DNA of 64,000 bases, taken from positions 124,001-188,000 of IMG/VR virus record IMGVR_UViG_3300050821_002957, one strand, 5' to 3'. The notes under the pieces are model-generated. The model was given only the letters and a program-made list of their open reading frames with translations, was not told the DNA's origin and made no database searches. Positions 1-64,000 of the stretch are shown here, one piece after another. Both the position numbers and the translations under genes were made by a program. Each line of letters begins with the position of its first letter. Within the stretch, counting starts at the first letter, position 1.

Positions 1-424
1 TTTCTCCAAATACAATATTGCTTCTTTTAAAATCTTGGGATCATCTTGAACATTCCCCAACAATACATTACATGTTAGACACAAAATCCCTCTGACCTTG
101 TTAGTTACGTGAGAATGATCCACATTAGGAATCGTTTTCCTAGTGACTCGATCCAATACCACCTTACAAATTGCACAGCAGCCACCTTGTTCTGCAAATA
201 TCAAATCGAAAGTTTCTGGTGTAATTCCATACTTATGCATTCGTCTAGATTTTGGACCGTTTACCTTACGCCAATGTGCAAGGTAACTTTTATGTCTAGG
301 CGTTTGTTTCGTTGCTCGTCGGCACGCCACACACTTTTTTGTGCTTACATATCGAGTTGTGGCACCACACTTCACACACGCATGTCCATCAAACGTTTCT
401 AGTGGTTTTTTCGGTCTGTATTGT

Positions 425-1594
425 TTACACGGTTTGTATTCTTTCATTTTTTTCTTCAAGCAAACTGTCGAACCTAGGACCGCCCTCCACTAAATGAGCC
501 ACGTATCCAGCGTCTTCGGGACCGATCTTTTTTGGTCGAATCGCAAACAGCACTGCCGGATGATAAACTGTCGTCGGCACCAACGGTATAGAAGATGGCA
601 TCGAAATTCCAGTTTCAGCCTTCACATTCAAATTGTAAAAAGCATCGAACACAATGAAGACCGGCCATTGCGTATCGGTACGAACGACGGCACGCATTTT
701 CACTTTTTTCAATGCATCTTCCAATTTCAAAGGGTCCAAAGTCCGATGCTGCCCCAAGTGCAACATGACGATCTTGATGTCTGAATCACCCTTTGTCGAA
801 TGAGTCTGCAAGAATTTATACACCGACTGTGACAACTTCCCGGCTGGCGACGAATTGAACAATTTTTCCGCTGTCTGATACGCCCATCCAACGGCTTTCG
901 CTACGGTTCCATGTGTCGGACTTTCGGTGATCAATTTCATGTACCGATCTTCATTGGTCTTGGTCGCCAGGGGAAGCATCAGGCCGACATCCTTCGACTT
1001 AGTTCGTTCGTTGTATCCTTCATTGAACAGGCGTAAAACCGAAGACCAAGAATTACCGCCAACTTGTCCCAGTGTCTTTCCTGATTTCTTGGCACCGGCT
1101 TTCAATGAAATTTTCTCGAAGATGTACTTGTCAGTTTTTACGGTAATATCGGCTTTGGTTCCAGTGTTGTTTGAAATTCCATCAACATCAATCTCAAGTT
1201 TGTTGTCGATGTTGTTCTGATACATCGCTTCGGCCAGAGCTTCAATACGAGGAGAGTTGACATAAGAAGCAGCAGCATCACCGACACGAGCCAGGAGTTT
1301 CAGGTCCAATGCTCTTAAGTCGGCCATCATGCGTTTACCAAGATTCAGCAGGAAGACGATTTTGTCTTTAGCTGTACCGCCCATGTCCATTTTAACTTGA
1401 GACTTGGTGCTGCCTTTTGGTGTGAGAGGAGCCTTCTGCATGACCTTCAGAGCTTTCATGACATCTGAAGACGTGACTTTGCCGATTTGACCGTTTGGCT
1501 TACGGAGAATGAGTTTGGCTACGATGGCGGCACCAAGCACACCTTCTGCTAGATTGCCTTCGTTGACTACTTTGTCTTTTTGTTTGAGTGCCAC
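425..1594 (-). CDS. hypothetical phage protein, possible PD-(D/E)xK nuclease fold
   Basis: 389-aa ORF with a KADI...KISLK motif reminiscent of restriction-like nucleases; CTAAATA-N5-GTG start. Confidence 0.6.
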   Translation of the reverse strand: MALKQKDKVVNEGNLAEGVLGAAIVAKLILRKPNGQIGKVTSSDVMKALKVMQKAPLTPKGSTKSQVKMDMGGTAKDKIVFLLNLGKRMMADLRALDLKLLARVGDAAASYVNSPRIEALAEAMYQNNIDNKLEIDVDGISNNTGTKADITVKTDKYIFEKISLKAGAKKSGKTLGQVGGNSWSSVLRLFNEGYNERTKSKDVGLMLPLATKTNEDRYMKLITESPTHGTVAKAVGWAYQTAEKLFNSSPAGKLSQSVYKFLQTHSTKGDSDIKIVMLHLGQHRTLDPLKLEDALKKVKMRAVVRTDTQWPVFIVFDAFYNLNVKAETGISMPSSIPLVPTTVYHPAVLFAIRPKKIGPEDAGYVAHLVEGGPRFDSLLEEKNERIQTV

Positions 1595-1598
1595 ACGC

Positions 1599-2393
1599 CT
1601 ATTTAGAAAGAGCGTGTACTACTTTCTGAGGATTGACGTGATACCAACCGGAACAATGCAGACAGTTGATTTCGCCGACTTTGAGTCCTTTGTCAGTCTT
1701 AAAAATGTCAATGACGTAGCTGTCAGTAGCGAAGGGGAACTTTTCTACCATGCGTTGGGCGTAGCTGGTGACGTACCAATTCTCGTCGGCATTGGAATAC
1801 TGAATGTCACCATTGCGGACGTATTGGGAAGCTGAGACTACTTCACCGTTAATGACCCAGACTCGCCATTCATCAGTGATCGTTTTGACCGGCGCAGTGA
1901 CGAACAGAGAATCGCCATTGATCGGATGCCAGTCGTGATGATGTGGATTAGAATCGTTTTCTCGATCTTCTGTAAAACCACGAACCCAATCCGGCCATGC
2001 ATAGGCGTTGATAACTTTGCCTTTGATGATGTTAAATCCGGCAGCTTCACGAATATAAATTTTGCCTTGGTCTGGAACCACCAACTTGTCGAGCGGACCA
2101 ACCGTCATGTCGTAGTTGATGAATTCTTCGCCAAGAGCAAGCAGGCTGGAGTATTCGTAACTTTTGTCCCAGAACACTTTCCATCCTTGTTTCATTGCAT
2201 AGGCGACGAAGGATCGTGTACCAAAAGGAATCAGTTCGCTTGGTACAGTGTCGGTGAGCTTGAGATCAATCGTGGATTCCCAGAACACATAGTCGAGTTG
2301 GATACGGCGGTCGCCAGTTGCATCGATAGCGGCTGTGAATTGGTCGATCCCAAATTCGTCACCAAACATTGCATTTTGTACGAGCCAGATCAT
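1599..2393 (-). CDS. ATP-grasp domain protein (DUF4343/R2K-like)
   Basis: EWRVWVINGEVVSASQY, YVIDI and VGEINCLHCSGWY motifs. Confidence 0.75.
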   Translation of the reverse strand: MIWLVQNAMFGDEFGIDQFTAAIDATGDRRIQLDYVFWESTIDLKLTDTVPSELIPFGTRSFVAYAMKQGWKVFWDKSYEYSSLLALGEEFINYDMTVGPLDKLVVPDQGKIYIREAAGFNIIKGKVINAYAWPDWVRGFTEDRENDSNPHHHDWHPINGDSLFVTAPVKTITDEWRVWVINGEVVSASQYVRNGDIQYSNADENWYVTSYAQRMVEKFPFATDSYVIDIFKTDKGLKVGEINCLHCSGWYHVNPQKVVHALSK

Positions 2394-2513
2394 AGTGGGT
2401 CCTGAGATTTTTCAATCATGTCGATATTGCAATAGGGACAGGTCGCCGGGAAATTTGTAGATTCGCACTGACAGACGGGACAGGCCGAAAGAAAGGTCTG
2501 ATTGAAAGTTGAT

Positions 2514-2978
2514 TTAGTATCCATTTTTGGCAATAAAGTCCAATGTATCTTTGAGTGGCGTAACCAACAGAGGATGTCCAAGAGGCGTTTCGTAAAACCC
2601 TTTGCTGATTTCCATTCGCTTGATCGGATTGTGAAGGATCTTGAAATCGCCTTCGACTGGTTTCTTATTGACCGATTCAATTTTACCACAGACCAGACAC
2701 ATACGAGTTTCAGGATGCCAGTCGTCGTTGTCCCAGGAATACGAACCACCGTAGTAGGAGTGTAGAGTAACAACAACTTTGTGCGTACACTCAGCCTTAA
2801 GAGCTTCGATCTCGGCGTTCAATTCCCTAGTAAGTTTTTGCTTGAGAATTTCTTTGGTACGAATCTGCTTGGCGAGAGATTTGTAAGTCATTGACAACCA
2901 CCTGCATAAACCAGTAATACTGCTATGGTCAATGTTAACAAACCACCCACGCCGAAAGCTACTGGAATAGACCACCAA
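2514..2978 (-). CDS. hypothetical protein
   Basis: ORF in the co-directional gene run; real start probably at MTYKSL. Confidence 0.55.
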   Translation of the reverse strand: MVVYSSSFRRGWFVNIDHSSITGLCRWLSMTYKSLAKQIRTKEILKQKLTRELNAEIEALKAECTHKVVVTLHSYYGGSYSWDNDDWHPETRMCLVCGKIESVNKKPVEGDFKILHNPIKRMEISKGFYETPLGHPLLVTPLKDTLDFIAKNGY

Positions 2979-3025
2979 GGAACCGAATTCCTCTTCATGA
3001 ATTCTTCAATCATGAAATCATTCTA

Positions 3026-3565
3026 TCACGATTGTTTGACAGGCGCAATCAGAGCGACAGCGAGTTTGCCATCTTGACGTGGAATCGATTCAGGCTTTCC
3101 AAATGGCTCCAGGTCGGCAATGAGACGTTTGAGAAGATCGTATCCAATGTTGGTATGAGCGATCTCTCGGCCACGGAACTGAACGACGGCTCGGACTTTG
3201 TTGCCGTCTTTCAGGAATTCAATTGCATGTTTCTTTTTGAAATCGTAATCGTGATCGTCAGTGTTTGGCCGGAACTTCAGTTCTTTGATGACGGTGACGT
3301 GTTGGTGACGCTTTGCTTCTTGTTTTTTCTTTTTCTCTTCAAACAAATACTTACCGTGGTCCATAACTTTGGCGACGGGCGGCTTGGCAGTTGGAGAAAT
3401 GCAGATGAGATCAAGGTTGAGTGCTCTGGCTCGTTGGATTGCTTGATTGGTTGGAAGGATGACGTTGGAGCCATCTGGGAAGATTGTCCGAACTTCAGGA
3501 AACCGGATACCTTCGTTTACGTTATCTTTGATTTTTGGTCGTGGGGTTCTTGGTTGATATGCCAT
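3026..3565 (-). CDS. infC: translation initiation factor IF-3
   Basis: NEGIRFPEVR, KPPVAKVMDHGKYLFE, IKELKFRPNTDDHDYDFK and FRGRE motifs. Confidence 0.97.
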   Translation of the reverse strand: MAYQPRTPRPKIKDNVNEGIRFPEVRTIFPDGSNVILPTNQAIQRARALNLDLICISPTAKPPVAKVMDHGKYLFEEKKKKQEAKRHQHVTVIKELKFRPNTDDHDYDFKKKHAIEFLKDGNKVRAVVQFRGREIAHTNIGYDLLKRLIADLEPFGKPESIPRQDGKLAVALIAPVKQS

Positions 3566-3586
3566 TAAGTGTAATTATTTAGACCT

Positions 3587-3985
3587 TTACCACTTGATTA
3601 ATAAAGTCCATTCGGTGTAGGCAGCATGAGAGTAGTCACCTTCACCACAACTGGCGGCAGTGTCCTTATATTCTGGATAGTATTTGGAAATAAGGGCCAC
3701 ATGATACCCTTCGTTTTCTAGTAGTTGTCTAGCGGCAGTAGTGACAACCCGTCCATTATCATCTTTCCACCAATCAGGAGAGACTTCTAAAGATTGAAGA
3801 CCTTTGCTGGCAGCTTCTTCAATTTTCTTGTGAATCTTTTCGACCATCTCTTTTGGATACTTGTCTTTCAAGTCCAATTGAAATTTTTTGGTTTCTTCTT
3901 CCCGCCTGATCCGGTCGGCCTCACTCTTTTCCCAGGCGAGTTGATTGGCTTTTTTGGTTGCGGCGGCAGCTTCTTTTGCAGTCAT
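3587..3985 (-). CDS. hypothetical protein
   Basis: 132-aa ORF in the gene run. Confidence 0.55.
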   Translation of the reverse strand: MTAKEAAAATKKANQLAWEKSEADRIRREEETKKFQLDLKDKYPKEMVEKIHKKIEEAASKGLQSLEVSPDWWKDDNGRVVTTAARQLLENEGYHVALISKYYPEYKDTAASCGEGDYSHAAYTEWTLLIKW

Positions 3986-4042
3986 AGTTTATAACGTGGC
4001 CGGATGCTATTAGTCACCCGGCTACGCCCACAGCGATGGATA

Positions 4043-4549
4043 TTACTCCACCAAATCGAATGCCCAGTTTGCCGCTTGAATCGACGTATCGAGCAGACGA
4101 AGTTCTTGACTCAGGTCATCGACGAGCTTGGTAAAATAGGCCAAGCTGACACCAGGAGCCACGAGCATTTTCGGAGCGTTCTCACCGTACATGCGGCGAG
4201 ACTGATTACGCCCACGAATTTGCTCTTTGATATTTGCAAAATGTTGGATCTGCGATTTCAAGGCATCACGATGAGCAAGCGCCTGCATCATGGTTCGTTC
4301 GCCGACCATCGTAGAATTGTTGGAAGTGTTGATGGAAACCGTCAGTGCTTCCCAACGATGAAATGCACTATGAAGAGAGATTAACAGTGCAGCAGCGTCT
4401 TCTCTTTCATCGTCATCGGCTACAAGACCGGGTAGCCCGAGACCAATCGTTGGTTCTTCAACTAATGCTGCTTCTGAAAAACGACGGTTCAGGTCTGTAA
4501 TACGTGCGCCCAAGGCTTTCTTTTCGAGCAATGCTTCTGCAAGTTTCAT
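4043..4549 (-). CDS. DIP1984-family coiled-coil protein
   Basis: N-terminal MKLAEALL and C-terminal LRLLDTSIQAANW signature; SD aaagga upstream. Confidence 0.8.
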   Translation of the reverse strand: MKLAEALLEKKALGARITDLNRRFSEAALVEEPTIGLGLPGLVADDDEREDAAALLISLHSAFHRWEALTVSINTSNNSTMVGERTMMQALAHRDALKSQIQHFANIKEQIRGRNQSRRMYGENAPKMLVAPGVSLAYFTKLVDDLSQELRLLDTSIQAANWAFDLVE

Positions 4550-4558
4550 AATGTCCTT

Positions 4559-4771
4559 TTAATCTCGTCCCGATCCCCAAGTGTTGTTTGGCTCGTATGA
4601 GCATTGTTCGACCGTTGCCATTGCACGAACAAAAACGATGCCACCATGTTCTACCTCTGGAAGAGAGAAATCAATATCTTTGATGTCACACTTAAGATTT
4701 TTGCGGATTAGATATTGTTTAATTGCTAATTTGATCTCTGGCTCGTCAAGAGTTACTTGGTGTGTCAACAT
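4559..4771 (-). CDS. hypothetical protein
   Basis: 70-aa ORF. Confidence 0.5.
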   Translation of the reverse strand: MLTHQVTLDEPEIKLAIKQYLIRKNLKCDIKDIDFSLPEVEHGGIVFVRAMATVEQCSYEPNNTWGSGRD

Positions 4772-4803
4772 GCTTTGATGATACTGTATTTTTGTTGAGT
4801 TGT

Positions 4804-4831
4804 AAAGGGGTGCTGCGAAAACACCCCCTTT
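4804..4831. terminator. intrinsic terminator hairpin closing the ncRNA cluster
   Basis: aaaggggtg-ctgcgaaaa-cacccccttt inverted repeat flanked by A/T runs. Confidence 0.7.
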
Positions 4832-4832
4832 T

Positions 4833-5205
4833 GATGGCCGCAGGATTCTACTGTTTCCAATCCTGCCAAAGTCAACCGCTAAACTTTCCCGGTTGGTCAG
4901 CCTACGTCTCGTGCAGGCTACGCTATTCTTTCACAGTATGTCACGATACTTGCCGAACCAATTAAGGCCGGGGAACTGACTGTCAGCTACTCGATAAAGA
5001 ATAAATTTTAGTGGAAGCATCCGACCATCTTACGATGACTTTGCTGCCCCGTCCACAAGCGGGAACGTTTTAGCCTGTTTCGATTACTCTAACAGATTAC
5101 TCTTTCGAGAGACGTTCGTGACAGACTTTTTAACCCAGGTCTGCCAGCCGGATTCTCCTCAAATGGAGTTGTCGGCGAACCGATTCCATACACTCAGGAG
5201 TCGAG
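4833..5205 (-). ncRNA. candidate large structured ncRNA (~370 nt) of unknown family
   Basis: No credible ORF; many hairpins on the minus strand (ctctc-gaaa-gag, gtcatc-gtaa-gatggt, agcctgc..gtaggct, gcaggatt..aatcctgc, gcagac..gtctgt); ends at the terminator. Confidence 0.5.
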
Positions 5206-5210
5206 AAATT

Positions 5211-5360
5211 TTTGATCCGAACAAATGGGAGCAATGGATGTTGTTAGGTGCTCTACCATTGAGCTACGTCCTCCATAATAATTTTGGGAGGACGATGGGA
5301 CTCGAACCCATAACCACCCGCTTAATAGGCGATAACCCATCACGAACGGCTCGAATCAAA
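5211..5360 (-). ncRNA. Y RNA-like (YrlA-type) permuted tRNA mimic, copy 1
   Basis: Terminal stem GAGCCG/UUUGUUC and GUUAUC motif, then T arm (AUGGG UUCGAGU CCCAU), loop-closed acceptor stem (CGUCCUCC/GGAGGACG) and D arm (GCUC AAUGGUA GAGC). Confidence 0.85.
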
Positions 5361-5366
5361 CTTGAA

Positions 5367-5496
5367 TCGTGAACAAATAAGCGCCATCCGAGGTTTAGCA
5401 TCTTAACCATTAGACGATACTAGTTTTACCCAGCAGCGGGACTCGAACCCACATCGCTCGTTTTATAGACGATAACGGACAACAAACGGCTCACGA
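5367..5496 (-). ncRNA. Y RNA-like (YrlA-type) permuted tRNA mimic, copy 2
   Basis: Same GAGCCG...GUUAUC...UUUGUUC frame; T arm GUGGG UUCGAGU CCCGC precedes the closed acceptor stem and D arm GUCU AAUGGUUA AGAU. Confidence 0.8.
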
Positions 5497-5500
5497 AAAT

Positions 5501-5677
5501 TTTGGTGCGAACAAATGGCGACAGTAGGGAATGCTCACTCTTTTCAAGTTTTGCTGAACTTCGCCCAGGCCGAGACCTTTACGAGCGGTGAGGATTCGAC
5601 CCCACTCTTTCATTACCCTTGCGGATAATGACGTTCCAAACCAATAGATAACCTACCAATCAACGGCTCACACTAAA
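5501..5677 (-). ncRNA. Y RNA-like ncRNA, copy 3 (divergent, extra helices)
   Basis: GAGCCG/GUUAUC/UUUGUUC frame; T-like arm with GUCGAAU loop; extra GCAA-capped hairpin. Confidence 0.7.
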
Positions 5678-5682
5678 CTCTT

Positions 5683-5862
5683 CTACTTGTTTTTATAATC
5701 GGTCTCGTAGAACCCCGATCCTTTGAAGTGAATCGCAACAGGCGACATCAACTTCTCCAGCTTACCACCGCACTCATGTCTGTCAAGCGGTGCATCATCC
5801 ATTCGTTGTCGAACTTCAAATATTTCTCCGCACTTTTCACAAACGTATTCGTACAGTGCCAT
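5683..5862 (-). CDS. FmdB-family zinc-ribbon protein (59 aa, absent from the ORF track)
   Basis: Manual translation MALYEYVCEKCGEIFEVRQRMDDAPLDRHECGGKLEKLMSPVAIHFKGSGFYETDYKNK*. Confidence 0.9.
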   Translation of the reverse strand: MALYEYVCEKCGEIFEVRQRMDDAPLDRHECGGKLEKLMSPVAIHFKGSGFYETDYKNK

Positions 5863-5871
5863 TCAAATTTA

Positions 5872-6026
5872 TTGTCCGAACAAATGATCGCCTAAGGAAA
5901 TTTGTGACGGTCGCTCTACCAACTGAGCTACATCCAACGTTAACGTTCGCACGCCTAGATGGAAGACAGGACTCGAACCTGCGGCCTACTGTTTGGAATG
6001 ATAACCCTAAACTACGGCTCGAACAA
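5872..6026 (-). ncRNA. Y RNA-like (YrlA-type) permuted tRNA mimic, copy 4
   Basis: GAGCCG/GUUAUC/UUUGUUC frame; T arm GCAGG UUCGAGU CCUGU followed by D arm GCUC AGUUGGUA GAGC. Confidence 0.82.
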
Positions 6027-6033
6027 AACTCTA

Positions 6034-6121
6034 TCTCCCGAAAGGATCTTCCTTCACTTCTGGCTCCATATTACCGTTCGCACGACTTTTTAGCCATCGT
6101 TCTAGCTTAAACTACAGGAGA
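6034..6121 (-). pseudogene. degenerate tRNA-like element
   Basis: Acceptor-like UCUCCUG/CGGGAGA and D-like arm; 6-nt anticodon loop, no TTC T-loop, no CCA. Confidence 0.35.
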
Positions 6122-6126
6122 AAATC

Positions 6127-6203
6127 TGGTAGTCAGTCTCGGACTCGAACCGAGGGCCTTCTCCGTGTAAAGGAGTTGCTCTAACCAACTGAGCTAACCG
6201 ACT
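6127..6203 (-). tRNA. tRNA-Val(TAC)
   Basis: Cloverleaf, anticodon loop TTTACAC, CCA encoded. Confidence 0.95.
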
Positions 6204-6208
6204 AAAAT

Positions 6209-6285
6209 TGGTAGCGGATCTAGGAGTCGAACCTAGTATCTCAAGGTTATGAGTCTTGAATGGTTGTCCGTTCCACTCACCCGCA
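6209..6285 (-). tRNA. tRNA-Met(CAT), initiator-like (1:72 mismatch)
   Basis: Loop CTCATAA, CCA end, U1/U72 mismatch. Confidence 0.85.
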
Positions 6286-6402
6286 AATCGAAACCGGAGC
6301 ATACTGCGCTCTACGGTAAACTTGTATTCCTGCCTACGTCCTCTCGCCTTCAGTCATTATGGTACGAAACCCATGCATAGATTCCGCACTGAGGATCATC
6401 AG

Positions 6403-6801
6403 TCACCGTAAAGCTCGGTTCGCATCTACGAACAACTGCAACGCTACGGAATGCCGTTTTTCCGGCAGGAAATTCTCATATGTTTCTATCCTGTGGCAAT
6501 TGGCACACAGAACTTCACATTTTGCAATCTCAGCACGTACCCTAGCTTCGCTCCAACATTTACGAACCGCATCGGCCACGTTTGCTACTTTATCACGCAA
6601 ATGATGAAAATCAAGAACTCTAAAATCCTTGATCCCACATTCTACGCATCCACTCGCCTCTTTCAAAGTTCTAACCAACAACAGAAGACGCTCTTTCGTA
6701 GCACGATTATGAATCAATGCCCTAGCTTTTAACTTGGCTTTGTTATTCAAATAATGCCGATGAGCACTCTCTTTCTGTTTGATCTTACACTTATGAGGCA
6801 T
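6403..6801 (-). CDS. HNH homing endonuclease
   Basis: CVECG...LDFHH...CEVLCANCHRIET motif; start moved to the ATG just after the tRNA CCA. Confidence 0.88.
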   Translation of the reverse strand: MPHKCKIKQKESAHRHYLNNKAKLKARALIHNRATKERLLLLVRTLKEASGCVECGIKDFRVLDFHHLRDKVANVADAVRKCWSEARVRAEIAKCEVLCANCHRIETYENFLPEKRHSVALQLFVDANRALR

Positions 6802-6803
6802 TC

Positions 6804-6880
6804 TGGTTGCGGCAGATGGCTTCGATCCATCGACTTCTTGCTTATGAGGCAAGCGTTCTACCGGGCTGAACTATACCGCA
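6804..6880 (-). tRNA. tRNA with CAT anticodon (Met or Ile2)
   Basis: Cloverleaf with cttgc-CTCATAA-gcaag anticodon arm; CCA. Confidence 0.9.
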
Positions 6881-6889
6881 AAAACTTTC

Positions 6890-6971
6890 GCAATGAACAA
6901 ATTTTTCAATGTCGGGTTTTCCTGGCATCTTAAAAGAACGCTGATAACCAACATCTTCGGCTCATCACTGC
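6890..6971 (-). ncRNA. short Y RNA-like ncRNA lacking the tRNA module (YrlB-like), copy 5
   Basis: GAUGAGCCGAA...GUUAUC...UUUGUUCAUU; begins 5 nt after a TATAGATA late-type promoter. Confidence 0.7.
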
Positions 6972-7000
6972 TTTACTATCTATACACGCAAAAATTGTGT

Positions 7001-7135
7001 AGAGCGAACAAATATGTAGGTCTCCGCTTGTAACTACCGCCCGGACGCAATCAATATTACTACTGACTGCGGTATGGAATCGAACCACATCGCCTTTTTT
7101 GCAGAAAGAGAACAGAAACCCAGGCGGCTCACTCT
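7001..7135 (-). ncRNA. Y RNA-like ncRNA, copy 6
   Basis: GUGAGCCG/UUUGUUCGC stem; T arm UGUGG UUCGAUU CCAUA; closed acceptor-like stem; TTGACA/TATTCT and CTAAATA promoters directly upstream. Confidence 0.72.
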
Positions 7136-7175
7136 GACTTATTTAGAATACCACACCCAGTCACAGTGTCAAGTA

Positions 7176-7481
7176 TTATTTTCCGAGAAAGAACAAAGAC
7201 GAATAGATGCCGGTCACCGTACCAAGAACACCACCGGCAGTATAACCGATCCATTGAATAAAAGTGTCCTCATCTTTGCCTTTCATCATTTTCTTGATCA
7301 CAAAAAATGTCAATGAGGCCAGTGTTGTATCTGTGATGATAGCCGCCAGAACGTTAGCCTGTGCGACGGCTCTCCATGAGATTGTACAAAGACCCCAATT
7401 GAAAAACTGCATGGCTCCAATTTCAAGTGCATCAATGATCTGTTTCTTGTTGACTGCTGGAAATCGGAAAATTACTTTCAT
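7176..7481 (-). CDS. small membrane protein
   Basis: Three hydrophobic segments. Confidence 0.6.
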   Translation of the reverse strand: MKVIFRFPAVNKKQIIDALEIGAMQFFNWGLCTISWRAVAQANVLAAIITDTTLASLTFFVIKKMMKGKDEDTFIQWIGYTAGGVLGTVTGIYSSLFFLGK

Positions 7482-7494
7482 GCTTGGATTTAGA

Positions 7495-7968
7495 CTAAGC
7501 TAAAACTGCAACATGCTTACCCAGGCGTGCAGAAAAATAACTTACAGCTTCTTCATACGAAGAGAAAATGTTCGCAGTCGGAAACCTTTCACGAAGATCC
7601 TTTTCAGTCTTCTTCAGAGCTTTTAAGAGATGGCCGCTGTACTCTCTGTTGTCGAACACAATCACAGTAGTACTTGGCTTATCGTACAAGCCCATCACAG
7701 CCTCGACAATGCTGTAGACAGAAACATGTGTCGCATCGCCGGGGTTCGGAGAGCAGATGTAAAAGAGGTTATATTGCGCCTCACGTTTTGCCTGATCTTC
7801 TGCGACTTGACATTCCGGTGTCCAATCAGGAACTACAGGATTATAAAGGGATTCTGCCGGAACACCAGCAGCTACAAGATCATCAATGAAAGTGGACCGC
7901 CATGTGGTAGATCCGACAGTACCGCCAAGGAAAATGGATGTGTGTGACATGAATTTATCACACCACAT
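7495..7968 (-). CDS. nucleoside 2-deoxyribosyltransferase-like protein
   Basis: IFLGGT...WR, YNPVVPDW and SIVE motifs. Confidence 0.7.
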   Translation of the reverse strand: MWCDKFMSHTSIFLGGTVGSTTWRSTFIDDLVAAGVPAESLYNPVVPDWTPECQVAEDQAKREAQYNLFYICSPNPGDATHVSVYSIVEAVMGLYDKPSTTVIVFDNREYSGHLLKALKKTEKDLRERFPTANIFSSYEEAVSYFSARLGKHVAVLA

Positions 7969-7972
7969 ATTC

Positions 7973-8323
7973 CTATTCTGTCAACATTGAGGCGTAGATA
8001 AGAAGCTCTTCTTGAGATCTAAAGTAATGTTCGATTTTGCGAGAACATTCAAGATGACTCGGCATGAAACTACTGTACATGCATAAAGTACAGCCCATAT
8101 CATGCCGAGAGCGTAGAAACGTCGTCAGAGGCGCTGGAAGATCCTTTCGGTCCTCTAGGTCATACAAGTCCTGTTCAGCACGTCCTAACGTCTTCATGCG
8201 CTCGGCACACTCTTTCATCACACTATCTTTGAAATTCGATTCAGTAATCAGACGTGCATTCACACTGGCAGCTTTCTTTGCTACCATCCACGTCCGTAAT
8301 GTATCGAAAATCAGTTTATCCAT
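7973..8323 (-). CDS. hypothetical protein
   Basis: ORF coupled to the thioredoxin gene. Confidence 0.5.
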   Translation of the reverse strand: MDKLIFDTLRTWMVAKKAASVNARLITESNFKDSVMKECAERMKTLGRAEQDLYDLEDRKDLPAPLTTFLRSRHDMGCTLCMYSSFMPSHLECSRKIEHYFRSQEELLIYASMLTE

Positions 8324-8648
8324 TTATTGGGGTTGCCAAATACTTCAAAAGATCGGTCGGTGTTCTTGGACCGTCATATCGTGAAACTTCAACCCCGCCT
8401 TTGAACAGAGCCAAGGCGGGAATGGACCGGATTTTGAACTGCTCGGTCTGGATTGGATTTTCGTCAATGTTCAATTTACCAACTTTCACTGCACCGGCAA
8501 TATCGTTCGCTACGATTTCCAAAACTGGCGTCAGCTTCACACACGGACCACACCAGGGTGCCCAAAAATCCACCAGGACGGGTAACTCAGACTTCAGTAC
8601 TTCTTCCTCAAAATTTGCGTCAGTCAATTCTACAATGTTCTCGCTCAT
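8316..8648 (-). CDS. trxA: thioredoxin
   Basis: VLVDFWAPWCGPC active site. Confidence 0.97.
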   Translation of the reverse strand: MSENIVELTDANFEEEVLKSELPVLVDFWAPWCGPCVKLTPVLEIVANDIAGAVKVGKLNIDENPIQTEQFKIRSIPALALFKGGVEVSRYDGPRTPTDLLKYLATPING

Positions 8649-8930
8649 GCTTTCCTTCCCTTAATTGGTTCCTTCCGATGATTCTTGCAGTAATATTGCC
8701 CGTTTTCCATGTGCCGGGTTACTTTACCGCAGCCAATAACACACGGTCTTGCTTTGTTTCGTCCAGTCATTTGTCCTCTTGTTTAGTATAGCATTCCAGG
8801 CATCTTACCGTCGTCGTTCGATTGGTCAGGATGGTATGTCCACACTCGCCTCGCACCACGTTAGGATAACCATTTAGCGCCGGTCTGATCACTTCAGTAA
8901 TTTTCACCGAAGGCCAGTTCTTTAGAAACA

Positions 8931-9530
8931 TCATTCCCAATAGTTACGATACTCTGTGCCGTAAACTTCATTTAGCTTCTTGAAGTAGGCATCAGTTTTG
9001 ATCTTCACCTGGAAACCATCACCCTTTGCCACGACGCCTTCCCATACAGGATACACCCCTTTTCGCACATCGTCAATGAACTGCTTGTTGAGGTTGCCTT
9101 CGTAGACTACCTGTGCAGCTTGGGGCATGTCACCGAACGTCTTCAGGAATGTTCTAGGGGCCATGAAACCACGTTTGAACAAGAATGCATCGATCAGACG
9201 AAGTTCCATCAAATCGTTAGGATCATGTTGACCGGCAAAACTGTTGGGGCCGAAAAATTCTGTGAAAACTGTGATGCGTTGGATGCCTCGCTCCAAATGT
9301 TTCACCCGACGCACGATCTCATCGCCCAATGTGTCTTTGAAAATTGGAATTGCTTTGGCATACAACGGATCAGACTCATCGAACAACTGATGCTTGGTGC
9401 CGTACTTATGCCAGCCTTGTTTCGGCGACCATTCCCAACGCAAGTTGCTTCCATCGTACTTGTAAAAAGCAATGCAAGGCTTTCCCAATGGTGCCTTAGC
9501 GCTGCCGTCGATGGAAGGGAACTGTTGCAT
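8931..9530 (-). CDS. RNA ligase (Rnl2-like nucleotidyltransferase domain)
   Basis: Motif I KYDGSN, EFFG, EGVV and KIK. Confidence 0.8.
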   Translation of the reverse strand: MQQFPSIDGSAKAPLGKPCIAFYKYDGSNLRWEWSPKQGWHKYGTKHQLFDESDPLYAKAIPIFKDTLGDEIVRRVKHLERGIQRITVFTEFFGPNSFAGQHDPNDLMELRLIDAFLFKRGFMAPRTFLKTFGDMPQAAQVVYEGNLNKQFIDDVRKGVYPVWEGVVAKGDGFQVKIKTDAYFKKLNEVYGTEYRNYWE

Positions 9531-9713
9531 TATTTTAGTGACTTTAGATATTCCGAAATTCGTGCATCTCTTATGGCTTGATCCTGTTTGAATGCTTTCA
9601 TCTGAGCGTTGAACTTGCGTCGTTCTTCATTTGGCAAAAACCATCCAATTAACAGGCCGACGACAGCCGATCCTGCGAGAAACATCCAAATTTCAGAATT
9701 GGTCATTTATAAG

Positions 9714-9796
9714 TGAGCGGGTGCGGGAGTTGAACCCACATTTCCATCGGTGATCAAACCGGGCTAGGCGTCCTGTCCATTTAGACGAACCCTCTC
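9714..9796 (-). pseudogene. atypical tRNA (Gln/Glu-like D arm, expanded anticodon arm)
   Basis: D arm GUCU AAAUGGACA GGAC and T arm GUGGG UUCAACU CCCGC intact; anticodon region ~24 nt; no CCA. Confidence 0.55.
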
Positions 9797-9805
9797 ATAA
9801 CCTTT

Positions 9806-10189
9806 CTATCCCGTTGCCTTCATCATCAACGGGGCGGTGTCGATCTGCTTCGCACAGGCAGTCGTATAAAGCTGTCGAACGTTGGTCGCCGTAAATTCTT
9901 GATTGAACCGGGTCTTGAATCCATCATGATTTAGAATTCGTGCAATGGTATTGAACGACGAATTCACTTTACGGAGTGACATCATTCGCTCGGTCACTGC
10001 TTCCAAATTGTAATCAGGATTGGTCGGCTTCTTTCCGATGTTCACACCAGCTTCTTTTGAGACATGAGCACTCAATTCGAGAATCAAACCTTCGTGGTTC
10101 TTTTCCTCGAATGCAACGTCTTCTTTAAGATTGGCAATCCGATTTTTGGACTGCCGGATCTTATTCATGATTTCTTTGTACGATGGCAC
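9806..10189 (-). CDS. hypothetical protein with recombinase-type HTH
   Basis: SFNTIARILNHDGFKTR motif. Confidence 0.55.
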   Translation of the reverse strand: MPSYKEIMNKIRQSKNRIANLKEDVAFEEKNHEGLILELSAHVSKEAGVNIGKKPTNPDYNLEAVTERMMSLRKVNSSFNTIARILNHDGFKTRFNQEFTATNVRQLYTTACAKQIDTAPLMMKATG

Positions 10190-10207
10190 TGTTGTTGTCC
10201 TTTCTTT

Positions 10208-10504
10208 TCAGATCAAAAGTTTACAGACTCGGGCCTTGACGAAGCCGGTTGTAATCTCACGTCCGGTGTCGGCACAAATCCTGTTACGAATCAAAAAATC
10301 CAACATGGTTGCGTTTTCGCTCCAGGTCTTTATAATAACTTCATTAGCCTGAATGTCATGTTCGGGCAAGTTTACCGTGGCGCTGGCAACCTGCCCCTCC
10401 GCATCCATCAATACTAACGCCACTCGACCGTTGGCATATTTTTGTTTTTCCAACCACACGTTATAGACATCACTCGGCGTGGTGTACTTGTACATTTGCT
10501 TCAT
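10208..10504 (-). CDS. hypothetical protein (DUF4313-like)
   Basis: YANGRVAL...ATVNLP...IKTWSEN...TGFV pattern. Confidence 0.55.
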   Translation of the reverse strand: MKQMYKYTTPSDVYNVWLEKQKYANGRVALVLMDAEGQVASATVNLPEHDIQANEVIIKTWSENATMLDFLIRNRICADTGREITTGFVKARVCKLLI

Positions 10505-10550
10505 AACGGTAATCGTACCACATCTGAAACAGGATCAACAAACAAAATTT

Positions 10551-10625
10551 TGGGGTGCTATGAGAGGCTCGAACTCTCCCTAACAGGTTCACAGCCTGTT
10601 GTGCTACCGCTACACTAAAAGCACC
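10551..10625 (-). tRNA. tRNA-His(GTG)
   Basis: Loop CTGTGAA, G-1, C73, CCA. Confidence 0.93.
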
Positions 10626-10857
10626 ATAATGGTCAACGTCTGAACAATTTCTGACACTCAACATACCATCGATCAACGACTTTGTTGTTGGGCCAGCCTG
10701 CCGCCTCTAAAACAATTGCGGCTTTCATGTCATCAACGTCAACGAACTTTTCTTCAAGTGATAATCCAAGCTCGACCATTAACTTCTCGAGAACTTGAAC
10801 CTCTTGAACAATCTCACCTTCAAACTCACCGAACAGCATGAATTGTCTCATAAATTT

Positions 10858-10931
10858 TGGCTCCCGGTCAGAGACTCGAACTCCGATTAGAGGCTTCAGA
10901 GGCCCCTGTCCTGCCATTAGACGAACCGGGA
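10858..10931 (-). tRNA. tRNA-Gln(CTG)
   Basis: Loop CTCTGAA, CCA. Confidence 0.93.
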
Positions 10932-10935
10932 ATAA

Positions 10936-11496
10936 CTAAACTCGTTTCACATTGCGACCAGCAAACGTTTCTGTTTGACTGTTGCAATTCGGACATAACA
11001 GCCGAAGATTGTCCAGTCTGTTATCATCCTTCACCCCATTGATATGGTCAAGCACCATCACCAACATTTTTCCGTTCCATTCCGGCTGCTGGCCACAATC
11101 ACTACACTCATTCGCCAGTATACCATCTCGGATCAAACGATTTTTCAAGTGTCCTCGATTGTATGTCGATCCCTCTACCAAAACATTCAACAATGAAACT
11201 GATCGTTCCTCAATATTCGGTACGATTCGACCACACTCAACCGACTTATACCATGATGCCGGATTCATCCCAAATTTGTTAATACACTCCCGAAAAGAAG
11301 CTCCTCTATCAATCTCTTTTTGTACAGCAGTCCAATCATATCGCTGTGCGCCATCACGACCCATAAAGACTATGGACGGATTCTCAGCATGGCGGCGTGC
11401 ATGATAACTAATCGTAGATCGAGCACAACCCAATTCTTTTTCAATCTCTCGATACGAACGTCCTTCTTTCAACAACTGAATAATACGATGCTTCAT
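10936..11496 (-). CDS. HNH homing endonuclease with N-terminal HTH
   Basis: GRSYREIEKELG HTH; LDHINGVKDDNRLDNLRLLCPNCNSQT; CTAAATA-N5-ATG start. Confidence 0.92.
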   Translation of the reverse strand: MKHRIIQLLKEGRSYREIEKELGCARSTISYHARRHAENPSIVFMGRDGAQRYDWTAVQKEIDRGASFRECINKFGMNPASWYKSVECGRIVPNIEERSVSLLNVLVEGSTYNRGHLKNRLIRDGILANECSDCGQQPEWNGKMLVMVLDHINGVKDDNRLDNLRLLCPNCNSQTETFAGRNVKRV

Positions 11497-11574
11497 AATC
11501 CTATTTAGGTAGGATCAAGATTTCACCACATCATCCATACTACTTTGGTTCGACCGCCACTCACATTTTAGTTT

Positions 11575-11808
11575 TCAAGCAAAATACCAAAATAACCAGA
11601 CGGTCAATACAGATGAGAGGGACGAAACAAAAATGGCCATCAACCAACTCATTGGACCGAACAACAAATACAGAAAAATGTATCCAGCGCCGCCGCCCAT
11701 ACTGCCGATGAAGTAAGCCAAAAGCGGAGCCTTCCAACTGACAACTGCTCCACTAGAATTCTCCGTCAACCTGTTAAACAATCTGTACGGCTCACGTTTC
11801 AAAAACAT
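11575..11808 (-). CDS. small membrane protein
   Basis: Two transmembrane-like segments; SD gagg upstream. Confidence 0.55.
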   Translation of the reverse strand: MFLKREPYRLFNRLTENSSGAVVSWKAPLLAYFIGSMGGGAGYIFLYLLFGPMSWLMAIFVSSLSSVLTVWLFWYFA

Positions 11809-11825
11809 GTTTCCTCTTTCAAAAT

Positions 11826-11899
11826 TGGCACCGGGGCGTGGTATCGATCCACGGTCTTGGGTTTCAAAGACCCACGTTCTACCATTGAACTAACCCGGT
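11826..11899 (-). tRNA. tRNA-Gln(TTG)
   Basis: tgggt-CTTTGAA-accca anticodon arm, G73, CCA. Confidence 0.9.
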
Positions 11900-11910
11900 A
11901 TAAACTTTTT

Positions 11911-11984
11911 TGGTAGCCCTGGAGAGAATCGAACTCTCGTTCTCTGACTGAGAATCAGGTGTCCTCCCACTAGACGACAAGGCC
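11911..11984 (-). tRNA. tRNA-Glu(CTC)
   Basis: Loop TTCTCAG, CCA. Confidence 0.92.
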
Positions 11985-12214
11985 ACAACAAACCTAACCG
12001 AACGTTTCTTTCAACGTTGCTTTGGGATTTATAAACCCACTCATGAGACATACCAAACCATTCGAGCCGCCGACTGCAAGTAGCTCTTGGCTTTGTCTCC
12101 AGGGATTACCATCTTCATCCCGACTGGTTTCTACACTCACAAAAATCTTTTCGCCGGAATCATACTTCTCCAACAATTTCCGTAGATCCCCGACTGTCTC
12201 AACCTTTTCTGCCT

Positions 12215-12817
12215 TCATACCGATAAGCCTCGAAACGTCAAACTCACACGAGGACCACAATTCTGAATCGAACTCTTCGGAATTCGATGAAAATGTGTAT
12301 CCTGCATCCCGGCTTCCATCAGACACAAACTACCAGAGTCAAGCCACAACTTCGTGACATTGGTAGTATCTGGTTTCACCGTAGTCAATGTCGTCTCTCC
12401 CATCGCCGTAGTCTTAATCGCTGGTGCAAAATAAATCTCTCGTCTCGCACCCAACGACACAATCGCAATAGGACGCTCGTCATCCATTTCAGGAGAGTCG
12501 TCGGCGTGCCAGCCTAACTGGTCGCTTCCATCACGATAGCCGTTGAGGAAACACACTTCAAAACGGCATCCTGCAATCTTCTCTGCACCCTCTCGAATCG
12601 CCGTAATGACCGGATGCCACGGCTGCGCCTCATAAGTCCGCACGCCAGCACCACGCCCATACGTATACGGCAGGCCCGAATCGTTGCAATAATACTCCGA
12701 CCGAGGCGTCTGATCACGTCGCACCCAGGCCAACTCTTTCCATAGAGTTTCAAACACAGTCGCCGAATCAGCAACGAATTCCTGCACGTATTTTATCGGT
12801 ACGCCGTTCATGATCAT
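12215..12817 (-). CDS. AlkB-family 2OG-Fe(II) dioxygenase
   Basis: NGYRDGSDQLGWHADD, IVSLGA, HRIPK and RVSLTFR motifs. Confidence 0.93.
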   Translation of the reverse strand: MIMNGVPIKYVQEFVADSATVFETLWKELAWVRRDQTPRSEYYCNDSGLPYTYGRGAGVRTYEAQPWHPVITAIREGAEKIAGCRFEVCFLNGYRDGSDQLGWHADDSPEMDDERPIAIVSLGARREIYFAPAIKTTAMGETTLTTVKPDTTNVTKLWLDSGSLCLMEAGMQDTHFHRIPKSSIQNCGPRVSLTFRGLSV

Positions 12818-13008
12818 CCTTTCCGAATTGCAATAATCTTGTCCAAAGTTGCTCGATTAAGCTGGACAGTGATTCTCCGATCCAACAAATTCTCTGGACC
12901 CTCATTCACCTTACACCGAAGCTCAATCGTGCTGCCATCCATCGTGACAGCAACCATCTCTACTACGACCGCACGAACAGGAATCATACAAATCCTTTCG
13001 CAAAAATT

Positions 13009-13083
13009 TGGTAGCGATACGGGGAATCGAACCCCGATTCTGAGAGTGAAAATCTCATGTCCTAACCGTTAGACGATATCGCC
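13009..13083 (-). tRNA. tRNA-Glu(TTC)
   Basis: tgaga-TTTTCAC-tctca anticodon arm, CCA. Confidence 0.95.
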
Positions 13084-13127
13084 ACAATTCAGGTGAGCGG
13101 CCCAATTACCGCCCACCAAACCCTTTA

Positions 13128-14426
13128 CTACTGTGCCTGACCCTGATAGCTGGCCGCATCAATCGCAGCCGCCGCAATCTCTTCAGACGACTTTCTCAGT
13201 GTCTTCTTTACCTTCACCGGAGCCATATCTTCCGGCAATCGAAACGCAATGCCCTTGGCGATTTGCGGCAAACCATCGTGGCTGAAGCCCTGATACTTCA
13301 CCGTCAACTGCTGACCGAGATACTTATCGGCTTCCAAGAACAACTCAGCACGGTCGGCCAACGTTCCATTCGGCACAACAAAGAACACACCCGGAACATC
13401 ATCACGATAGGCCGTCTTCATCAAGTTGCCGGTTTTTTCTTTACCTTCCAGGCTGAACCCAGGAACCACACACTGCCAAATCACACAACCGGCATGACCA
13501 CCTTCGGCCTGCTTGAAACCAACAACCTCGAACTCGGCATCTTCAAAGAGCTTGATCTTCAACAAATTCTTCGAGCGCACACCGGACTCATACTTGCCAT
13601 GCTTATTCCGCAACATCGAACCTTCAAATTTACTCTCGATGCATTTCTCTTGAAAAGCCAGCACTTGCTCTTCGTTTTCCACTTCCAACGTCAAAACCTT
13701 CACCAGATGCGGCGTACCAGGATCAGCCGTCATCCAATCGCCCGGAACCAACGCAACCAAATCGGCGATGCGCTGTTCCTGAATGCGATCTTCTTCACCT
13801 TCGCACATTGGAACGTCATAAATGTGAAATTCCAATTTCTTCGACTCAGGATAATTGTTCGACAACCACTTCTGAATCGTCTGCCGCTTTACACCGTGAA
13901 AATACATCTCGCCGTCAAACATGGCGTCACGAGGCATCACCTTTTCCAACTGCGCCTTGATGTGCGGAGCCTGCCATTCCTTGCCGCCACGAGTCATTAA
14001 GACGATCCGGTCGCCGTCCCAATACGCTAGACACCGGGCACCATCCAACTTCGGCTGCACGAACGCCGGATACTTCGCATAACGATTCGTGCTCTTTGCT
14101 GGCCCACGTTCTTTATCAATGAACTTTTCGTTCGGAGCCAACATCACTTCGATCTTCCGGGTCACGCCGACGTTTTCGACGCCGACCACGTACTTGTGCT
14201 CAACCTTGTGCTTCCATTCGGCGACGGCTTCATTTTCAGCCTGAATTTCCGGGGTAGTTGCATTCGCTTTTCCCACGTTCTTGGCTTCACATGCCCGTCG
14301 ATGGGTGATCAGCTTGCCACCGACCTGTCCAGCTTCGATTACAATCTCATTGCCTTCGGTCCAAATTCGCCACTGAAGCAAAGCTCCAGTCGAACTCTTT
14401 CGATAAAGTGTTGGTAAAGTGTCCAT
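13128..14426 (-). CDS. ATP-dependent DNA ligase
   Basis: QPKLDGARC, FDGEMY, EGSMLR, LLKIK and LTVKYQ motifs; start at MDTLPTL after a TATAAT promoter. Confidence 0.93.
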   Translation of the reverse strand: MDTLPTLYRKSSTGALLQWRIWTEGNEIVIEAGQVGGKLITHRRACEAKNVGKANATTPEIQAENEAVAEWKHKVEHKYVVGVENVGVTRKIEVMLAPNEKFIDKERGPAKSTNRYAKYPAFVQPKLDGARCLAYWDGDRIVLMTRGGKEWQAPHIKAQLEKVMPRDAMFDGEMYFHGVKRQTIQKWLSNNYPESKKLEFHIYDVPMCEGEEDRIQEQRIADLVALVPGDWMTADPGTPHLVKVLTLEVENEEQVLAFQEKCIESKFEGSMLRNKHGKYESGVRSKNLLKIKLFEDAEFEVVGFKQAEGGHAGCVIWQCVVPGFSLEGKEKTGNLMKTAYRDDVPGVFFVVPNGTLADRAELFLEADKYLGQQLTVKYQGFSHDGLPQIAKGIAFRLPEDMAPVKVKKTLRKSSEEIAAAAIDAASYQGQAQ

Positions 14427-14516
14427 GCTGAAAATTATACCACACGCAGACAAAAAGATGCAACTACTTGCGAACGTTTATTTTAGGGGAACCGAGAATC
14501 AGGACGATTTCGGCGG

Positions 14517-14600
14517 TTACTGATGTCGATGAACCTGCACACCAGTCCCCACACGTTCTTGCTGTTGCTCGTGTTGGTGTTGATGTGTCATGTTCTTCAC
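14517..14600 (-). promoter_or_regulatory. His/Gln/Glu-rich leader mini-ORF (MKN)MTHQHQHEQQQERVGTGVQVHRHQ*
   Basis: TATAAATA (14606-14613) 5 nt before GTG; hairpin after the stop; upstream of Glu, Glu, Gln, Gln, His tRNAs. Confidence 0.65.
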
Positions 14601-15525
14601 GTTTTTATTTATACAGACAAACAAATTTGGTGGAAGGTCTCTCAGCCATATGGGTGGTATACGTGCCTTCCACCATCCATATCGCACCCTGGTCGTCAAA
14701 GAACCTTCCAGGATCACAGGGTTAATTAGTGTTCCAAAAAGCCTTACAGCCAACCCTGTATCTTTTATACCACTTCTTTTTCAGGATGTCAAGCACCAAC
14801 CAAAAAAGATTTTATATCTGGGTTTTGGATTGTTTAGCGGCTTGATGCTGCCATCTGTGTTGATCTTGATTATGCGTTCGGTGTCTGCCATTATGTTCCT
14901 TTTTTGACGCATCCACATTTTCTCCAATGTAGATGTCCATTACCATGTAGACACTTCACGCAACCGCACGAAGGACGCTGCCAAAGCTCATTGCCATGAA
15001 TGCATTTTACAGGCATCGGCGTCGGAAGTGCCTTGAAATGAAAAAATTTTCTGAAACGATCACGCATCGCCACAGTTCGAGGATCACCCAGGTCAATTTT
15101 ATTCAGATAATCAGCCATCAAAAGTGCAAAGGGCATTATTCCTCCGCTTGTGGACCCAGAAGAGCTTCGATCACAGCCGGATCATTGGTTGTGCTGATAA
15201 TCATATCGGGAATCTGACAACCACTTCCATCGTCATCTCGTGCATCAGGTTTGAAAACGAGAACAGCAGTGAGTCCATTTTGACCTGCTTCTTTGATCAG
15301 ATCGAGATATTCTTGATATGAGGTCATCCATGATCGTAATTATACAACAGGGATGAAAATAAATCCAGGCTCTTGATTAGTTATTTGTTGGTAGACGATC
15401 AGTGCTTCGTTTGGTGTCAAGGAGTCATCAACGTAAACGATAGGGCAAATTTCTTTGGCTTTCACAACATCATCAGAATGACAGATGATGTATTTAACGA
15501 GTGAAGGTGAGGCATTCATAAATTG

Positions 15526-15599
15526 TGGAGCCGGGGCCGAGAATCGAACTCGGGGCTGATCATTACAAGTGAACTGCTTTACCACTAAGCGAACCCGGC
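15526..15599 (-). tRNA. tRNA-Thr(TGT)
   Basis: Loop CTTGTAA, CCA. Confidence 0.93.
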
Positions 15600-15822
15600 G
15601 TATTAGTCCTCAAATTCTACCGTACCATCATCGACATCACTGACAGCCATCGTAACCTGAACGAGCCGATCATTTTCATACCAACGAAGCGTAACAAGAG
15701 AACCTTGAATGGTTACGCCTACGCCGGTCGAAACGAGCTTCTTCCGCATCGCTTCAATAATATCATTAGCGACTGGCTCAACGAATTTTGTTTTTCCTAC
15801 CCACATAAAGCACTTCAAAAAT

Positions 15823-15900
15823 TGGCGGGGTGTGTGGGGCACGATCCCACCATCTCCAACGTGACAGGCTGGCGTCTTAGACCATCTCGACCTACACCCC
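15823..15900 (-). tRNA. tRNA-Asp(GTC)
   Basis: Loop CTGTCAC, G73, CCA. Confidence 0.9.
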
Positions 15901-15980
15901 GTTTACGAACAAAATCAAAACTGCTACAACTAATCCAGCAATAATGCGAACCAAGGATCATTTTCTGGCATTTGAAAATT

Positions 15981-16055
15981 TGGCGGGGCGTAGGAGAATC
16001 GAACTCCCATTTTCTGATAGACAGTCAGATATCGTAGCCGTTGGAACAACGCCCC
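15981..16055 (-). tRNA. tRNA-Asp(GTC), second divergent copy
   Basis: tctga-CTGTCTA-tcaga anticodon arm (unusual U37), CCA. Confidence 0.85.
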
Positions 16056-16062
16056 GTAAGTG

Positions 16063-16115
16063 TGCCGGGACGATTTCTCTCCCGGCAGTTAATCTGATGT
16101 CTGTGTTCGTGTCAT
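16063..16115 (-). promoter_or_regulatory. leader mini-ORF MTRTQTSD* (16089-16115) plus 8-bp hairpin (16063-16087)
   Basis: TATAATA-N4-ATG; three ACA codons and a GAT; directly upstream of the Asp, Asp, Thr(TGT) tRNAs. Confidence 0.6.
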
Positions 16116-16353
16116 ACTGTATTATATAGTCTCACACATTTTCCGATCTGTCAACTCTCATCTAACAATTCCAACAAGGTTAGCGCCAAACCAATCGGAC
16201 CCAAAAGAAAAACCACAATGCTCGCACCGATTTGAAATGGCACACTGTAGATGCTCTCAAGATCTGTAAAAGCAAATTTCCGGCCTTCACGACGAGCGAT
16301 CAACCACATGACCACGAAAGTCATACCACCACATGAGAACCACAAGAACCAAT

Positions 16354-16608
16354 TCACAGTTTCGTCTCCGTAATTTCAACCTTGAAAACACCAAGAACTT
16401 CTTCGATGAATCCGCCGTAATAACCCAGGTCTTCGACGATTTGTGCGCCACGATCACCTTCAGTGGACATTGCTTTCTCAATCTTTGCTAATAACTGAAA
16501 GGCTTCTTCCGGCGTATTGAATATTCGGATTTCGTTTTCCCAGCCGTTGTCCATGCGACCGGAATTGTAATGATACAGACGGAACCGAACTTCATACTTG
16601 GTAATCAT
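16354..16608 (-). CDS. hypothetical protein
   Basis: 84-aa ORF. Confidence 0.5.
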   Translation of the reverse strand: MITKYEVRFRLYHYNSGRMDNGWENEIRIFNTPEEAFQLLAKIEKAMSTEGDRGAQIVEDLGYYGGFIEEVLGVFKVEITETKL

Positions 16609-16851
16609 AAGCTATTCAAAATCGGTCGGACATAATTCTTCGTGTGTATCGGCAGCAAGAAAAACCTTGCCGTGAAAGCGATCTCCGACTTTCACTGGAA
16701 GCGGAATCTTCTCAATCAAAATGGCACACCGGCTCGACCATGCAGGAATCACACCAGACTCCATCTTCTGATATAGCAATTACCCGAAAAAGCGTCCGAA
16801 AGAATCGTTCGGGAGGCGGCTGTTCTCGACCGTAATCAAAAATGCTCTTCA

Positions 16852-17691
16852 TCATCGGTTCTCGAATCTGTCTTCAATTTCACGGACCAAATCAATGAAT
16901 CCCGGCATTCTCTTCACATCTGGGTGCCACATGAAACCCAATTCGATCATGTCCAATGTATCGACAATACGTGCGCCAGGAATCTCATTACCGGCTACGT
17001 CACGTTCACGATCCATAATCCATACCGTATCTGCAATCGCCAAAGCCGAAGGAATGTCATGCGTCACCATAATGATCGTATTTAAATCATCCTGGTTCGC
17101 AACTTCCTGAACGAGCTTCGCCACTCGATTCTTGTTCTTTACATCCAATCCGGCAGTTGGCTCATCCATCAACAAAAAATGTTCTGAGCACAAAAGTTGC
17201 TGGGCAATGGCGACTCGCTGTCTCTGACCACCAGAAAGTTGCGCCGGATATAATTCAGCCTTATTGACCAAATCAAAACGGTTCAGCATCTCCATGCATT
17301 TTTCGTAACCATTCTTTTCGTTGCATCCGGTCTGCTTCACCGAAACCATCAGATTGCTCATGACGGTACGGTTACGATACAGATAATACTGCTGAGAAAC
17401 CATTCCGACGAGGCCAGGAGCGACCGGAGTACGACCATGCCCCAAGTATACATTGCCTGTCGTCGGCTTCTGAAGCCCCGCCAGAATGCGAAGAAACTGG
17501 GTTTTACCGATGCCTGATGGTCCGAGGAAAGCGATAATCTGCCCGGTCACGTCATTGGCAAGCTCAGGCCGGATCAAGTTGTCGATTTTAACGTTGATGT
17601 CTCGAAGAATTAAATTCGATCCATACGACAACGAAACATTCTCGACGGAGAGAAGCGTTTCTGTTCTTGCATATGACATGACGGCACCCAT
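16852..17691 (-). CDS. ABC transporter ATP-binding protein (NitT/TauT type)
   Basis: Walker A GPSGIGKT, signature LSGGQRQR, LLMDEP, VTHD. Confidence 0.95.
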   Translation of the reverse strand: MGAVMSYARTETLLSVENVSLSYGSNLILRDINVKIDNLIRPELANDVTGQIIAFLGPSGIGKTQFLRILAGLQKPTTGNVYLGHGRTPVAPGLVGMVSQQYYLYRNRTVMSNLMVSVKQTGCNEKNGYEKCMEMLNRFDLVNKAELYPAQLSGGQRQRVAIAQQLLCSEHFLLMDEPTAGLDVKNKNRVAKLVQEVANQDDLNTIIMVTHDIPSALAIADTVWIMDRERDVAGNEIPGARIVDTLDMIELGFMWHPDVKRMPGFIDLVREIEDRFENR

Positions 17692-18544
17692 TAAAAGTGG
17701 TTTCCCCAGCGGATGTCTTGCATAACCTTGATAGCTGCTTCGACACCAGCGTGTTTTGTAACCGCCTGAGCTACATCGTCGATCAAGCCACCGATACTAT
17801 GAGCATTTTCGGACTCCGCACGCTCATTCAAGTCTCGGACAATTTTTGCGAGCTTTGTTTCTGGTTTCATTTTCATCCTCCAAAAGTTTCTGTGTACAAC
17901 TGACGAATCTCCATCAAAGTAGTCTGGCGAGAATCCCAATAAGCCAAATTAAAACAAAATTCCTTTTCCAAATTTTGCTTACACTCCAATATCAGAGCAT
18001 CAAGCGTATTCCGAAATAGCACTTTTGGATCTGGTAGGCTCACTGTCTTCTTTTGCCCTCTACAAATTTCCTCGCCGCATTCGGAACCCTTCCAAGTTGC
18101 ATTGACGGTTGATCGGCGCTTTACCGTATGCCCACAATCCAAATACAAAGTCCAGTTACAATATCCACTATACCCTGGTCGCTGCACTTCAGGAAAATCA
18201 GGAACCGCCCGGACAACTTTCCGATACCGGCCCTTGGTTCTCATTTCTTTTTCTTTCCTGGCACAATGATATCTTTCAAAGGAATCCAGATCGAATAGCT
18301 ATCAAATTGAACTTCGATAACTTCTTGTCCAAGAGTCCGTACCGTTCCTTTGACAAGAAGTTTACTCCCAGGTCGGCCCTCTTTCAATTGCGAAAGTTCC
18401 CGTTTGGTCATTTCTTTTTCGCCTTTTCTGCTTCATGATATTGTATCGCTTCAGCCACCACTTCTTCGACATCTGCTACCTTCATACCACAGCCAAGAAG
18501 TTCTGTGACCAAATCCCAAAGACGATCTGATGGAGAAATTATGG

Positions 18545-19405
18545 TCATGAGCGTTCCATTCCTAGGCTGGCGTAAGGACATGCTAGTTTCTTGATGTACT
18601 TGATTACCGCATCCTGAAAGAATCCAATGAGCATGATGACAAAGAGAGCACAGAAAACCCGGTCGAGCTTGAGGTACTTGTTCTCAATCTCCATCATCGC
18701 ACCAATTCCACCTTCATCACGGAAACGACCTTCGACCATCGGAAGCATCATCCATCCCATCGCCACATTGACTGCTATGATGTCGATGACTTGATCCATC
18801 GTTCCCAAAACAACAACTTCCCAGACCACTCGCCATTCACTCATACGAAGTGTCCGACTGTGATCAAACAAATCTTTCGGAATATTTTCAATCATTTTAG
18901 TCAGACTCAAAACTGTGAAGACACCCATTCCAAAAACTAAGAGCGCAACTTTCACGTCGGCATGACTATGAAAAACAGACATGAACACAATCGGCAGTCC
19001 GACAAATCCATTAAAACGACCCAGGCTTACAATTTTCGCCAATGCTGCCCCGGCTGGCGTCACACTCAAAATTGAAAGTGGATACGAAATCGAGAACATG
19101 ATAGCGATTGATGTAAGATTCAGTTGCATCGAGTCCCACAGTCGAATCCCCATACCTTCTTGGAACCACAAAACCGGGAACGCCTGAATCACTTCCATTG
19201 GAGAAGGAAGATACTTGGCTCCAAATGAAATCCAAGCAAAAACCATCATGCCGATCCAAGCACAGATCAAGAGAATTTCAGTTGATTGATTTCTGACGCT
19301 ATTTGGGGAGATCCAATGCATCACCTTCAGCTTACGCTTGACCGGCGTCTTTGGCGTCATGACTACGACAGTTGTGTTCACGGCATCCTTCTTTACTGAA
19401 AGCAT
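18545..19405 (-). CDS. ABC transporter permease (SsuC/TauC-like)
   Basis: Multiple TM segments, YLPSP motif, EAA-like loop (DLFDHSRTLRMS). Confidence 0.85.
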   Translation of the reverse strand: MLSVKKDAVNTTVVVMTPKTPVKRKLKVMHWISPNSVRNQSTEILLICAWIGMMVFAWISFGAKYLPSPMEVIQAFPVLWFQEGMGIRLWDSMQLNLTSIAIMFSISYPLSILSVTPAGAALAKIVSLGRFNGFVGLPIVFMSVFHSHADVKVALLVFGMGVFTVLSLTKMIENIPKDLFDHSRTLRMSEWRVVWEVVVLGTMDQVIDIIAVNVAMGWMMLPMVEGRFRDEGGIGAMMEIENKYLKLDRVFCALFVIMLIGFFQDAVIKYIKKLACPYASLGMERS

Positions 19406-19782
19406 TAATTTCTCTTGTCCGACAAAGTGTGGCGTCCTCGAATTCTAACGTTCATTTTGCTCTCGATTTCATCTTCAATTTTGCCGACTAACTCTGTCAC
19501 TGTATCACGATCACAAGAAAAGGCAAATCCCACTTTACTGTGCGAGGGGCCGCAATTAAAAACAATTTCATATGTGTGAGATAGTTCATCCGTCTCAGGA
19601 TTTTTGTATGTCGAATAAAGAGTAATCGTATCAATAATCCCGCCAGCCATCTCCCACAAAATTTTAAGAAACACATTGGTGTCCCACTTTCCAGGATCGG
19701 TGAGAACAAAACAAATATCTCGACTGATCTTGGTGAGTGAACCGGCAGCAATAGGAACCTTGTTCAATCCAATGTATGTCAT
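19405..19782 (-). CDS. stand-alone ferredoxin-fold anticodon-binding (FDX-ACB) domain protein
   Basis: ISRDICFVL...IIDTITLYSTYKNPET..SHTYEIVF...VRIRG resembles the PheRS C-terminal domain. Confidence 0.6.
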   Translation of the reverse strand: MTYIGLNKVPIAAGSLTKISRDICFVLTDPGKWDTNVFLKILWEMAGGIIDTITLYSTYKNPETDELSHTYEIVFNCGPSHSKVGFAFSCDRDTVTELVGKIEDEIESKMNVRIRGRHTLSDKRN

Positions 19783-19830
19783 GTGATTCTCCTATGAAGG
19801 GAGCCTCCCAAAGGAAGACTCCCAATTCAT

Positions 19831-21693
19831 TTACTGCTCGATGGTGCCGAGAACGATTTCGACACGGCGGTTCAATGCACGCTCAGAAGGTGAATTCTGA
19901 TTTGCGTTCGGATGAAGAGGCTCTTCCTGACCATGAGCGTAGGTGCGAACGATGTTCTTCACACCCTTGTTCTTCAGGTATTGAGCAACCGAATCTGCAC
20001 GAGCCTGAGAAAGCGTAACGTTGGCATCGGCATTTCCGGTATTGTCGGTATGGCCGTGAGCAGCCACGGCGTACTTGGTCAATACGATGTCATCGGCGAG
20101 TTGATTCAACACACCGTAAGAAACCGGCAGAATCGTAGCGCTGCCAACCGAGAACTGAATGCTGTAGTTCTTACGGCCTTCAATGCTCGACATGGACTTC
20201 GTGGACTTCGTGACCACGACATCTTCGGCATTGTTTGTCGGCAGAACATTCTTCGCAGCAACCGCAGCCACATATTGCGTATCCAAAATTTCTGAAACCG
20301 CAGGATAAGTCGCCATGATGTTAGGATACTGCTGGACATCGATCTTACCGAAAGTGTTGTACGTGGCAGCAAAAAGATTCACGCCGCCGTTCAAACCGAA
20401 GGACTGCATCGCATCGGCAAGATTGGCAACAGAAGAACCACCGAGATGGACACGAACACCCAATGCATCCGGTTCAGTAACACCCTTGTAGTATCGAACC
20501 CAATAATCCGCCGACTCTTCGTTATAAAGAGCGTAAGCGACCTTGCCGTATTCGGTCAAAGCTGCCGGATTCACACGCATCTGATCGGCACCCTCGAAAG
20601 CTGCTGACAACATCTTTACGATGTCTTCTTTGTGAGCACGATCCCAGCGACGAAGGCCGATAAGCACACAAGGCATCTGGAATGCAGACTGTTGAGTGGT
20701 CATGATCGGCACGACTCCACCCTTCTTCTTCGCCACAGTCACGTCACCGGGCGTCCAGGTAACCACGGCATCGGCACATTTATGAATCTTGCCGCCACCG
20801 ATGCCCTTTACAGTGAAGTCAGCACAGGCCACGCCGTTTGCGAAGTCCGCTGCCGCATCAGTATACGATTTGGAATCAATCCAGTTCATCGCAGTCTTGT
20901 CGTAGGTGTTAGTGTCCGGGTTATTCGGAATGTTGCACTGACCCAACTTCTTCAGAGCGATATTCCAGTCGCCGTCACGAAGCACGCCAACGGTCACACC
21001 GCCACGCATTGCTTCACAGTTGTTCTTCCACTCTGCCGGTCCCCAGAAACCATCCTCACCACGGCTGTAACCGATAGTAGCGATAACTTCTGCAATCATG
21101 TCGGGTGCGATCTTCGCCAACTTCGGATTGATCGTCGCAAAGAAAGCCGGATCGCCATCACCCATGTCCGTAATGAACTTCACACCGCTGGCATTCGGGT
21201 CACTTGCAAGACGCTGCGCTGTATCCAACAGATCAGCTTGCATCTGATTGGTGTCATCCTGACGAGTGATACGAACGTTGACGCCATACTTCTCCATCAA
21301 CGATCCTTTGCTGGTCTGAATGAACTTGGATTTACCGCTCTGCCCAACAGAGCTACCAACAGCATAGTCCAGACCGCCGTTCGCATTCCAGGCCCATTGC
21401 TCGATCTCATGAACGGGGCCTGCAATGCAATTACGAATGTTGCCGTCCATGCATGGCTGAACTGCCGTCGAAGTCGGAAGCGGAGCCGCCTTCACGTTGC
21501 CGGGGTTGGTTTCGAGCACATTCGCAGTGATCTCTTCGGCCTTGACCGGGATGTAAGCCTTCAGTGCGTTCGGGCGAGGGATGAGTCCAGTGTAGACGGC
21601 ATGACGATAGCCGAATACCAGACCACCAACCACAAGCAAGAACAAAATCAGTTTCGGTAGCGGTTTCATTTTCATATGTTTGTTCCTTTTCAA
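19831..21693 (-). CDS. ABC substrate-binding protein fused to a C-terminal OmpA domain
   Basis: N-terminal TM anchor, YSRGEDG motif, C-terminal GHTDNTG..N..LSQARA..NRRVEI. Confidence 0.9.
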   Translation of the reverse strand: MKRNKHMKMKPLPKLILFLLVVGGLVFGYRHAVYTGLIPRPNALKAYIPVKAEEITANVLETNPGNVKAAPLPTSTAVQPCMDGNIRNCIAGPVHEIEQWAWNANGGLDYAVGSSVGQSGKSKFIQTSKGSLMEKYGVNVRITRQDDTNQMQADLLDTAQRLASDPNASGVKFITDMGDGDPAFFATINPKLAKIAPDMIAEVIATIGYSRGEDGFWGPAEWKNNCEAMRGGVTVGVLRDGDWNIALKKLGQCNIPNNPDTNTYDKTAMNWIDSKSYTDAAADFANGVACADFTVKGIGGGKIHKCADAVVTWTPGDVTVAKKKGGVVPIMTTQQSAFQMPCVLIGLRRWDRAHKEDIVKMLSAAFEGADQMRVNPAALTEYGKVAYALYNEESADYWVRYYKGVTEPDALGVRVHLGGSSVANLADAMQSFGLNGGVNLFAATYNTFGKIDVQQYPNIMATYPAVSEILDTQYVAAVAAKNVLPTNNAEDVVVTKSTKSMSSIEGRKNYSIQFSVGSATILPVSYGVLNQLADDIVLTKYAVAAHGHTDNTGNADANVTLSQARADSVAQYLKNKGVKNIVRTYAHGQEEPLHPNANQNSPSERALNRRVEIVLGTIEQ

Positions 21694-21708
21694 ATTGATT
21701 CGACGAAT

Positions 21709-22797
21709 TTACTTTTTCTTAAACAGATCGCCGTATTCGTCACCGGAAGTCTGTTGCTGTGCAGGCACGTACATCGGTTTGCCACTCGTCATGCTCATCG
21801 TCAAAGCCGCAGGCGTAGCTTCGATCTGACGAGTAGCGTCGGAAATGATGTTTGCCTTGCTTACCTGATTGCCGTTGCCGCCTAACTGTACACCGGCATT
21901 CTTATTCTGCCATGCGTCCAACATCTGCATAGCCTTCTCAGTATCCACGCCGTCCTGTAGATCGGACTGCTTGAGAATGTCTTTCGTCACGTCGAGGAAG
22001 TTTTCGACTTCACCCATCGCAGCGGTATAGTCTTGTTCCAATTTGACAGTGGCTTCATCCCACATGTCTTTTTCAGGAAGACCCTTGAGAATCGCCATTG
22101 CACCACGAACCACGCCACGGTCGGCCTTGGCTTCTTCACGCTCTTCTTCACGGAACTTGATTTCGTTGCCCATGTCGATGATCGTGTCGCTGCACAGATG
22201 ATAGTAGCGATCCATGATAGTGATCAACAAAGTCAGGCGCTTCATTTCTTCGATGTAGCGAGCCTTCTTCGCTTCCAGGCGGGTGACCTGTTTCTTGTTG
22301 ATGTTCATCCCGCTTTGATCGTTGTTTTTCACGGCCTGATTCAAAAGACCGTAAGTATTTTCCAGTTCTGCATCATTGGCTTGCTGACGACGTTGAACCT
22401 TGACACGCTGCCCTTTCAGAGCATCGAGAGATTCCTTCATCTCATTCAGCTTGCCTTCCATGCGTTCCTTGTAAGTCTTCAGGATACCGATAGGGTCGAT
22501 GCTAATGAATTGACTGGTAAGCCAGCGCATCATCGAGCGATACAAGTAGAAGACCATATTTCGCAGTTGCCCATCGACGACAAGCCAGCCGAGCAGCGCA
22601 ATACCGATGCCAACCACAAAAAGATGGAAAATGTTGTCCACTGCATTGACCATGTAATCGCCAATGGAGCTTCCGAAAAAGTAAAGAATCAATGCGACCG
22701 CTGCGACTGGAATACCGTAGCTAAAAGCCTTGGTTAAACCATCTCCCGGTCGAGTTCCTTTAGTTACTGTTGAAAGTGTGTTAAGTTCGCCTGCCAT
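21709..22797 (-). CDS. membrane-anchored coiled-coil protein (PspA-like)
   Basis: Two N-terminal TM segments, DPIGIL motif, long coiled coil. Confidence 0.65.
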   Translation of the reverse strand: MAGELNTLSTVTKGTRPGDGLTKAFSYGIPVAAVALILYFFGSSIGDYMVNAVDNIFHLFVVGIGIALLGWLVVDGQLRNMVFYLYRSMMRWLTSQFISIDPIGILKTYKERMEGKLNEMKESLDALKGQRVKVQRRQQANDAELENTYGLLNQAVKNNDQSGMNINKKQVTRLEAKKARYIEEMKRLTLLITIMDRYYHLCSDTIIDMGNEIKFREEEREEAKADRGVVRGAMAILKGLPEKDMWDEATVKLEQDYTAAMGEVENFLDVTKDILKQSDLQDGVDTEKAMQMLDAWQNKNAGVQLGGNGNQVSKANIISDATRQIEATPAALTMSMTSGKPMYVPAQQQTSGDEYGDLFKKK

Positions 22798-22836
22798 ATT
22801 GTTCCTTTGTTGTTGTTCCTTTCGATTCGATGCTGA

Positions 22837-23520
22837 CTACTTCGCCGTCGATGCAGAGGAAGGCATCGGGGAGTAAATCTTCAGCTTGTTCAGCGAATCG
22901 TTGATTTCGGCAGTGACTTGCTGAGTTGCCGTGTCGAGACTGGTTTGCATGACACCGATCTCTGCACGCTGTTCGATCACTTGCGTAGAGAGTTGATCAC
23001 GCTGCTTGGAAAGTTCTTCGATCTGATTATTGATGCCAGTGATCGAATTTTCACGAGTGGTCACTTCTTTTTCGGTCTGGGCCTTGATTGCGCCAATGAT
23101 CTTACCGTGTTCTAATTCGATGACATTGAGCATCGCATTGAACGCTTCGGCCAATTGCGCCTGAGTAATGTTCTGTGTCTTCGCCAATGTCTTCAGGGCC
23201 GCACGAAAACGACCACCTTCGTCCTTGATGGCGTCTTCAAGAGACTCAGCAATCGTCAGAAACGACTGAATTGTAACTGCATTTGGCGACAATGCCAATT
23301 TCGCACGGAACTTGGTCACAAAGTCAGTGACTCGGCCAGGATCGACCGCTCCGTTCAAAATCGGAGTTGAAGTTGTCGGTGCATTTCCACGAATCGACTG
23401 AGAAATCGAAGACGAAGGTGCAGCGGCAACAGGTGTTTCGGTTTTCTCGGCATCGGCAGCAGAATGATCAAATAATGCATCACCAAGCGCCGACCCAATA
23501 GAGCTAATGTTAAATTTCAT
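22837..23520 (-). CDS. coiled-coil protein of the ABC/OmpA operon
   Basis: 227-aa ORF, first gene of the operon. Confidence 0.65.
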   Translation of the reverse strand: MKFNISSIGSALGDALFDHSAADAEKTETPVAAAPSSSISQSIRGNAPTTSTPILNGAVDPGRVTDFVTKFRAKLALSPNAVTIQSFLTIAESLEDAIKDEGGRFRAALKTLAKTQNITQAQLAEAFNAMLNVIELEHGKIIGAIKAQTEKEVTTRENSITGINNQIEELSKQRDQLSTQVIEQRAEIGVMQTSLDTATQQVTAEINDSLNKLKIYSPMPSSASTAK

Positions 23521-24006
23521 ACGGGTCCTTTCAATCTACTCACAAATTTTCTACAACGTCAAGTATTTCGTACATTAACGTTTTACAACTTGAACACCAA
23601 TCTCAACGCTGACTTGCCGGTTTCTTGCATCGACACTAATTCCTCAGCAATGAGTTCTTGCTTTTGCTTGGCCGTCAACGAGGAGTCATCGTACAGACTA
23701 ACTATTCGCTTCAGATACTCGTCCATTCGTGTCAACTGCACTCTGAACGCTATCTGTTCCGGCGTCGGTTTTGATGGTTTCTTTGTCATTCCGTCTGCGT
23801 ATCTCTGCCCACAATTGCTGCACAAGAAAATGTTCGGGACCTAATGACTTTTCAAGTTCATATGATCACCAACCAACTTCTCAAGCGGCTGTTCATGGAG
23901 AGGAATGTTTAGATCATTCATCTTGACATTCTTTCCTTTCATTTACTCAGGTGTTTGACCTAATTCATACATCAAACCTAACATGACAATACCTGCCTGT
24001 CAAGAA

Positions 24007-24372
24007 CTAGATGCACCTTTGTGTGTTCTTTTCTTTGGCACTCACTTTTAACACTGACTCACGACTAATACGAATAGGATTAGGACACTTCGCTCCGGGC
24101 ACATCAGGACAGTTATGTGCTATGCGGTCACCAAACTCTTCTTCTAACTCTGCCTGTCGTTCAAGTAAAATAGTCAAGTTGTAAATGTGTCCTTCGATAC
24201 CTTTGAGAGTGACAAACCACTGATTAACTTTCATCCTAACTTGATGGCGCTCCACATTCTTTACGATAGCAATACCACCGCAGACATCACGTTCACCCTG
24301 TTCAATGTACCAACTAGAGTCTATGTACAGTTCGTCTCCTGGTCTAACTTCTGACGGATTTTTCTTCGACAT
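24007..24372 (-). CDS. hypothetical protein
   Basis: 121-aa ORF. Confidence 0.5.
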   Translation of the reverse strand: MSKKNPSEVRPGDELYIDSSWYIEQGERDVCGGIAIVKNVERHQVRMKVNQWFVTLKGIEGHIYNLTILLERQAELEEEFGDRIAHNCPDVPGAKCPNPIRISRESVLKVSAKEKNTQRCI

Positions 24373-24688
24373 TCTTCATCTACCTCCCAATTATCGGCGT
24401 GGTTTTCACAACAAAATAATCGATACCGGCGCACAGGATCAAATAATTGTTTTACGTAATCATCCAACAAAACAATGGCTACGGTGCTGTCCTTAAGACA
24501 AAAAAATTCATGACAATAATCACACTCAGCCTGTGACGACCAATCGCCAGGAAGACGCAATGGAGGATCAAGACGTTCACCCGCCAACATCCGAATGACA
24601 ATCTCACCGTGTTCTTTCACACGCTTCGGACGATGTTTTTGATGAACGCCTCGACTTCCACCAGTCTGTAATGAAGTACGCTTATACA

Positions 24689-25297
24689 TTACGTCGCTAT
24701 CATCACCTGATCCGGCTGCACGACCGTCGCCGACAATGCTTCGATGGCAATGCGAGCTTCGTATTCTTGAATGTATTCGAGATGAACTTTTTCGATTTTC
24801 GCCACAACCTTTTTCGGAAGGTCGGCTTTCACAGCAACCTTGACGACTGCCGGGGTTCCCTTTACCGGGCATCCTTCAGTCTCACCACCGCAGGCGCAGG
24901 ACTTTGCATGGACACCTTTTTTGATGGCTGTTTTGAGGATACTGGCGTAGACGAGTTTCTTGGCTTTTTCAGGAGGGATGTTTTCGTTTTCTTTCCACTC
25001 GTAAGAGCGACGAACACCGATGTTAAGATTCTTGATGGGATTGTTCTGCTTACGTTTGTCTTTTTTCTTTGGTTGAGGATTTGCTTCCATCAAAGATCCG
25101 GCCAGAATTGTAATCGGCTCCAAGATGCCCTGATATTGTCGGTAGAGATTGGTAATCGTCTCTACTTCCGCCGCATACTCAATCTGCAACGTGGCAATCT
25201 GCGTCTTCAATATTTCGACACGATCCCCTGAACGGCGAAGCAAATCTATTACTGTGGCTTCATCGGTTTTTTCACCGAGGTTTAAATTTTCAATCAT
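24689..25297 (-). CDS. hypothetical protein
   Basis: 202-aa ORF with SD ggaagg and its own TTGACA promoter. Confidence 0.6.
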   Translation of the reverse strand: MIENLNLGEKTDEATVIDLLRRSGDRVEILKTQIATLQIEYAAEVETITNLYRQYQGILEPITILAGSLMEANPQPKKKDKRKQNNPIKNLNIGVRRSYEWKENENIPPEKAKKLVYASILKTAIKKGVHAKSCACGGETEGCPVKGTPAVVKVAVKADLPKKVVAKIEKVHLEYIQEYEARIAIEALSATVVQPDQVMIAT

Positions 25298-25662
25298 AGT
25301 TGTTCCTTCCGGTCTCGATAGACCTTTCCTGAACCATCATAAAACATCTACATCTACTTTGTCAAGCAGATACATCAAGTGCTAGATAGCAATATGGTTT
25401 GTCTCTTTGATCGTTTCCTCACCGAAGAACTCTCGGTGCCATCAGATGCTATTCTCAGCTTTTACGCCCATCCTCGAATTCAAGTCCAAGTATACGATGA
25501 TTCGCCCTGTTATACGGCACTTTTCTACGTGGACGGCAAACCGACACTCAAAGAAAATCTAATCGACGGACTCTCAAAATTTTTTGAACGAACAATCATC
25601 GACGCAAATTTTCACGCCTTCCTAATTGAAATTGTCTCATAAAACGCTGTCTAAATGGATGC

Positions 25663-26271
25663 ATGAAGACACCAGAAGTTCTCTACCACTATACCACCGG
25701 CAACATTTTCCGCAAGATCCTTCATCAAGGTGCAATCGAACCAGATCGTACCGAACCAAAAAATGAAAATGAAGTTCCGACCGTCACTTTTTCGAGCAAT
25801 CCTGTTTGGGAGCGCACTCGTTTTCGTGTTGGTAAACTGCCTGACGGCCAATTGATCATGATGAGTCAGCAGCTTTTGAAAGAATTTGATGGCGGTGTAT
25901 TTCGTATTTTGGTGCCTGGAGAGCTTGCTCCGCTTACTTGGCACGACATGAAAGACACCTGCGGCATCAGTAAAGAAGCCATGAAAGGCATCTACGATTT
26001 TGCACTTCAGGTTGGCGCAAAAACCTCTCAATGGTTTGCCACGACCGAACGAGTACCTGAAGATGTATGGATCAATGTCGAAAAATTGAATGACACTGGG
26101 GAATGGGTCGAACTGGCTGAAGATGAAATTCCTGAACCATCTGCCGAAGAATCTGGTAACATGGGATTCAATACTTCCAGTCCCATAGAAATTGGAAACA
26201 AAGAAGAATTGGTTCCTGTGACCGATGAAAATGTTCTTCGTGAAGCCGGATCATTGGTCTCCGCAGAATAA
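25663..26271 (+). CDS. hypothetical protein (LYHYTT motif, possibly ADP-ribosyltransferase-like)
   Basis: LYHYTT...I..G.I and VTFSSNP motifs. Confidence 0.5.
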   Translation: MKTPEVLYHYTTGNIFRKILHQGAIEPDRTEPKNENEVPTVTFSSNPVWERTRFRVGKLPDGQLIMMSQQLLKEFDGGVFRILVPGELAPLTWHDMKDTCGISKEAMKGIYDFALQVGAKTSQWFATTERVPEDVWINVEKLNDTGEWVELAEDEIPEPSAEESGNMGFNTSSPIEIGNKEELVPVTDENVLREAGSLVSAE

Positions 26272-26418
26272 AATTTTCCGCAGAAAGATTCTGAAGAACT
26301 TAAAGTTTCTGGAGAATTTCTTTCGCTTCACTGGAGATTGTAGCGAATTTTTCAGGAATGTCAAGTAGGTCAACTTTTCTCTTGGAAATATTACCGAGTC
26401 TGTGATAGTATTCTGCCC

Positions 26419-26883
26419 ATGAGCGAAAGACCGCTACCAGGAAAACCACAACCAAGAGAACGCAGACCGTTGGCGGAACCGGAATGGGATGGAAATGCTT
26501 GCCTCTTTATTACGGCACATGCAGCCCGTCGTATGGAGGAACGTTTTGGTCTCACCCGGCTTCGGACTACACCGTTTGAAATTCAGACGATGTATTGTGA
26601 AGCAACCGACATTGACCGGCCTGTCTGGGCACTTCGGATCAGCAATGGAAAATCAAATGGATGGATTCTTGGCAGATGGGAACTCGCCGAACCCGTTCTG
26701 GCCCGAGGAATCTACAAATATTGGTTTGTCGGCACCACAGTTATCAACGACAAACAGTTCAATTATTCCCGGCTAGAGGTTCGTAAGACCATCAGAATCA
26801 ACGTCAAACGAATCATCAACGAATCTTCACGAATACGTCCAAAAAGTGAAGATACATCTATTGACATTTACGACCAACTCTGA
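26419..26883 (+). CDS. hypothetical protein
   Basis: ITAHAARRMEERF motif reminiscent of RelE/Barnase-like RNase folds. Confidence 0.5.
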   Translation: MSERPLPGKPQPRERRPLAEPEWDGNACLFITAHAARRMEERFGLTRLRTTPFEIQTMYCEATDIDRPVWALRISNGKSNGWILGRWELAEPVLARGIYKYWFVGTTVINDKQFNYSRLEVRKTIRINVKRIINESSRIRPKSEDTSIDIYDQL

Positions 26884-26889
26884 TACGAT
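26850..26889 (+). promoter_or_regulatory. sigma70-type promoter with upstream AGATACATCT palindrome
   Basis: TTGACA-N17-TACGAT-N6-ATG. Confidence 0.75.
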
Positions 26890-26895
26890 TGGTTC

Positions 26896-27177
26896 ATGGT
26901 TCCAAAGACGATAAAGCAAATTCAGGACGATGTGTCCCGGATTCATTTTATGACACGAGATTTTGCGATCCATGTTCGTAAGTTGAAACTGGCTCACAAG
27001 AATCGTGTCGTCGAGCAACAGCGTATGTCGGATGAAGGCGTGCCCGGAAGTCAGGAGCCTTTCAATGTGCCAGCGTTTGCTTTGGAATATCAAGCTGACG
27101 CACTTATTGATCTCGCCAACCAAATCAAGGAATCGGCCAAGTTCTTACGAAATACGCCGGTAGATGAATGGAAATGA
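26896..27177 (+). CDS. hypothetical early protein
   Basis: ORF starting 6 nt after a -10 box. Confidence 0.6.
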   Translation: MVPKTIKQIQDDVSRIHFMTRDFAIHVRKLKLAHKNRVVEQQRMSDEGVPGSQEPFNVPAFALEYQADALIDLANQIKESAKFLRNTPVDEWK

Positions 27178-27952
27178 ACCAATACGAAAAGATGGTCAAG
27201 GCAAAAGAGTTACTCATCGAGGCTCGCAAACTTTGGTTCGAGGCAGCTTGTGGAAATTTTAATCCTCCAATCGAAAAGCACAATGCGATGGCCGGTCACT
27301 CATTACAGGATGAAGGTGTGCGTCCAATGATCGACACGCTGATCCTCATGGCGGAAAACGAACTCGTCCATTACGTAAAGGAATCCTAATGCCACAGTCG
27401 CAAGCCAGCACCGCCGATCAACTTGAAAAACTGAAGGTTCTCGTCGCCGATCAGGAATATGATCTCGACAATCTTGGTCCACATGATCTTCGGGCCATTG
27501 TGAAGATTGCGAATTTCAACGGTTTGTACGATGCCGCTGACTTCGTAAGAAATCAGGCCGGAAAATAAAAAATCACATTGGAGTGGAAATGAATCCTGAA
27601 CACTACCCGACTTGGGCCGCACTATCTTATGAATTTTGGGCGTTTGCCTCGATTCATCCTTTTGAGGCGACCGTTTTCGTATTGGCTACATTGACTGTTA
27701 TTGGTTGGTGGGTCCGAAAAGACTAACGAAGAATGACAGATTGAAAACCTGTGGTACGATGTGTCATGACTTTTGATCCGCACGATTTCAAACCCACGAC
27801 GCTTGGACTTTGCGAGATTTGCGCCGAGCACAAGTACCATCCTTCGCACCATGAATTTATTCTACATCCCACGTATAGAGGACCCGGCTGCGCTCATTGT
27901 GGAAAGCCGGAAAAAGGTCACAAACCAGCCTCAAAAAAAGTTGAAAAAAATT

Positions 27953-27992
27953 AGATACATCTATTGACATCAACCCAGTTGTTTGGTATTCT
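27953..27992 (+). promoter_or_regulatory. sigma70-type promoter with AGATACATCT palindrome
   Basis: TTGACA-N17-TATTCT-N6-ATG. Confidence 0.75.
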
Positions 27993-27998
27993 TGATTC

Positions 27999-28591
27999 AT
28001 GAGCACAACGACCAAGACGACCAAAAAGACTGCGGTAAAGAAGACGGTTTCCAGGGCGAAAACGACCTTGGTGATGAACCGGGACAAAAAGGCCAAGCCG
28101 GTAACAACAGCCAAGAAGAATGCACTGACGGCTCGCTCGCCTTTTGCTCCGAAAGTTTCCAAGCCTCGTGTGTTTGTTCCGGTGAATCAGCTTGGTGTTG
28201 TCGATCAGATCACCAATGCGTTTGCCCGTCACAACATGTTCGCTACGGTTTTGGGGGTCCTCATCGGCAGTTTCGTTCCGGTTGCGGTTTGCCGGCGCAT
28301 TATGGTGTTCAGGTTCATCCGGCTCTATGGGTTCTGGTGTTGGGCGGTCTGGTCTACTCAGCGCTGACAGTTTTCAAGTGGGGTGTTGCTGCGTTTTCGT
28401 CGCCGGTCAAGAGCGTCGGCTTTGTGCTGCTGCTGGAAGGTACGTTGACGTTCAGTAATGAACACGCTTTGGCTTTGGGTGCTTTAGCAATTCTGGCATT
28501 CATCAACGCAGTAGCGACGGCTTGCAACTTGATCGCTCAGAAGAAAGAAGCGAAGCAGGAAGCAATTGCAGCAAAGAAAGCAGGAAAGTAA
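27999..28591 (+). pseudogene. frameshifted membrane protein with Lys/Thr-rich N-terminus
   Basis: Protein-like N-half in frame 27999 and hydrophobic C-half in frame 27983 join near 28290. Confidence 0.55.
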
Positions 28592-28967
28592 ATGTTATCA
28601 CCTATAACTAAAGCTGATCTAGAGAAATTTTTGCAGGAGAATAGTCATCTTCCTGGTGACACTCCCATTTACATCATTTACGGTCTCGGCCCTGCCAAGA
28701 TGGACCAGATGTATGTTGATGATGAGATGTGTGAAGAAGTGGCAATCTTTTTCCAGTAAAGGAATGGGAACATGATCGAACTTTCAGTAATATTGTCGTG
28801 CGGCCACGTTGCTGTCGTAGAGTCGCCGGTTCCCTTTGATATTTTGGATCGGATGGGATTTGCATCGGCATCATGTCCTCAGGGATGTGGTTATCGAATG
28901 ATCATCAAGGAAAATAAAGACACATCTTCTATTGACAAACCGAAGAAGGTGGGATAGGCTAAGAACA

Positions 28968-29309
28968 ATGACGATTCAACAGAATGGTGGTTTCAAATCG
29001 AGTGGAGAAGGGCCGAAGGAAGTGCGCCCACCGGAGCCAGTCAGCTTTATTGTAAAGTTTACATACTGGCCATCGATGACCAAGGATTGCAGTCCTTCGG
29101 ATAGTAAGATCATCGTTCAGGCAATGAGCTACGACGAGGCTGTAGAGAACTCCAAGAAAGAACTCAAGGCTAAGAAAATGTGGCGGCAGGTTATCGCTAT
29201 TCACTCGGTGAGTTTTGTTTGTGATGGTTGGGGTCGAGCGATCAAGCCGACAAGTTCCAATCGAGGGAAACTTCAATTCGAGGAAAGTGTCGCTGAATAT
29301 CTACTATGA
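28968..29309 (+). CDS. hypothetical protein
   Basis: ORF after a TTGACA-N17-TAGGCT promoter. Confidence 0.55.
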   Translation: MTIQQNGGFKSSGEGPKEVRPPEPVSFIVKFTYWPSMTKDCSPSDSKIIVQAMSYDEAVENSKKELKAKKMWRQVIAIHSVSFVCDGWGRAIKPTSSNRGKLQFEESVAEYLL

Positions 29310-29515
29310 CCCAACAAGAGGTCGTCGAAAAAATTGTTCAGTTGAGAGAGGAACGGTGTGATTGTGTTTTGTCCGTCCGTATGCCCTCAACTTGTCGCCG
29401 ATGTTGGGATCTGATGTTTTACACGGAATTATTGAGAGATTGGAAAGAAAACGAAGAATTGACTTGGCCGGAACTAACCGTCACTTGTCGTGAAGAAAAG
29501 ATGGAGGATTAAAAA

Positions 29516-30943
29516 ATGAATTTTGAAACTTTGAAGCACACAAACTATGGGGCAACTGTCGTAACGCTCTCGAAGTTTGTTGCATTGGAAAAGGGTGATG
29601 GTGGCCGTCAGGCGTGCGACAACGTGAAAGCTGCGTTGATTTTTGGTATGCAGGTTATCGTCAGCAAGGATGTCGAAGCTGGTTCGGTAGGTCTGTATTT
29701 CCCTGCGGAGACTGCGCTGTCAGCAGAATTCCTGGGTCAGAACAACCTCTATCGCAAGGCCGAGTTTGGCAACACCGATCCCGAAAAGAAGGGATTTTTC
29801 GAGCAGCATGGTCGTGTCCGTGTCGTGAAGTTCCGTGGTCACAAGTCGGAAGGCTTCTGGATTCCGCTGGACTCACTCAAGTATCTGGGCCTGCCGCTGT
29901 CGGAATTTCCAGTTGGTGCTGAATTCGATTTTGTGAACGAACACGAAATCTGCCACAAGTACATTCCTCGCCGTAACCGGGTGTCGAATCCTTGTGCGCC
30001 TCGTGGCCGTAAGGCTCGTGTCGAAGACAAGCTGGTAGACGGTCAGTTCCGTTTCCATATCGATACGGCGCAGCTTCGTCGTAATGCTCATCGTATCGAA
30101 CCGGACACGTTAATCTCGGTGTCTGAGAAGTGGCATGGTACGTCGGCCATCTTCTCGAACATCCTGGTAAAGCGTGATCTGGCGTGGTATGAGCGTGCGC
30201 TGAAGTGGCTGGGCACGAAGATCCAGGAATACGAATTCGGTTTCACCTGGGCGTCTCGCCGTGTTGTGAAGGGTGTGGATGGCGAAGCAAAGAAGGATGC
30301 CGTTCATTTTTACTCGACCGACATCTGGGGCACGGTCGCAAAGGAAGTCCAGGAATTCATTCCGAAGGGCTTCACGATTTACGGCGAAATTGTCGGCTTT
30401 ACGCCGGATGGTGGTGCGATCCAAAAGGGTAAGACTGGTGTTTACCATTATGGTTGCCAGCCGGGTACGCATCGCTTCTTGGTGTATCGTGTCACGTCAA
30501 CGAACTACGATGGTAAGGTCGTAGAACTGGCGTGGCCGCAAATGAAGGAATTCTGCCGCAAGTACGGTCTCGAAATGGTCAAGGAACTATACTATGGCCG
30601 TGCGGATGGATTCTTTCCGATGGATCGAGTTGAAGCGTTCGACAACGAAGGCTATTCAATCGGTAATCGCAACATGACGCTCGACGAATGGCAGGAAGGT
30701 TTTGTCAAGGCGCTTGAAAAGGCGTTTGTCTATGACCAGATGTGCCAACACAACAACATGGAAGTTCCGGCAGAAGGTGTCGTGGTCCGTGTTGAACGCT
30801 ACGACGAATGCGAAGCCTTCAAACTGAAGTCGTTCCTGTTCCTCCAGCACGAGTCTGATCAGTTGGACAAGGGCGAACTGGACATGGAAACGGCAGAAGC
30901 CGAAGGTGGCGCTGACGAAGTTACGGAAGGCGCAGAAGCATGA
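29516..30943 (+). CDS. RNA ligase, DRB0094-like (N-terminal OB-like domain)
   Basis: VKFRGHKSEG, EKWHGTS, IYGEIVG, EGVVVR and FKLKS motifs. Confidence 0.85.
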   Translation: MNFETLKHTNYGATVVTLSKFVALEKGDGGRQACDNVKAALIFGMQVIVSKDVEAGSVGLYFPAETALSAEFLGQNNLYRKAEFGNTDPEKKGFFEQHGRVRVVKFRGHKSEGFWIPLDSLKYLGLPLSEFPVGAEFDFVNEHEICHKYIPRRNRVSNPCAPRGRKARVEDKLVDGQFRFHIDTAQLRRNAHRIEPDTLISVSEKWHGTSAIFSNILVKRDLAWYERALKWLGTKIQEYEFGFTWASRRVVKGVDGEAKKDAVHFYSTDIWGTVAKEVQEFIPKGFTIYGEIVGFTPDGGAIQKGKTGVYHYGCQPGTHRFLVYRVTSTNYDGKVVELAWPQMKEFCRKYGLEMVKELYYGRADGFFPMDRVEAFDNEGYSIGNRNMTLDEWQEGFVKALEKAFVYDQMCQHNNMEVPAEGVVVRVERYDECEAFKLKSFLFLQHESDQLDKGELDMETAEAEGGADEVTEGAEA

Positions 30944-31501
30944 TTGGGAAGTTGACACGCCTGCAATTTGCGGTATGATTGTAGGCGTGTCAATCCCTAA
31001 ATTATCGAACAAGCAAATTACTCTCAATGCAGTCCTCCCTCTGAAAGGCGTAACATTCACCGACCGAGAAGCAATGGATGATGCATTTTTACCGTACTTC
31101 GCACCACTCCAAAATTTCTTCCACGGCGAAGGACATCGTGATCTTGTTGATCGTCTGATTCGTTGTGGATGGATCACTGTAGATCGAGTCAAAGGCACAT
31201 TTACCGTGGTGCTTGAAGAAGGCATCCAAGTTGCAATGCAGGCGACCGACCCAACACAAGGCCCGACTCCTCGCACAGTAGAAATGTCATTTCTGGAAGA
31301 ACATCAGCCGGTGACGCAACTCACTTTCGTTCAGATGCAAATGATCGATGAAGTCGGGAAGCATACATCATATGATCCAGGCCCCAATGAACCGAAGCGA
31401 ATCGCCATTCTTGAAACTCTTATCGATGCAGGTTTGGTTCAAATTTCATATTCATTGACTCCATTGGGCATTGCAGAATTCAAAAAACTCGGATCTATTT
31501 A

Positions 31502-32554
31502 ATGCGTCTGAAAAAAGCATTTTCGTTCGACGACGTGATGCTCGTGCCACGTCTTAGTCACATGAACACCAGGAGCGATGCCGATCTCTCTACGACTGTC
31601 GCTAGTGTACCGTTAAAAATTCCAATCATCGCCGCCAACATGTCTTCCGTGTGTGAAGCAGATATGGCTATTGCTTTGGCACAAATCGGTGGTCTTGGAA
31701 TTATTCATCGCATGTGCTCTGTAGATGAACAAGCAGCAATGGTCAGACATGTTCGTGGAAGTGCTGGAATTGTACGTCCTCTTGAACCACCTGCTGTACG
31801 AGTTGGGTTTTCCATAGGCGTTGGTGAAGATTGGCGTGACCGTATGGATGCTTGCCGACATCATGCTGATATTGTATGCTTAGACATTGCACATGCTCAT
31901 CATCAGCGGGTCATTGAACTGCTCGACAAATATTTTGGAATTTACAAAGACTATCCGATCATCATTGGACAGGTAAGTACGGCTGCTGCGGTTCGTGATC
32001 TTCTCCGGTCGAATCATGTAGCAAAACATTTACCGACGATTGCGTTCAAGACTTCTATTGGCGGCGGCTCGCTTTGTACGACTAGAATCAAAACGGGATT
32101 TGGTGTGCCGACACTTCAGTCAATCATGGACATTCACCAAGTATTTCCTGAAATTAACATCATTGGTGACGGCGGCATCAAAGAATCTGGTGACATCGTA
32201 AAGTCGCTGGCCGCAGGCGCAAGTGCTGTGATGCTTGGCAGTCTTCTTGCCGGAACCGATGAAGCCCCTGGTAGAATCGTAAAGAGTAAAGACATCATGT
32301 TCAAGGTCTATCGTGGTTCGGCGTCGTTCGGTGATAAAGCTCTACGTGGAGAAAAGACACGAAACGTCGAAGGCGAGGAAGCTCTTGTTCCCTACAAAGG
32401 TAGTGTTCATCGTGTCGTCGAAAATTTACTCGATGGAATTCGTAGTGGATTTTCTTACGGTGGTGCTGCTACAATAAATGAATTACAGGACGGAATCGAA
32501 TTCATTGAAATTTCAGCCCACGGTTACCAAGAAAGCCTACCGCATGGTAAGTGA
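31502..32554 (+). CDS. guaB: IMP dehydrogenase / GMP reductase family protein
   Basis: [17 protein letters not shown] and [30 protein letters not shown] motifs. Confidence 0.9.
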
Positions 32555-32804
32555 AGAAGAAGTACTGAAAGTATGTGCTAAAGAGCGCCCAGAGTGGAGA
32601 ATGCGCTACAGTCATCGGTATTTCTACATGTCCTGGGGTGCTGATACACTCGCTGAATTGCGGCGGATCGTATCTAATAAAGGTCTTAAATTTGTGATTG
32701 ATAATTCAAAATTTTGATACGAATTATTGTTGGAGTTTTCTTGTGTTTTGCTACCATATTCGTGTATTATGGTGTTCTAAGCTGGGTCGTAAAAAAGAAC
32801 AGAA

Positions 32805-33323
32805 ATGATAGAAGATAGAACGGACTCTCAACACGCAGTTTACGCCGGGACGTTCGATCCATTTACAAAAGGTCATGAGCATGTACTGATGCAGGCGAAG
32901 CCACTCTTCGACCGGATCACACTTGCAATCGGTGTGAACCCAGGTAAGAAGACGATGTTCACGTTGGAAGATCGCCTCGCTATGTTGCGTGATGTAGCAA
33001 ATCAGCACAACAGAATGAAGGTCTCCTCTTTCGAGAATTTGTACCTCATGGATTATGCCGAGAGTATTGGTGCCCGGTATGTAATCAGAGGTCTCCGTAA
33101 TGCAGCCGATTTTGAGTACGAGCTTTCGATTGCTCAAATCAACAAAGGAATTAATCCTCGTATTCGTACAGTATTTTTCATGGCAGATCGTGAATTCGCC
33201 GACATCAGTTCCAGTGTCGTCAAAGGTCTCATCGGCCCGAAGGATTGGCAGAAAGTTATTAAAGAATATTTGCCGATGGAAATGTGGGAACGTTTTTTCA
33301 AAATACTTGACAAGAACTCATAG
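32805..33323 (+). CDS. coaD: phosphopantetheine adenylyltransferase
   Basis: YAGTFDPFTKGH, IRGLRNAADFEYE and ISSSVVK motifs. Confidence 0.95.
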   Translation: MIEDRTDSQHAVYAGTFDPFTKGHEHVLMQAKPLFDRITLAIGVNPGKKTMFTLEDRLAMLRDVANQHNRMKVSSFENLYLMDYAESIGARYVIRGLRNAADFEYELSIAQINKGINPRIRTVFFMADREFADISSSVVKGLIGPKDWQKVIKEYLPMEMWERFFKILDKNS

Positions 33324-33343
33324 AGAGGTTAACATCAAAACTA

Positions 33344-35731
33344 ATGACGAACGGATCAACCAATCATAATAGCGCTCTCGAAACCGTCTTAACCGGCGAA
33401 GCGAGTAAGCTGCTTCATACACACAGTGCCACTGTCTTGGCGAAATACGGAAGCCTTAGGAAGGAATTGGAAGCTCTTCAGAATGCTGTCAATAAGCATG
33501 AAGAGAAAATTTCAAAGTTAGTCAGAACCGCAAAGAAGCAACTCGATCCGTTTTACGATAGGTTTGATCCGACCAGCAAAGCAGGCGTCGAAGACCTCTC
33601 GATTTTCCGGTTCATTGATAACGTCGGCGGCAGTCTGATCAACTTCATGTCGAACAGCAGTGCAAGATTGCAGATGATCCAGATGTATAGTGATCTTCTG
33701 CTTCCGGCGCTTCAACACAAGACCAGTGAACTGTCAGACATCGTTCTGGCAGAAGACAGCGGATCTGAATTGATTCGTACCTGCTCTGCGGAATTTCAAC
33801 AGACTGTACTTGGTTTCGAGAAGTTGTTAGCTTCTATCTACGTCGGCACTCGTGGTGAATACAAGAAGCTCCGTCGTAAGTTCTTGGGCGGAAGTGCGGC
33901 CCCTGATAACGATAACGTCGAAGATCAGTTGCTCATGTCCTTCTTTGGAACCAAACCGCCGCAACGTGAGACGACTGGTCCTGCAACTGCTCTGATCGAT
34001 GAAAACTGTGTTCTGACTCAGTTGCTCATTGACATCGGTGAGAATCTTCCTCGTTTTTACGAAAAGGTCACCCCGATTTTGAAGCGTGGAAAGTTGTCCG
34101 GTAAGACCAAGACGACCAAAATTCTTGACCAGGGTGAAATTGAAGACTGGGCCGGTACGTTGACTTCAATTTCCAATCCGATCTACTGGAAGTACGTCAA
34201 TAATCCTGGCGAACTGACCACGACCATTCTCAGTGTTGTAAAGGCATTCCAGACTGAATACACACAGATTGCAACTGCTCTGCACGCTCTGGTCATGAAG
34301 GCCAATCTCGAACACGAAGAGAAGCGGCGCATCATCGACGATCCGGCTGCGTTGACCAAGCAGTACAATCGTATCAACTTTCTGTCGATCAGACCGTCTG
34401 CTGAAGACATTGCTCCTCGCACCAAAATGGATGCAGATTTGGCAGCAGCACGTACCAAATTGTTTGTCCAGTTGAAAGAGACCATTGATCTTCTATCTCA
34501 GATGGATCACCACGAACAGACCACGGAAGATTTCGCTATCGACCGTGTAAGAAAGGCCATCGAACTGAAAGAAGCGATGGATGACATTCAGCGTACAGAA
34601 GCTCAGAAGCATCTCAAGCGCAATATTGCTGACGACAATGAATTCTACGTCGGCAAGTCGGGCAATCTTGGTTCGATTAGTTCCGAGCGTGAACCTGCTC
34701 CTCGCATCACGTATGACGATGTGATTGGTGCCAGCTTCATCAAGGCCAAGCAGCACGTCGATGAAGTAATCAAGGTTGCTTCTCATCCTCACTTGATGCG
34801 TCTTTCGGCTCCTCGTGGAAATGTGAAGAGCAATTTGCTGTTCATTGGGCCTTATGGTTGCGGTAAGACGGAAATAGCTCGTGCTATCGGTGGTGACAAA
34901 CGTATCATCGGCTTCAACGTTGCTGTTGCAGACATGTTGACTGCTTACATGCACGAATCGGTCAAGAACGTCAAGCGTGTCTATGATTGTGCCAAGGATC
35001 TCCGCAAGGGTTCTCGGTACACCAAGCCGGTTGCAATTTTGATGGACGAGTTTGATCGTCTCTTCAATTACGGCGAAGGTGTTCATGCTGCCTATGATGG
35101 CGGTCGCATGACTGGTGTTCTTCAGGAAATGATGGACGGCGTTGTGGACTACGAAGGTGTGTTCTTGGTCGGCATGACGAACGTTCCGAAGCAAATTCCT
35201 GAAGCTGTTCTGCGTCGGTTCAAGTACGTCGATGTGGTCGGTCAGTTGACGCAGGAAGAGCGGGTCAAGTTGTTCAAGATGTTCCTGACTCGTGGTCTCC
35301 CGGTCGATGAATCCGTCACCGAAGCCGATTATCTGAAGTGGGCCGATATGATGAATCACGCTCCTGGTGATGTCATTGGAAAGGTCACCGACGAAATTCA
35401 CTTCAAGTTCATGCATGAGCTTGTAACCCGAGACGAAAAAATCATCGCCACTCTAGAAAAGTCTTTGTCCAAGAAACTTCGTGATCGTGAAGCCAAGAAA
35501 ACCGACTACACATTCCTGAAGGCAGCACTGGCGAAGCACAAGACGATTGGCGCAGCCGACATCACGACCGCACTGGAAGCAGTCATCGTCCAGCCACAAG
35601 TAAAGATGCAAATCAACAAGGCGAAGCAGACCTACAAGGATGCAGAAGACATCATGAAGGGTTTGAGTGCAATCGGCGAGTCGGACCACGGTTTCCACGG
35701 TCTGAAAAAGTCCCAAATCTGGGGCCAGTAA
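33344..35731 (+). CDS. AAA+ ATPase with long helical N-terminus
   Basis: GPYGCGKT, ILMDEFD and MTNVP..IPEAVLRRF motifs. Confidence 0.9.
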   Translation: MTNGSTNHNSALETVLTGEASKLLHTHSATVLAKYGSLRKELEALQNAVNKHEEKISKLVRTAKKQLDPFYDRFDPTSKAGVEDLSIFRFIDNVGGSLINFMSNSSARLQMIQMYSDLLLPALQHKTSELSDIVLAEDSGSELIRTCSAEFQQTVLGFEKLLASIYVGTRGEYKKLRRKFLGGSAAPDNDNVEDQLLMSFFGTKPPQRETTGPATALIDENCVLTQLLIDIGENLPRFYEKVTPILKRGKLSGKTKTTKILDQGEIEDWAGTLTSISNPIYWKYVNNPGELTTTILSVVKAFQTEYTQIATALHALVMKANLEHEEKRRIIDDPAALTKQYNRINFLSIRPSAEDIAPRTKMDADLAAARTKLFVQLKETIDLLSQMDHHEQTTEDFAIDRVRKAIELKEAMDDIQRTEAQKHLKRNIADDNEFYVGKSGNLGSISSEREPAPRITYDDVIGASFIKAKQHVDEVIKVASHPHLMRLSAPRGNVKSNLLFIGPYGCGKTEIARAIGGDKRIIGFNVAVADMLTAYMHESVKNVKRVYDCAKDLRKGSRYTKPVAILMDEFDRLFNYGEGVHAAYDGGRMTGVLQEMMDGVVDYEGVFLVGMTNVPKQIPEAVLRRFKYVDVVGQLTQEERVKLFKMFLTRGLPVDESVTEADYLKWADMMNHAPGDVIGKVTDEIHFKFMHELVTRDEKIIATLEKSLSKKLRDREAKKTDYTFLKAALAKHKTIGAADITTALEAVIVQPQVKMQINKAKQTYKDAEDIMKGLSAIGESDHGFHGLKKSQIWGQ

Positions 35732-35999
35732 AATCCTCTTTACAATCGTTCATGGATCTGTTAGTATTTGGTCCATGAACGATTCCCTAAAAGGCACAAT
35801 GAATTTGAATGAACTGATCATGGGTGTTCGGGCGGAACCGGCATTTAATGGTAAGGTTCGTCTTAAGTATCTTGCAATTTCAGGAGGCTGTGGCCCGGAA
35901 CTGAGCATGGACTTCGATTTAGCAAGAAAAACCATCATGGCATTGGAAACGGCAATGGCGGGTGGAACCTACGAAAGCGAATAAAGGTACATCTACCTG

Positions 36000-36028
36000 T
36001 TGACAATCGCTCATGAGCCTGCTAGAAT
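36000..36028 (+). promoter_or_regulatory. sigma70-type promoter for a leaderless transcript
   Basis: TTGACA-N17-TAGAAT-N6-ATG. Confidence 0.75.
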
Positions 36029-36034
36029 GGGTTC

Positions 36035-36376
36035 ATGAGCGATTCCTTTTTGAACGGTTCAATGCCTGGAGATTACGTCGAGCTAGGCGATGTCTGCCGA
36101 AAACGCCTGGGAATGCAGTGTCAATACGGCTCCCGGTACGCTAACGATCTCTGCAAAGACCTTCGTTACATCGGAACAACCGCCGACTACCACTCGATGC
36201 AGATTCACCGAGATGACGTTGAAGAGTATGTCGGTCGAGTGGCCATCTATCGCCATAAAATTGGTGCCATTGGGGAAGCCGAATCATTTGCGTTGTGTCC
36301 TGCCGCTCATAGATTTGATTCGCATATTTTTGATGTGGTCGCCGAGTTCATTCGCAAAAAGGACGTAAAATGCTGA
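36035..36376 (+). CDS. hypothetical protein
   Basis: ORF directly after the promoter. Confidence 0.6.
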   Translation: MSDSFLNGSMPGDYVELGDVCRKRLGMQCQYGSRYANDLCKDLRYIGTTADYHSMQIHRDDVEEYVGRVAIYRHKIGAIGEAESFALCPAAHRFDSHIFDVVAEFIRKKDVKC

Positions 36377-36551
36377 GAGTAGGAGATCGTGTTCGCCGAG
36401 AAAAAGAGCTAGGCCGGATTCGGATGACACCAGCAATGGAATACGGTCGATATGAAATCGAATTCGATAACGGTGTGACACTATTTCTGAACGCCGACGA
36501 ATTTGAAGACGTTCCTTTACCACAATTTTGCAGGGATATTTTTGAGGAATT

Positions 36552-37199
36552 ATGAACGAAGACACCATCGAGACACATCCAAGTTACGCCCAGATCAGTG
36601 CCAGCCGAGTGAGTTCAAACCCCGGCGCAACAATGTACGGTTCCAAACTTCAGCATGGTCGTTATATCATCATCACAATCTCGGAATCGGAACTGCATCG
36701 CTCGATTAATTCGGATCGTTACCATGATCGCAAGCAATTGATTCGTGTTCGTCTGACAGAAAACCAGTTCGCAGAATTCATTACGTCATTGAACAGCGGC
36801 GGCGGCGCACCTTGCACTATTGAACGGCAAAACGGCCAACAAATTCCTTCGCCACCATTTCGTGATGAAGTTGGCACCGTCCGAAACGAGTTTGAAGCCA
36901 AGGCCAAGGAAGTCGCCAAGACTCTGGCAGATGCACAGAAGCGTCTCGCTGTAATGATTGCACCGGGTGGCAAGGCTTCCAAGGCCGACCTGAATACTCT
37001 TCAAAGCGAAATTGACAAAGCTGTGCGGGAGATCGGTGCAAACATGCCGTACATGGCCGAGTGCTTTGTCGAAACGATGGAAGAAGTCGTGACCGACGCC
37101 AAGGCCACCATTGAAGCCTTCGCTGCCGACCGTCGTCAGTCTGGTCTCACCGAAGCTCCAGTGTTGACTTTAAACGCCGTCGATGAGGACCCAAAATGA
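36552..37199 (+). CDS. hypothetical phage protein
   Basis: 215-aa ORF with HPSYAQI and G.PCTI motifs; SD gagg. Confidence 0.65.
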   Translation: MNEDTIETHPSYAQISASRVSSNPGATMYGSKLQHGRYIIITISESELHRSINSDRYHDRKQLIRVRLTENQFAEFITSLNSGGGAPCTIERQNGQQIPSPPFRDEVGTVRNEFEAKAKEVAKTLADAQKRLAVMIAPGGKASKADLNTLQSEIDKAVREIGANMPYMAECFVETMEEVVTDAKATIEAFAADRRQSGLTEAPVLTLNAVDEDPK

Positions 37200-37458
37200 C
37201 ACTCAAAATATTGGTCATGTCGGCTTTGGAGACCATTTCCGAAGACGGAGGGTTTCTTCCGGCTACCAAAGATCCTGTCAATGCAACATCGAAGCGAGTG
37301 AAGCCAAATCCGTATGCTGGGTATGCTCCGCTTGCCGACGACATAATCAAGGCTTGGGATGAAGATCCTGACCAGATCGTTACTCCCGATGCCTATGAAG
37401 ACGTTTGTATCGGCATTCATGAATACGCAAAAGCACGCCCACCAAAAAAGAAAGCGTC

Positions 37459-37977
37459 ATGATCCTCGACATTCTCAAAGCGCAAAACCCAGCAGACTTC
37501 ACTTTCCTGAAAAAGAAAGCTGCTGATGTCACTTCATTCGGTGAAGCAATACAAGCTCTTGCCGACCAGATGATTGAAACCATGCTGGCACCAAATGAAA
37601 ATGGAGATCCCAGAGGCGTCGGTTTGGCTGGTCCACAAGTTGGTGTTGGCTTGAACATCTTCGTCATGCGTACCCAACATGGAATCGAACATGACACTCG
37701 TGAATCGATGGTTATCATCAATCCTCACGTCCTAATCGAAACCAATGGCACCGAGGAAGAGATAGAAGGCTGTCTGAGCATTCCCGGCCTCTTAGGGAAG
37801 GTGAAGCGACACAAAGAGCTTGGCGTGGTGTTCTATGACGCCTACGGCCACCGCAAAGGCATGGCCTTGAGCGGTTTCATTGCCCGAGTCTTCCAACACG
37901 AGAAAGATCACCTGGACGGCATTCTCTTTACCGACCGAACCAAAGATTTGTACGTCCCAAAAAAGAAGGCATCATGA
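37459..37977 (+). CDS. def: peptide deformylase
   Basis: GVGLAGPQVG, EGCLSIP and FQHEKDHLDG motifs. Confidence 0.97.
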   Translation: MILDILKAQNPADFTFLKKKAADVTSFGEAIQALADQMIETMLAPNENGDPRGVGLAGPQVGVGLNIFVMRTQHGIEHDTRESMVIINPHVLIETNGTEEEIEGCLSIPGLLGKVKRHKELGVVFYDAYGHRKGMALSGFIARVFQHEKDHLDGILFTDRTKDLYVPKKKAS

Positions 37978-38231
37978 TCATCCTGGTAAAGCCGTGTGTT
38001 CGACCAGAAGACAATTTGAAAGTGGATTATCACGATCAAAATGGTGGATGCTGGTATCGAGCCATCAATGTTGCTGGTCAGTTGTGTTTTGAAGCGACAG
38101 GCGGTGAAGAAGAAGTCGGCGGCTTCATCACGTTAGTCATGCTTGGTGAAGGAATGCAAGTCGGTAACGAATTTTCTTTGACTTTAGTTCCGGCCTAGTG
38201 GTATTCTTTCTTTGGAGGGTTCAACAAACCT

Positions 38232-38462
38232 ATGGCTGACGAAAACAGCGGTCCCCAGATTCAGGGCAAACCGGCAAAAACTGCTTCTGCAATAGAAAAG
38301 GCGCTTCTCGGTGAAATGGCCGAAGCTCGCATCAAAGAGTTCCGTAACAAGCTCAAGGAACTGGTAGTCGCTCGTGACGCCGCACAGAAGGTACTCGACG
38401 GAAAGAACGCAGAGATCAAGGCGCTTTCCGAAGACTACAGCGACGTTCTAGCACCTGAGTAA
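38232..38462 (+). CDS. small coiled-coil protein
   Basis: SD ggagg; 76-aa ORF. Confidence 0.6.
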   Translation: MADENSGPQIQGKPAKTASAIEKALLGEMAEARIKEFRNKLKELVVARDAAQKVLDGKNAEIKALSEDYSDVLAPE

Positions 38463-38477
38463 TTTCATTCAACCGGC

Positions 38478-39167
38478 GTGCAACATCACATTGAAGATCC
38501 CGAAGACAATTGGGGTTATGAAATGATTCCCACGCCGGAATACTCCAAAGAAGATTATGAATACCAGGGAAAAGTGAGCCGCCGCAGAATGTATTTTGTG
38601 AAACCAGTGAAATTTCCGTACAAAGTCGTACTGAACGACAATGACGAAAGTGAATTCCCAGAACCTATGTCTAGCAAGGCAGAACAACACACACGATGGT
38701 ACAATTCAATAGCATTGTATGAGATGGTTCACAATAGCCAGATCGTACTCAATTTTGGTGGATTGCATTATCTAGCCGAAGATCTTGCAAAAGCAGGCTG
38801 GACGTGTAGAATCACATACAATCCCTATGGTGGTCGCACGAAAGTAGTGTTTAATAGCGCCGACCGTCGATCCACATTGTGTTTCCGTGTGGACCGATCA
38901 AAACAAGATTTCAAGTCAAACGACCATGCGCTTCTAAAGCGTCTTGGTGAGGGCACATTCAACATCGTCCCCAAGATCCTGGTCACTGAAAAGGTCATTC
39001 AAAAAGAAGTGGTCACGGAAGTAGTCAAAGAAGTGATAACTGAAGAAGCATCTGATTTTGAACTTTTGGATCGTGTCAATCAGAACATCCAAAAGCGTCT
39101 CAAGGCTCGACCGAAGAGAAAAGCTGTTCCAACTGAGGTTCCGCAGGTAATGAAAGCGGCATCATGA
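38478..39167 (+). CDS. hypothetical protein
   Basis: 229-aa ORF. Confidence 0.6.
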   Translation: MQHHIEDPEDNWGYEMIPTPEYSKEDYEYQGKVSRRRMYFVKPVKFPYKVVLNDNDESEFPEPMSSKAEQHTRWYNSIALYEMVHNSQIVLNFGGLHYLAEDLAKAGWTCRITYNPYGGRTKVVFNSADRRSTLCFRVDRSKQDFKSNDHALLKRLGEGTFNIVPKILVTEKVIQKEVVTEVVKEVITEEASDFELLDRVNQNIQKRLKARPKRKAVPTEVPQVMKAAS

Positions 39168-39571
39168 TAAACAGACTGACCCACGACGAAGAAACTGGCA
39201 AACGCTTTCTGACGAAGGAAGAGCTTGAAGACGGTGCTTATTACGTCGGACATTGCCGGAATGCGTCTGTGGCTCGTTGGAACGCCGAGAAACAACAATT
39301 CTATCACTGGCGAGAGAAGTGGGGAATCTTTTCCACTGAGACTATCAAACATCCAGTCGATGACGAGAAATTTGATGTTTTTCTTCCACATCGAAAACTC
39401 GAAGAACCAAAATTTGAAATCCCATTCGACGAGACTGAGTTCAAAGGGGATAAAAAATTGCTTTATGAGCACAACCTTGAAGTTTGGTGCTATTGTGGGT
39501 TAACCGGCAAGTGCATCCATTGCAAATGTGATGCCCGAGAAAGAGAGCTACAAAACGATGTCGATGCATAG
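39164..39571 (+). CDS. hypothetical phage protein
   Basis: GAYYVGHCRNASVARW motif. Confidence 0.6.
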   Translation: MINRLTHDEETGKRFLTKEELEDGAYYVGHCRNASVARWNAEKQQFYHWREKWGIFSTETIKHPVDDEKFDVFLPHRKLEEPKFEIPFDETEFKGDKKLLYEHNLEVWCYCGLTGKCIHCKCDARERELQNDVDA

Positions 39572-40014
39572 TTACGTCCAGGGAATCAAACCTCCAGACG
39601 AAAAGTTCAACCAGATGCTTACAATTTGGAAGGCATGTATTGATGCAAACGTTAATCCGCCTGCCGCTGTCCATGAATTTTTTCGGGGTGATGTTCCTGA
39701 TGAAAAGGGCGTCATTGTGGACTTACAAGACGGTCATCCAGCAGTGCGGGAATATAAAGTAGACATGCAAGACGGCTTTGAGATCGATCTTCGCAAGCTG
39801 CCGGAAGACATCAAGATCATTCGATTCGTGAATTCGTACTAGGGAGAAACATCATGATCGCTACGAACATTTCTGAAAAAGAAGCAGAGAAGATCGTGGA
39901 TAAACTCATCGACGACTTACAGGGCCGCAGCGGTCTGGGTAATGTCTGGGATGAGATGGATGATGAGATTCGTCGGGATCTCAAAGACGCCTGGATTGAA
40001 ATCGTAATGAAAAC

Positions 40015-40389
40015 ATGACGCAAATCCCGGTCTCTCGGTTGATTGAATTTTACAATCCGTTCGAGTCACCATCGCCTTGGTATGATGTCGAATTGGATTC
40101 TAACCAAAGACTCTCGATGCAGGTTATAAGTGAAGCAATCCGTCGTGAACGTTTCATTTCGTCAAATTGTTACGGAGAAAAATTTGACGACCGCATCTGT
40201 CGAATTGCTTACCTTGTGAAATTCGGATGGTCGGATGCAATTTCACTGAAGATCACAAGTTCAAATTGTAAAATTGAAGATGGCAATCATCGCTTCGCTG
40301 CCGCCATTTTCCGTAAAGATACCTACATTTCTTGCAATCTTTCTGGACAAGTTGGGTATTGTTTCGCTTTGTTCGGAGTCAAACCTTAA
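40015..40389 (+). CDS. ParB/Srx-like domain protein
   Basis: IEDGNHRFAAA motif. Confidence 0.65.
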   Translation: MTQIPVSRLIEFYNPFESPSPWYDVELDSNQRLSMQVISEAIRRERFISSNCYGEKFDDRICRIAYLVKFGWSDAISLKITSSNCKIEDGNHRFAAAIFRKDTYISCNLSGQVGYCFALFGVKP

Positions 40390-40781
40390 GACAGAAACTT
40401 CGGTTCCAGATGAATGGCGAAGGGGATCTCATGGGTATAGCCTTTACCGATCAGATCATTCGAGTGAACCGGCTTCATTTTCTTTCCACGATCTAAAGAC
40501 AATGTGATGTGATAGAGCTTTCCATCTGGACGCTTGGTGCTCCCGTTGATTTCGACGACGAGAGCTTCCAGGCCATCTTGGGATGCATAGCCGACAACAT
40601 GAGCTTCCTTTACAGCAGGCGGCAAGGGATCGCTGCTGCTGGCCGGGAACTTATACGTGACATGGTGACAAATCACTTCAGGATTTTTTGGCTGATAGTG
40701 ATGCAACAATTCACGTCGGCTCGCATCAGTCAATTCGTATGCTGTGTACCCCATTTTATTAAACGCCTCGAAGGTAAGCAT
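40386..40781 (-). CDS. 2H phosphoesterase
   Basis: Two HxT motifs (HHVTY, YHITL). Confidence 0.75.
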   Translation of the reverse strand: MLTFEAFNKMGYTAYELTDASRRELLHHYQPKNPEVICHHVTYKFPASSSDPLPPAVKEAHVVGYASQDGLEALVVEINGSTKRPDGKLYHITLSLDRGKKMKPVHSNDLIGKGYTHEIPFAIHLEPKFLS

Positions 40782-40789
40782 AGCACAAA

Positions 40790-41767
40790 TTAGTATTGCT
40801 TTGCGTCTGGTGCGAACGGGCCAGCTTTGTGGTGAGCCATGAGTGAATCGTGATGTTGGACGCCTTTGGTAATGTGCGAGTGCATCGATTTCAAATCTGT
40901 ACCGCCATCATGAAATGCACCACCACGCCATGAGTGTTTATCAGGACGGCCCTTGTGTGTAGTCGTCACTAACTGGACACCTGATTTCCAATGATGATCT
41001 GGTTGATATGTATGGACAGTCGTTGCGCCTTTCTTCCATGTACTCTTATGTTCCAGACCAGCTTTTGTAGCTTCGTCGTGCCACGGATGACGTTCTTCTG
41101 GCTTTACATCTTTTGCATCGGTTAAGGTAGAATGGGCTTCGTTCATTTCTTCGTCCTCATTTCTAAGTCTACCAAATTCGATGTTTTTTTTGCGACGTTC
41201 AAGTGCCAAATCCCGAACTGCCTTTTGCTTCACAATTGGATCAGCACTCAACAAACTGGTGTTGATGTTCTTTCGCAAATTATAAAGTCTACGAATTTCC
41301 ATAAGACTTTCACCGTTCGGTCCAACTTCTTCGTGTAAACTGCGGAGATGATGTTGAAGATCACGAAGTGGAGTTGCATTACCGCCGACACCCCGTTTCT
41401 TTCCTGCCTTTACGTGATTCCAGCTACGATCATCACCAAAAGTTAGAGTATGACCGGATTCATGCTTCCAAGTGTTCGGCGAGCCTTTGACACGTTTGTA
41501 CTCGTGCTTTCTGGCGTGATGCTCCTGGCGTTCTTTGATGTGCGCCATACGCTCTGCTTTACGACTCTCTGCGGCTTCCTTCTTGGCGTGCAACTTCAAC
41601 AATGCTTTATACTTAGGATGTTTCGTGCCGTACTTTGAACTAGCCGACTTGATGTGACTTTTGAGAGTTTTGAGATCCCGAATTTCGTTCAGGTTCATTT
41701 CATCCAACAGGACGAGTTCTTGCAGTTCTTCCGCAAGCAATTGACCGAGTTCTTTAGCGTATGACAT
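40790..41767 (-). CDS. His/Lys-rich late protein, possibly virion-internal
   Basis: CTAAATA-N5-ATG start; strongly basic and His-rich. Confidence 0.6.
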   Translation of the reverse strand: MSYAKELGQLLAEELQELVLLDEMNLNEIRDLKTLKSHIKSASSKYGTKHPKYKALLKLHAKKEAAESRKAERMAHIKERQEHHARKHEYKRVKGSPNTWKHESGHTLTFGDDRSWNHVKAGKKRGVGGNATPLRDLQHHLRSLHEEVGPNGESLMEIRRLYNLRKNINTSLLSADPIVKQKAVRDLALERRKKNIEFGRLRNEDEEMNEAHSTLTDAKDVKPEERHPWHDEATKAGLEHKSTWKKGATTVHTYQPDHHWKSGVQLVTTTHKGRPDKHSWRGGAFHDGGTDLKSMHSHITKGVQHHDSLMAHHKAGPFAPDAKQY

Positions 41768-41820
41768 GTCTGTATTTAGAACAACTTGACAGAACCCAAA
41801 TTCGTGTTGAAATAGTTGGC

Positions 41821-42303
41821 ATGAGTCGTACAATTCCAGATTGGGACAGCTACTTCATGGGGATGCTTGAACCAATTTCTCGTCGTAGTAAAGATCCTAA
41901 TACACAGGTCGGATGTGTAATCACAGGATCAGATCACAACATTAGATCGACGGGGTTCAATAGCTTTCCACGAGGCATTCAAGACGATGTTCCTGAACGT
42001 CTTGAGAGGCCCGAGAAGTACTTTTGGATTGAACATGGAGACCGTAACGCAATTTATGCCGCCGCCAGAGTTGGAACACCACTACAAGGTTGCAAAATGT
42101 ACCTTACTGGTTTGCCATGTATGGATTGTGCCCGAGCCATTATTCAGGTGGGAATCGTCGAAGTAATCTATGATGGCAACCGACAAGACGAATGGGCAAA
42201 AACCACACCAAAATATGTACCAGATTTTGAGCGAGTAAAAATCTTGTTGCACGAGGCAGGTATTATACTGACCGAGTGGCGAGAGAGTCCATGTTCTTCA
42301 TAA
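41821..42303 (+). CDS. dCMP deaminase
   Basis: SKDPNTQVG, EHGDRNA and PCMDCARAIIQ motifs. Confidence 0.92.
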   Translation: MSRTIPDWDSYFMGMLEPISRRSKDPNTQVGCVITGSDHNIRSTGFNSFPRGIQDDVPERLERPEKYFWIEHGDRNAIYAAARVGTPLQGCKMYLTGLPCMDCARAIIQVGIVEVIYDGNRQDEWAKTTPKYVPDFERVKILLHEAGIILTEWRESPCSS

Positions 42304-42770
42304 CGGTCTTTCCATTGTTTGCTGCTTTTGTCGGTGGTGTTTTGGTGATTTATGCTGCGTTCCACAAATCTAACGAATCAGGAACCATCGAAGGCAAAAT
42401 TAGAAATCTTCGGGTGAGTCGGCCACTTTACAAGAACACCAAGCGAGCCGGGACACGGTTTGATTTTCAGGTCTGGGTGGAGAACAATTCCGGGCGTGAT
42501 GTCATATTCGGCTTTCCGACCATAGAAATCAATTTGAAAGACGGCAAGGTTCATGAATGGAAACTTCCTGACCAAATTGGATTCGTACCTAAAGAAAGTT
42601 ACGTACTAATTCCAAAAAGCAGAAGTGAATTCATCAGATTGTATCTTGATGATGTGGATCAATCGGCACTTGACCTGAAGTCGTTGTCGGTGAAAGTTAA
42701 GGATAATAAAGGAATGTTGTATGTTTTCATTGAGGAGTAAGAGACACCGCTAGACCGCTAAATAGTAGCG

Positions 42771-43064
42771 ATGGCAAGAACCACCAATCAACTGGCCGAA
42801 GGTTTCAGTTTCGCCGGAACGTTTCTCTTCTCGCAGAAAGCGGATGCTGAGGGCATAGCAGCAATGTTAGGTCTTCAGGGTGCCTTTCCGATGCAAACCG
42901 ATGAAGGTTTGTTTTGGATGCCCGGAACATCATACGACGAACTTCTTCAGCGCATCTATTCTGATTGGACGTTACCCGACAAAGCCACGGTTCCTCTAGC
43001 CCATCCTCAAGATCCAAACAGACTGACGTTTCTTGCTTACCTAGATACTCAGGGAGAGCAATAA
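42771..43064 (+). CDS. hypothetical late protein
   Basis: CTAAATA-N6-ATG start. Confidence 0.55.
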   Translation: MARTTNQLAEGFSFAGTFLFSQKADAEGIAAMLGLQGAFPMQTDEGLFWMPGTSYDELLQRIYSDWTLPDKATVPLAHPQDPNRLTFLAYLDTQGEQ

Positions 43065-43070
43065 AACTAT

Positions 43071-43349
43071 ATGCCAATTTACGAATACGGATGCTCCAAT
43101 TGCGAGACACTATTCGAGAAGATTCTGAAGATGAGTGAGATGGAAGAGCCTTTGCACAATCCATGTCCTGAATGTGGTTCCTTAGGGAGCATTACACAAG
43201 AGGTCACAGCGGCAAATTTCGGAGATCCCGTTCGCATGGGTCGAGTAAAACCCGATGCTGGATGGAATGATGTCTTGAAGAAGGTAAAGAGTGCTCACCC
43301 GAAAGGCAACTGGGGGAATAAGAAATTTACCCCGACGCAAGGGAGGTAA
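43071..43349 (+). CDS. FmdB-family zinc-ribbon protein
   Basis: MPIYEYGCSNC...CPECGS motif. Confidence 0.88.
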   Translation: MPIYEYGCSNCETLFEKILKMSEMEEPLHNPCPECGSLGSITQEVTAANFGDPVRMGRVKPDAGWNDVLKKVKSAHPKGNWGNKKFTPTQGR

Positions 43350-43388
43350 TGAGCACAGTTAGAAATTAATTTTAGGAGAACGCAAGGA

Positions 43389-44144
43389 ATGTCCAAGCGC
43401 AAAAGAACGGCAAACGGCGACCAACACAACAACCAGTCGCTAGACCAGAGTTTCAGATTGAAGAAGATTTCTCCGATGACCGATACGCAATCCGACGTAT
43501 TCGATGCGTATTCAGAGGATTTGAATCTTTTCTTGTACGGCTGCGCCGGAACGGGAAAAACATTCATCTCGCTCTATCTTGCTTTAAAAGAAGTTCTGAA
43601 TCCAAATTCGCCATATCGCAAGGTTTACATGGTGAGGTCGTCTGTGCCTTCCCGAGACATGGGCTTCATGCCGGGTAACAAGCAAGAGAAGATGGCTGTC
43701 TACGAAGCTCCTTACATTGCGATGGTCAACACATTGTTTGGTCGGGGTGATGCCTATCAAGTTGCCGTCCAAAAAGGTGCTTTTGAAATGCTTTCGACAT
43801 CCTTCATGAGAGGCGCAACGCTTGAAAATTGTATTGTGATCGCCGACGAAGTTCAAAATTATTCCTTCCAGGAGCTTGATACCCTTGTCACCAGACCGGG
43901 ACAAAACTGCCGTATGATCATGTGCGGCGACGTAGAACAGTGTGATTTGATCCGTAACAAGTACGATACTACTGGTTTGCCTCAGTTCATGAAGATCGTT
44001 GATTTGATGGAGTCTTTTGAGTTTATCGAGTTCATGCCGCAGGACATCGTTCGTTCGGGTTTTGTCAAAGAATATATAATGGCAAAGCGTAAGGTTGAAC
44101 ACGGTGAGACATCAGAATTTCTCCCGTCCGAGGAACCAGCATAA
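43389..44144 (+). CDS. phoH: PhoH-like ATPase
   Basis: GCAGTGKT, FMRGAT, DEVQN and DIVRSG motifs. Confidence 0.95.
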   Translation: MSKRKRTANGDQHNNQSLDQSFRLKKISPMTDTQSDVFDAYSEDLNLFLYGCAGTGKTFISLYLALKEVLNPNSPYRKVYMVRSSVPSRDMGFMPGNKQEKMAVYEAPYIAMVNTLFGRGDAYQVAVQKGAFEMLSTSFMRGATLENCIVIADEVQNYSFQELDTLVTRPGQNCRMIMCGDVEQCDLIRNKYDTTGLPQFMKIVDLMESFEFIEFMPQDIVRSGFVKEYIMAKRKVEHGETSEFLPSEEPA

Positions 44145-45137
44145 ATTATGGAATATTATTGCCCATCATGTCGAGATTGGTTCGACACCACATACTGTGC
44201 ATCACACTATGAAAGTGTTCACGGTCAGTCTGACGTAACATTTGAAAAGTTGAGACAACGCATGAAAGTGGTTGGTGGGTTAGACGTTAGAGACGAAAAA
44301 GAGGCCGCACTTGAAGAAGAGGAGCGGCCCGTTTTCGTGACAAATAATTTCAGACATCAATTGTAGAGATAGAGGAACATATGACAACAATCGCAACATA
44401 CAATCAAGCTCGTTCGCTGGCACATGCCCTTGGAGAGTTTAATATCGGCATAAAGCCTGAAACCTTCGAGATGACAACCTCTGGAATCTACATTCCTCGT
44501 TGGATAGGTTATAGCCGGATTCCTCATGAATTCGATCCTATCACTGGTGTCGCTCAATGGTATTTCTTTTTCCGTTTTGTCAACACAGCAACCGCCGATC
44601 TCAATGTCGGAGAAGCTCTTGACTTCCAAAACGGAAAACCGTCTGGCGCTCGTGGAATGGCTGCATTGGTCAACAAGATCAAGTCAAACGTTCGTGTCGT
44701 AAAACCGTAACTTGACGTTTTGAGATTGTGCGGTATGTTAGGATTATGCCGCCAACACGAAGACTTGAAGCACGAGATACACCACTACTCGGTATTGCCA
44801 AACTTTCTGAAGGTGTTCCTCGCATTGTTGAAATTTTAGACAATCTGTTCAAATATGCTTCGATGATCGATCCCTACTCTATTTTGGGTGGGGCGGCGTA
44901 TCTTGTCTATTTGGATGAATTAGGAATCTATTGTAGTGACATCGGAGCTTTGTTTAGGCGTTGCAACCAAAATGTTCTGGAGATGGCAACCGTATTACGT
45001 GCCTATCAATTGGGCATTCTGACTGACACCGAAATTCGTTCAGTTATTGATTCTAAACATGGATTTAATACTCAGGCTCTTTTTACCGCCGTCCAAGCGG
45101 AATTGCCGGGTTTTGGACAAATGTCCATACAGAAAGA

Positions 45138-45808
45138 TGAATAAGACTTTTACTCATCTACCACTGCAAACTCCTCTTCCTGAGCTTTCCGCAGACACTA
45201 CAGACCACGGACGTTTTTATACTACACCGGCAGGAAACGTTTATCCTTCTATCACCACAGTCCTTTCTGTATTGAGCAAAGAACACATTGGTAAGTGGAA
45301 AGAAAAAGTCGGCGAGATCCAGGCTAAAGAAATTTCAGAACACGCTTCCAATCGAGGAACGGAGCTTCATGCAATTTTAGAGTCGTATCTCAATAATGAA
45401 GAATTGATTTTTCCGACTGATCCCAAAAGCAAAGTGCGGATCATGTTCAATCGCATGAAACGTGTCTTGAACAACGTCGATAACGTCATAGCTCAAGAAG
45501 TTCCATTGTATTCTGATGAACTTGGTATTGCAGGCCGGTGTGACGTGATCGCTGAATGGATCAAGAAATTGTCCATCATCGATTTTAAAGGATCGACCAA
45601 GGCAAAGAAGGTCGATTGGATCTCTGGTTATTTTATGCAAGCGACCGGCTACTCTCTTATGTTTGAAGAACGTACCGGGATTAAGATCGACCAAATTGTA
45701 ATTTTGATGTCGGGGGAAGATGACTTCTCTTGTCAGGTGTTTGTTGAAGATCGAGAGAAATTCATTGAACCTCTGAAAGAGACCATTGCACTATTTCACA
45801 AACAATGA
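45138..45808 (+). CDS. PD-(D/E)xK exonuclease (Cas4-like phage exonuclease)
   Basis: YPSITTVL, RGTELH, AGRCD, IIDFKGS and YFMQ motifs. Confidence 0.88.
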
Positions 45809-46251
45809 GCAACCACACTCTTACGTACAAAGAAATCATGAACATTCCAGCGGGACGCATCATGAATACATTTATCAATGAATACGTCCTTGGTCAACAT
45901 CCAGAACGCTGGAGCAATGGACAACAAAAGGAGATCAGAGTCCATTGGTTTGAAGAGCATCCTCGTGCGTGCGCTGAGGATGACGGGGGCTACTGCTCTG
46001 CGGATAGCATATCAAAATTCAGCACGGACATTTCGGCAGCAATGGCACTGGCAAACGTACTATTTGGAAAAACCTTGACAACCAAGACCATCACAGATAA
46101 AGATGCGACGGTCGTCAATCAATGGGCCACGTTTTCAAATGTAGGATTTGGAGATCCTAACTACAACTGGAAGCAGGCGTGGGCAGTCGGAGAAACGATG
46201 GCTTTAGCAATATGTAGAGCCGCATTACTAGCAGTATAACTATTAACAACT

Positions 46252-47418
46252 ATGAAACTCATCTCAAAACTCACAGCAATTCTCGCCCTGTTTACAGCAG
46301 CGGCATTCGCACAACAGACGTATCCATTCACTCTCTCTCCAAATGGTGGTGTTTCGGCTACTCTGAACAAGTACACATCTCCTAGCATCGTTCAAATTCC
46401 GACGCCCGTAGTCGTATCTCTGGCAAGTGGTGTTGTCGGCAATCACGTCGTCAGTGTCAACATGCCGCCGACTGTCGATGTCAACGGAAACATCAATACA
46501 GCGATGTTCAGCTTTACAATTACCAACGCTGATGGTTCCTATAACGGATCACAAGGTTTGGTTCTTGGATCAGGTGGCCCTACATCAGTCTATTTGAATG
46601 TCAACGTTGCTCTTCTACCGGCTACCTCGGGTCAACCTCTTGGTATTCCAATGTACGTCACGGATGCTTCGTCGGGATTGACATCAGCAATCTTTTTCTA
46701 CATCACCAATGTGGATGGTCGCACTTACGTCTACCCAGCGTCGAATGTTCGGGCACTCCCACACGTTGCAAGTGGTGTAGGTTGGCAGACAATCGTAGAG
46801 TTCACAAATCAGAATTCTTCAAACACTCAGGTTCGTGTTGACTTCTCTGATCAATCTGGAAATCCTTTGGCGCTGCACTTAGCTGACGGTCGCCAAGCAT
46901 CTTCCATTTACGAAGACATCAATGCTCATGGAAATGCAAGTATCACTATCGCCGATTCAGCCGCAACCTCGACGATCATTGCAACCGCTTTGGTCACTCC
47001 AACGATTGGTTTTCCAGTTGGCGTTACTGAAATTTTCAATACGACAAACGTTCCGCATTCGGCTGGTGTTGCGGCACAGCTTATCAATACCGATAGTTTG
47101 ACATTCTTTTATGACACAACCAACGGCAATGCAATTGGTCTGGCTCTTCTCAATTCGTTGAACTATGCCGAACCGTTGACATTGACCTACTACGATCAGT
47201 TCGGAAATCAACTGGCACAGACTACAGAGACATTGTGCGCCGGATGCCAGATCGCTCGTACACTCACCGCAGCAGTCGTTCCTGCTATTCAAGGTAAGAC
47301 TGGCACGATCACAGCATCCTTCCCGGCTGGTTTTTCGGCAATGACTGGAATTGCTTTCCGTTTTGATTCTAATTTCTTCTTCATTCCGATTCTTCCTATC
47401 ACCAACACAATTCAGTAA
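46252..47418 (+). CDS. secreted beta-rich protein, Acidobacteria-type
   Basis: Signal peptide; LPHVASGVGWQTIVEFTN and GLALLN patterns. Confidence 0.65.
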   Translation: MKLISKLTAILALFTAAAFAQQTYPFTLSPNGGVSATLNKYTSPSIVQIPTPVVVSLASGVVGNHVVSVNMPPTVDVNGNINTAMFSFTITNADGSYNGSQGLVLGSGGPTSVYLNVNVALLPATSGQPLGIPMYVTDASSGLTSAIFFYITNVDGRTYVYPASNVRALPHVASGVGWQTIVEFTNQNSSNTQVRVDFSDQSGNPLALHLADGRQASSIYEDINAHGNASITIADSAATSTIIATALVTPTIGFPVGVTEIFNTTNVPHSAGVAAQLINTDSLTFFYDTTNGNAIGLALLNSLNYAEPLTLTYYDQFGNQLAQTTETLCAGCQIARTLTAAVVPAIQGKTGTITASFPAGFSAMTGIAFRFDSNFFFIPILPITNTIQ

Positions 47419-47457
47419 AAAGGAAATGGGACGTTCTTCGGAGCGTCCCAAACTTTC

Positions 47458-47841
47458 ATGGGATATTACACAAAATTTTGGTTGACTATCGAACAAGGTC
47501 TCATTGATGATTTCGGGAAGGTTTATGATCTTCTCAGTAAAATTGTGACGGATGGACAAGGTTCTCCGTTTTATTACGAAGCCGACAGCGATCAACTCAG
47601 TAGTGATGACACCATGACTTGGTACGATCATGATGAAGACTGTGCCGAAATGTCAAAGTCATTTCCTGATGTCACATTTTGCCTGGAAGGTCAAGGTGAA
47701 GAAGCCAGTGATACTTGGAAAAGTTATTATCGAAATGGTTTAATGCAAATCAGTCGGGCGATCATTACGTATCCACCATTTGATCCAACAAAGCTGAAGT
47801 CAGTATTTGAGGCTCAATCAAATGACAACGGACGACCTTAA
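47458..47841 (+). CDS. hypothetical phage protein
   Basis: MGYYTKF...WY...GEE motif. Confidence 0.6.
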   Translation: MGYYTKFWLTIEQGLIDDFGKVYDLLSKIVTDGQGSPFYYEADSDQLSSDDTMTWYDHDEDCAEMSKSFPDVTFCLEGQGEEASDTWKSYYRNGLMQISRAIITYPPFDPTKLKSVFEAQSNDNGRP

Positions 47842-47871
47842 AGCAAAATCATTAAAAACGGGAATTAAACA

Positions 47872-48267
47872 ATGCCTATCACCGATCTTTGGCTCGACGA
47901 TGATCCAAGAAGAAAACTTCCCATCTGTGGAATTAGCTGGACATGGGTGCGTACCGCCGATGAAGCCATACTAGCTCTCCAGACTGGCACTGTAGAATTT
48001 GCCTCGCTCGATCATGATCTGGCTGACGAACATTACGTCAAGTTTTTTGAAGCTGAAGAAAATGGCACAGAACTAGACACATCCGACTGCAAAGAACGAA
48101 CCGGATATGACGTTCTCCTGTGGATGCGAGAGAACAATGTCTGGCCCTCTGAAGGTGTCCGAATCCACACAATGAATACCGTCAGAAAACCCATTATGTT
48201 GGCAATGGTCTACGAGCATTATGGGCGCACTTTTCAATATCAATACGCCGGGACGCACAATGTCTAA
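47872..48267 (+). CDS. cyclic-phosphate-processing receiver domain protein
   Basis: LWLDDD.R, SLDHDL, TGYDVLLW and IHTMN motifs. Confidence 0.8.
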   Translation: MPITDLWLDDDPRRKLPICGISWTWVRTADEAILALQTGTVEFASLDHDLADEHYVKFFEAEENGTELDTSDCKERTGYDVLLWMRENNVWPSEGVRIHTMNTVRKPIMLAMVYEHYGRTFQYQYAGTHNV

Positions 48268-48314
48268 CAACTTGACAAATAAGGGAAATTTTTGATAGAA
48301 TGGGTTCTGAAAAA

Positions 48315-48887
48315 ATGGTAAGAAAAATCGGTCTCGCCGGAAAAAGCGGAAGCGGAAAAGATGTGGTGGCCGACTATTTAGGAGACCGCTACAGCTACAA
48401 GAAAATTGCTGTTGCCGATGCGATCCGTAATGAAGTAGCTGACTTTTTTGATCATGCATTAGGATCGTGGTTTACCCACATTCCCGGATTCGTCACTGTC
48501 ATCAAAGCATTCAAAGGCATGGTCTGGGAAAAACCTACACACTCAGCCATGCGTGTTCTGTTACAGTGGTGGGGTACAGAATATCGTCGTTCACAAGATC
48601 CTGATTACTGGACCAAAAAACTAGCTGCTCGTCTTGACAATAATGAATGGATAGTTGTATCTGATGTTCGTACACCCGAAGAAATGCGTGTAATTCGTGA
48701 AGCTGGTGGCGAAGTTTGGTTTGTATCTCGTCCTGGTGTTGCGCCGGTCGGAATTCCGAATCATTACACCGAAGTCGCCTTAGAGGGTGCAACGTTCGAT
48801 CAAACAATTTTGAATGACGGAACCTTAGAAGATTTGTTCCAACTTGTTGATTGGAAAGCAGATAGTTTCTGTAATTGCAAGTCCTAG
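48315..48887 (+). CDS. deoxynucleoside monophosphate kinase
   Basis: IGLAGKSGSGKD, LLQWWGTE and VSDVR motifs. Confidence 0.9.
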   Translation: MVRKIGLAGKSGSGKDVVADYLGDRYSYKKIAVADAIRNEVADFFDHALGSWFTHIPGFVTVIKAFKGMVWEKPTHSAMRVLLQWWGTEYRRSQDPDYWTKKLAARLDNNEWIVVSDVRTPEEMRVIREAGGEVWFVSRPGVAPVGIPNHYTEVALEGATFDQTILNDGTLEDLFQLVDWKADSFCNCKS

Positions 48888-48957
48888 TACTTTAGTCCAA
48901 TTGATGTATCTCTTGGGGTATGCTAGAGTGGTTTCCAGTGTGGAGACACTCTTTTCA

Positions 48958-49632
48958 ATGAAGACTATCAAACTGTTTTTCGCAACTATTTTTCTTGCCT
49001 TGGCTTCTAATGCCGTTGCAAGCTCTGTAACCATCGACTTCACTGCGCTACCCGGTCAGACCGCTGGTGGTGAGTACGTCGGCTTCTCACAGGCGACGAT
49101 CATCACGCCGACTCAGACCTTCACCAATTTCGATCTGATCTGTGACGATTTCGAGCATACGACCAACATGCCAAGCGGCCCGTTCACTTACGATGTATCG
49201 ACGCTGCCTACGTTGTCGAACGTTCGTTGGACGCAATCACCGGAACTAATGGACTATGAATTGGCGGCAATCATCGTCTACACTTTCAACGGACTTGGTT
49301 CTGGTCAGAGTGCAGCCGCAGGAGCTTATAACTTTGCTTTGTGGGACCTGTTCGATCCGTCTGCTCCGACCTTTACGGGATCGGCGGCAGTATTGAGTGC
49401 AGCGCAGACTCAGTACAATCTGGGCGCAAGCAATGCCGCAAACATTCATGCGTACAATCAGATTCAAATCTTCACTCCGGTGGGCGATTCTGCCAGCAAC
49501 CAGGAGTTCTTGGGACTCTCTGGTACGCCGATTGGTGGGCCGCAGACACCTGAGCCTACCTCGATGCTTTTGTTGGGGTCTGGTCTGGTGTTCTTCGGCG
49601 TGATCGGTCGCAAGCGTCTCGCCAAACAGTAA
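48958..49632 (+). CDS. PEP-CTERM sorting-domain surface protein
   Basis: Signal peptide; C-terminal TPEPTSMLLLGSGLVFFGVIGRKR. Confidence 0.9.
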   Translation: MKTIKLFFATIFLALASNAVASSVTIDFTALPGQTAGGEYVGFSQATIITPTQTFTNFDLICDDFEHTTNMPSGPFTYDVSTLPTLSNVRWTQSPELMDYELAAIIVYTFNGLGSGQSAAAGAYNFALWDLFDPSAPTFTGSAAVLSAAQTQYNLGASNAANIHAYNQIQIFTPVGDSASNQEFLGLSGTPIGGPQTPEPTSMLLLGSGLVFFGVIGRKRLAKQ

Positions 49633-49645
49633 TTGGTGTGATATA

Positions 49646-50242
49646 ATGGCGAATGTGATGACCAAAGAAGAGCTTGACCGACGCATTAAAGAGCGAGCGC
49701 CTCATAGTGAAGCAGTCCGTGAAGGCATGGAGCTTGTCGAGCGAGCACGCACATTCGCCATTAAAAATCACGGTGACCAAAAGTATGACACCGAACCCTA
49801 TTCAGTGCATCTTGACGCCGTAGAGAACGTTCTAATCGAATTTGACCACATTTCCTCAGTCTTACGTGCGGCAGCGTGGCTTCATGATCTTGTCGAAGAC
49901 ACGAATGTTTCCCAGGCCGAAATCGACATCGAATTTCCTGGCTATGTTGCATTGATCGTTGGTGCTGTTACTTCAGAACCAGGGAAAAATCGTCGTGAAC
50001 GAAACATTAAGACGTATCCAAAGATCGCACAGTACCCCGAAGCAATCATTCTCAAATTGGCCGACCGCATTGCAAACGTCCGCAACTGCATCGCCACTCA
50101 AAGCGATTTGTTGAACATGTACCGCAAAGAGTATCCTGCCTTTCGTCTTGCGTTGAAAAGCGATAATCCCGACGTAAAACGGATGTGGTGGTATCTTGAT
50201 TTCCTAATGAGTTACAATGACGACAGCAAACAAAGCCAATAG
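49646..50242 (+). CDS. HD-domain hydrolase (Mesh1/SpoT-like small alarmone hydrolase)
   Basis: H.DQ..PY..H, AAWLHDLVEDT and LKLADRIAN motifs. Confidence 0.85.
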   Translation: MANVMTKEELDRRIKERAPHSEAVREGMELVERARTFAIKNHGDQKYDTEPYSVHLDAVENVLIEFDHISSVLRAAAWLHDLVEDTNVSQAEIDIEFPGYVALIVGAVTSEPGKNRRERNIKTYPKIAQYPEAIILKLADRIANVRNCIATQSDLLNMYRKEYPAFRLALKSDNPDVKRMWWYLDFLMSYNDDSKQSQ

Positions 50243-50484
50243 AATAATCTTTCTTGCACGTACCAGCGAAACACGAACACGTCAAGCCATGATCGATGCC
50301 AAGATCACATTGGCAGGCGTGGAGGCAATGTATGATGCTTGGGTTCGTGAGTATAACAGTGATCCTGACAACTTCGAGCCGGGACCGGGATTTCATCGAC
50401 CCAATCCGTACAATGTCGAAAATGCACAAGAACAAGTAAAGCGAGCAGAAGAAGCCTATAACGAAGCACGAGAGACACTGGAAT

Positions 50485-50940
50485 TTGCAACTGATGAATT
50501 TGTTCGCCGCCTTGTCTGACGAAGAAGAGCCTCCGGTTACACGTCTAGTCAACATCCGAAAGAAAAAAGATAGCATTTGGTACACCTGTGATGTTAGAAT
50601 AGATCGAGGTAGCTATTGGGGAAATCCTTTCAGTCATCTTCGAGCGAGTGCCGCTAAGTATCTTGTGGCGACCAGGAAAGAAGCCATCGAGAGTTATCGA
50701 GACTATGTTTTATCTCGCCCGGACATGATGGCTAGATTGGGTGAACTTAAAGGAAAGACGTTAGGGTGTTGGTGTGTATCAAAACCTTGGACCTTTGGTG
50801 ATTCGCCGCCAGAGGACTATGTGTGTCATGGACAAATTCTGATACAATTGATGCATGGATCGGCGCACACTAGCAGCGATTGGAATGAAACTGGAAGAAG
50901 GAAGACTGAAGATGGCGGCAGCGAAGAAAAAGAAGTCTGA
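50485..50940 (+). CDS. DUF4326 protein
   Basis: IDRGSYWGNPF, LKGKTLGCWC and CHGQIL motifs. Confidence 0.85.
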   Translation: MQLMNLFAALSDEEEPPVTRLVNIRKKKDSIWYTCDVRIDRGSYWGNPFSHLRASAAKYLVATRKEAIESYRDYVLSRPDMMARLGELKGKTLGCWCVSKPWTFGDSPPEDYVCHGQILIQLMHGSAHTSSDWNETGRRKTEDGGSEEKEV

Positions 50941-51292
50941 AGTCAAAACGGAGTCATACAACGAATTCCGAGAGCGAGTTCTGACTGTCTGTGCTCGTGA
51001 AGCGCCGGATCAAGCGATCACTGAGGTCAGCACAAATACTGTAAGAAAAACGGTTCTGTACTATACGAACCCGGCCAAAAACAGTGACAAGGTTTACATC
51101 GCCGAAATCCTTAAGAGTAAAACATCGACTTTGTACGACGTTGTTTTTCAGTACGGAAGACGGGGCGGAACTTTGAAAGATGGCTTCAAAAAACGGAGTG
51201 TCGTGTGGTCCGAAGCGTTTCATGCCTACAACAAAGTGCTCGACGAGAAATTGAAAGAAGGATATACCCAAGACATTAAGGGTGGTTTATGA
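50885..51292 (+). CDS. WGR-domain protein
   Basis: SDKVY, QYGRRG and EKLKEGY motifs. Confidence 0.75.
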   Translation: MKLEEGRLKMAAAKKKKSEVKTESYNEFRERVLTVCAREAPDQAITEVSTNTVRKTVLYYTNPAKNSDKVYIAEILKSKTSTLYDVVFQYGRRGGTLKDGFKKRSVVWSEAFHAYNKVLDEKLKEGYTQDIKGGL

Positions 51293-51693
51293 AAAAATGC
51301 GTTAATTGCGGTCAAAACGACGCTAAGGCCGACTCTGTAATTTGTCAAGCGTGTGAGAACAGCGCTGCTGGATTACCTAAAGAATTTGCCGATCAAGTCA
51401 AAGAATATGGCCGGATGATGAAAGAGTCGATGGACAAATGCGAAGCTGCTTGTGGCGTCGGATCTGGTTGTGTTAAAATTGGCAACTGTATGGCTCATGC
51501 TCCAGGTTGTAAAAATGGTATTGGAAGTCATTTCTAAAATGAGCTACGACACGAAATGGCTGCTTTGTTTCTTGGTTGTGTTGGCCTCTGCAATCGTAAT
51601 TGATTGTACTCCTAACCTTTTGATTCAGAGTGTGTCGGGATGTGCCGGTATTGTCGCAACCGGATTTGTGCTGTATAATTATTATAAGTCATT

Positions 51694-52230
51694 ATGAGCC
51701 TGTTTCTCAGAGCATTGGTGCGTAGCGAAGGCAAGAGTTGCGAAGGCAAACTCAAGTATCCTCGTGAGGACTCTGCTGTCCGTAATGCTCTCGCAATGAC
51801 CGAAAAGAAAAAGAAGCTCCACGCTGCCGAGGGCCGGGAGTCAACCGAATTTTTTGAGACGTACAAATGCAACTTTTGTGACGGCTGGCATATCGGTCAC
51901 CAAACCAACTTCGATTGGATTCCACAGTCACACCGGGCGCAGCATTTGATGATGAATAAGTACGAGTGCTTCAGCAAAATCGATGAAGTCGTGTGTGGCA
52001 AAATTTGGATCAGCAACACAGTTTTCTCGAATCGAATTCTGGAGCATTTTCCGAACGTCAAAGATGAAATGGAGCGTCTTGTTATTTGTCCGAAATGCAA
52101 AGGAACACTGTACAAGAATCATGGCCGTCTTTGGGTGAATCTGGAGACGATCAACCCAGAATCCACTGAAACCATCGAAGCACTTTGGGCCAAACAAGAT
52201 GTATCTGTTGACAATCTCGCCGAATCGTGA
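51694..52230 (+). CDS. hypothetical zinc-finger protein
   Basis: YKCNFCDGWHIGH motif. Confidence 0.6.
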   Translation: MSLFLRALVRSEGKSCEGKLKYPREDSAVRNALAMTEKKKKLHAAEGRESTEFFETYKCNFCDGWHIGHQTNFDWIPQSHRAQHLMMNKYECFSKIDEVVCGKIWISNTVFSNRILEHFPNVKDEMERLVICPKCKGTLYKNHGRLWVNLETINPESTETIEALWAKQDVSVDNLAES

Positions 52231-52236
52231 TAGAGT
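52197..52236 (+). promoter_or_regulatory. sigma70-type promoter with AGATGTATCT palindrome
   Basis: TTGACA-N17-TAGAGT-N6-ATG. Confidence 0.7.
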
Positions 52237-52586
52237 TTGTTCATGACGTACCGTATTCGTTTTCGCAACATAGGTTCCTTGCACGAATCGGAACCAAAGA
52301 CTTTCAATGAGGCATGGGTTATCGCCATCAATCTCTCCCATTGGAATCAGCGTGTCGATATTATTGACGCTGAGACCGGCGAAGTACTCAAATCCTCAGA
52401 ACCGTACTCCGAGAATGGGGCACGGCAACTTGAAGCGATGCTGGCGCAGTAAAGGCCAATCCTGGTGATTCGTGGAGCCTCTGCTGTTCGAGGCTCTCCC
52501 CACCGGGGTCTTATAAATAAAAACGTGGCAACCCCACATAGGAGGTCATCAATGTCAAGATTTATAGCTTAGGAGGCTTTAAATAC

Positions 52587-53495
52587 ATGCGTGATGACAT
52601 CGTAAAACTCATTTACGAAAAAGAGCGGGGAGGATCTCGTTCAAAGTCCCTCAAGACTGGAAAGAAACTCGATCCTCGCATTGACTATGACGACGATTTT
52701 GATTGGGGTCCGAAACGGATTTCCATAGCTCGTCGTAAAGAATATGGTTGGGACTGCAAGAGTCTCAATTACAATTTGCGTCCTCTCTATCGGTTCCTGG
52801 ATCAGTCTGTGGGCCGACCTTGGAATGACGTACACAGCGAGATCCACAGTCAGATTGATCCTCGCACAGCCAACGGCCACACCATTTACAAATGCATGGA
52901 TCACCACGTTGACTCGCATGGCAATGGTGTAGTAAGCTGGCGGCGTTACGGCGGTGGTTTGTACGTCGATGATGACGGTATCCTTTGCAAGACCGAATAC
53001 CATCCTCGTCAACGTCCTGAAGTGCCTGTGACTTCGCTGCACTGGTACGATAATATCTGGTTTCAGCTTCACACTTTTAAGACCAAGGCAAAGTGTGGAT
53101 GCGTTCACTTCAAGGAGCCGGTTCATCCTGAGGATGCTGATAAACCTCGTTGGTATCGTCCGTATCGAAACGAGCCTGCCGTCTGCATCCACGGTAACGA
53201 ACCTCTCACTCGTGAAATTTGGTACGTTGTCGAATACGTCTACCACAAGCCGGATGAAATCTACATGGTTCACAAGCTCGAAGACTATCGTCAACCTGGA
53301 GGCGGTCTTCGGCGTGGCTATGAGAAGTGGGGCCTGAGCGAAAGCTACCCGGTTCACTATGTCTACTATCGTGACGTTCCTGAGAAAATGAAGGACCCAA
53401 TTGAAAAGTTGACCAAGCGCCGCACTGCAAACCGCAAACACTTGAAGCTCATTCGTAAAGCATTGGAAAAGGCCGCTGGACAAAAAGCGGCCTGA
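52587..53495 (+). CDS. hypothetical protein
   Basis: 302-aa ORF with SD aggagg; PLYRFL..VGRPWNDVHSEI and LYVDDDGILC motifs. Confidence 0.7.
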   Translation: MRDDIVKLIYEKERGGSRSKSLKTGKKLDPRIDYDDDFDWGPKRISIARRKEYGWDCKSLNYNLRPLYRFLDQSVGRPWNDVHSEIHSQIDPRTANGHTIYKCMDHHVDSHGNGVVSWRRYGGGLYVDDDGILCKTEYHPRQRPEVPVTSLHWYDNIWFQLHTFKTKAKCGCVHFKEPVHPEDADKPRWYRPYRNEPAVCIHGNEPLTREIWYVVEYVYHKPDEIYMVHKLEDYRQPGGGLRRGYEKWGLSESYPVHYVYYRDVPEKMKDPIEKLTKRRTANRKHLKLIRKALEKAAGQKAA

Positions 53496-53716
53496 TGCTA
53501 CAATGAGTGCATGAGATTTCTGTGTACGTTCCTTTTCTTTTTTGCAATTCTCTTGGGTGCCGAGACTCTTGCTAACAGTCACCATTTTATGGTGACCGGC
53601 ACAGTACGAAATTACACAATCACAGAATTTCAACCTTCAAAGAACACACATTGTTACGTACTTGAACCTCATTACGATAGCAACTCACCATCGATCAGTT
53701 GCGTCGTCGAGCCATA

Positions 53717-54280
53717 ATGAAACCTCAAACACAAGAGCAATTCCATTTTTTCTATGGAGGTCCGTTCTCACAATGGGCCTTCTCGCCGTTCACTGTCAAT
53801 GGCATTTACTACAAGACCGCCGAGCATTACATGATGTGGTACAAAGACCAACTTTTCGGTGGTACACTCTCCGATGAAATTCTTGCTGTCGATCATCCTC
53901 GTGATGCAAAGTTATTGGGCCGGAAAGTTCCAAATTTTAACATCAATGTTTGGAATGCTGTCGCCAAGCCGGGTGTCTATCGTGGCAACATGGCGAAGTT
54001 CACACAAAATCCTCTCATGCTTCAACAGTTAATGGAGACCTATGGTTACACGTTGGTTGAAGCCTCGCCGACCGATATTGTCTGGGGAATCGGTTTGGGG
54101 GAGCATGATCCGCTGCGTCTTGACCGTTCAAATTGGCGTGGAACGAATTGGTTGGGTGATGTACTTATGGATGTTCGAGACACGTTGACGCTTGCCTATC
54201 GTTGGCATGATGATCCTTCTGAGATCGGCAATCCAACAATCATCGAAGGTGAGAATTTGATTGGATCGGTCGAGCTATGA
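53717..54280 (+). CDS. NADAR-family protein
   Basis: FSQW, TAEHYMM, KFTQN, LVEASPTDIVWGIG and GTNWLG motifs. Confidence 0.93.
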   Translation: MKPQTQEQFHFFYGGPFSQWAFSPFTVNGIYYKTAEHYMMWYKDQLFGGTLSDEILAVDHPRDAKLLGRKVPNFNINVWNAVAKPGVYRGNMAKFTQNPLMLQQLMETYGYTLVEASPTDIVWGIGLGEHDPLRLDRSNWRGTNWLGDVLMDVRDTLTLAYRWHDDPSEIGNPTIIEGENLIGSVEL

Positions 54281-54632
54281 CCGCAAAAATGATATTGGAA
54301 TTAGAAGACGTTTTGGACAGAAAAGAGTCTCAAGAACTGACTCGTACTTTATTGTGTCGTTTGCTGGCAAAGTACCGAGCGGCAAATTTCTTCATAAAGT
54401 ATCACATCTCGTTGAATCGTACATATCCACAAATTATTTTGCAATATCCAGACAGCCGAAAAGAACGCTGGCTGTACAAAGAAAAAGGACTTGAACTGAT
54501 TCCTTTTGGATTGCCAATCGTCTATAAGGTTCCTACCACAGTACGAAAGTGTGGGCAAATACATAGTTGTCGTAATGGATGTTCCCAATGCTGGGAGATC
54601 ACCAAAATTGAAAAGGGGTATACCGAGGTAAG

Positions 54633-55220
54633 ATGATTTACTCAGGAACCGGCCATCGACTGGAAGTGTTGCGTGGGGCCGACGAAACTATCGATCTAGA
54701 AGTTATCCACCACAAAGCTGTCAGGTATGCGAAAAGCATTCTTCCATCTTACGCCGACATCACTCAAGGTATTTCAGGAATGGCAATTGGATGGGACACT
54801 GCCTTTGCTCTAGCTCTGCTCGATCACGGTGTCCCAGTGATCGCTGCCATTCCGTTTATTGGTCAAGAAAGCATTTGGCCGGAACATGCCAAAAAACGTT
54901 ATCACGAAATTCTTGACAAGTGCGCCGAGGTCCATGTTGTCTGTGAAGGTGGTTACGCTCCGCACAAATATCATGAGCGGGACAAATGGATGGTCGAGCG
55001 GGGTCAAAAAATGATGGCTCTATGGAACGGTCATCCAAAAGGTGGAACTGCTGCGACCGTGCGCTATGCAAAGAAGGCAGGCAAAGAAATTGTCAATGTC
55101 TGGCCGGGATGGGAAATTTTTGAAATTGGATGCCCATGCGGATGCGGAGCCGATAGCGAGTCACATTGTTGGAATGCTTCTACGTGGGATAATGAAGGTG
55201 GTCAAACTCAAATTTTTTGA
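54633..55220 (+). CDS. SLOG-superfamily protein (YspA/DUF1273-like)
   Basis: TGHR, ISGMAIGWD, AIPF.GQE and GGTAATVRYA motifs. Confidence 0.88.
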   Translation: MIYSGTGHRLEVLRGADETIDLEVIHHKAVRYAKSILPSYADITQGISGMAIGWDTAFALALLDHGVPVIAAIPFIGQESIWPEHAKKRYHEILDKCAEVHVVCEGGYAPHKYHERDKWMVERGQKMMALWNGHPKGGTAATVRYAKKAGKEIVNVWPGWEIFEIGCPCGCGADSESHCWNASTWDNEGGQTQIF

Positions 55221-55529
55221 TACGACGTATACCCATACCGTTTCCGAATTGCATTATGAGCCTTCTCTTGTAAAACTGAATCAACCGTTGGACTAGACCA
55301 TGTATAAAAAGTTGCTTGAGTTGTTCGATTGACATGATCCACTGTGATCACACCATGCTGAAGAGAACGGTGATCGTCAATGCCATGATCGTCGGCTAGA
55401 ACTTTATGTGATTCTTTGTCGGTGCCGATTACGTAACGGTCAAAATCTAAAATGTATGGATAAACTTCCTTAACCAATTGAGAATGTTTTTTCATTGAAT
55501 TCGTGGTATACTTCATCCCAGAAATATTT

Positions 55530-55886
55530 ATGCAGAGAATCACTCCAGACCCAACCGGAAAAGACGCTCCAACCCCAGAAACATTGGTGAATATGCTATA
55601 TGGCAGAGTCGAGGAACTTGAAGCCATTGTGAAACGCCTAGAGCCTCAACCGCATTGGTCGGGAGCATCTAAAAGTCTTGTGATGCGTCTGAGAGGCATC
55701 TACGCAATAGGCCCAAACGCAATGCAAATGGGACCCAACGACAAACCAGAATTTGGCTGGCGCACTTTCGACCAAATGCCTCCAATCCAATTTGAAGCGG
55801 CAGCACGCATTCAAGAATTGGAAGACAGACTTCAAAAATGCCTTGAACGATTTTTCAAACAGGAATGTGATCTTCGAGGAATCTGA
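55530..55886 (+). CDS. hypothetical protein
   Basis: ORF in the gene run. Confidence 0.5.
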   Translation: MQRITPDPTGKDAPTPETLVNMLYGRVEELEAIVKRLEPQPHWSGASKSLVMRLRGIYAIGPNAMQMGPNDKPEFGWRTFDQMPPIQFEAAARIQELEDRLQKCLERFFKQECDLRGI

Positions 55887-56073
55887 TGTCACAAGGCGTT
55901 TTTAGTTCTTGTGGTTTTTGTGGACTCCATCTCCCTTTGACTTTTGATGAACAAAAAGATGCCGACCGAGCATGGAAATTCAGCGGAATGAACATCCATG
56001 AATGGCATCGCCGCAAGTTTCCAAATTACCATCCCCGGTTGACATTCAAGGTTCCGCTTGATATCATTGAGAA

Positions 56074-57054
56074 ATGTCAAAGCCAGACAAAAAAGATTCA
56101 GTGATCCTTACCGGGACCATTGGATCTCATAGCTACGGAACGGCCACGCCGACTTCAGATTACGACTACATGTCCGTCGTGATTGCATCGTCTGACGTGT
56201 ACCTGGGTCTTGACAATTGGGGAACTGCTGGAACCAAAGACGACGTTTACGAAGATCCCGAAAAGAGTCTGGTCGAACATCGGTATTTTGAATTGAAAAA
56301 GTTCGTTGGTATGTGCGCCGGAATGAACCCAAATGCAGTTCCGCTTTTGTGGCTGCAACCGGAGCACTACGAAACCATGTCGGCGGCTGGTAGAAAGCTC
56401 GTCCAGGCCCGAGAGATTTTTAATTCCAAAAAAGCATACGATACGTTCTCTGGTTACGCTCATGGTCAGCTTCAAAAAATGGGCGGCGTGTTCAATGATG
56501 CCGAAGAGTCGAACAAACTCTTGAAGCAAGGTCATATCAAATTTCAAGACTGGTCTGAAGACATGATCAAGCTGCTTCGGATGATTCGTGATGGAAAGTC
56601 ACCGATCCCTGAAGACGCCAAGCCTGCGGACATTTACATTTACGACGAAGGATGGTTGAACGCTCTTATTGCCTTGAAGACTCATTCCAAGGAAGAGATC
56701 AAGCGTATCAAAGACGGTCCAATCACCGGGCGCATGGGAGCGAAGCGGAAAGAGCTTCGTTCTCAATATGGTTTCGACACTAAATTTGCTTTTCATACGA
56801 TTCGACTGATGAGAATGTGCGTCGAATTTCTTACGCACCCTGAAGAAGGTCTGAAGGTGTACCGCAAAGACATCGATGCTGACTTCTTGTACTCAATCAG
56901 AACCGGCGCTGTCTCACAAGAAGACATCAAGAAGATGGCCGACGACCTGTTCGCTCAAGCCAAAGAAGCCTTGGTCACCACGTCTCTTCCAGATAAGCCT
57001 GACACCGAAGCAATTCATAACTTGACGATGGACCTGATTAGATCATCCATTTGA
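56074..57054 (+). CDS. Pol-beta-type nucleotidyltransferase (YcgL/RlaP-like)
   Basis: GSHSYGTATPTSDYD, NPN and FDTKFAFHTIRL motifs. Confidence 0.85.
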   Translation: MSKPDKKDSVILTGTIGSHSYGTATPTSDYDYMSVVIASSDVYLGLDNWGTAGTKDDVYEDPEKSLVEHRYFELKKFVGMCAGMNPNAVPLLWLQPEHYETMSAAGRKLVQAREIFNSKKAYDTFSGYAHGQLQKMGGVFNDAEESNKLLKQGHIKFQDWSEDMIKLLRMIRDGKSPIPEDAKPADIYIYDEGWLNALIALKTHSKEEIKRIKDGPITGRMGAKRKELRSQYGFDTKFAFHTIRLMRMCVEFLTHPEEGLKVYRKDIDADFLYSIRTGAVSQEDIKKMADDLFAQAKEALVTTSLPDKPDTEAIHNLTMDLIRSSI

Positions 57055-57098
57055 CAGATCACAACTTTCCATAGCAGCTATATAACTAATAGACTGCT

Positions 57099-57563
57099 AT
57101 GGATATTACACAGTACATTTCGGTGGGTTTGAGTGCCTTGGGACTTGTAGGTGGTTTATTCTCCTACGTTCTAAGCCTACGTATCAAACACGACATTCTA
57201 GAGAACAACGAAAAACTTGAAAAAGACATTCAAGCTGCAAAGGACGCAGCTACAGTTGGACTATCTCAACTTAGGAATGATTTACTTCGAGAGTTTGGAA
57301 CCAATCAGGATAAGGGCGACGAAAAACGAGAACGCCTTGAACGTGAATTGGGCGATCTCCAGGCCGGTCTTACAGATCGTATTCTAAATGCAGTAAATGG
57401 GAAGTATGTAAGGATCGATATTCATCAACAAGCTATAGCCAATATTCAAGATCGTTTCCTATCCATGAAAGAACTTATCGAAGTCAACATGGGTAAGATT
57501 GAGCAAGGTCTGGATCGGCAAATTTTAGACTTGAAGGATCGAATCTTTCATCAACCCAAATAA
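57099..57563 (+). CDS. membrane-anchored coiled-coil protein
   Basis: N-terminal TM segment followed by a coiled coil. Confidence 0.6.
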   Translation: MDITQYISVGLSALGLVGGLFSYVLSLRIKHDILENNEKLEKDIQAAKDAATVGLSQLRNDLLREFGTNQDKGDEKRERLERELGDLQAGLTDRILNAVNGKYVRIDIHQQAIANIQDRFLSMKELIEVNMGKIEQGLDRQILDLKDRIFHQPK

Positions 57564-57819
57564 GGGGTAAGCAATGGCCGATAAAGCTGTAGCAACGAAA
57601 AGAGAGAAACTTACCATCGATCCCCGAGAATTGATGTTGTATGAGCTTCAAAAGGTCCGTAAGACATTCGCAGACGTAGCGGTCCAAGTATCCAAGGATC
57701 TTACGAAAGTGATGCCTACAAACTTGACATAATCCGTCGATGTGCTATCGTGGTGTTGTGAAGTTTCAAACAATGAGCTAGGACAACCTTGTTCATATCT
57801 AGGAAAACAAAAAACAAAC

Positions 57820-58308
57820 ATGAAAAATTTAATTGCATTATTTGTATTGGCATTGGGCACTGTCTTTGCACAGTCCGCAGTACCGCAGAATGAAGTTTTT
57901 GGCAACGTAGGTCTGTCGTTCCCTCGCACGCCTGCAATCACGACCACCGTCAGCGCAACCGCAGGTTATGGTCGGACTCTGGCAAACGAAACCTTTGGCA
58001 GCACTGAAGTGATCGGCACTTATGATTTCACTCGTGCTACCCCGAAGGGCGGCGTTCAGTCTTTCTTGGGTGGCGTGAAGCAAAACTTCAAGAGCACTCT
58101 TCCGGGCATCGTTCCATTCTTGTCGGTCCAAGTCGGTGAGGCAACATTGCTTCGTAAGACCAGCTTTGCAACCGAAGTAGCTGGCGGCGTTCGGTTCACC
58201 AAGCTGTGCCCATTGTTTGGCGTCGATCTTGGCGTCAAGGGTACGAAGGTTGATGACAAGACACCGATGTATGGTGGTGTGTTCGTCGGCCTCTCGAAGA
58301 GCTTCTAG
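57820..58308 (+). CDS. putative outer-membrane beta-barrel protein
   Basis: Signal peptide, amphipathic strands, C-terminal VGLSKSF. Confidence 0.6.
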   Translation: MKNLIALFVLALGTVFAQSAVPQNEVFGNVGLSFPRTPAITTTVSATAGYGRTLANETFGSTEVIGTYDFTRATPKGGVQSFLGGVKQNFKSTLPGIVPFLSVQVGEATLLRKTSFATEVAGGVRFTKLCPLFGVDLGVKGTKVDDKTPMYGGVFVGLSKSF

Positions 58309-58367
58309 TTTTAAGAGCGTCTAGAATCGTCTAGACAATTTCAACGAGGGTGTGTTAGTATGAGAAC

Positions 58368-59060
58368 ATGAAAACTCTGCTAACCGCCCTCGTTTTATTT
58401 GGTGTTGCTGCTTCAGCGCAGACATCGCAAGAAAAGCCGTGCCCAAATGGTGGCTACGGTCCAGATTGCATCGTTCCCGGACTATTGCAACTTCCTTCCG
58501 AAACCACGACCACTCCTAAGTCCGATAAGATTTCTGACGGATCAACATCAAATGATCTGTTCTTCATGGTTGGCTCCGATTTCGACCGTCCTGGTTTGCT
58601 GCCTCGTGCAAATTACAATGTCGGCCTGGGTCACACTTTCTCCTTCTTGACCAATTCTCCTGTTCATTATTTCGGCGATGAAGTTACCGTTGCGTACACT
58701 TACGAAAACGGTGGACCGAAAGGTTTCTGGCATGGTCCTACAAGCACCAGCACTGAAAGCCTTGGTCTGATGAAAAACATCAGCATTCCGCATACGAAGA
58801 AAGTTACTGTCTACACTTGGCCGCAACTCGGTCTTACATCCATTTTTACCGGAAAGCCAGCGACAATACTGGATACAAAAGTGGTTGTTGATGGTGTTCC
58901 TCTTCCTCCCACACAAAATCGTCTGTATGCCGGTTTTGCTATTGGGGCGATCATCCACCTTCCACACAACACGTCCATTTGGATTCAAGAGAGCTACAAC
59001 AAAGTCGTGACGGTGCCGTGGTACACAACGACTTCGATTGGCTATACGATCAGCTTCTAA
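58368..59060 (+). CDS. putative outer-membrane beta-barrel protein
   Basis: Signal peptide, C-terminal IGYTISF beta-signal. Confidence 0.6.
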   Translation: MKTLLTALVLFGVAASAQTSQEKPCPNGGYGPDCIVPGLLQLPSETTTTPKSDKISDGSTSNDLFFMVGSDFDRPGLLPRANYNVGLGHTFSFLTNSPVHYFGDEVTVAYTYENGGPKGFWHGPTSTSTESLGLMKNISIPHTKKVTVYTWPQLGLTSIFTGKPATILDTKVVVDGVPLPPTQNRLYAGFAIGAIIHLPHNTSIWIQESYNKVVTVPWYTTTSIGYTISF

Positions 59061-59214
59061 TGATACTACAATCACTAAAACAATTTTTGGGACGCATTAT
59101 GTTTTAGTCTCCTTGGGATGTTCCCTTCGGTATTTAGTTGCTAGAATATTTCTTCCGGCATAGGAAAATTTTATAAGGTATTGACAGGATACGGGTCTTG
59201 TGCTATAAATAGAG

Positions 59215-59490
59215 TCGTAGCAGATAGTCGAAGTGAACGAAGAACGCTTCTTGGACATGGGTTCAATTCCCATCGGCTCCACCAAAATTCTGATTTTAGG
59301 CATCAGAGAACTTATGGGGCCGCCCCGGTTTCGACAGGATGAGATGTTGCGTAAGCAGGGCTACCGTGGTCCTTGTCCACGTTATCCAGAAGGAATCATA
59401 AACGCTAATGCACCTGCATTTGCTTTCGCTGCCGCTGCCTAAACAGCGCTCGAACGAAGTCGGAGAACTTTGTTAAAGAACTCCCAACAG
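59215..59490 (+). ncRNA. ssrA: two-piece (circularly permuted) tmRNA, tag ANAPAFAFAAAA
   Basis: T arm and CGGCUCCACCA (ends 59284) precede GGGGCCG...GGUUUCGAC (starts 59316); G3.U70 pair; tag ORF 59404-59442; TTGACA/TATAAA promoter upstream. Confidence 0.92.
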
Positions 59491-59521
59491 AAGGCCGGGG
59501 CAACTCGGCCTTTTGCTTTTT
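59491..59521 (+). terminator. intrinsic terminator after the tmRNA
   Basis: aaggccggg-gcaa-ctcggcctt hairpin followed by a T run. Confidence 0.85.
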
Positions 59522-59681
59522 GAAAGGTTGTGTTTATGAGACGACATTTGAAAATGGTCCATCACCACGGCAAACGAGCACTAAAGTCTAAGTACGGACA
59601 GGTGTTCATCATCCTGTGGTTCGTGCCGGAAGCCATTGCACTTTTTGGTTTGATATGGGCTGCATGGCGACACCTTGTAAA

Positions 59682-60032
59682 ATGAAGTTTCTTCTGTTCA
59701 TTCTCTTATTCTTCGCATCAAGCGCCTGGGCCGCAGAGAAGCCTCTTGTCGAAAAATGCTTCAAAGTCCAGTCTCTCATCAAGGCAGATCCAGAGCATTA
59801 TTGGGCTACCTGGAAGAACGCCTGTCCGTACATCATTGACTCGATCTACGTAAACGTCGATTTCAAAGACAAGGCCGGAAGCATTCTTGGACATGGAGTC
59901 TGGTCGCTACATTATGTCAAACCGGGCGAGGGCCGCTACATTCGATTCTCAACTCCATCCTTGACAAGTGACTATTTCTCTGTTATCTTAAAAGAGATTA
60001 CTTTGGACGCTTTCAAAGCTCTACGGTACTAA
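59682..60032 (+). CDS. secreted hypothetical protein
   Basis: Signal peptide MKFLLFILLFFASSAWA. Confidence 0.6.
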   Translation: MKFLLFILLFFASSAWAAEKPLVEKCFKVQSLIKADPEHYWATWKNACPYIIDSIYVNVDFKDKAGSILGHGVWSLHYVKPGEGRYIRFSTPSLTSDYFSVILKEITLDAFKALRY

Positions 60033-60040
60033 ATACGAAC

Positions 60041-60104
60041 ATGGTACGTTTTTCCACCATCACGACAAGCACTACCACGACCGTCTAGTTCCTCTAGAAC
60101 GGTC
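60041..60104 (+). promoter_or_regulatory. thrL-like leader peptide MVRFSTITTSTTTTV* (60041-60088) with hairpin (60079-60104)
   Basis: 7 Thr in 10 codons; CTAAATA-N5-ATG; 35 nt upstream of two tRNA-Thr genes. Confidence 0.8.
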
Positions 60105-60123
60105 CACTTCCCATTTCAATTAA

Positions 60124-60199
60124 GCCGAATTAGCTCAGTTAGCAGAGCGCCGCCCTCGTAATGCGGAGGTCATGAGTGCAACTCTCATATTCGGCTCCA
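60124..60199 (+). tRNA. tRNA-Thr(CGT)
   Basis: Loop CTCGTAA, CCA; atypical T loop TGCAACT. Confidence 0.9.
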
Positions 60200-60202
60200 A
60201 AT

Positions 60203-60276
60203 GCCGCCTTATTTCAATGGTAGACTCTATCTCTGGTACAGATAGGATTTGGGTTCGATTCCCAAAGGCGGCTCCA
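60203..60276 (+). tRNA. tRNA-Thr(GGT)
   Basis: tatct-CTGGTAC-agata anticodon arm, CCA. Confidence 0.9.
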
Positions 60277-60330
60277 CATAGTTTCGGAAAATCGATGTGT
60301 CTAAATATCCAATAAGAGGATATTCCGAAC

Positions 60331-60957
60331 ATGACACGCAGCGAAGCCGGAAGGTTAGGTGGACAAATTATAGGGCAAAGAAATCGTGATGAGTCGTTTG
60401 CTCGATATTATGCAAACCCAAAATATTGTTTCCAGTGCGGATCGATCATTAAAATTCCACTGGGTAAGAGATACCAGTCCATTGCAAACAAGAAATTTTG
60501 TACGTCAAGTTGTTCGGCAACGTTTAACAATGCACAACGAGGACGGAAGGAACGGCTATGCAAGCGATGTAGCGCTGTCATCTCAAATTCCAACAAAGAA
60601 TTTTGCAGCCATGTTTGTAGCAATCAATTTCGATACGAAAGATTCATTAAAGAGTGGCGAGCCGGGGACACATCAAAGGCTTCAACTTGCGACGGACTAT
60701 CCATCAGCAACCATATCCGTCGCTATCTGTTCGATAAGTATGAATCGAAGTGCTGTAAGTGTGGCTGGAACCGAGTCAATTCGGTAACTGGAAGAATTCC
60801 TCTAGTCGTCAATCACATCGATGGGCACTCGGAGAATAATTTAGAAAGCAACCTGGAGCTTATCTGCCCATCTTGCGATAGCCTAACGCCGACCTACATG
60901 GCTCTGAACATTGGTCACGGTAGGAAGGCTCGTTACCGGGCAAAGGGTCCAAAATAA
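60331..60957 (+). CDS. HNH homing endonuclease
   Basis: KFCTSSC repeats; NHIDGHSENNLESNLELICPSC. Confidence 0.9.
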   Translation: MTRSEAGRLGGQIIGQRNRDESFARYYANPKYCFQCGSIIKIPLGKRYQSIANKKFCTSSCSATFNNAQRGRKERLCKRCSAVISNSNKEFCSHVCSNQFRYERFIKEWRAGDTSKASTCDGLSISNHIRRYLFDKYESKCCKCGWNRVNSVTGRIPLVVNHIDGHSENNLESNLELICPSCDSLTPTYMALNIGHGRKARYRAKGPK

Positions 60958-61024
60958 TTTTATAGCTTCGCTTGACAGGTTCTTTTCCTTAGTGTATTCT
61001 TAGTTCAGGCTTAGGGAAAATTTA

Positions 61025-62242
61025 GTGCAACAAACTAGAACATCGACGACTTTTCGTGTTAAACATACTCCGTGGAATAAAGGTAAGAAGACCGGAGTTG
61101 GTGGACCTAAAGGGAGAAAATGGACAACAGAAGAGCGTCAACGAAGTTCTGAGGTACGGAAAGGACAAACCCCTTGGAATAAAGGGAAGACGGGAATTGG
61201 TGTGTGGTCCTCACAGCGCCGCAAACAACATACCGAAAAGATGAAAAAACGGTGGGCTGTTTCCCTGCAAACACGAGATGAAAAATTATCGGTTTCTATG
61301 AAGAAAGTTCTATCAACAGTGGATTACACTTTCATTAGTCACTATAGAGGAATGACCGGAAAGTGGCCGCTCGTCCGAATCATCTACAAGTGTACAAAAG
61401 GACACAAAATTGATGCTTCATGGCCTGCTGTTAAACGAGCCATAGAAATTCGTGGATCAAATTGTCGCTTGTGTTCAATTCAGGTAAAACGAGAACATCC
61501 TTTTCCTGGTAGAATACACATAAAACCGTTTTCTACATATGCCTTACTATTCAAAGAAGCAGGAGCAACTCTTCTTTCAATTGAATACAATCCTAAAAAG
61601 GAATTTCATTATGTGTGTCGGTGTGGTAAACGTTGTAAAACGACTCACTACCAACGTTACCAGTGTCGAGAGTGTGGAAACAAAGCCGGGGCACAAAAAA
61701 ATCGAGAATTTATTAGACCTATAGGATTAGCCGCTCCTGGTCATCTTGGACAAAAGCGTGCTTCTAGACTCGAACAACTTCAAGCAGAATTTTTAGCAGC
61801 CGGATGTAAGATAACAAAATATGTAAATTGCAAGCGAATGTACTACATTTGTTCATGTGGAGGGTTTGGTGTTTCCACTTTGTGGAATTGGCGTCGGGGC
61901 GCACGATGTTCAAAATGTTCGTCTAGACGACAAGGCAAACAGAAGTCGTTTAAAGAAATTCTAGCCACATTCTTGAAGGCTGGATGTGTCCCTTTGTTCG
62001 ATCAATATCTGAATGCTCATGATCCTTTACGATTTCGTTGTCGATGTGGTCGCATTGCCCAGAAAGGCTTCCAAATGTTCGAGCATCATCCGCACTGCAT
62101 TCATTGTGGGCGAGAAATCCAAGCCCAACAGGGACAGCGTATCACTAAAATTAGAAAATTCTATCAAGAGGCAATTACTAAAATCAATGTTTCCCGAGAA
62201 TTGAAACGTGTCCTGAAAGGGGTCAAGAAGATGGGACCATGA
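61025..62242 (+). CDS. NUMOD3 / zinc-ribbon repeat DNA-binding protein (homing-endonuclease related)
   Basis: PWNKGK twice and repeated CxCG...CxxC; no clear catalytic domain. Confidence 0.65.
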   Translation: MQQTRTSTTFRVKHTPWNKGKKTGVGGPKGRKWTTEERQRSSEVRKGQTPWNKGKTGIGVWSSQRRKQHTEKMKKRWAVSLQTRDEKLSVSMKKVLSTVDYTFISHYRGMTGKWPLVRIIYKCTKGHKIDASWPAVKRAIEIRGSNCRLCSIQVKREHPFPGRIHIKPFSTYALLFKEAGATLLSIEYNPKKEFHYVCRCGKRCKTTHYQRYQCRECGNKAGAQKNREFIRPIGLAAPGHLGQKRASRLEQLQAEFLAAGCKITKYVNCKRMYYICSCGGFGVSTLWNWRRGARCSKCSSRRQGKQKSFKEILATFLKAGCVPLFDQYLNAHDPLRFRCRCGRIAQKGFQMFEHHPHCIHCGREIQAQQGQRITKIRKFYQEAITKINVSRELKRVLKGVKKMGP

Positions 62243-62458
62243 AGGTACTACAATTCCCTAAACCGCAACTGATTCAGTCAGTCGCACCCGGCCAAGTCTA
62301 CGATGATTTGTATGTGATGGAAAAAACAGATCGTCGCCAAGGTGGACATGTGATCTGGCAATGTCGGTGTCAATGTGGGCGTATCACATACGTCACAGCC
62401 TACCGATTAAGATTTCGAGTTATTAAATCATGTGGCAAATGCCGCAAAGGACAACATC

Positions 62459-63193
62459 ATGAACAGCATTACGTTTAAGAACAAATTGCGTCCCTTATCG
62501 GACGAGATCAAGAATGAATTGGCAGCAGTTCGGGACCAGGGCAACTCTGTTTTGGATTCTCTCCAGAGCGTTTTGCTCAAAGCACTCGTCTCGATCCACG
62601 GTGCATGGCGACAGGAACCGATCCCGAACAAGAAAGCGATGTGGGATCATGTTTCAAAAGAAGCGAAGCGTATCCTCGTTGACAAACAACATGGCGGCGG
62701 GGCCGATCATGGTTGGACATTAGGCACCTTCCAGAACTACATAAGTCGGGTGAAGAAAGCCATTGTATTTCAGGTGGACATCTACACCGCCGAAAGTGAA
62801 ACCACGGAATTACTTCGTGAAGCTCAAATTCGTGCCGAGAAGCTGGCCGAAGACGCTGGCAGCATGAAGACCGAAAAGTTCATGGTGGCTGCAATTAAAG
62901 CCGTCAAAGTTGATCGTGAAGCCAGAGCAAAAGCGAACGCCGAAAAGGAAGCAGTGGGACATGGATTTCATGGTCTTCCAAATCCGAATGAATTCAAGGA
63001 CGACGAAGCGCTCGCCCTTGGAACCATCAAGCAGTTCTATTCATATCTTGGATACATCCAAGATCGCATCAAAGGTGACAGCGATGCCGAGAAGCTGCTT
63101 CGCAAGATTCAGAAACAAGTCGTCACCTACAAGGAAGAACATTCTTCTGAGTTTGCTGAATTTGAAGAAGTGCTGGCTTCGGCGGCAGCTTAG
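62459..63193 (+). CDS. hypothetical protein
   Basis: Helical ORF with SD aagga. Confidence 0.6.
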   Translation: MNSITFKNKLRPLSDEIKNELAAVRDQGNSVLDSLQSVLLKALVSIHGAWRQEPIPNKKAMWDHVSKEAKRILVDKQHGGGADHGWTLGTFQNYISRVKKAIVFQVDIYTAESETTELLREAQIRAEKLAEDAGSMKTEKFMVAAIKAVKVDREARAKANAEKEAVGHGFHGLPNPNEFKDDEALALGTIKQFYSYLGYIQDRIKGDSDAEKLLRKIQKQVVTYKEEHSSEFAEFEEVLASAAA

Positions 63194-63711
63194 GTCTCTC
63201 TTTTTCCGAAGAGGGTCATTTTGGCCCTCTTCACTAATCTAAGGCGTTGTATTGATCACGAAGTTGAGTCTTTGTTAATCGTCCGTTTTCGTAATCCTCC
63301 AATAGTTCTGTCAATTTGTTTTCTCGTTCTTGTAGTGTCGATAAACAGCGCTCGACAGCCGGAAAGTTTGTTTTGAGATAAGTCACCAGAATATTTAGTC
63401 GTGGTAGAAATGGCTTTTAACTCCTTTTGTTTCAAGTAAATAGAGGTATCCCTTAAAATATGATGGTTAAGAAAACAAAGTTGGCGGATGGCGTGAGTAG
63501 TATCGAATTTTTAGATCGATACGACAAGCCATGCATCCTGCTCCGAGATACTTTGCCAGACGATGCCATCCCTGGGATTACATTTGTGGTGACCGGACAG
63601 ATTCATTTAGATTTGGATCAAGTACGATGGCTGGCTCGTGAATTGTCTCATTTTGCTGAATGGGGGAAATTTTTAGAATAGGATAAAAAATGCATCTACA
63701 CCTATTTCCAT

Positions 63712-63996
63712 TCAAATCAATCTCTGAGCAAGTAACGCCATGATTTCCTTCTCTTCCTGAAGCGAATGGCGTAACATCTCGTCGATCACGTCAACAGGCT
63801 CTTCCTGAGGTTCTGGCGGCTCTGGTGGGGTTGTTGGGGCCGGTGGTGGTTCTGGGGCCTTGGCCTGTTCCTGAACGTTCTGAGGCTCTGGCTGGCCGAA
63901 CATTGGATCGAATTCATCCAAAAGAGGATCGTAAAAATCTGTAAAAGTTGGTCGCCGGGTTTGCGGTCTTGGCCACAGTTCAAACCGATAGGTCAT
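63712..63996 (-). CDS. Pro-rich hypothetical protein
   Basis: 94-aa ORF at the window edge. Confidence 0.45.
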   Translation of the reverse strand: MTYRFELWPRPQTRRPTFTDFYDPLLDEFDPMFGQPEPQNVQEQAKAPEPPPAPTTPPEPPEPQEEPVDVIDEMLRHSLQEEKEIMALLAQRLI

Positions 63997-64000
63997 TGAA

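What the first reader, a model, noticed from the sequence alone, without database searches (positions are those of the whole stretch)
1594..60041. Pervasive leaderless transcripts from both promoter classes, plus a phage IF-3
A late-type motif (C/TA)TAAAT(A/G) sits 5-6 nt before start codons at 1594, 11496, 14600, 25663, 41767, 42771 and 60041 (T4 late consensus is TATAAATA). Sigma70-type TTGACA-N17-(-10) boxes sit 6-7 nt before the ATG at 26896, 27999, 28968, 36035 and 52243. These genes lack SD sequences. IF-3 level is known to modulate leaderless initiation, so phage infC and the initiator-like tRNA may bias ribosomes toward phage mRNAs.
Basis: partly seen in the sequence, partly recalled or inferred. 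Interest (0 to 1): 0.6.

Follow-up and report, generated by a model that had tools for sequence, protein, structure and literature searches.

The report
Leaderless genes in a giant soil phage
A 406-kb T4-related soil phage places most of its early promoters and about half of its late promoters so that transcription should begin on the start codon itself, giving mRNAs with no ribosome-binding leader. Its own IF-3 gene is real but ordinary, and the proposed link between IF-3 and these mRNAs is unproven and probably runs the other way.

Summary
The window is part of a 405,631-bp T4-superfamily phage: gp23-type capsid, a gp55 late-sigma homologue, 45 tRNAs and a permuted tmRNA.

- **Early promoters:** TTGAC-N17-19-TAnnnT is followed by ATG after exactly 6 nt in 40 of 151 hits.
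- **Late promoters:** CTAAAT is followed by ATG after exactly 6 nt in 31 of 176 hits. The reverse-motif control is flat.
- **Start-site signature:** both geometries put +1 on the A of ATG. The base before it is a pyrimidine in 39/41 early and 31/35 late cases, against 50% at SD-led starts.
- **Late motif identity:** CTAAATA is the known gp55-type late promoter variant of phage Aeh1.
- **Partition:** high-copy virion genes (capsid, scaffold, sheath, tube) keep 20-50-nt leaders with SD. Low-copy late genes and most early genes have none.
- **RNA evidence:** one soil metatranscriptome contig ends 2 nt from a predicted start. No proper start-site map exists.

IF-3 (3026-3565, minus) is canonical, closest to Bryobacterales IF-3, and driven by a late promoter. 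The "initiator-like" tRNA fails three initiator hallmarks. Sites 14600 and 60041 are doubtful as protein starts. I rate this a new variant of a known kind.

The parts
26861..26898 (+). Early sigma70-type promoter (TTGACA-N17-TACGAT) plus 6 nt plus ATG of a 93-aa ORFan (26896-27177). The palindrome TAGATACATCTA abuts the -35.
27964..28001 (+). Early promoter (TTGACA-N14-TGGTATTCT) plus 6 nt plus ATG 27999. The ORF runs to 28367, but coding signal moves to the -1 frame near 28250 and continues to 28591.
28932..28970 (+). Early promoter (TTGACA ... TAGGCT) plus 7 nt plus ATG 28968 (113 aa)
30952..30989 (+). Early promoter (TTGACA ... TATGAT) plus 7 nt plus GTG 30987 (171 aa), filling the 44-nt gap after the RNA ligase gene. 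A metatranscriptome contig ends at 30985.
33307..33346 (+). Early-type promoter plus 8 nt plus ATG 33344 of a 795-aa AAA ATPase
35739..35777 (+). Promoter with weaker -35 (TTTACA ... TGTTAGTAT) plus 6 nt plus ATG 35775 (69 aa)
36000..36037 (+). Early promoter (TTGACA ... TGCTAGAAT) plus 6 nt plus ATG 36035 (113 aa)
44712..44748 (+). Early promoter (TTGACG ... TATGTT) plus 6 nt plus ATG 44746 (132 aa)
52208..52245 (+). Early promoter (TTGACA ... TGATAGAGT) plus 6 nt plus ATG 52243 (69 aa)
56039..56076 (+). Early promoter (TTGACA ... TGATATCAT) plus 6 nt plus ATG 56074 of a 326-aa RlaP-family (RNA repair) protein. The Pfam match starts at residue 9.
14424..14439 (-). Extended -10 (TGGTATAAT) plus 7 nt plus ATG 14426 of the ATP-dependent DNA ligase (13128-14426). 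The -35 is weak (TTGCAT).
1592..1606 (-). Late gp55-type promoter CTAAATA plus 5 nt plus GTG 1594 (389-aa gene 425-1594). The orthologue in related phage locus L003 keeps CTAAAT-N6-GTG, and an independent gene caller starts the gene there.
7479..7493 (-). Late promoter CTAAAT plus 6 nt plus ATG 7481 (101 aa).
11494..11508 (-). Late promoter CTAAATA plus 5 nt plus ATG 11496 of an HNH endonuclease (186 aa)
25651..25665 (+). Late promoter CTAAATG plus 5 nt plus ATG 25663 (202 aa)
41765..41779 (-). Late promoter CTAAATA plus 5 nt plus ATG 41767 (325 aa)
42758..42773 (+). Late promoter CTAAATA plus 6 nt plus ATG 42771 (97 aa)
60029..60043 (+). Late promoter CTAAATA plus 5 nt plus ATG 60041. The ATG opens only 15 codons and tRNA-Thr genes follow at 60124 and 60203, so this is probably the tRNA promoter and not a protein start.
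14598..14613 (-). TATAAATA plus 5 nt plus GTG 14600. It opens only 27 codons with no coding signal. Doubtful as a leaderless gene.
3563..3582 (-). Late promoter CTAAATA plus 10 nt plus ATG of infC. The predicted mRNA has a 5-nt leader without SD. The same spacing is found in L003, and a 6-nt leader in L004.
3026..3565 (-). Phage translation initiation factor IF-3 (179 aa, ATG start)
6804..6880 (-). tRNA with CAU anticodon, elongator-like and not an initiator
6212..6285 (-). Second tRNA-like gene with a CAU anticodon loop, found by Rfam only. Its anticodon stem also lacks the three G:C pairs.

Best explanation
The window belongs to a 406-kb T4-superfamily phage from soil, probably infecting Bryobacterales (Acidobacteriota). 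It uses two promoter classes.

1. **Early genes.** These have host-type sigma70 promoters (TTGACA, a 17-nt spacer, usually an extended TGnTAnnnT). Many also carry a 10-12-bp palindrome, TAGAT(A/G)(C/T)ATCTA, next to the -35 or inside the spacer. That palindrome is presumably a regulator site.
2. **Late genes.** These have CTAAATA, a -10-like element with no -35. It is presumably read by host core RNA polymerase carrying the phage's gp55-like sigma.

In about three quarters of the early promoters and about half of the late ones, the element sits so that +1 falls on the A of the start codon. The mRNA would therefore begin with AUG and have no Shine-Dalgarno leader. It would have to be translated by the leaderless route, which in E. 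coli means 70S or initiator-tRNA-dependent recognition of a 5'-terminal AUG.

Proteins needed in bulk (major head, scaffold, sheath, tube, terminase) instead keep 20-50-nt leaders with GGAG-type SD sequences. The initiation mode therefore seems to be used to set expression level.

The phage IF-3 is an ordinary factor derived from the host lineage and expressed from a late promoter. Its most likely role is to sustain or retune initiation late in infection. A specific link to leaderless mRNAs is not shown.

**Shown here:** the motifs, their spacing and statistics, the gp55, gp23 and IF-3 homologies, and conservation in related phages.
**Inferred:** the transcription start sites, the polymerase and sigma assignments, the timing, and the mode of translation.
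For: **Spacing statistics.** (figures in the observation check).

**Start-site signature.**
- Consensus ...TTGACAt-N13-TG.TA...T....tcATG and CTAAATAg...cATG, with pyrimidine at -1 in 39/41 and 31/35 cases.
- SD-led starts show 105/211 pyrimidines at -1.

**Share of promoters at leaderless distance.**
- Of high-confidence early promoters within 100 nt of a gene start, 49 of 66 sit at 5-8 nt. The rest have SD leaders.
- CTAAAT[AG] lies 5-8 nt from a gene start 36 times and 9-60 nt away 27 times.

**Late machinery.**
- gp55 homologue: phrog_234, E=1e-53; 34% identity to T4 gp55, E=5e-22; sigma region 2 present and region 4 absent.
- gp45-like clamp, E=1.4e-5.
- gp23-type capsid, E=2e-141.
- CTAAATA at -12 to -6 is the Aeh1 late consensus (PMC1524935).

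**Genes behind each arrangement.**
- Leaderless late genes include neck Hc2, a baseplate wedge subunit, endonuclease VII, a RuvC-like resolvase, HNH endonucleases and the CCA-adding enzyme.
- Leadered late genes are scaffold, major head, sheath, terminase, tube and another baseplate wedge subunit.

**Start codons look right.**
- PHROG profiles align from residues 1-5 of the leaderless proteins.
- There is no excess of hidden downstream SD starts.

**Conservation.** In 20-kb loci of three related 370-400-kb phages, the motifs sit 5-7 nt before starts that an independent gene caller chose, for example L003 11354 and 4359, L004 14663 and 6597, L006 2126, 9308 and 11654.

**RNA.** A metatranscriptome contig ends at 30985, 2 nt before the predicted leaderless GTG at 30987.

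**Host.**
- The 80 best cellular IF-3 relatives are almost all Bryobacterales or Terriglobia.
- Those loci show a weaker start-codon peak 6-10 nt after extended -10 boxes.
- Acidobacteria were predicted to have 9.7-19.4% leaderless genes (PMC3160421).
Against: - No transcription start site has been mapped. The RNA evidence is a single assembled contig end from a library that may contain DNA. My rough estimate is about a 2% chance of such a coincidence.
- Gene starts come from my own simple gene finder, and its start choice favoured the motifs. The unbiased motif-to-ATG distance tests do not depend on it.
- Six late and three early candidates at the 6-nt distance use GTG, which is poor for leaderless initiation in E. 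coli.
- The host is inferred from IF-3 similarity only, at 56-63% identity.
- gp33 was not looked for, and the gp45 match is weak.
Confidence: 0.75

Rival explanations
1. One reading: the phage IF-3 together with an initiator-like tRNA biases ribosomes toward the phage's leaderless mRNAs.
For: - IF-3 is present and intact.
- It is conserved in at least three related 370-400-kb phages.
- IF-3 level does alter leaderless translation. One report finds IF3 is required for leaderless translation at normal tRNA and mRNA levels (PMC9031893).
Against: - The tabulated net effect of IF3 on leaderless mRNA is inhibition, and infC overexpression inhibits model leaderless mRNAs in vivo (PMC9031893).
- phiYS40 is reported to favour its leaderless mRNAs by lowering IF3 and raising IF2 (PMC3594737).
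- The phage IF-3 shows only seven conservative clade-specific substitutions, mostly R to K, and keeps R99, R131 and R133 equivalents.
- Neither CAU tRNA has initiator hallmarks.
- The phage encodes no IF1, IF2 or formyltransferase.
Confidence: 0.1
2. The motifs next to the start codons are not promoters. They would be translation or RNA-processing signals (an A/U-rich enhancer, or a cleavage site that trims leaders), and the real promoters lie further upstream.
For: - CTAAAT as a whole is not over-represented in the genome: 176 copies against about 200 expected from length.
- No start-site map exists.
Against: - The early class has a full -35, a 17-nt spacer and an extended -10.
- CTAAATA equals a published gp55-type late promoter, and the phage has gp55.
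- The same motif lies 14-50 nt upstream of virion genes with an SD in between. That fits a promoter and not a ribosome-binding signal.
- The pyrimidine at -1 and purine at +1 is a start-site signature.
Confidence: 0.05
3. The promoters are real, but many true start codons lie downstream, or transcription starts a few nt earlier. The mRNAs would then have short conventional leaders rather than none.
For: - Some spacings are 7-8 nt, and IF-3 and portal have predicted 4-5-nt leaders.
- Independent gene callers chose downstream starts for a few orthologues, for example L003 2222 rather than 2177 and L004 13347 rather than 13263.
Against: - The sharp mode is at exactly 6 nt.
- Downstream in-frame starts with SD occur in only 7 of 96 cases, the same as background.
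- Profile alignments begin at residues 1-5.
- Leaders of 0-5 nt without SD still need the leaderless-type route.
Confidence: 0.1

Closest known systems
Thermus thermophilus phage phiYS40 (and P23-45)
   Same: A large lytic phage whose middle and late mRNAs are mostly leaderless, in a host phylum that uses leaderless mRNAs. The phage's dealings with initiation factors were linked to this (PMC3594737). Details for P23-45 come from my own recollection and were not checked here.
   Different: - phiYS40 is reported to lower host IF3 and raise IF2, whereas this phage encodes IF-3 and expresses it late.
- Here the early class is leaderless as well, and the late class uses a T4 gp55-type promoter.
- The host is probably an acidobacterium and not Thermus.
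T4-type late promoters: T4 TATAAATA and Aeromonas phage Aeh1 CTAAATA, read by gp55
   Same: - The same motif and register, -12/-13 to -6 (PMC1524935).
- A gp55 homologue, a gp45-like clamp, and gp23-type capsid and virion genes downstream.
   Different: - In T4 the motif followed by N5-ATG occurs once in 169 kb, and in Aeh1 once in 233 kb. Here CTAAATA-N5-ATG occurs 22 times in 406 kb.
- So the leaderless placement is not a general T4-family trait.
-10 region adjacent to ORFs in Deinococcus-Thermus, Actinobacteria and Acidobacteria (bacterial leaderless genes)
   Same: TAnnnT about 6-7 nt before the start codon with no SD (PMC3160421; PMC12340547, title and abstract only).
   Different: - Here the arrangement is in a phage, and a full -35 plus extended -10 is usual.
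- A second, phage-specific sigma class shares the same geometry.
Huge phages that encode translation factors (IF1, IF3, ribosomal proteins)
   Same: IF-3 genes are already reported in phages above 200 kb, including soil ones (PMC11748809).
   Different: Here IF-3 can be placed in the late class, its nearest cellular kin are named (Bryobacterales), and it sits in a genome with a measured leaderless bias.
Jumbo phages with mapped start sites (phiKZ, AR9)
   Same: Giant phages with distinct early and late promoter classes.
   Different: - phiKZ showed no leaderless transcript (PMC8244752), and AR9 5' UTRs are 26-491 nt (PMC5312081).
- Both use their own RNA polymerases, whereas this phage appears to use host polymerase with host sigma and then gp55.

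Membership tests
Bacterial leaderless mRNA genes (-10 element adjacent to the ORF) | The -10 element ends 6-7 nt before the start codon | tested here: met
   There is a sharp mode at 6 nt for both classes.
Bacterial leaderless mRNA genes (-10 element adjacent to the ORF) | No Shine-Dalgarno sequence, and no alternative SD-led start nearby | tested here: met
   Promoter boxes fill the upstream region. Only 7 of 96 genes have a downstream in-frame start with SD within 40 codons, against 22 of 211 in controls.
Bacterial leaderless mRNA genes (-10 element adjacent to the ORF) | Primary 5' end mapped at the start codon | tested here: inconclusive
   One RNA-library contig ends at 30985, against the predicted GTG at 30987. 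Contigs cannot prove a 5' end, and there are no raw reads.
Bacterial leaderless mRNA genes (-10 element adjacent to the ORF) | Translation of the 5'-terminal AUG | not testable with these tools
   This needs reporters, ribosome profiling or N-terminal proteomics.
T4-type (gp55-dependent) late transcription | gp55-family sigma with region 2 only | tested here: met
   G000 321960-322628: phrog_234 E=1e-53; 34% identity to T4 gp55, E=5e-22; Sigma70_r2 found and r4 not found.
T4-type (gp55-dependent) late transcription | TATAAATA-like element at -13/-12 to -6 with no -35, upstream of virion genes | tested here: met
   CTAAATA lies before the head, scaffold, sheath, tube, terminase, portal, neck and baseplate genes. 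No conserved upstream box appears in the consensus. The motif equals the Aeh1 consensus.
T4-type (gp55-dependent) late transcription | Sliding clamp gp45 and co-activator gp33 | tested here: inconclusive
   A gp45-like ORF is at G000 342056-342535 (28% identity, E=1.4e-5). The Pfam gp45 C-domain was not found. gp33 was not searched.
Sigma70-type promoter | TTGACA, a 17+/-1 spacer, TAnnnT, often with an extended TG | tested here: met
   See the consensus. 45 of the 56 hits at the leaderless distance have the TG extension.
Bacterial IF-3 (infC) | IF3_N and IF3_C domains joined by a basic linker | tested here: met
   87 and 102 bits, both above cut-off. Full-length alignment to solved IF-3 chains, E=1e-37.
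Bacterial IF-3 (infC) | Unusual AUU start codon used for autoregulation (established knowledge for many bacteria) | tested here: not met
   The phage gene and its three jumbo-phage relatives start with ATG. Two more distant viral homologues (L008, L009) show ATT at the aligned position.
Bacterial initiator tRNA-fMet | CAU anticodon | tested here: met
   Found at 6804-6880 and in the Rfam-only tRNA at 6212-6285.
Bacterial initiator tRNA-fMet | Unpaired 1:72 (C1 x A72), three consecutive G:C pairs at 29-31:39-41, and A11:U24 | tested here: not met
   - 6804-6880 has a U1:A72 pair, the anticodon stem CUUGC/GCAAG, and U11:A24.
- 6212-6285 has the stem CAAG/CUUG.
- The hallmark definitions come from established knowledge.

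The most novel reading that the evidence does not exclude
The late-expressed phage IF-3 may be a translational switch that works against leaderless mRNAs. Following the E. coli rule that excess IF-3 disfavours 5'-terminal AUGs, a late burst of IF-3 would do two things. It would damp translation of the mostly leaderless early mRNAs, and it would shift ribosomes to the SD-led mRNAs for capsid, scaffold, sheath and tube. Its own mRNA has a conserved 5-6-nt leader without SD in three of four related phages. That would make it self-limiting, replacing the AUU-start autoregulation of bacterial infC.
Probability: 0.15. Interest if true: 0.75.

Novelty: new variant of a known kind. Interest (0 to 1): 0.5.

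Why it matters
- It gives a concrete, testable case of a virus using two initiation modes side by side: leaderless for early and low-copy late genes, SD-led for bulk virion proteins.
- It shows that a T4-type gp55 promoter can be positioned to make leaderless mRNA, which T4 and Aeh1 do not do.
- It ties a giant uncultured soil phage to a likely acidobacterial host whose gene expression is barely studied.
- It offers a natural system for asking what a virus-encoded IF-3 does to leaderless versus SD-led initiation.
- It is a practical warning for annotation. Gene callers that expect an SD will misplace or miss starts in such phages.

Tried and rejected
- blastn of 6 kb against GenBank phages gave only short ligase hits.
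- My first pattern, ACATCTNNTTGACA, found nothing because the true spacing is ATCT-A-TTGACA.
- The AAA ATPase found no relatives in IMG/VR.
- IF-3 in IMG/VR gave the same phage again plus two distant phages.
- The host-clade analysis from longest-ORF starts was weak, because start calls in 61% GC genomes are unreliable. The motif-to-start version was clearer.
- Pfam and PHROGs found nothing for the small early leaderless genes.
- The Pfam gp45 C-domain was not found.
- A literature search for the bare motif returned only noise.
- The original phiYS40 paper is not held, so I cite a review for it.
- A listing of all TAAATA words in T4 and Aeh1 was uninformative.
- The last 108 nt of the contig match 1353-1460 at 97%. 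I read this as a repeated promoter region, not a terminal overlap.
- I did not use the large representative protein search, structure prediction, complex prediction or any alternative genetic code, because none was needed.

Full report
**What the window is**

The window is bases 124,001-188,000 of a 405,631-bp IMG/VR virus record, 46% GC and judged complete.
- The genome carries 45 tRNA genes and a permuted tmRNA.
- It has a gp23-type major capsid gene (PF07068, E=2e-141).
- It has T4-like portal, sheath, tube, scaffold, terminase, neck and baseplate genes.
- It has a homologue of the T4 late sigma gp55.

It is therefore a giant member of the T4 superfamily. It has no close relative among deposited phages. 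IF-3 searches found three related 370-400-kb metagenome contigs.

**Checking the observation**

All twelve sites carry the stated motifs at the stated distance.

In the window:
- CTAAAT-N6-ATG occurs 5 times against 0.56 expected.
- The full sigma70-type pattern ending in N6-ATG occurs 6 times against 0.05 expected.

Across the genome I measured, without any gene calls, the distance from each motif to the next ATG:
- After TTGAC-N17-19-TAnnnT it is exactly 6 nt in 40 of 151 cases.
- After CTAAAT it is exactly 6 nt in 31 of 176 cases. The reversed word gives a flat profile.
- Nearly all these ATGs open real ORFs.

Aligned at the start codon, the two classes give these consensus sequences:
- TTGACAt-N13-TG.TA...T....tcATG
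- CTAAATAg...cATG

Position -1 is a pyrimidine in 39 of 41 early and 31 of 35 late cases, against 105 of 211 at SD-led starts. A pyrimidine at -1 followed by a purine at +1 is the usual signature of a bacterial transcription start. This is the strongest sequence-only argument that transcription begins on the A of ATG.

**Why the geometry means leaderless**
- A sigma70 -10 hexamer spans -12 to -7 (established knowledge). Six intervening bases therefore put +1 on the first base of the codon.
- For T4-type late promoters the motif spans -13 to -6, and the Aeh1 variant CTAAATA starts at -12 (PMC1524935). CTAAATA-N5-ATG therefore does the same.

**The late motif is a promoter, not a ribosome signal**
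- The phage encodes a gp55 homologue at genome 321,960-322,628. It matches phrog_234 at E=1e-53 and is 34% identical to T4 gp55. It has sigma region 2 but no region 4, which fits a promoter with no -35.
- A gp45-like clamp is present at weak similarity.
- The same CTAAATA lies 14-50 nt upstream of the scaffold, major head, sheath, terminase, tube and a baseplate gene, with GGAG-type SD sequences in between.
- The motif therefore occurs at variable distance when a leader is present, as a promoter should.

**How pervasive it is**
- Of high-confidence early promoters that lie within 100 nt of a gene start, 49 of 66 are at the leaderless distance and the rest have SD leaders.
- CTAAAT[AG] sits 5-8 nt from a start 36 times and 9-60 nt away 27 times.
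- In all, roughly 95 of about 620 predicted genes (about 15%) are affected. This covers most first genes of transcription units.
- SD is otherwise in use: about 30% of first starts against 6% of internal ATGs.

**A functional partition**
- Leaderless late genes encode neck protein Hc2, a baseplate wedge subunit, endonuclease VII, a RuvC-like resolvase, several HNH endonucleases and the CCA-adding enzyme.
- Portal and IF-3 have predicted leaders of 4-5 nt without SD.
- Bulk virion proteins are SD-led.
- Early leaderless genes are mostly small ORFans. They also include an AAA ATPase and an RlaP-family protein.

**Are the start codons right?**
- PHROG profiles align from residues 1-5 of the leaderless proteins.
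- Only 7 of 96 candidates have a downstream in-frame start with an SD, which equals background.
- In the related phages, an independent gene caller placed starts exactly 5-7 nt after the motifs in at least seven cases. One is the orthologue of the window's gene at 1594.

**RNA evidence**
- One soil metatranscriptome holds part of the region.
- Laid on 25,400-31,399, its 257-nt contig begins at 30,985. That is 2 nt before the predicted leaderless GTG at 30,987.
- By my rough estimate such a coincidence has about a 2% chance. It is still only one assembled contig end, and it comes from a library that may contain DNA. I treat it as suggestive only.

- Site 14600 is a TATAAATA-N5-GTG that opens only 27 codons without coding signal.
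- Site 60041 opens only 15 codons and is followed by two tRNA-Thr genes. It is probably the tRNA promoter.
- At 27999 the ATG is sound, but coding potential moves to the -1 frame near a T-TTG-GGG run at about 28,249 and continues to 28,591. An independent assembly shows the same sequence.

**Comparison within the T4 family and with other giant phages**
- TATAAATA-N5-ATG occurs once in T4, and CTAAATA-N5-ATG once in Aeh1. This phage has 22. The leaderless placement is therefore a feature of this clade and not of gp55 promoters in general.
- The two giant phages with mapped start sites, phiKZ and AR9, have no leaderless transcripts.

**Host**
- The 80 best cellular relatives of the phage IF-3 are almost all Bryobacterales, Solibacteraceae or other Terriglobia, at 56-63% identity.
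- In those 1.3 Mb of host-clade DNA, starts of long ORFs are enriched 6-10 nt after extended -10 boxes, though far less sharply than in the phage.
- An earlier survey predicted 9.7-19.4% leaderless genes in all three Acidobacteria it examined (PMC3160421).
- The phage thus probably exploits a route that its host already uses.

**IF-3**
- The gene at 3026-3565 (minus) has both domains and aligns end to end with solved IF-3 structures.
- It differs from cellular relatives at only seven positions, all conservative.
- It starts with ATG rather than the AUU of many bacterial infC genes.
- In four related phages it is preceded by a (C/A)TAAATA late motif. The predicted leader is 5-6 nt in three of them, and about 28 nt with an SD in the fourth. 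It is therefore a late gene.
- The phage also encodes peptide deformylase, but no IF1, IF2 or formyltransferase.

- The review literature lists IF3 as inhibitory to leaderless translation. Overexpressing infC lowers it in vivo, although one study finds IF3 is needed at normal tRNA and mRNA levels (PMC9031893).
- Phage phiYS40, the closest precedent, is reported to favour its leaderless mRNAs by lowering IF3 and raising IF2 (PMC3594737).
- The CAU tRNA at 6804-6880 has a paired U1:A72, an anticodon stem without the three G:C pairs, and U11:A24. A second CAU tRNA-like gene at 6212-6285 also lacks the G:C signature.
- The proposed bias toward leaderless phage mRNAs is therefore unsupported.
- The opposite idea, a late IF-3 burst that turns down leaderless early mRNAs in favour of SD-led virion mRNAs, fits the layout better. 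It is equally untested.

**Verdict**
- The leaderless reading is well supported by sequence evidence, but no start-site map exists.
- The IF-3 and tRNA mechanism is not supported.
- Leaderless phage mRNAs, gp55 promoters and phage IF-3 are each already known. Their combination is new: gp55 promoters set at leaderless distance, and a split between leaderless and SD-led genes by the required protein level. I rate it a new variant of a known kind, of moderate interest.

Noticed in passing
window 26849-26860, 27952-27963, 52197-52207 and elsewhere; genome-wide: The palindrome AGAT(A/G)(C/T)ATCT, often the full TAGAT..ATCTA, occurs 29 times in the genome against about 2 in shuffles. In 14 promoters it ends 1 nt before the -35, and in 6 it lies inside the spacer. 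It looks like the operator of an unknown dimeric regulator of early promoters. Variants occur in related phages L004 and L006.
   Followed up: partly
window 27999-28591 (+), shift near 28249-28255: Coding potential runs in the frame of ATG 27999 up to about 28250, then in the -1 frame to the stop at 28591. A T-TTG-GGG run sits at the switch. An independent DNA assembly shows the same sequence. This could be a programmed -1 frameshift in a small membrane protein, or two overlapping genes.
   Followed up: partly
window 59223-59442 (+): A phage-encoded permuted (two-piece) tmRNA, Rfam RF04321 at 93.5 bits. ARAGORN reads the tag peptide as ANAPAFAFAAAA.
   Followed up: no
window 37459-37977 (+): A phage peptide deformylase (PF01327, E=1e-44). 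Together with IF-3 it is one of only two protein translation or maturation factors I found. IF1, IF2 and formyltransferase are absent.
   Followed up: partly
window 13128-14426 (-), 29516-30943 (+), 56074-57054 (+); genome 281663-282913: A set of nucleic-acid repair genes: an ATP-dependent DNA ligase, an RNA ligase, an RlaP-family nucleotidyltransferase and a CCA-adding enzyme, beside 45 tRNAs. This suggests tRNA repair against host anticodon nucleases.
   Followed up: no
window 31502-32554 (+), 19831-21675 (-), 1599-2393 (-): Auxiliary genes: an IMP dehydrogenase / GMP reductase family enzyme, a 614-aa protein with a C-terminal OmpA domain, and an R2K-clade ATP-grasp protein next to IF-3. The ATP-grasp / IF-3 pairing is kept in L003.
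   Followed up: no
window 30955-30989 (+): The early promoter before GTG 30987 is itself a near-perfect inverted repeat (CACGCCTGCAAT ... ATTGTAGGCGTG). It therefore also scores as a promoter on the opposite strand. It may double as the terminator of the RNA ligase gene.
   Followed up: no
genome 3664-3756 (outside the window): A 93-nt tRNA-Ile (UAU) with extra sequence after the anticodon arm, possibly an intron or a long variable region.
   Followed up: no
genome 405524-405631 versus 1353-1460: The last 108 nt of the record repeat an early-promoter region near the left end at 97% identity. Neighbouring early gene cassettes at both ends look paralogous.
   Followed up: partly

What the first reader, a model, noticed from the sequence alone, without database searches (positions are those of the whole stretch)
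4833..5205. Unassigned ~370-nt highly structured RNA ending the ncRNA operon
This ORF-free, hairpin-dense stretch includes GNRA tetraloops and lies between the Y-like array and a terminator. Large ornate RNAs such as GOLLD and ROOL are known near phage tRNA clusters, but I cannot assign this one to a family.
Basis: partly seen in the sequence, partly recalled or inferred. Interest (0 to 1): 0.6.

Follow-up and report, generated by a model that had tools for sequence, protein, structure and literature searches.

The report
New pseudoknotted RNA in huge phages
The flagged stretch encodes a real, evolutionarily conserved folded RNA with no match in Rfam 15, which sits at the end of a tRNA and Y-RNA gene cluster in a group of giant soil phages; its function is unknown.

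Summary
Window 5210-4832 (minus strand) has no conserved ORF. It follows the last YrlA-like RNA of a 405-kb phage that also encodes Ro60/TROVE. It is not one uniform 370-nt RNA but three parts.

- **Pseudoknot module (5207-5119, about 90 nt).** It has two pseudoknots. It was found in 7 of the 11 distinct relatives whose upstream sequence is available. One 41-nt stretch is 95% identical in a phage whose neighbouring protein is only 54% identical.
- **Insert (5118-5013, about 105 nt).** It was found only in this phage and consists of hairpins capped by GAAA and GUAA loops.
- **Core (about 5001-4832, about 170 nt).** It has 5-6 helices and is present in all 13 distinct relatives that have upstream sequence.

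Base-pair covariation is strong. In the core, 21 of 26 pairs show compensatory changes and 94.7% of cells pair, against 72.5% in shuffles. Both pseudoknots are supported as well.

No Rfam 15 family matches, in the window or in relatives. Conserved patterns found no homologue in 185,579 prokaryote genomes or in IMG/VR.

Metatranscriptome contigs from two studies cover the ncRNA cluster. One of them covers 5244-5022. None covers the core.

The most likely role is a processed, trans-acting RNA that scaffolds a protein complex, made together with the tRNAs and Y RNAs. A cis-acting regulator of the downstream DUF6847/IF3 genes is a serious rival.

The parts
5191..5207 (-). Hairpin Ha of the pseudoknot module. 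Short stem with the conserved 7-nt loop GACUCCU.
   Evidence: A5 alignment, helix 1: 97% of cells paired, 2 pairs with compensatory change (CGUUC/GAACG becomes CGUUU/AAACG in L115). The stem is weaker in the window.
5155..5200 (-). Pseudoknot PKa. Loop CUCC (5200-5197) pairs with GGAG (5158-5155). In the window it encloses an inserted UUCG-capped hairpin (UCGG-UUCG-CCGA, 5183-5172).
   Evidence: 100% paired in 7 sequences. C-G changes to U-A in L107. The insert is seen only in the window, and L108 has a different insert.
5121..5152 (-). H-type pseudoknot. S1 is 5152-5148 with 5138-5134. S2 is 5144-5139 with 5126-5121. Loop 3 (GUUAAAAA) is A-rich.
   Evidence: Both stems are 100% paired. S1 G.U changes to C-G in 3 sequences. 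S2 C-G changes to U-A in L113, and a further pair changes in L115 by eye. Window 5162-5122 is 95% identical to L106, although the DUF6847 protein P0020 encoded there is only 54% identical.
5013..5118 (-). Lineage-specific insert. A three-way junction closed by GAACGU/ACGUUC (5117-5112 with 5058-5053), a GAAA loop (5106-5103) and a GUAA-capped hairpin (5037-5026).
   Evidence: No counterpart in any relative: the same linker is 11-14 nt in L106, L108, L113, L115 and L103. Its fold is not better than shuffles. A metatranscriptome contig ends at 5022, just 3' of the GUAA hairpin.
4832..5001 (-). Conserved core RNA.
- P2: 4997-4993 with 4927-4923 (an alternative 8-bp register exists).
- Pw: 4972-4953.
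- Px: 4921-4896, with loop ACGAGAC.
- Py: 4893-4875.
- Pz: 4866-4840, with loop GGAAACAGUAG.
- Invariant single strands: UUGACUUUGG (4875-4866) and GGCC (4839-4836).
   Evidence: nhmmer and CM hits in all 13 distinct relatives. RNAalifold found 3 hairpins on its own, with 15 of 20 pairs compensatory. On A4, 21 of 26 pairs are compensatory and 94.7% of cells pair, against 72.5% in shuffles and 32-51% in slid controls. P2 is moderately supported at 81.5% paired. It is a single copy in the phage genome.
4804..4830 (-). Terminator-like hairpin (AAAAGGGGGUG-UUUUC-GCAGCACCCCUUU) that ends the ncRNA unit in this phage.
   Evidence: RNAfold gives -15.8 kcal/mol. A similar hairpin with a UUU tail occurs in L008 and L011. 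It fails the strict terminator scan. In 7 other relatives it is replaced by a 9-16-bp covarying stem with the loop AUCCCC (9 bp and loop AAUCCCC in L027) and no U-tract.
4778..4806 (-). Promoter-like site for the downstream protein genes: TTTACA, 17-nt spacer, TATCAT.
   Evidence: 10 of 12 consensus matches. Both hexamers are kept in L008 while the spacer differs. This is a consensus match only.
5225..5339 (-). Context: the last YrlA-like (Y RNA-like) module, directly upstream of the target.
   Evidence: RF02553, 40 bits, E 1e-6, below the gathering score of 69. The phage encodes a TROVE/Ro60 protein (130 bits).

Best explanation
The interval encodes a structured noncoding RNA of a clade of huge soil phages that matches no Rfam 15 family. 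It is read on the minus strand as the last unit of a long tRNA / Y-RNA-like transcript.

It is modular. A double-pseudoknot module is joined to a conserved core of 5-6 helices. The junctions and loops of that core are nearly invariant while its stems covary. In this phage the joining linker is expanded by a tetraloop-capped insert.

Shown: conservation, strand, secondary structure, pseudoknots, position in the cluster, presence of part of it in RNA libraries, and absence from Rfam.

Inferred: like its tRNA and Y-RNA neighbours, it is cut out of the precursor at AU-rich linkers. It then acts in trans as a folded RNA that binds a protein or another RNA. The likeliest setting is the phage's RNA-handling programme (Ro60 with Y RNAs, tRNAs, tmRNA, IF3). 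The invariant single-stranded motifs (UUGACUUUGG, GGCC, ACGWGAC, GGAA-type loops) would be the contact surfaces.

I put about 0.95 on 'real conserved structured RNA with no Rfam 15 match' and about 0.4 on the trans-acting scaffold role.
For: Homologues lie in 13 distinct contigs upstream of DUF6847. The RNA is more conserved than the neighbouring protein gene: 84% against 74% DNA identity with L008, and a 41-mer at 95% with L106.

Covariation: core; pseudoknots. G.U pairs occur only in the minus-strand sense.

The RNA starts within about 20 nt of the 3' end of the last Y-like RNA in L024, L026 and L027. That leaves no room for its own promoter.

The gene immediately downstream is unrelated from relative to relative: HNH endonucleases and unrelated ORFs of 62-147 aa.

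In the window and in L008, a hairpin and then a conserved promoter-like site separate it from the next genes.

Metatranscriptome contigs from two studies lie on the ncRNA cluster at 100% identity. In X3 one of these covers 5244-5022. The flanking protein genes (3335-5000 and 5673-5839) have none.

The phage encodes Ro60/TROVE. There is no conserved ORF.
Against: No RNA contig covers the conserved core (4838-5004) in either metatranscriptome, although the adjacent part has k-mer depth of about 7. The core therefore seems at least several-fold less abundant than its neighbours, which fits a short-lived cis element better.

In L011, L109 and L115 the core or its hairpin abuts the DUF6847 start with no room for a promoter.

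All relatives were found through DUF6847, so independence from that gene could not be tested.

No partner protein or target has been identified. Contigs cannot show RNA ends or strand.
Confidence: 0.4

Rival explanations
1. Cis-acting leader. The core, with or without the pseudoknot module, would be a riboswitch-like, protein- or tRNA-sensing attenuator, or a put/EAR-like processive antitermination element. It would control read-through from the ncRNA transcript into the downstream DUF6847 / IF3 genes.
For: The core is upstream of DUF6847 and on the same strand in 13 of 13 loci with enough upstream sequence.

In L011 the order is hairpin, UUUAAUU, ribosome-binding site, ATG within 26 nt. In L109 helix Pz itself is followed by a U-rich tract 25 nt before the ATG. 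In L115 the hairpin abuts the gene.

Invariant junctions with covarying stems are typical of aptamers. No RNA contig lies on the core, just as none lies on the neighbouring mRNAs.
Against: The gene directly downstream is not conserved; unrelated ORFs and HNH genes are inserted in 8 lineages.

The window and L008 have a promoter-like site between the RNA and the genes, yet they keep the core at 84% identity with compensatory changes.

Most relatives have no U-tract after the 3' hairpin. No alternative antiterminator pairing that holds across relatives was found by eye.

The link to DUF6847 is biased by how the loci were found.
Confidence: 0.3
2. RNA-processing or stability element. This would be a self-cleaving ribozyme, or a nuclease-blocking fold, that defines the 3' ends of the Y-like RNAs or protects the precursor.
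For: The tandem pseudoknots sit directly 3' of the last Y-like RNA. The RNA contig ends at 5022, right after a GNRA hairpin, and the downstream part is missing.
Against: No match to any ribozyme family in Rfam, including HDV-like, hatchet, pistol and twister-sister. The pseudoknot module is absent in 4 relatives that still have Y-like RNAs and the core. No cleavage-site signature was identified. Contig ends are weak evidence for RNA ends.
Confidence: 0.1
3. Divergent member of a known family: a Y RNA / YrlA, RNase P RNA, GOLLD, ROOL, or a Csr/Rsm-type sponge.
For: By eye, relatives carry GAGCCG, which is also the 5' motif of the Y-like modules, and a T-loop-like GUUCGACUCC. Motifs resembling the RNase P CR-I and CR-V elements can be seen by eye: GAGGCAAUCC in relatives' 5' subdomain and GGAGAAUCCGGCU in the pseudoknot module. 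GGAA sits in the hairpin loops of Py and Pz.
Against: No Rfam hit at E<=10 in the window or E<=5 in relatives. The window's target has no Ro-binding terminal stem and no tRNA-like D or T arms. The P4-like strands are not complementary and appear in the wrong order. GGA is lost in L027 (Pz) and L115 (Py).
Confidence: 0.05
4. Non-functional spacer made of decayed tRNA or Y-RNA copies, or a small protein gene.
For: Single-sequence folding energy is no better than shuffles. The middle third was found in no relative.
Against: The RNA is more conserved than the adjacent coding DNA. There are 21 of 26 compensatory pairs. No open frame is kept and indels shift the frame.
Confidence: 0.03

Closest known systems
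YrlA / bacterial and phage Y RNAs (Rfam RF02553; Chen et al. 2014, PMC4201824; phage phiLo Yrl1 and Yrl2, PMC12135203)
   Same: Encoded in the same cluster and on the same strand, directly after four Y-like modules, in a phage that encodes Ro60/TROVE. Several non-identical RNAs made from one precursor are known for Ro systems (YrlA/YrlB, Yrn1/Yrn2). Relatives carry a GAGCCG motif like the Y-like 5' ends.
   Different: There is no YrlA match, no terminal Ro-binding stem and no tRNA-like module. The architecture (two pseudoknots plus a multi-helix core) is unrelated. The Ro60 gene lies about 170 kb away rather than within 2 kb.
GOLLD, ROOL and other large 'ornate' RNAs of unknown function found near tRNAs in phages (Rfam)
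   Same: ORF-free, multi-domain and pseudoknotted. Phage-borne, next to tRNA genes. Stems covary around invariant junctions. Function unknown.
   Different: No covariance-model match in the window or relatives. It is smaller: about 260 nt of conserved parts here, and up to about 330 nt from the 5' subdomain through the 3' hairpin in the fullest relatives. So far it is known only from one clade of soil huge phages.
Classic H-type pseudoknots with an A-rich loop 3 (tmRNA pseudoknots, viral frameshift and tRNA-like-structure pseudoknots); comparison from general knowledge
   Same: S1, a short loop 1, S2 and an A-rich loop 3. Tandem arrangement of two pseudoknots. The phage also carries a two-piece tmRNA.
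   Different: It is not followed by a tag reading frame or a slippery site, and it is not attached to an acceptor-like arm. No tmRNA model matches here.
Processive antitermination RNAs (HK022 put, EAR) and transcription-attenuating riboswitches; comparison from general knowledge
   Same: A structured element in a nascent transcript, just upstream of a terminator-like hairpin and protein genes. A phage setting (put).
   Different: Much larger than put. No sequence or model match to EAR. Most relatives lack a U-tract terminator. The downstream gene is variable.

Membership tests
YrlA / Y RNA (RF02553) | Covariance-model match at or near the gathering score (69 bits) | tested here: not met
   No YrlA hit inside 5205-4833 at E<=10. 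The neighbouring modules do hit, at 40 and 27.7 bits.
YrlA / Y RNA (RF02553) | Stem formed by the 5' and 3' ends that carries the Ro-binding motif. In this phage's Y-like modules this is 5' GAGCCG...GGGUUAUC with 3' CAUUUGUUCG. | tested here: not met
   Neither motif is present in the window's target. Relatives' 5' subdomain has GAGCCG but no complementary 3' strand, judged by eye.
YrlA / Y RNA (RF02553) | tRNA-like module (T arm and D arm) | tested here: not met
   ARAGORN and the Rfam tRNA model find nothing in 5205-4833. GUUCGACUCC in relatives lacks a pairing T stem.
YrlA / Y RNA (RF02553) | Binding to Ro60 | not testable with these tools
   The phage encodes TROVE/Ro60 (130 bits). Binding needs a pull-down or gel-shift assay.
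GOLLD / ROOL / HEARO / raiA / OLE (large bacterial and phage RNAs in Rfam) | Covariance-model match | tested here: not met
   No hit at gathering score in the 64-kb window. None at E<=10 on 4500-7000. None at E<=5 on seven relatives' loci.
RNase P RNA | Model match, plus the long-range P4 helix between CR-I and CR-V in the canonical order | tested here: not met
   No RNase P hit. The CR-I-like and CR-V-like strings are not complementary and are adjacent, judged by eye. The supposed catalytic part is missing in 4 relatives.
H-type RNA pseudoknot (structural class) | Two stems whose strands interleave, each supported by pairing across homologues | tested here: met
   S1 and S2, and also Ha and PKa, cross. 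99.2% of cells pair, 5 pairs have compensatory changes, and slid controls give 22-49%. Only 7 sequences were available.
Rho-independent terminator | G+C-rich stem followed by a run of at least 5 U in 8 | tested here: not met
   The stem at 4830-4804 is stable (-15.8 kcal/mol) but is followed by UUUACAAC. The scan reports no terminator in 4400-7200.
Riboswitch / cis-regulatory leader | Fixed association with the regulated downstream gene, and an expression platform with alternative pairing | tested here: inconclusive
   It is always upstream of DUF6847, but that is how the loci were found. The immediate neighbour varies. L011 and L109 look like attenuators. No conserved alternative pairing was found.
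Csr/Rsm-type sponge RNA | Multiple invariant GGA motifs in hairpin loops | tested here: not met
   GGAA sits in the Py and Pz loops in most sequences. It is lost in L115 (Py, GAGAAAG) and L027 (Pz, UAGAAG).

The most novel reading that the evidence does not exclude
This is a new class of large pseudoknotted RNA specific to huge phages that has a biochemical activity of its own. It could be the RNA subunit or tether of a phage Ro60-type RNA-surveillance particle, with an effector domain unlike any known Y RNA. Or it could be a new ligand-sensing or catalytic RNA that gates expression of the phage's translation-takeover genes (IF3 and neighbours).
Probability: 0.3. Interest if true: 0.8.

Novelty: new variant of a known kind. 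Interest (0 to 1): 0.62.

Why it matters
Huge phages carry tRNAs, tmRNA, translation factors and Ro60, but the RNAs that work with these proteins are barely charted. Here there is an RNA family with no match in Rfam 15, with a covariation-supported fold and two pseudoknots, physically embedded in a phage Y-RNA array. Its conserved single-stranded motifs make it a concrete candidate for a new RNA-protein particle, sensor or ribozyme.

The covariance model built here could be used to find and annotate the family in other huge-phage assemblies. The fold is well enough defined for probing, pull-down and cryo-EM. If the RNA proves to be tied to Ro60, it would widen the known range of Y-RNA effector modules. 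If it is a leader, it would be an orphan regulatory RNA controlling phage translation-takeover genes.

Tried and rejected
- **Rfam.** Searched at gathering score and at permissive E-values, on the window and on seven relatives' loci. Nothing hit the target.
- **Phage GenBank records (blastn).** No match.
- **IMG/VR.** The single-protein search and the alignment search with DUF6847 found only a second assembly of the same phage, plus distant DUF6847 genes that were not examined in detail; two of those loci (L016, L017) were searched with R1 and gave no hit. A Y-like pattern brought in three other phage records that lack the target. Conserved core and pseudoknot patterns found nothing new.
- **185,579 prokaryote genomes.** The core pattern gave 0 hits. 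The pseudoknot pattern gave 5, about the chance expectation by my own estimate, with no complement for stem S2 downstream; two lie in a homologous open reading frame and are chance matches by my reading.
- **Thermodynamic support.** Not significant.
- **RNase P homology.** Suggested by CR-I-like and CR-V-like strings. Rejected because there is no P4 complementarity, the order is wrong, the model gives no hit, and the 'catalytic' part is optional.
- **A helix closing the core** between GUAG-GYYG and CGGC. Rejected because C4840 is already used in Pz and only one side varies.
- **Switching between helix Pw and the 3' hairpin.** Sequence similarities were seen in L024, L106 and L108 but in inconsistent orientation, so the idea was dropped.
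- **Pairing between CAAAGUCA and the invariant UGACUUUG.** Present in the window and in the Y-like B module of L106, L107, L024 and L026, but absent from several relatives.
- **CsrA-sponge idea.** GGA is not invariant.
- **DUF6847 as a clue to function.** Only an uncharacterised structure (3kdq) and no literature.
- **Co-occurrence with Ro60 in relatives.** Their records are not held, so this could not be tested.
- **P0004 contig.** It brought no upstream sequence.

Full report
**Setting.** The window is bases 124001-188000 of a 405,631-bp IMG/VR phage record. Around the finding, all genes run on the minus strand. Read 5' to 3' on that strand, the order is:

- a tRNA-like gene (6285-6212, Rfam only) and tRNA-Val (6203-6127);
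- Y-like module A (about 6030-5880);
- a small Zn-ribbon ORF (5862-5683);
- Y-like modules B, C and D (about 5672-5215);
- the flagged stretch;
- a G+C-rich hairpin (4830-4804);
- a 70-aa ORF, a DUF6847 protein, a 132-aa ORF and IF3.

Modules D and A give sub-threshold matches to the Y RNA-like family YrlA, at 40 and 27.7 bits against a gathering score of 69. The phage encodes a TROVE/Ro60 protein about 170 kb away (130 bits). The 'Y-like array' context is therefore credible.

**The observation.** The sense strand of 5193-4833 has no ORF of 40 aa or more. The GAAA (5106-5103), GUAA (5033-5030) and UUCG (5179-5176) tetraloops exist. Single-sequence folding, however, is no better than shuffled sequence. 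The z-score is -1.2 for the whole stretch, -0.04 for the middle and -1.1 for the 3' part. The 'terminator' has only UUU after its stem and fails a standard scan. The sequence alone therefore does not prove a structured RNA. The proof comes from relatives.

**Relatives.** Phage GenBank records and IMG/VR hold only a second, identical assembly of this phage. I used the neighbouring DUF6847 protein to reach metagenome contigs.

- In the nearest relative (L007-L010; protein 73% identical), window 5005-4776 aligns at 84% DNA identity. That is higher than the 74% of the coding gene next to it.
- More distant relatives (protein 47-60% identical) share two blocks. One is a 41-mer, window 5162-5122, at up to 95% identity. 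The other is a block of about 115 nt, window 4948-4834.
- A profile search, and then a covariance model, found the 3' block in every distinct relative that has upstream sequence. That is 13 sequences at 109-184 bits, plus a 40-nt fragment in L011.
- The element is single-copy in the phage genome.

**Anatomy.** The stretch is modular.

1. *A pseudoknot module (5207-5119).* A hairpin with the conserved loop GACUCCU has its CUCC paired to a downstream GGAG. An H-type pseudoknot follows: S1 UCCGG/CUGGG, S2 GCAGAC/GUCUGU, and an A-rich loop 3. The module is present in 7 of the 11 distinct sequences whose upstream region is available. It is absent in L008, L024/L026 and L027. Five relatives (L106, L107, L103, L113, L115) carry about 50-100 nt more on its 5' side.
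2. *A 105-nt insert (5118-5013).* It is made of tetraloop-capped hairpins and has no counterpart anywhere. In relatives that have both the pseudoknot module and the core, the linker is only 11-14 nt.
3. *The core (about 5001-4832).* It has helices P2, Pw, a short Ps, Px (loop ACGWGAC), Py and Pz (loop GGAAnAGnAG). Its single strands are almost invariant: UUGACUUUGG, GGCC, GAGUAG, CAGUUC, AUCGUG and GUGAAAG.
4. *A 3' hairpin.* In the window, L008 and L011 it looks like a terminator (AAAGGGG...CCCCUUU). In seven other relatives it is a 9-16-bp stem whose sequence differs completely between relatives while its loop, AUCCCC (AAUCCCC in L027), stays constant. Those hairpins have no U-tract.

**Structure evidence.**

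- RNAalifold, run on a plain MAFFT alignment, found Px, Py and Pz on its own. 15 of the 20 pairs carry compensatory changes.
- On the model-guided alignment, 94.7% of pair cells are standard pairs, against 72.5% in shuffles (0 of 500 shuffles reach the observed value). 21 of 26 pairs have double changes. Sliding the partners by 1-3 columns drops pairing to 32-51%.
- Adding the long-range helix P2 keeps the totals significant, but P2 itself is only moderately supported (81.5% paired, 2 compensatory pairs). The window can also form an 8-bp alternative register.
- For the pseudoknot module (7 sequences), all four helices, including both crossing pairs, are 97-100% paired. Five pairs are compensatory and slid controls give 22-49%.
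- G.U pairs occur in the minus-strand sense, so the folded molecule is the minus-strand transcript.
- No reading frame is conserved, and the indels are 1-2 nt long.

**Is it a known family?** No Rfam 15 family matches at E<=10 in the window, or at E<=5 in seven relatives' loci. That includes YrlA, tRNA, tmRNA, RNase P, GOLLD, ROOL, HEARO, raiA and the small ribozymes.

- By eye, some strings recall RNase P CR-I and CR-V. They are not complementary, they come in the wrong order, and they lie in an optional module.
- The window's target also lacks the two end motifs shared by this phage's Y-like modules, and it has no tRNA-like arms.
- Conserved patterns of the core and of the pseudoknot found nothing in one genome from each of 185,579 prokaryote species, other than chance hits that I read as lying in protein-coding sequence. 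In IMG/VR they found only this phage.
- A literature search found phage Ro60 and Y RNAs, but nothing describing this RNA.

**Expression.** Two soil metatranscriptomes from different studies hold contigs identical to the cluster.

- In X3 these lie at 5022-5244, 5234-5658, 5873-6247, 6255-6461 and 6774-6993, at k-mer depth 6-15. Nothing lies on the protein genes at 3335-5000 or on the Zn-ribbon ORF.
- This pattern fits stable processed ncRNAs rather than DNA carry-over.
- One contig covers the pseudoknot module and the insert and stops at 5022, just after the GUAA hairpin. No contig covers the core.
- Contigs cannot show ends, strand or level, and a gap proves nothing. Even so, the core is probably several-fold less abundant than its neighbours in that sample.

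**Mechanism.** Two readings remain.

*For a trans-acting RNA that is the last unit of the ncRNA precursor:*
- The core begins within about 20 nt of the end of the last Y-like RNA in L024, L026 and L027, so it has no promoter of its own.
- The gene just downstream differs between relatives: HNH endonucleases of two kinds and unrelated ORFs of 62-147 aa. That is what one expects at a boundary between transcription units.
- In the window and L008, a hairpin is followed by a promoter-like TTTACA-17-TATCAT. Its hexamers are conserved while the spacer is not. The core is nevertheless under clear selection there.

*For a cis-acting leader (riboswitch-like attenuator or antitermination element):*
- The core is always upstream of DUF6847.
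- In L011, L109 and L115 it, or its hairpin, abuts the start codon.
- It is not seen in the RNA contigs.
- The first of these points is weakened because every locus was found through DUF6847.

I favour the trans-acting RNA scaffold at about 0.4. I put the cis regulator at about 0.3, a processing or ribozyme role at about 0.1, and a hidden member of a known family or junk at under 0.1 together. The remainder is unassigned.

**Verdict.** This is a real, conserved, pseudoknotted RNA family that matches nothing in Rfam 15. It is so far confined to one clade of huge soil phages and sits in their tRNA / Y-RNA cluster. The size and unity of the element need correcting: it consists of a conserved module of about 90 nt and a conserved core of about 170 nt, split in this phage by a private 105-nt insert. 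Function remains inferred.

Noticed in passing
G000:C1:297054-298073 (minus), outside the window; locus L119: The phage encodes a TROVE/Ro60 protein (PF05731, 130 bits, open frame of 622 aa). It lies about 170 kb from the Y-like RNA array. Known bacterial and phage Y RNAs lie within about 2 kb of the Ro gene.
   Followed up: partly
window 6030-5215 (minus): There are four Y-like modules. Each starts with GAGCCG...GGUUATC (GTTATC in module C) and ends with ATTTGTTC (G or A next). Their middle parts differ: three are tRNA-like and one is larger. Only two of them give weak YrlA hits. This looks like a diversified Y-RNA array.
   Followed up: partly
window 5862-5683 (minus): A 59-aa Zn_ribbon_8 ORF sits inside the Y-like array. 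It is kept at the same place in many relatives (L008, L009, L103, L104, L107, L115). No RNA contig covers it, although both flanks are covered.
   Followed up: no
window 5017-5049: A 33-nt piece of the insert (GGGGCAGCAAAGTCATCGTAAGATGGTCGGATG, read on the minus strand) matches a contig of a different sequence at 31 of 33 positions in metatranscriptome X4 (depth 11.4). X3 shows the same loose ends at this place. The flanks of that contig include a tRNA-like GCCCCTGTAGCTCAGAGT. A related module therefore probably exists in another expressed RNA.
   Followed up: no
window 5043-5036 and 4874-4867 (minus): CAAAGUCA in the insert is a perfect complement of the core's invariant UGACUUUG. In L106, L107, L024 and L026 a CAAAGUC lies in a hairpin loop of the large Y-like module B. 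Other relatives lack it, so an RNA-RNA contact is possible but not general.
   Followed up: partly
window 59192-59533 (plus): A permuted (two-piece) tmRNA (RF04321, 93.5 bits). ARAGORN gives the tag ANAPAFAFAAAA. It lies next to two tRNA-Thr genes.
   Followed up: no
window 6285-6212 (minus): A tRNA-like gene with a CAU anticodon loop. The Rfam tRNA model finds it (39.6 bits) but ARAGORN does not. It is 92% conserved in L008.
   Followed up: no
window 6461-6286 and 6993-6881 (minus): Metatranscriptome contigs extend over stretches upstream of the tRNA-like gene and of tRNA-Met that overlap only mechanical, unconfirmed ORFs. There may be further ncRNAs or stable leaders there.
   Followed up: no
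L106 3603-4001, L024 1002-1394, L025 467-688: In several relatives, free-standing HNH endonuclease genes of two kinds are inserted between the RNA and DUF6847. In L106 the ATG is 11 nt after the 3' hairpin. This site is a hotspot for mobile genes.
   Followed up: partly
window 4549-3026 (minus): A DUF6847 (DIP1984-family) protein and a full-length IF3 (IF3_N plus IF3_C) are syntenic across this phage clade. The only solved DUF6847 structure (3kdq) is uncharacterised.
   Followed up: partly

What the first reader, a model, noticed from the sequence alone, without database searches (positions are those of the whole stretch)
5211..7135. Array of six Y-RNA-like ncRNAs with circularly permuted tRNA modules
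Seen: six divergent units share a terminal stem 5'-GAGCCG/UUUGUUC-3' with a bulged C (five also carry GUUAUC). Three show a clear T arm, loop-closed acceptor stem, D arm order, two are more divergent, and one (6890-6971) lacks the tRNA module. Known: this is the architecture of bacterial YrlA/YrlB Y RNAs, which bind Ro60/Rsr and usually occur as 1-2 copies beside the Ro gene. Six diverged copies inside a phage tRNA cluster with no Ro gene in the window is unusual. They could partner a phage Ro elsewhere, redirect host Ro/PNPase, or act as decoys.
Basis: partly seen in the sequence, partly recalled or inferred. Interest (0 to 1): 0.85.

Follow-up and report, generated by a model that had tools for sequence, protein, structure and literature searches.

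The report
Phage Y RNA array, Ro60 partner elsewhere
Six small RNA genes in the tRNA cluster of a 405-kb soil phage are Y RNAs of the known bacterial/phage YrlA type, and the phage carries the gene for their partner protein Ro60 about 165 kb away, so this is a real but known kind of RNA in an unusual arrangement.

Summary
Six units lie on the minus strand (7132-7004, 6965-6893, 6022-5876, 5671-5507, 5494-5369, 5354-5217). Each is closed by GAGC[C]G / UUUGUUC with a bulged C. U1-U5 carry GUUAUC and U6 carries GUUCUC. U1, U2 and U4 have a full T arm, loop-closed 7-bp acceptor stem and D arm. U3 and U6 are degenerate, and U5 has no tRNA module.

A covariance model built from such units finds exactly these six in the window. 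The two units left out of the model still score E 5e-7 and 4e-5. The structure is supported by covariation: 91% of cells paired against about 40% in slid controls.

The window is part of a 405,631-bp viral contig that encodes a 621-aa Ro60 (TROVE plus Ro60-vWA) about 165 kb away, with four more units beside it. In 79 Ro60-anchored viral loci the model gives 66 hits, all on the Ro60 strand.

Two soil metatranscriptomes hold exact contigs over U1-U5 and the tRNAs but not over the flanking genes or U6.

Verdict: YrlA/YrlB-class Y RNAs. This is a new member of a known kind. What is unusual is the distant array and at least 11 copies per genome. Rfam's YrlA model misses them (40 bits against a cut-off of 69).

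The parts
7004..7132 (-). U6: divergent Y RNA unit. It has the lower stem, GUUCUC in place of GUUAUC, a V hairpin (CUUU-CUGCAAA-AAAG), a T arm and a long closed stem. The D arm is lost.
   Evidence: R1 scores 56.9 bits, but U6 was in the training set. No RNA contig covers it. A single-sequence fold offers a competing pairing of GCCGCCUGG with CCGGGCGGU.
6893..6965 (-). U5: short Y RNA (YrlB/sbRNA-like). It has the lower stem with bulged C, a 7-bp upper stem, GUUAUC and a loop of about 30 nt. There is no tRNA module. It is the only unit with the strict GNCGAAG motif (GCCGAAG).
   Evidence: R1 scores 27.4 bits, E 4e-5 over the whole window, and U5 was not in the training set. RNA contigs 6774-6993 and 6785-6997 cover it.
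5876..6022 (-). U4: complete YrlA-type unit without a V hairpin. It has a T arm, a closed acceptor stem with a large loop, a D arm and a G15:C48 pair.
   Evidence: R1 94.5 bits. Rfam YrlA 27.7 bits. An RNA contig 5873-6247 starts within 3 nt of its 3' end. Its closest relative is L015:8591-8716, at 74%.
5507..5671 (-). U3: divergent unit. It has the lower and upper stems, GUUAUC, an enlarged V region, a T-like arm with a 6-nt loop, an acceptor-like stem and a D-like arm without GG.
   Evidence: R1 35.1 bits, E 5e-7, and U3 was not in the training set. RNA contigs end at 5658 and 5662 in two runs.
5369..5494 (-). U2: complete YrlA-type unit. It has a V hairpin (UCGU-CUAUAAA-ACGA), a T arm, a 6-bp closed acceptor stem, a variant D arm and an A15:U48 pair.
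   Evidence: R1 91.5 bits. Covered by RNA contigs 5234-5658 and 5397-5662.
5217..5354 (-). U1: complete YrlA-type unit. It has a V hairpin (CGC-CUAUUAA-GCG), a T arm, a 7-8 bp closed acceptor stem, a canonical D arm and an A15:U48 pair.
   Evidence: R1 122.2 bits. Rfam YrlA 40 bits, E 1e-6 in the local search. Covered by RNA contigs.
6804..6880 (-). tRNA-Met (CAU), lying between the HNH-like ORF and U5.
   Evidence: ARAGORN and Rfam, 62.1 bits.
6127..6285 (-). tRNA-Val (UAC) at 6127-6203 and a second tRNA (CAU) at 6212-6285, upstream of U4.
   Evidence: ARAGORN and Rfam, 65 bits, for Val. Rfam only, 39.6 bits, for the second.
7145..7172 (-). Sigma-70-like promoter match (TTGACA, 16 nt, TG-TATTCT) just upstream of U6.
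   Evidence: This is consensus only. The number of such sites in the region is no higher than in shuffles, and RNA contigs do not cover U6.

Best explanation
The six units are genes for Y RNAs of the YrlA (long, tRNA-like) and YrlB (short) class.

Transcription and processing (inferred). They are transcribed on the minus strand together with the tRNAs around them. They are then probably cut out of multi-gene precursors, because U1, U2 and U3 are only 12-14 nt apart.

Fold (supported by covariation). Each RNA has four parts:
- a lower stem, RYGAGC[C]G paired with UUGUUCRY, with a bulged C;
- an internal loop;
- a 7-bp upper stem ending in GG;
- the linker UUAU.
In the long forms a circularly permuted tRNA body follows: V hairpin, variable loop, T arm, acceptor stem closed by a loop, nt 8-9 and D arm. 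A 2-bp helix joins the nucleotides after the D arm to those before the variable loop.

Function (inferred by analogy). The bulged-C stem is the docking site for the phage's own Ro60, encoded about 165 kb away. The tRNA-like body is the effector end. It would tether Ro60 to a tRNA-binding enzyme or an exoribonuclease, as with PNPase in Deinococcus, in Salmonella and with Thermus phage phiLo. Infected cells would thereby gain a phage-controlled machine for degrading structured RNA or for RNA surveillance. The paralogues are old and diverged, which suggests different partners or targets. Binding to Ro60 and the identity of the effector are inferred, not shown.
For: 1. Family membership by model. 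R1, built from 15 long units, finds exactly the six units in 64 kb. U3 and U5 were left out of the training set and still score E 5e-7 and 4e-5.

2. Covariation on 24 sequences. 91% of cells pair, against 35-44% when partners are slid. 30 of 36 pairs show double changes. The score is 0.705 against 0.217 in shuffles.

3. tRNA hallmarks. U8, A14, G18G19 and the UUCGAnU T loop are present. The nt15:nt48 pair is G:C in 16 sequences and A:U in 6. Chen et al. 2014 list this covariation as a YrlA feature.

4. Link to Ro60, tested two ways.
- A 14-base motif search of viral contigs pulled in 10 Ro60-encoding loci out of 120.
- R1 on 79 loci fetched by Ro60 alone gave 66 hits, all on the Ro60 strand and nearly all within about 1 kb of the gene.

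5. The same contig has a 621-aa Ro60: TROVE E 2.9e-40, vWA_Ro60 E 2.2e-57, and E 4.7e-105 to D. radiodurans Rsr (2nvo). Four further units lie downstream of it.

6. The same model aligns actinophage-type units (L067, L034). Their V region matches the sequence targeted by the published M. smegmatis YrlA 5' probe, an RNA shown to co-precipitate with Rsr.

7. Expression. Two soil metatranscriptome runs hold exact contigs only over 5022-6997 (U1-U5 and the tRNAs). They hold nothing over the flanking genes at 3000-4969 and 7137-8900, which a DNA run does cover.

8. Long maintenance. Each unit is nearer to a unit of another phage contig (53-74%) than to its neighbours in the array (45-61%).
Against: - Rfam's curated YrlA model stays below its cut-off on every unit (best 40 bits against 69). 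It reports nothing for U2, U3, U5 or U6.
- The strict published Rsr motif GNCGAAN0-1G is present only in U5. The other five have GCCG followed by UU, UA or CC.
- The array is about 165 kb from Ro60, whereas known Y RNAs lie within a few kb of it.
- U6 has lost its D arm, can fold another way, and is not covered by RNA contigs.
- The RNA evidence comes from assembled contigs, which carry no strand and no true ends.
- Single-sequence folding energies are unremarkable (z from -0.3 to -2.4).
- No moderately diverged relative with a syntenic array was found. Conservation of these particular copies therefore could not be tested; L126 and L127 gave no hits.
Confidence: 0.8

Rival explanations
1. The units are tRNA decoys or sponges that work without Ro60. 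They would soak up host tRNA-directed defence nucleases or tRNA-modifying enzymes, or hijack host PNPase or host Ro60, and so protect the phage's and the host's tRNA pool.
For: - They sit inside a large phage tRNA cluster and far from the phage Ro60 gene.
- V hairpins have 7-nt loops shaped like anticodon loops, C-U-NNN-A-A.
- The window also carries RNA-ligase-family genes, which fits a theme of RNA damage and repair.
- A Ro60-like protein of phage Bas63 was reported to counter a defence system (PMC11482910).
Against: - The most conserved part is not the tRNA body alone. The bulged-C stem is invariant at G3, C6, C7 and G8 and is shared with units that sit directly beside Ro60 genes.
- U5 has no tRNA module at all yet keeps the stem.
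- The acceptor end is closed, and the V stem is only 3-4 bp.
Confidence: 0.1
2. The units are decaying leftovers of tandem tRNA genes (dimeric-tRNA relics or tRNA pseudogenes) with no function of their own. They appear in RNA libraries only because they ride on tRNA precursors.
For: - Tandem tRNAs do score as false positives with YrlA-type models; 6145-6313 scores 30.5 bits.
- U3 and U6 are degenerate.
- U6 shows no RNA coverage.
Against: - ARAGORN and the Rfam tRNA model do not call them tRNAs.
- Non-tRNA parts (the two stems and UUAU) are conserved, with compensatory changes, across unrelated phage contigs.
- The paralogues have been kept apart for as long as the phages themselves have diverged.
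- No unit is a recent copy of any tRNA of this genome; best local scores are 15-19 over 44 nt.
Confidence: 0.04
3. The units are processing or punctuation elements of the tRNA operon. They would be tRNA-like handles that guide RNase P, RNase Z or RNase E in cutting the polycistronic precursor, and would not be stable trans-acting RNAs.
For: - The units are interleaved with tRNAs and separated by 12-14 nt.
- 7-bp acceptor stems could attract RNase P, as shown for M. smegmatis YrlA.
- RNA contigs bridge neighbouring units.
Against: - The same RNAs occur beside Ro60 genes with no tRNA next to them in many loci.
- RNA contig depth over the units equals or exceeds that over the tRNAs, which suggests stable products.
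- This reading does not explain the conserved bulged-C helix.
Confidence: 0.05

Closest known systems
YrlA (Rfam RF02553; Chen et al. 2014, PMC4201824; structure in bioRxiv 10.1101/312249), known from S. Typhimurium, M. smegmatis, mycobacteriophages and about 250 bacteria
   Same: The module order is the same: Ro60 site near the 5' end, conserved YUAY, optional V hairpin, T arm, loop-closed acceptor stem, D arm. The tRNA tertiary nucleotides and the covarying 15:48 pair are also shared. The association with Ro60 genes holds, and one model aligns actinophage YrlA-type units and the window units together.
   Different: - Both strands of the Ro60-site helix are conserved here (GAGC[C]G / UUGYUC). 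Chen et al. say only the 5' strand is recognisable in the Salmonella and M. smegmatis RNAs.
- Five of the six units lack the AA of GNCGAA.
- All score below the Rfam cut-off.
- The array is about 165 kb from Ro60, inside a tRNA cluster.
- The genome holds at least 11 units.
YrlB / Yrn2-type short bacterial Y RNAs
   Same: U5, and the short units beside this phage's Ro60, keep the Ro60-site stem and a second stem but have no tRNA module. This matches the second Y RNA found in each bacterium studied.
   Different: [quoted passage not shown] The phage short forms carry GGUUAUC and a loop of 20-30 nt.
Thermus phage phiLo Yrl1/Yrl2 with phage Ro60 (PMC12135203)
   Same: A phage-encoded Ro60 has its own Y RNA-like partners. 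There, binding was shown and a complex with host PNPase was assembled in vitro. It is the nearest experimental precedent for the mechanism proposed here.
   Different: phiLo has two RNAs directly upstream of Ro60, identified by a CGAA motif, and no tRNA-like module is described. Here there are many copies, most of them tRNA-like, and most lie far from Ro60.
Metazoan Y RNAs and nematode sbRNAs (Rfam RF00019, RF01656)
   Same: Both have a lower stem in which a C-G pair, a bulged C and a G-U pair are conserved on both strands, then an internal loop, an upper stem and a U-U-A-U-C-like motif. The metazoan sequences are recalled from memory, so this is a lead only. One sibling unit beside the phage Ro60 scores 34.6 bits on the sbRNA model, whose cut-off is 38.
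   Different: No window unit, and no other short unit tested, hits RF00019 or RF01656. These RNAs are not Pol III transcripts. The long forms carry a tRNA module that animal Y RNAs lack.
D. radiodurans Yrn1
   Same: It retains both strands of the Ro60-binding helix, has tRNA-like features, and tethers Rsr to PNPase.
   Different: Its T and D arms are in the opposite orientation relative to the 5' end. It was judged an independent lineage.

Membership tests
YrlA-type Y RNA (Chen et al. 2014; Rfam RF02553) | Permuted tRNA module: T arm, then loop-closed acceptor-like stem, then D arm | tested here: met
   U1, U2 and U4 have it in full. U3 and U6 have degenerate versions, and U5 lacks it. On 24 sequences the helices are 93-100% paired, with double changes in 15 of 16 pairs.
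YrlA-type Y RNA (Chen et al. 2014; Rfam RF02553) | tRNA tertiary-interaction nucleotides, with compensatory G15:C48 / A15:U48 | tested here: met
   The pair is G:C in 16 sequences and A:U in 6, with 2 exceptions. U1 and U2 have A:U, U4 has G:C, and U6 fails. U8, A14, GG and the UUCGAnU loop are present.
YrlA-type Y RNA (Chen et al. 2014; Rfam RF02553) | 5' motif GNCGAAN0-1G (proposed Rsr contact) | tested here: inconclusive
   The strict motif occurs only in U5 (GCCGAAG). All six keep G-N-C-C-G with the bulged C. Relatives beside Ro60 genes show both GCCGAA and GCCGNN forms.
YrlA-type Y RNA (Chen et al. 2014; Rfam RF02553) | Conserved YUAY ahead of the V region | tested here: met
   UUAU is present in U1 to U5, and U6 has UUCU. 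GUUAU is nearly invariant in the family alignment.
YrlA-type Y RNA (Chen et al. 2014; Rfam RF02553) | Score at or above Rfam's gathering cut-off (69 bits) | tested here: not met
   U1 scores 40 bits and U4 27.7. The others are not reported. Relatives beside Ro60 genes also stay at 22-48 bits, so the model is too narrow for this phage branch.
YrlA-type Y RNA (Chen et al. 2014; Rfam RF02553) | Encoded next to a Ro60 gene (within 4 kb in the defining survey) | tested here: not met
   The array lies at contig positions of about 129.2-131.1 kb, and Ro60 at about 296.4-298.2 kb. The genome does have Ro60, with four sibling units within 3 kb of it.
YrlA-type Y RNA (Chen et al. 2014; Rfam RF02553) | Bound by Ro60/Rsr in vivo or in vitro | not testable with these tools
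   Only genomic association could be tested: 66 of 66 model hits lie on the Ro60 strand in Ro60-anchored loci.
Metazoan Y RNA / nematode sbRNA | Terminal helix with a bulged C, conserved on both strands | tested here: met
   C6-G and G3-C are invariant, C7 is always unpaired, and G8 pairs with U (20 sequences) or C (3). The flanking pairs covary.
Metazoan Y RNA / nematode sbRNA | Match to the curated models RF00019 or RF01656 | tested here: not met
   No window unit hits at E up to 10. One sibling, L121:12329-12397, reaches 34.6 bits against a cut-off of 38 on RF01656. No other short unit hits.
Canonical tRNA | Cloverleaf with free acceptor ends, recognised by tRNA finders | tested here: not met
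   ARAGORN and Rfam tRNA call the neighbouring tRNAs but none of the six units.

The most novel reading that the evidence does not exclude
The phage keeps a battery of at least 11 long-diverged Y RNAs. Seven are in a tRNA cluster (six in the window and one just outside it) and four are beside Ro60. They would serve as interchangeable adaptors that point one Ro60 ring at different partners or RNA targets during infection.

A second point concerns origins. This phage branch keeps the animal-type two-stranded bulged-C helix and the UUAUC motif together with the bacterial tRNA module. It could therefore be the link showing that animal Y RNAs/sbRNAs and bacterial YrlA share one ancestor derived from tandem tRNA transcripts.
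Probability: 0.2. Interest if true: 0.75.

Novelty: new member of a known kind. Interest (0 to 1): 0.42.

Why it matters
1. Annotation gap. The curated YrlA model misses this whole phage branch, so such genes go unannotated or look like tRNA debris. The model built here recovered 66 units beside Ro60 genes in viral contigs.

2. Search strategy. Earlier surveys reported Y RNAs only within 4 kb of Ro60. This genome shows that most of a phage's Y RNAs can sit elsewhere, inside tRNA clusters, so Y RNA repertoires of huge phages are probably undercounted.

3. Biology of the copies. Many old, diverged copies paired with one Ro60 gene suggest a multi-adaptor use of Ro60 in infection. That bears on recent reports that phage Ro60 engages host PNPase (phiLo) or counters a defence system (Bas63).

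4. Origin. Y RNAs interleaved with tRNA genes, with V hairpins that look like anticodon arms, fit the proposal that YrlA arose from dimeric tRNA transcripts.

Tried and rejected
- Rfam at gathering thresholds gave no Y-type hit in the window. At E up to 10 it gave only sub-threshold YrlA on U1 and U4, and no RF00019 or sbRNA hit.
- blastn of the array against 50,697 phage records matched only the embedded tRNAs.
- Single-sequence folding was not informative, with z from -0.3 to -2.4. Only comparative analysis was.
- A possible seventh unit at 6021-6066 (GAGCCAG...UUUUGUUC) is not supported. It has no UUAUC, no R1 hit, and a fold z of +0.9.
- I tested whether the units are recent copies of this phage's own tRNAs. 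They share no more than the generic T and D arms.
- Relatives found through the neighbouring IF-3 gene gave little. L125 is identical to the window, while L126 and L127 (41-47% IF-3) have no R1 hits. So there is no syntenic array at a useful distance.
- The closest cultured Ro60 is in Sinorhizobium phage Phosso (43%). There is no R1 hit within 20 kb of that gene. The rest of its 469 kb was not scanned.
- The non-coding stretch 5022-5216, which RNA contigs also cover, showed no family and no fold signal.
- The promoter scan gave a good-looking site before U6, but the site count is no higher than in shuffles and U6 is not in the RNA contigs.
Full report
**1. What is in the sequence**

The finding lies on the minus strand. 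Read 5' to 3' on that strand, there are six units:
- U6, 7132-7004
- U5, 6965-6893
- U4, 6022-5876
- U3, 5671-5507
- U2, 5494-5369
- U1, 5354-5217

Each begins (R)YGAGCCG and ends UUUGUUC(R)Y. U1 to U5 carry GUUAUC 8-10 nt after GAGCCG, and U6 carries GUUCUC.

Between the units lie several other features:
- tRNA-Met at 6804-6880
- an HNH-like ORF at 6403-6852
- a tRNA(CAU) at 6212-6285, seen only by Rfam
- tRNA-Val at 6127-6203
- a 59-aa zinc-ribbon ORF at 5683-5862

Everything points the same way.

**2. Is it more than chance?**

Rfam at its curated cut-offs reports nothing here except tRNAs. At a permissive threshold the YrlA model matches U1 (40 bits, cut-off 69) and the tRNA-like core of U4 (27.7 bits), and nothing else.

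I therefore looked for relatives. A search of viral contigs for UGAGCCG-N8-10-GGUUAUC returned 120 loci. Most were chance matches, but about twenty held clear units of the same design, often several per locus.

I aligned 15 long units, including U1, U2, U4 and U6, and wrote out the structure. The covariance model R1 built from this alignment finds exactly the six units in the 64-kb window when run with filters off. U3 and U5 were not used to build it and score 35.1 bits (E 5e-7) and 27.4 bits (E 4e-5). The only other hits are tandem tRNA pairs, a known false positive for this kind of model.

On 24 aligned sequences:
- 91% of cells form standard pairs, against 35-44% when partners are slid by 1-3 columns.
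- 30 of 36 pairs have changes on both sides.
- The covariation score is 0.705, against 0.217 in shuffles.

The alignment was fitted to the model, which favours the structure. The margin is nevertheless large, and every helix takes part.

**3. Anatomy**

The lower stem pairs RYGAGC-G with UUGYUCRY. G3-C and C6-G never vary. The C after C6 is always unpaired, and the next pair is G-U (20 sequences) or G-C (3). The two outermost pairs covary freely.

Going inward, the parts are:
- an internal loop;
- a 7-bp upper stem, in which all seven pairs covary, ending in GG;
- the linker UUAU;
- in most long forms, a 3-4 bp V hairpin with a 7-nt loop of the form C-U-NNN-A-A;
- two nucleotides that pair with the two nucleotides following the D arm;
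- a 4-5 nt variable loop;
- a T arm with a UUCGAnU loop;
- an acceptor stem of about 7 bp closed by a loop;
- U8 and N9;
- a D arm with A14 and GG.

The nt15:nt48 Levitt pair is G:C in 16 sequences and A:U in 6. U1 and U2 have A:U, and U4 has G:C. U4 lacks the V hairpin. U3 and U6 have degenerate T and D arms. U5 has only the two stems, GUUAUC and a loop of about 30 nt.

This is the architecture published for YrlA: a Ro60 motif, a conserved YUAY, and V, T, AS and D elements with a compensating 15:48 pair. The short second Y RNA (YrlB) is described there too.

**4. Link to Ro60**

The window has no Ro60. The window is positions 124,001-188,000 of IMGVR_UViG_3300050821_002957, a contig of 405,631 bp. 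L037 equals window 2953-11418 exactly.

A second motif hit on the same contig led to a 621-aa ORF, L121:9239-11104, at contig positions of about 296.4-298.2 kb. It has TROVE (E 2.9e-40) and Ro60-vWA (E 2.2e-57) domains, and its best solved relative is D. radiodurans Rsr (E 4.7e-105).

Downstream of this gene on the same strand lie:
- tRNA-Ile and two tRNA-Ala;
- units at L121:12025-12224, 12333-12394, 12634-12714 and 13806-13876;
- a T/acceptor/D element with no recognisable Y stem.

One more long unit lies about 3.3 kb beyond the window's left edge, at L124:16840-16993 (52.6 bits). The genome therefore holds at least 11 units.

The association with Ro60 holds in both directions:
- Ten of the 120 motif-fetched loci encode Ro60.
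- In 79 viral loci fetched only by Ro60 similarity, R1 gives 66 hits in 38 loci. All are on the Ro60 strand and almost all are directly upstream or downstream of the gene, with up to five per locus.

The same model also aligns high-GC actinophage-type units (L067, L034). Their V region matches the target of the published M. smegmatis YrlA 5' probe, an RNA shown to co-precipitate with Rsr.

**5. Expression**

Four public soil runs hold this DNA. When they are laid on window 3000-8900, the two metatranscriptome runs hold error-free contigs only between 5022 and 6997. These cover U1-U3, U4, the tRNAs, part of the HNH-like ORF, tRNA-Met and U5.

The RNA runs hold nothing over the protein genes on either side (3000-4969 and 7137-8900), over the zinc-ribbon ORF, or over U6. 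A DNA run from another sample covers the flanks as well.

Several contig ends coincide with unit ends:
- 5873 against the U4 3' end at 5876;
- 5658 and 5662, in two runs, against the U3 5' end at 5671.

This argues for abundant stable RNAs rather than carried-over DNA. However, contigs have no strand and no true ends, so discrete transcripts are not yet shown.

**6. How it most likely works**

Shown: a conserved, covarying, Ro60-associated RNA fold with a tRNA-like body; a Ro60 gene in the same genome; and presence in RNA libraries.

Inferred from the established Ro60/Y RNA systems (X. laevis, D. radiodurans, S. Typhimurium and Thermus phage phiLo):
- The bulged-C stem docks on Ro60.
- The tRNA-like end recruits a tRNA-binding enzyme or exoribonuclease such as PNPase.
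- The phage thereby gains a machine for degrading structured RNA or for RNA surveillance.

Each window unit is closer to a unit of another phage contig than to its neighbours. U4 is 74% identical to L015b, U1 65% to L122, U2 60% to L120b and U6 53% to L099, whereas siblings in the array are 45-61% identical. The paralogues are therefore old and separately maintained, which fits different partners or targets.

The rivals fit the data less well, for one main reason. The most conserved element is the Ro60-type stem, and U5 keeps that stem without any tRNA body. The rivals are Ro60-independent tRNA decoys, tRNA debris and processing handles.

**7. Comparison with what is known, and novelty**

Phage Ro60 genes with YrlA-like RNAs are known. 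Chen et al. reported 22 phages. TROVE proteins have been noted in some jumbo phages. phiLo Ro60 has been shown with Yrl1 and Yrl2 and host PNPase. Bas63 gp130 lies next to tRNA-like genes. So this is a new member of a known kind.

The differences are of arrangement and detail:
- Most copies lie about 165 kb from Ro60, inside a tRNA cluster. The defining survey reported only RNAs within 4 kb of Ro60.
- The genome has at least 11 copies.
- Both strands of the Ro60-site helix are conserved, as in animals and Deinococcus. In Salmonella and M. smegmatis only the 5' strand is recognisable.
- The curated Rfam model does not reach its cut-off on any member of this phage branch.

The resemblance to animal Y RNAs and sbRNAs rests on the bulged-C helix, on UUAUC, and on one sibling unit at 34.6 bits on the sbRNA model (cut-off 38). 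It is a lead, not a membership. No window unit and no other short unit matches those models.

**8. Verdict**

I put confidence at about 0.8 that these are Ro60-partnered Y RNAs. The effector and the biological role remain inferred. Interest is moderate. The result is useful for annotation and for the biology of Ro60 in huge phages, but it does not change the concept.

Noticed in passing
window 59223-59442 (+): A circularly permuted (two-piece) tmRNA: Rfam RF04321 at 93.5 bits, with the ARAGORN tag peptide ANAPAFAFAAAA. It is followed by two tRNA-Thr at 60124-60276. From my own knowledge, two-piece tmRNAs are typical of alphaproteobacteria and a few other groups, which hints at the host.
   Followed up: no
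window 3026-3565 (-): A phage-encoded translation initiation factor IF-3 homologue, 179 aa. tblastn hits in phage records are annotated IF-3 at 40-45% identity.
   Followed up: partly
L124:16840-16993 (same contig, about 3.3 kb left of the window start): A seventh long Y unit of the same tRNA cluster, scoring 52.6 bits with R1. It lies between tRNA-Leu and tRNA-Ser.
   Followed up: partly
L121:11965-12015: About five tandem copies of a 10-nt repeat (CTGTTTCGTT-like) lie directly upstream of the 200-nt GGUUACC-type unit beside Ro60. They might be a regulatory site.
   Followed up: no
L121:12533-12614: A T arm / closed stem / D arm element lies between two Y units beside Ro60. It matches only model positions 43-100, has no recognisable bulged-C stem, and is not called as a tRNA.
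   Followed up: partly
window 5022-5216 (-): RNA-library contigs also cover this non-coding stretch downstream of U1. It has no Rfam family and no fold signal (z -0.44).
   Followed up: partly
window 6212-6285 (-): A tRNA with a CAU anticodon is found by Rfam only (39.6 bits) and missed by ARAGORN. It lies directly upstream of tRNA-Val.
   Followed up: no
window 6403-6852 (-): An ORF with CxxC...HH...CxxC (HNH-like by eye) sits between the tRNAs and tRNA-Met/U5. Its 5' part as listed overlaps tRNA-Met. It has no Pfam hit. It could be a homing endonuclease inserted in the RNA gene cluster.
   Followed up: partly
V hairpins of U1, U2, U6 and relatives (for example window 5320-5334): The V hairpin loops are 7 nt long and read C-U-NNN-A-A, like anticodon loops. 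The triplets include AUU, AUA, GCA, GUC, UUU, UCU and GUU. With the 2-bp helix next to it, the stem adds up to about 5 bp. This fits an origin from the anticodon arm of the first tRNA of a tRNA dimer.
   Followed up: partly
window 8931-9530 (-), 13128-14453 (-), 29516-30943 (+); L121:6677-7276 and 14839-15774: Nucleic-acid repair and turnover genes occur in the genome. The window has an RNA-ligase-family protein (PF09414) and an ATP-dependent DNA ligase. ClpP and an ADP-ribosylglycohydrolase flank the Ro60 locus. The ORF at 8931-9530 looked ligase-like to me by eye but has no Pfam hit.
   Followed up: no
L078:7761-8098 (-): A sub-threshold manA RNA match (34.3 bits, cut-off 55.2) lies right next to Y units and Ro60 in a 293-kb viral contig.
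   Followed up: no
L125 (IMGVR_UViG_3300021181_000010): A contig from a different metagenome carries the same array with identical model scores. A second DNA run from another study holds 72% of the sampled words. The phage therefore recurs across soil samples.
   Followed up: partly
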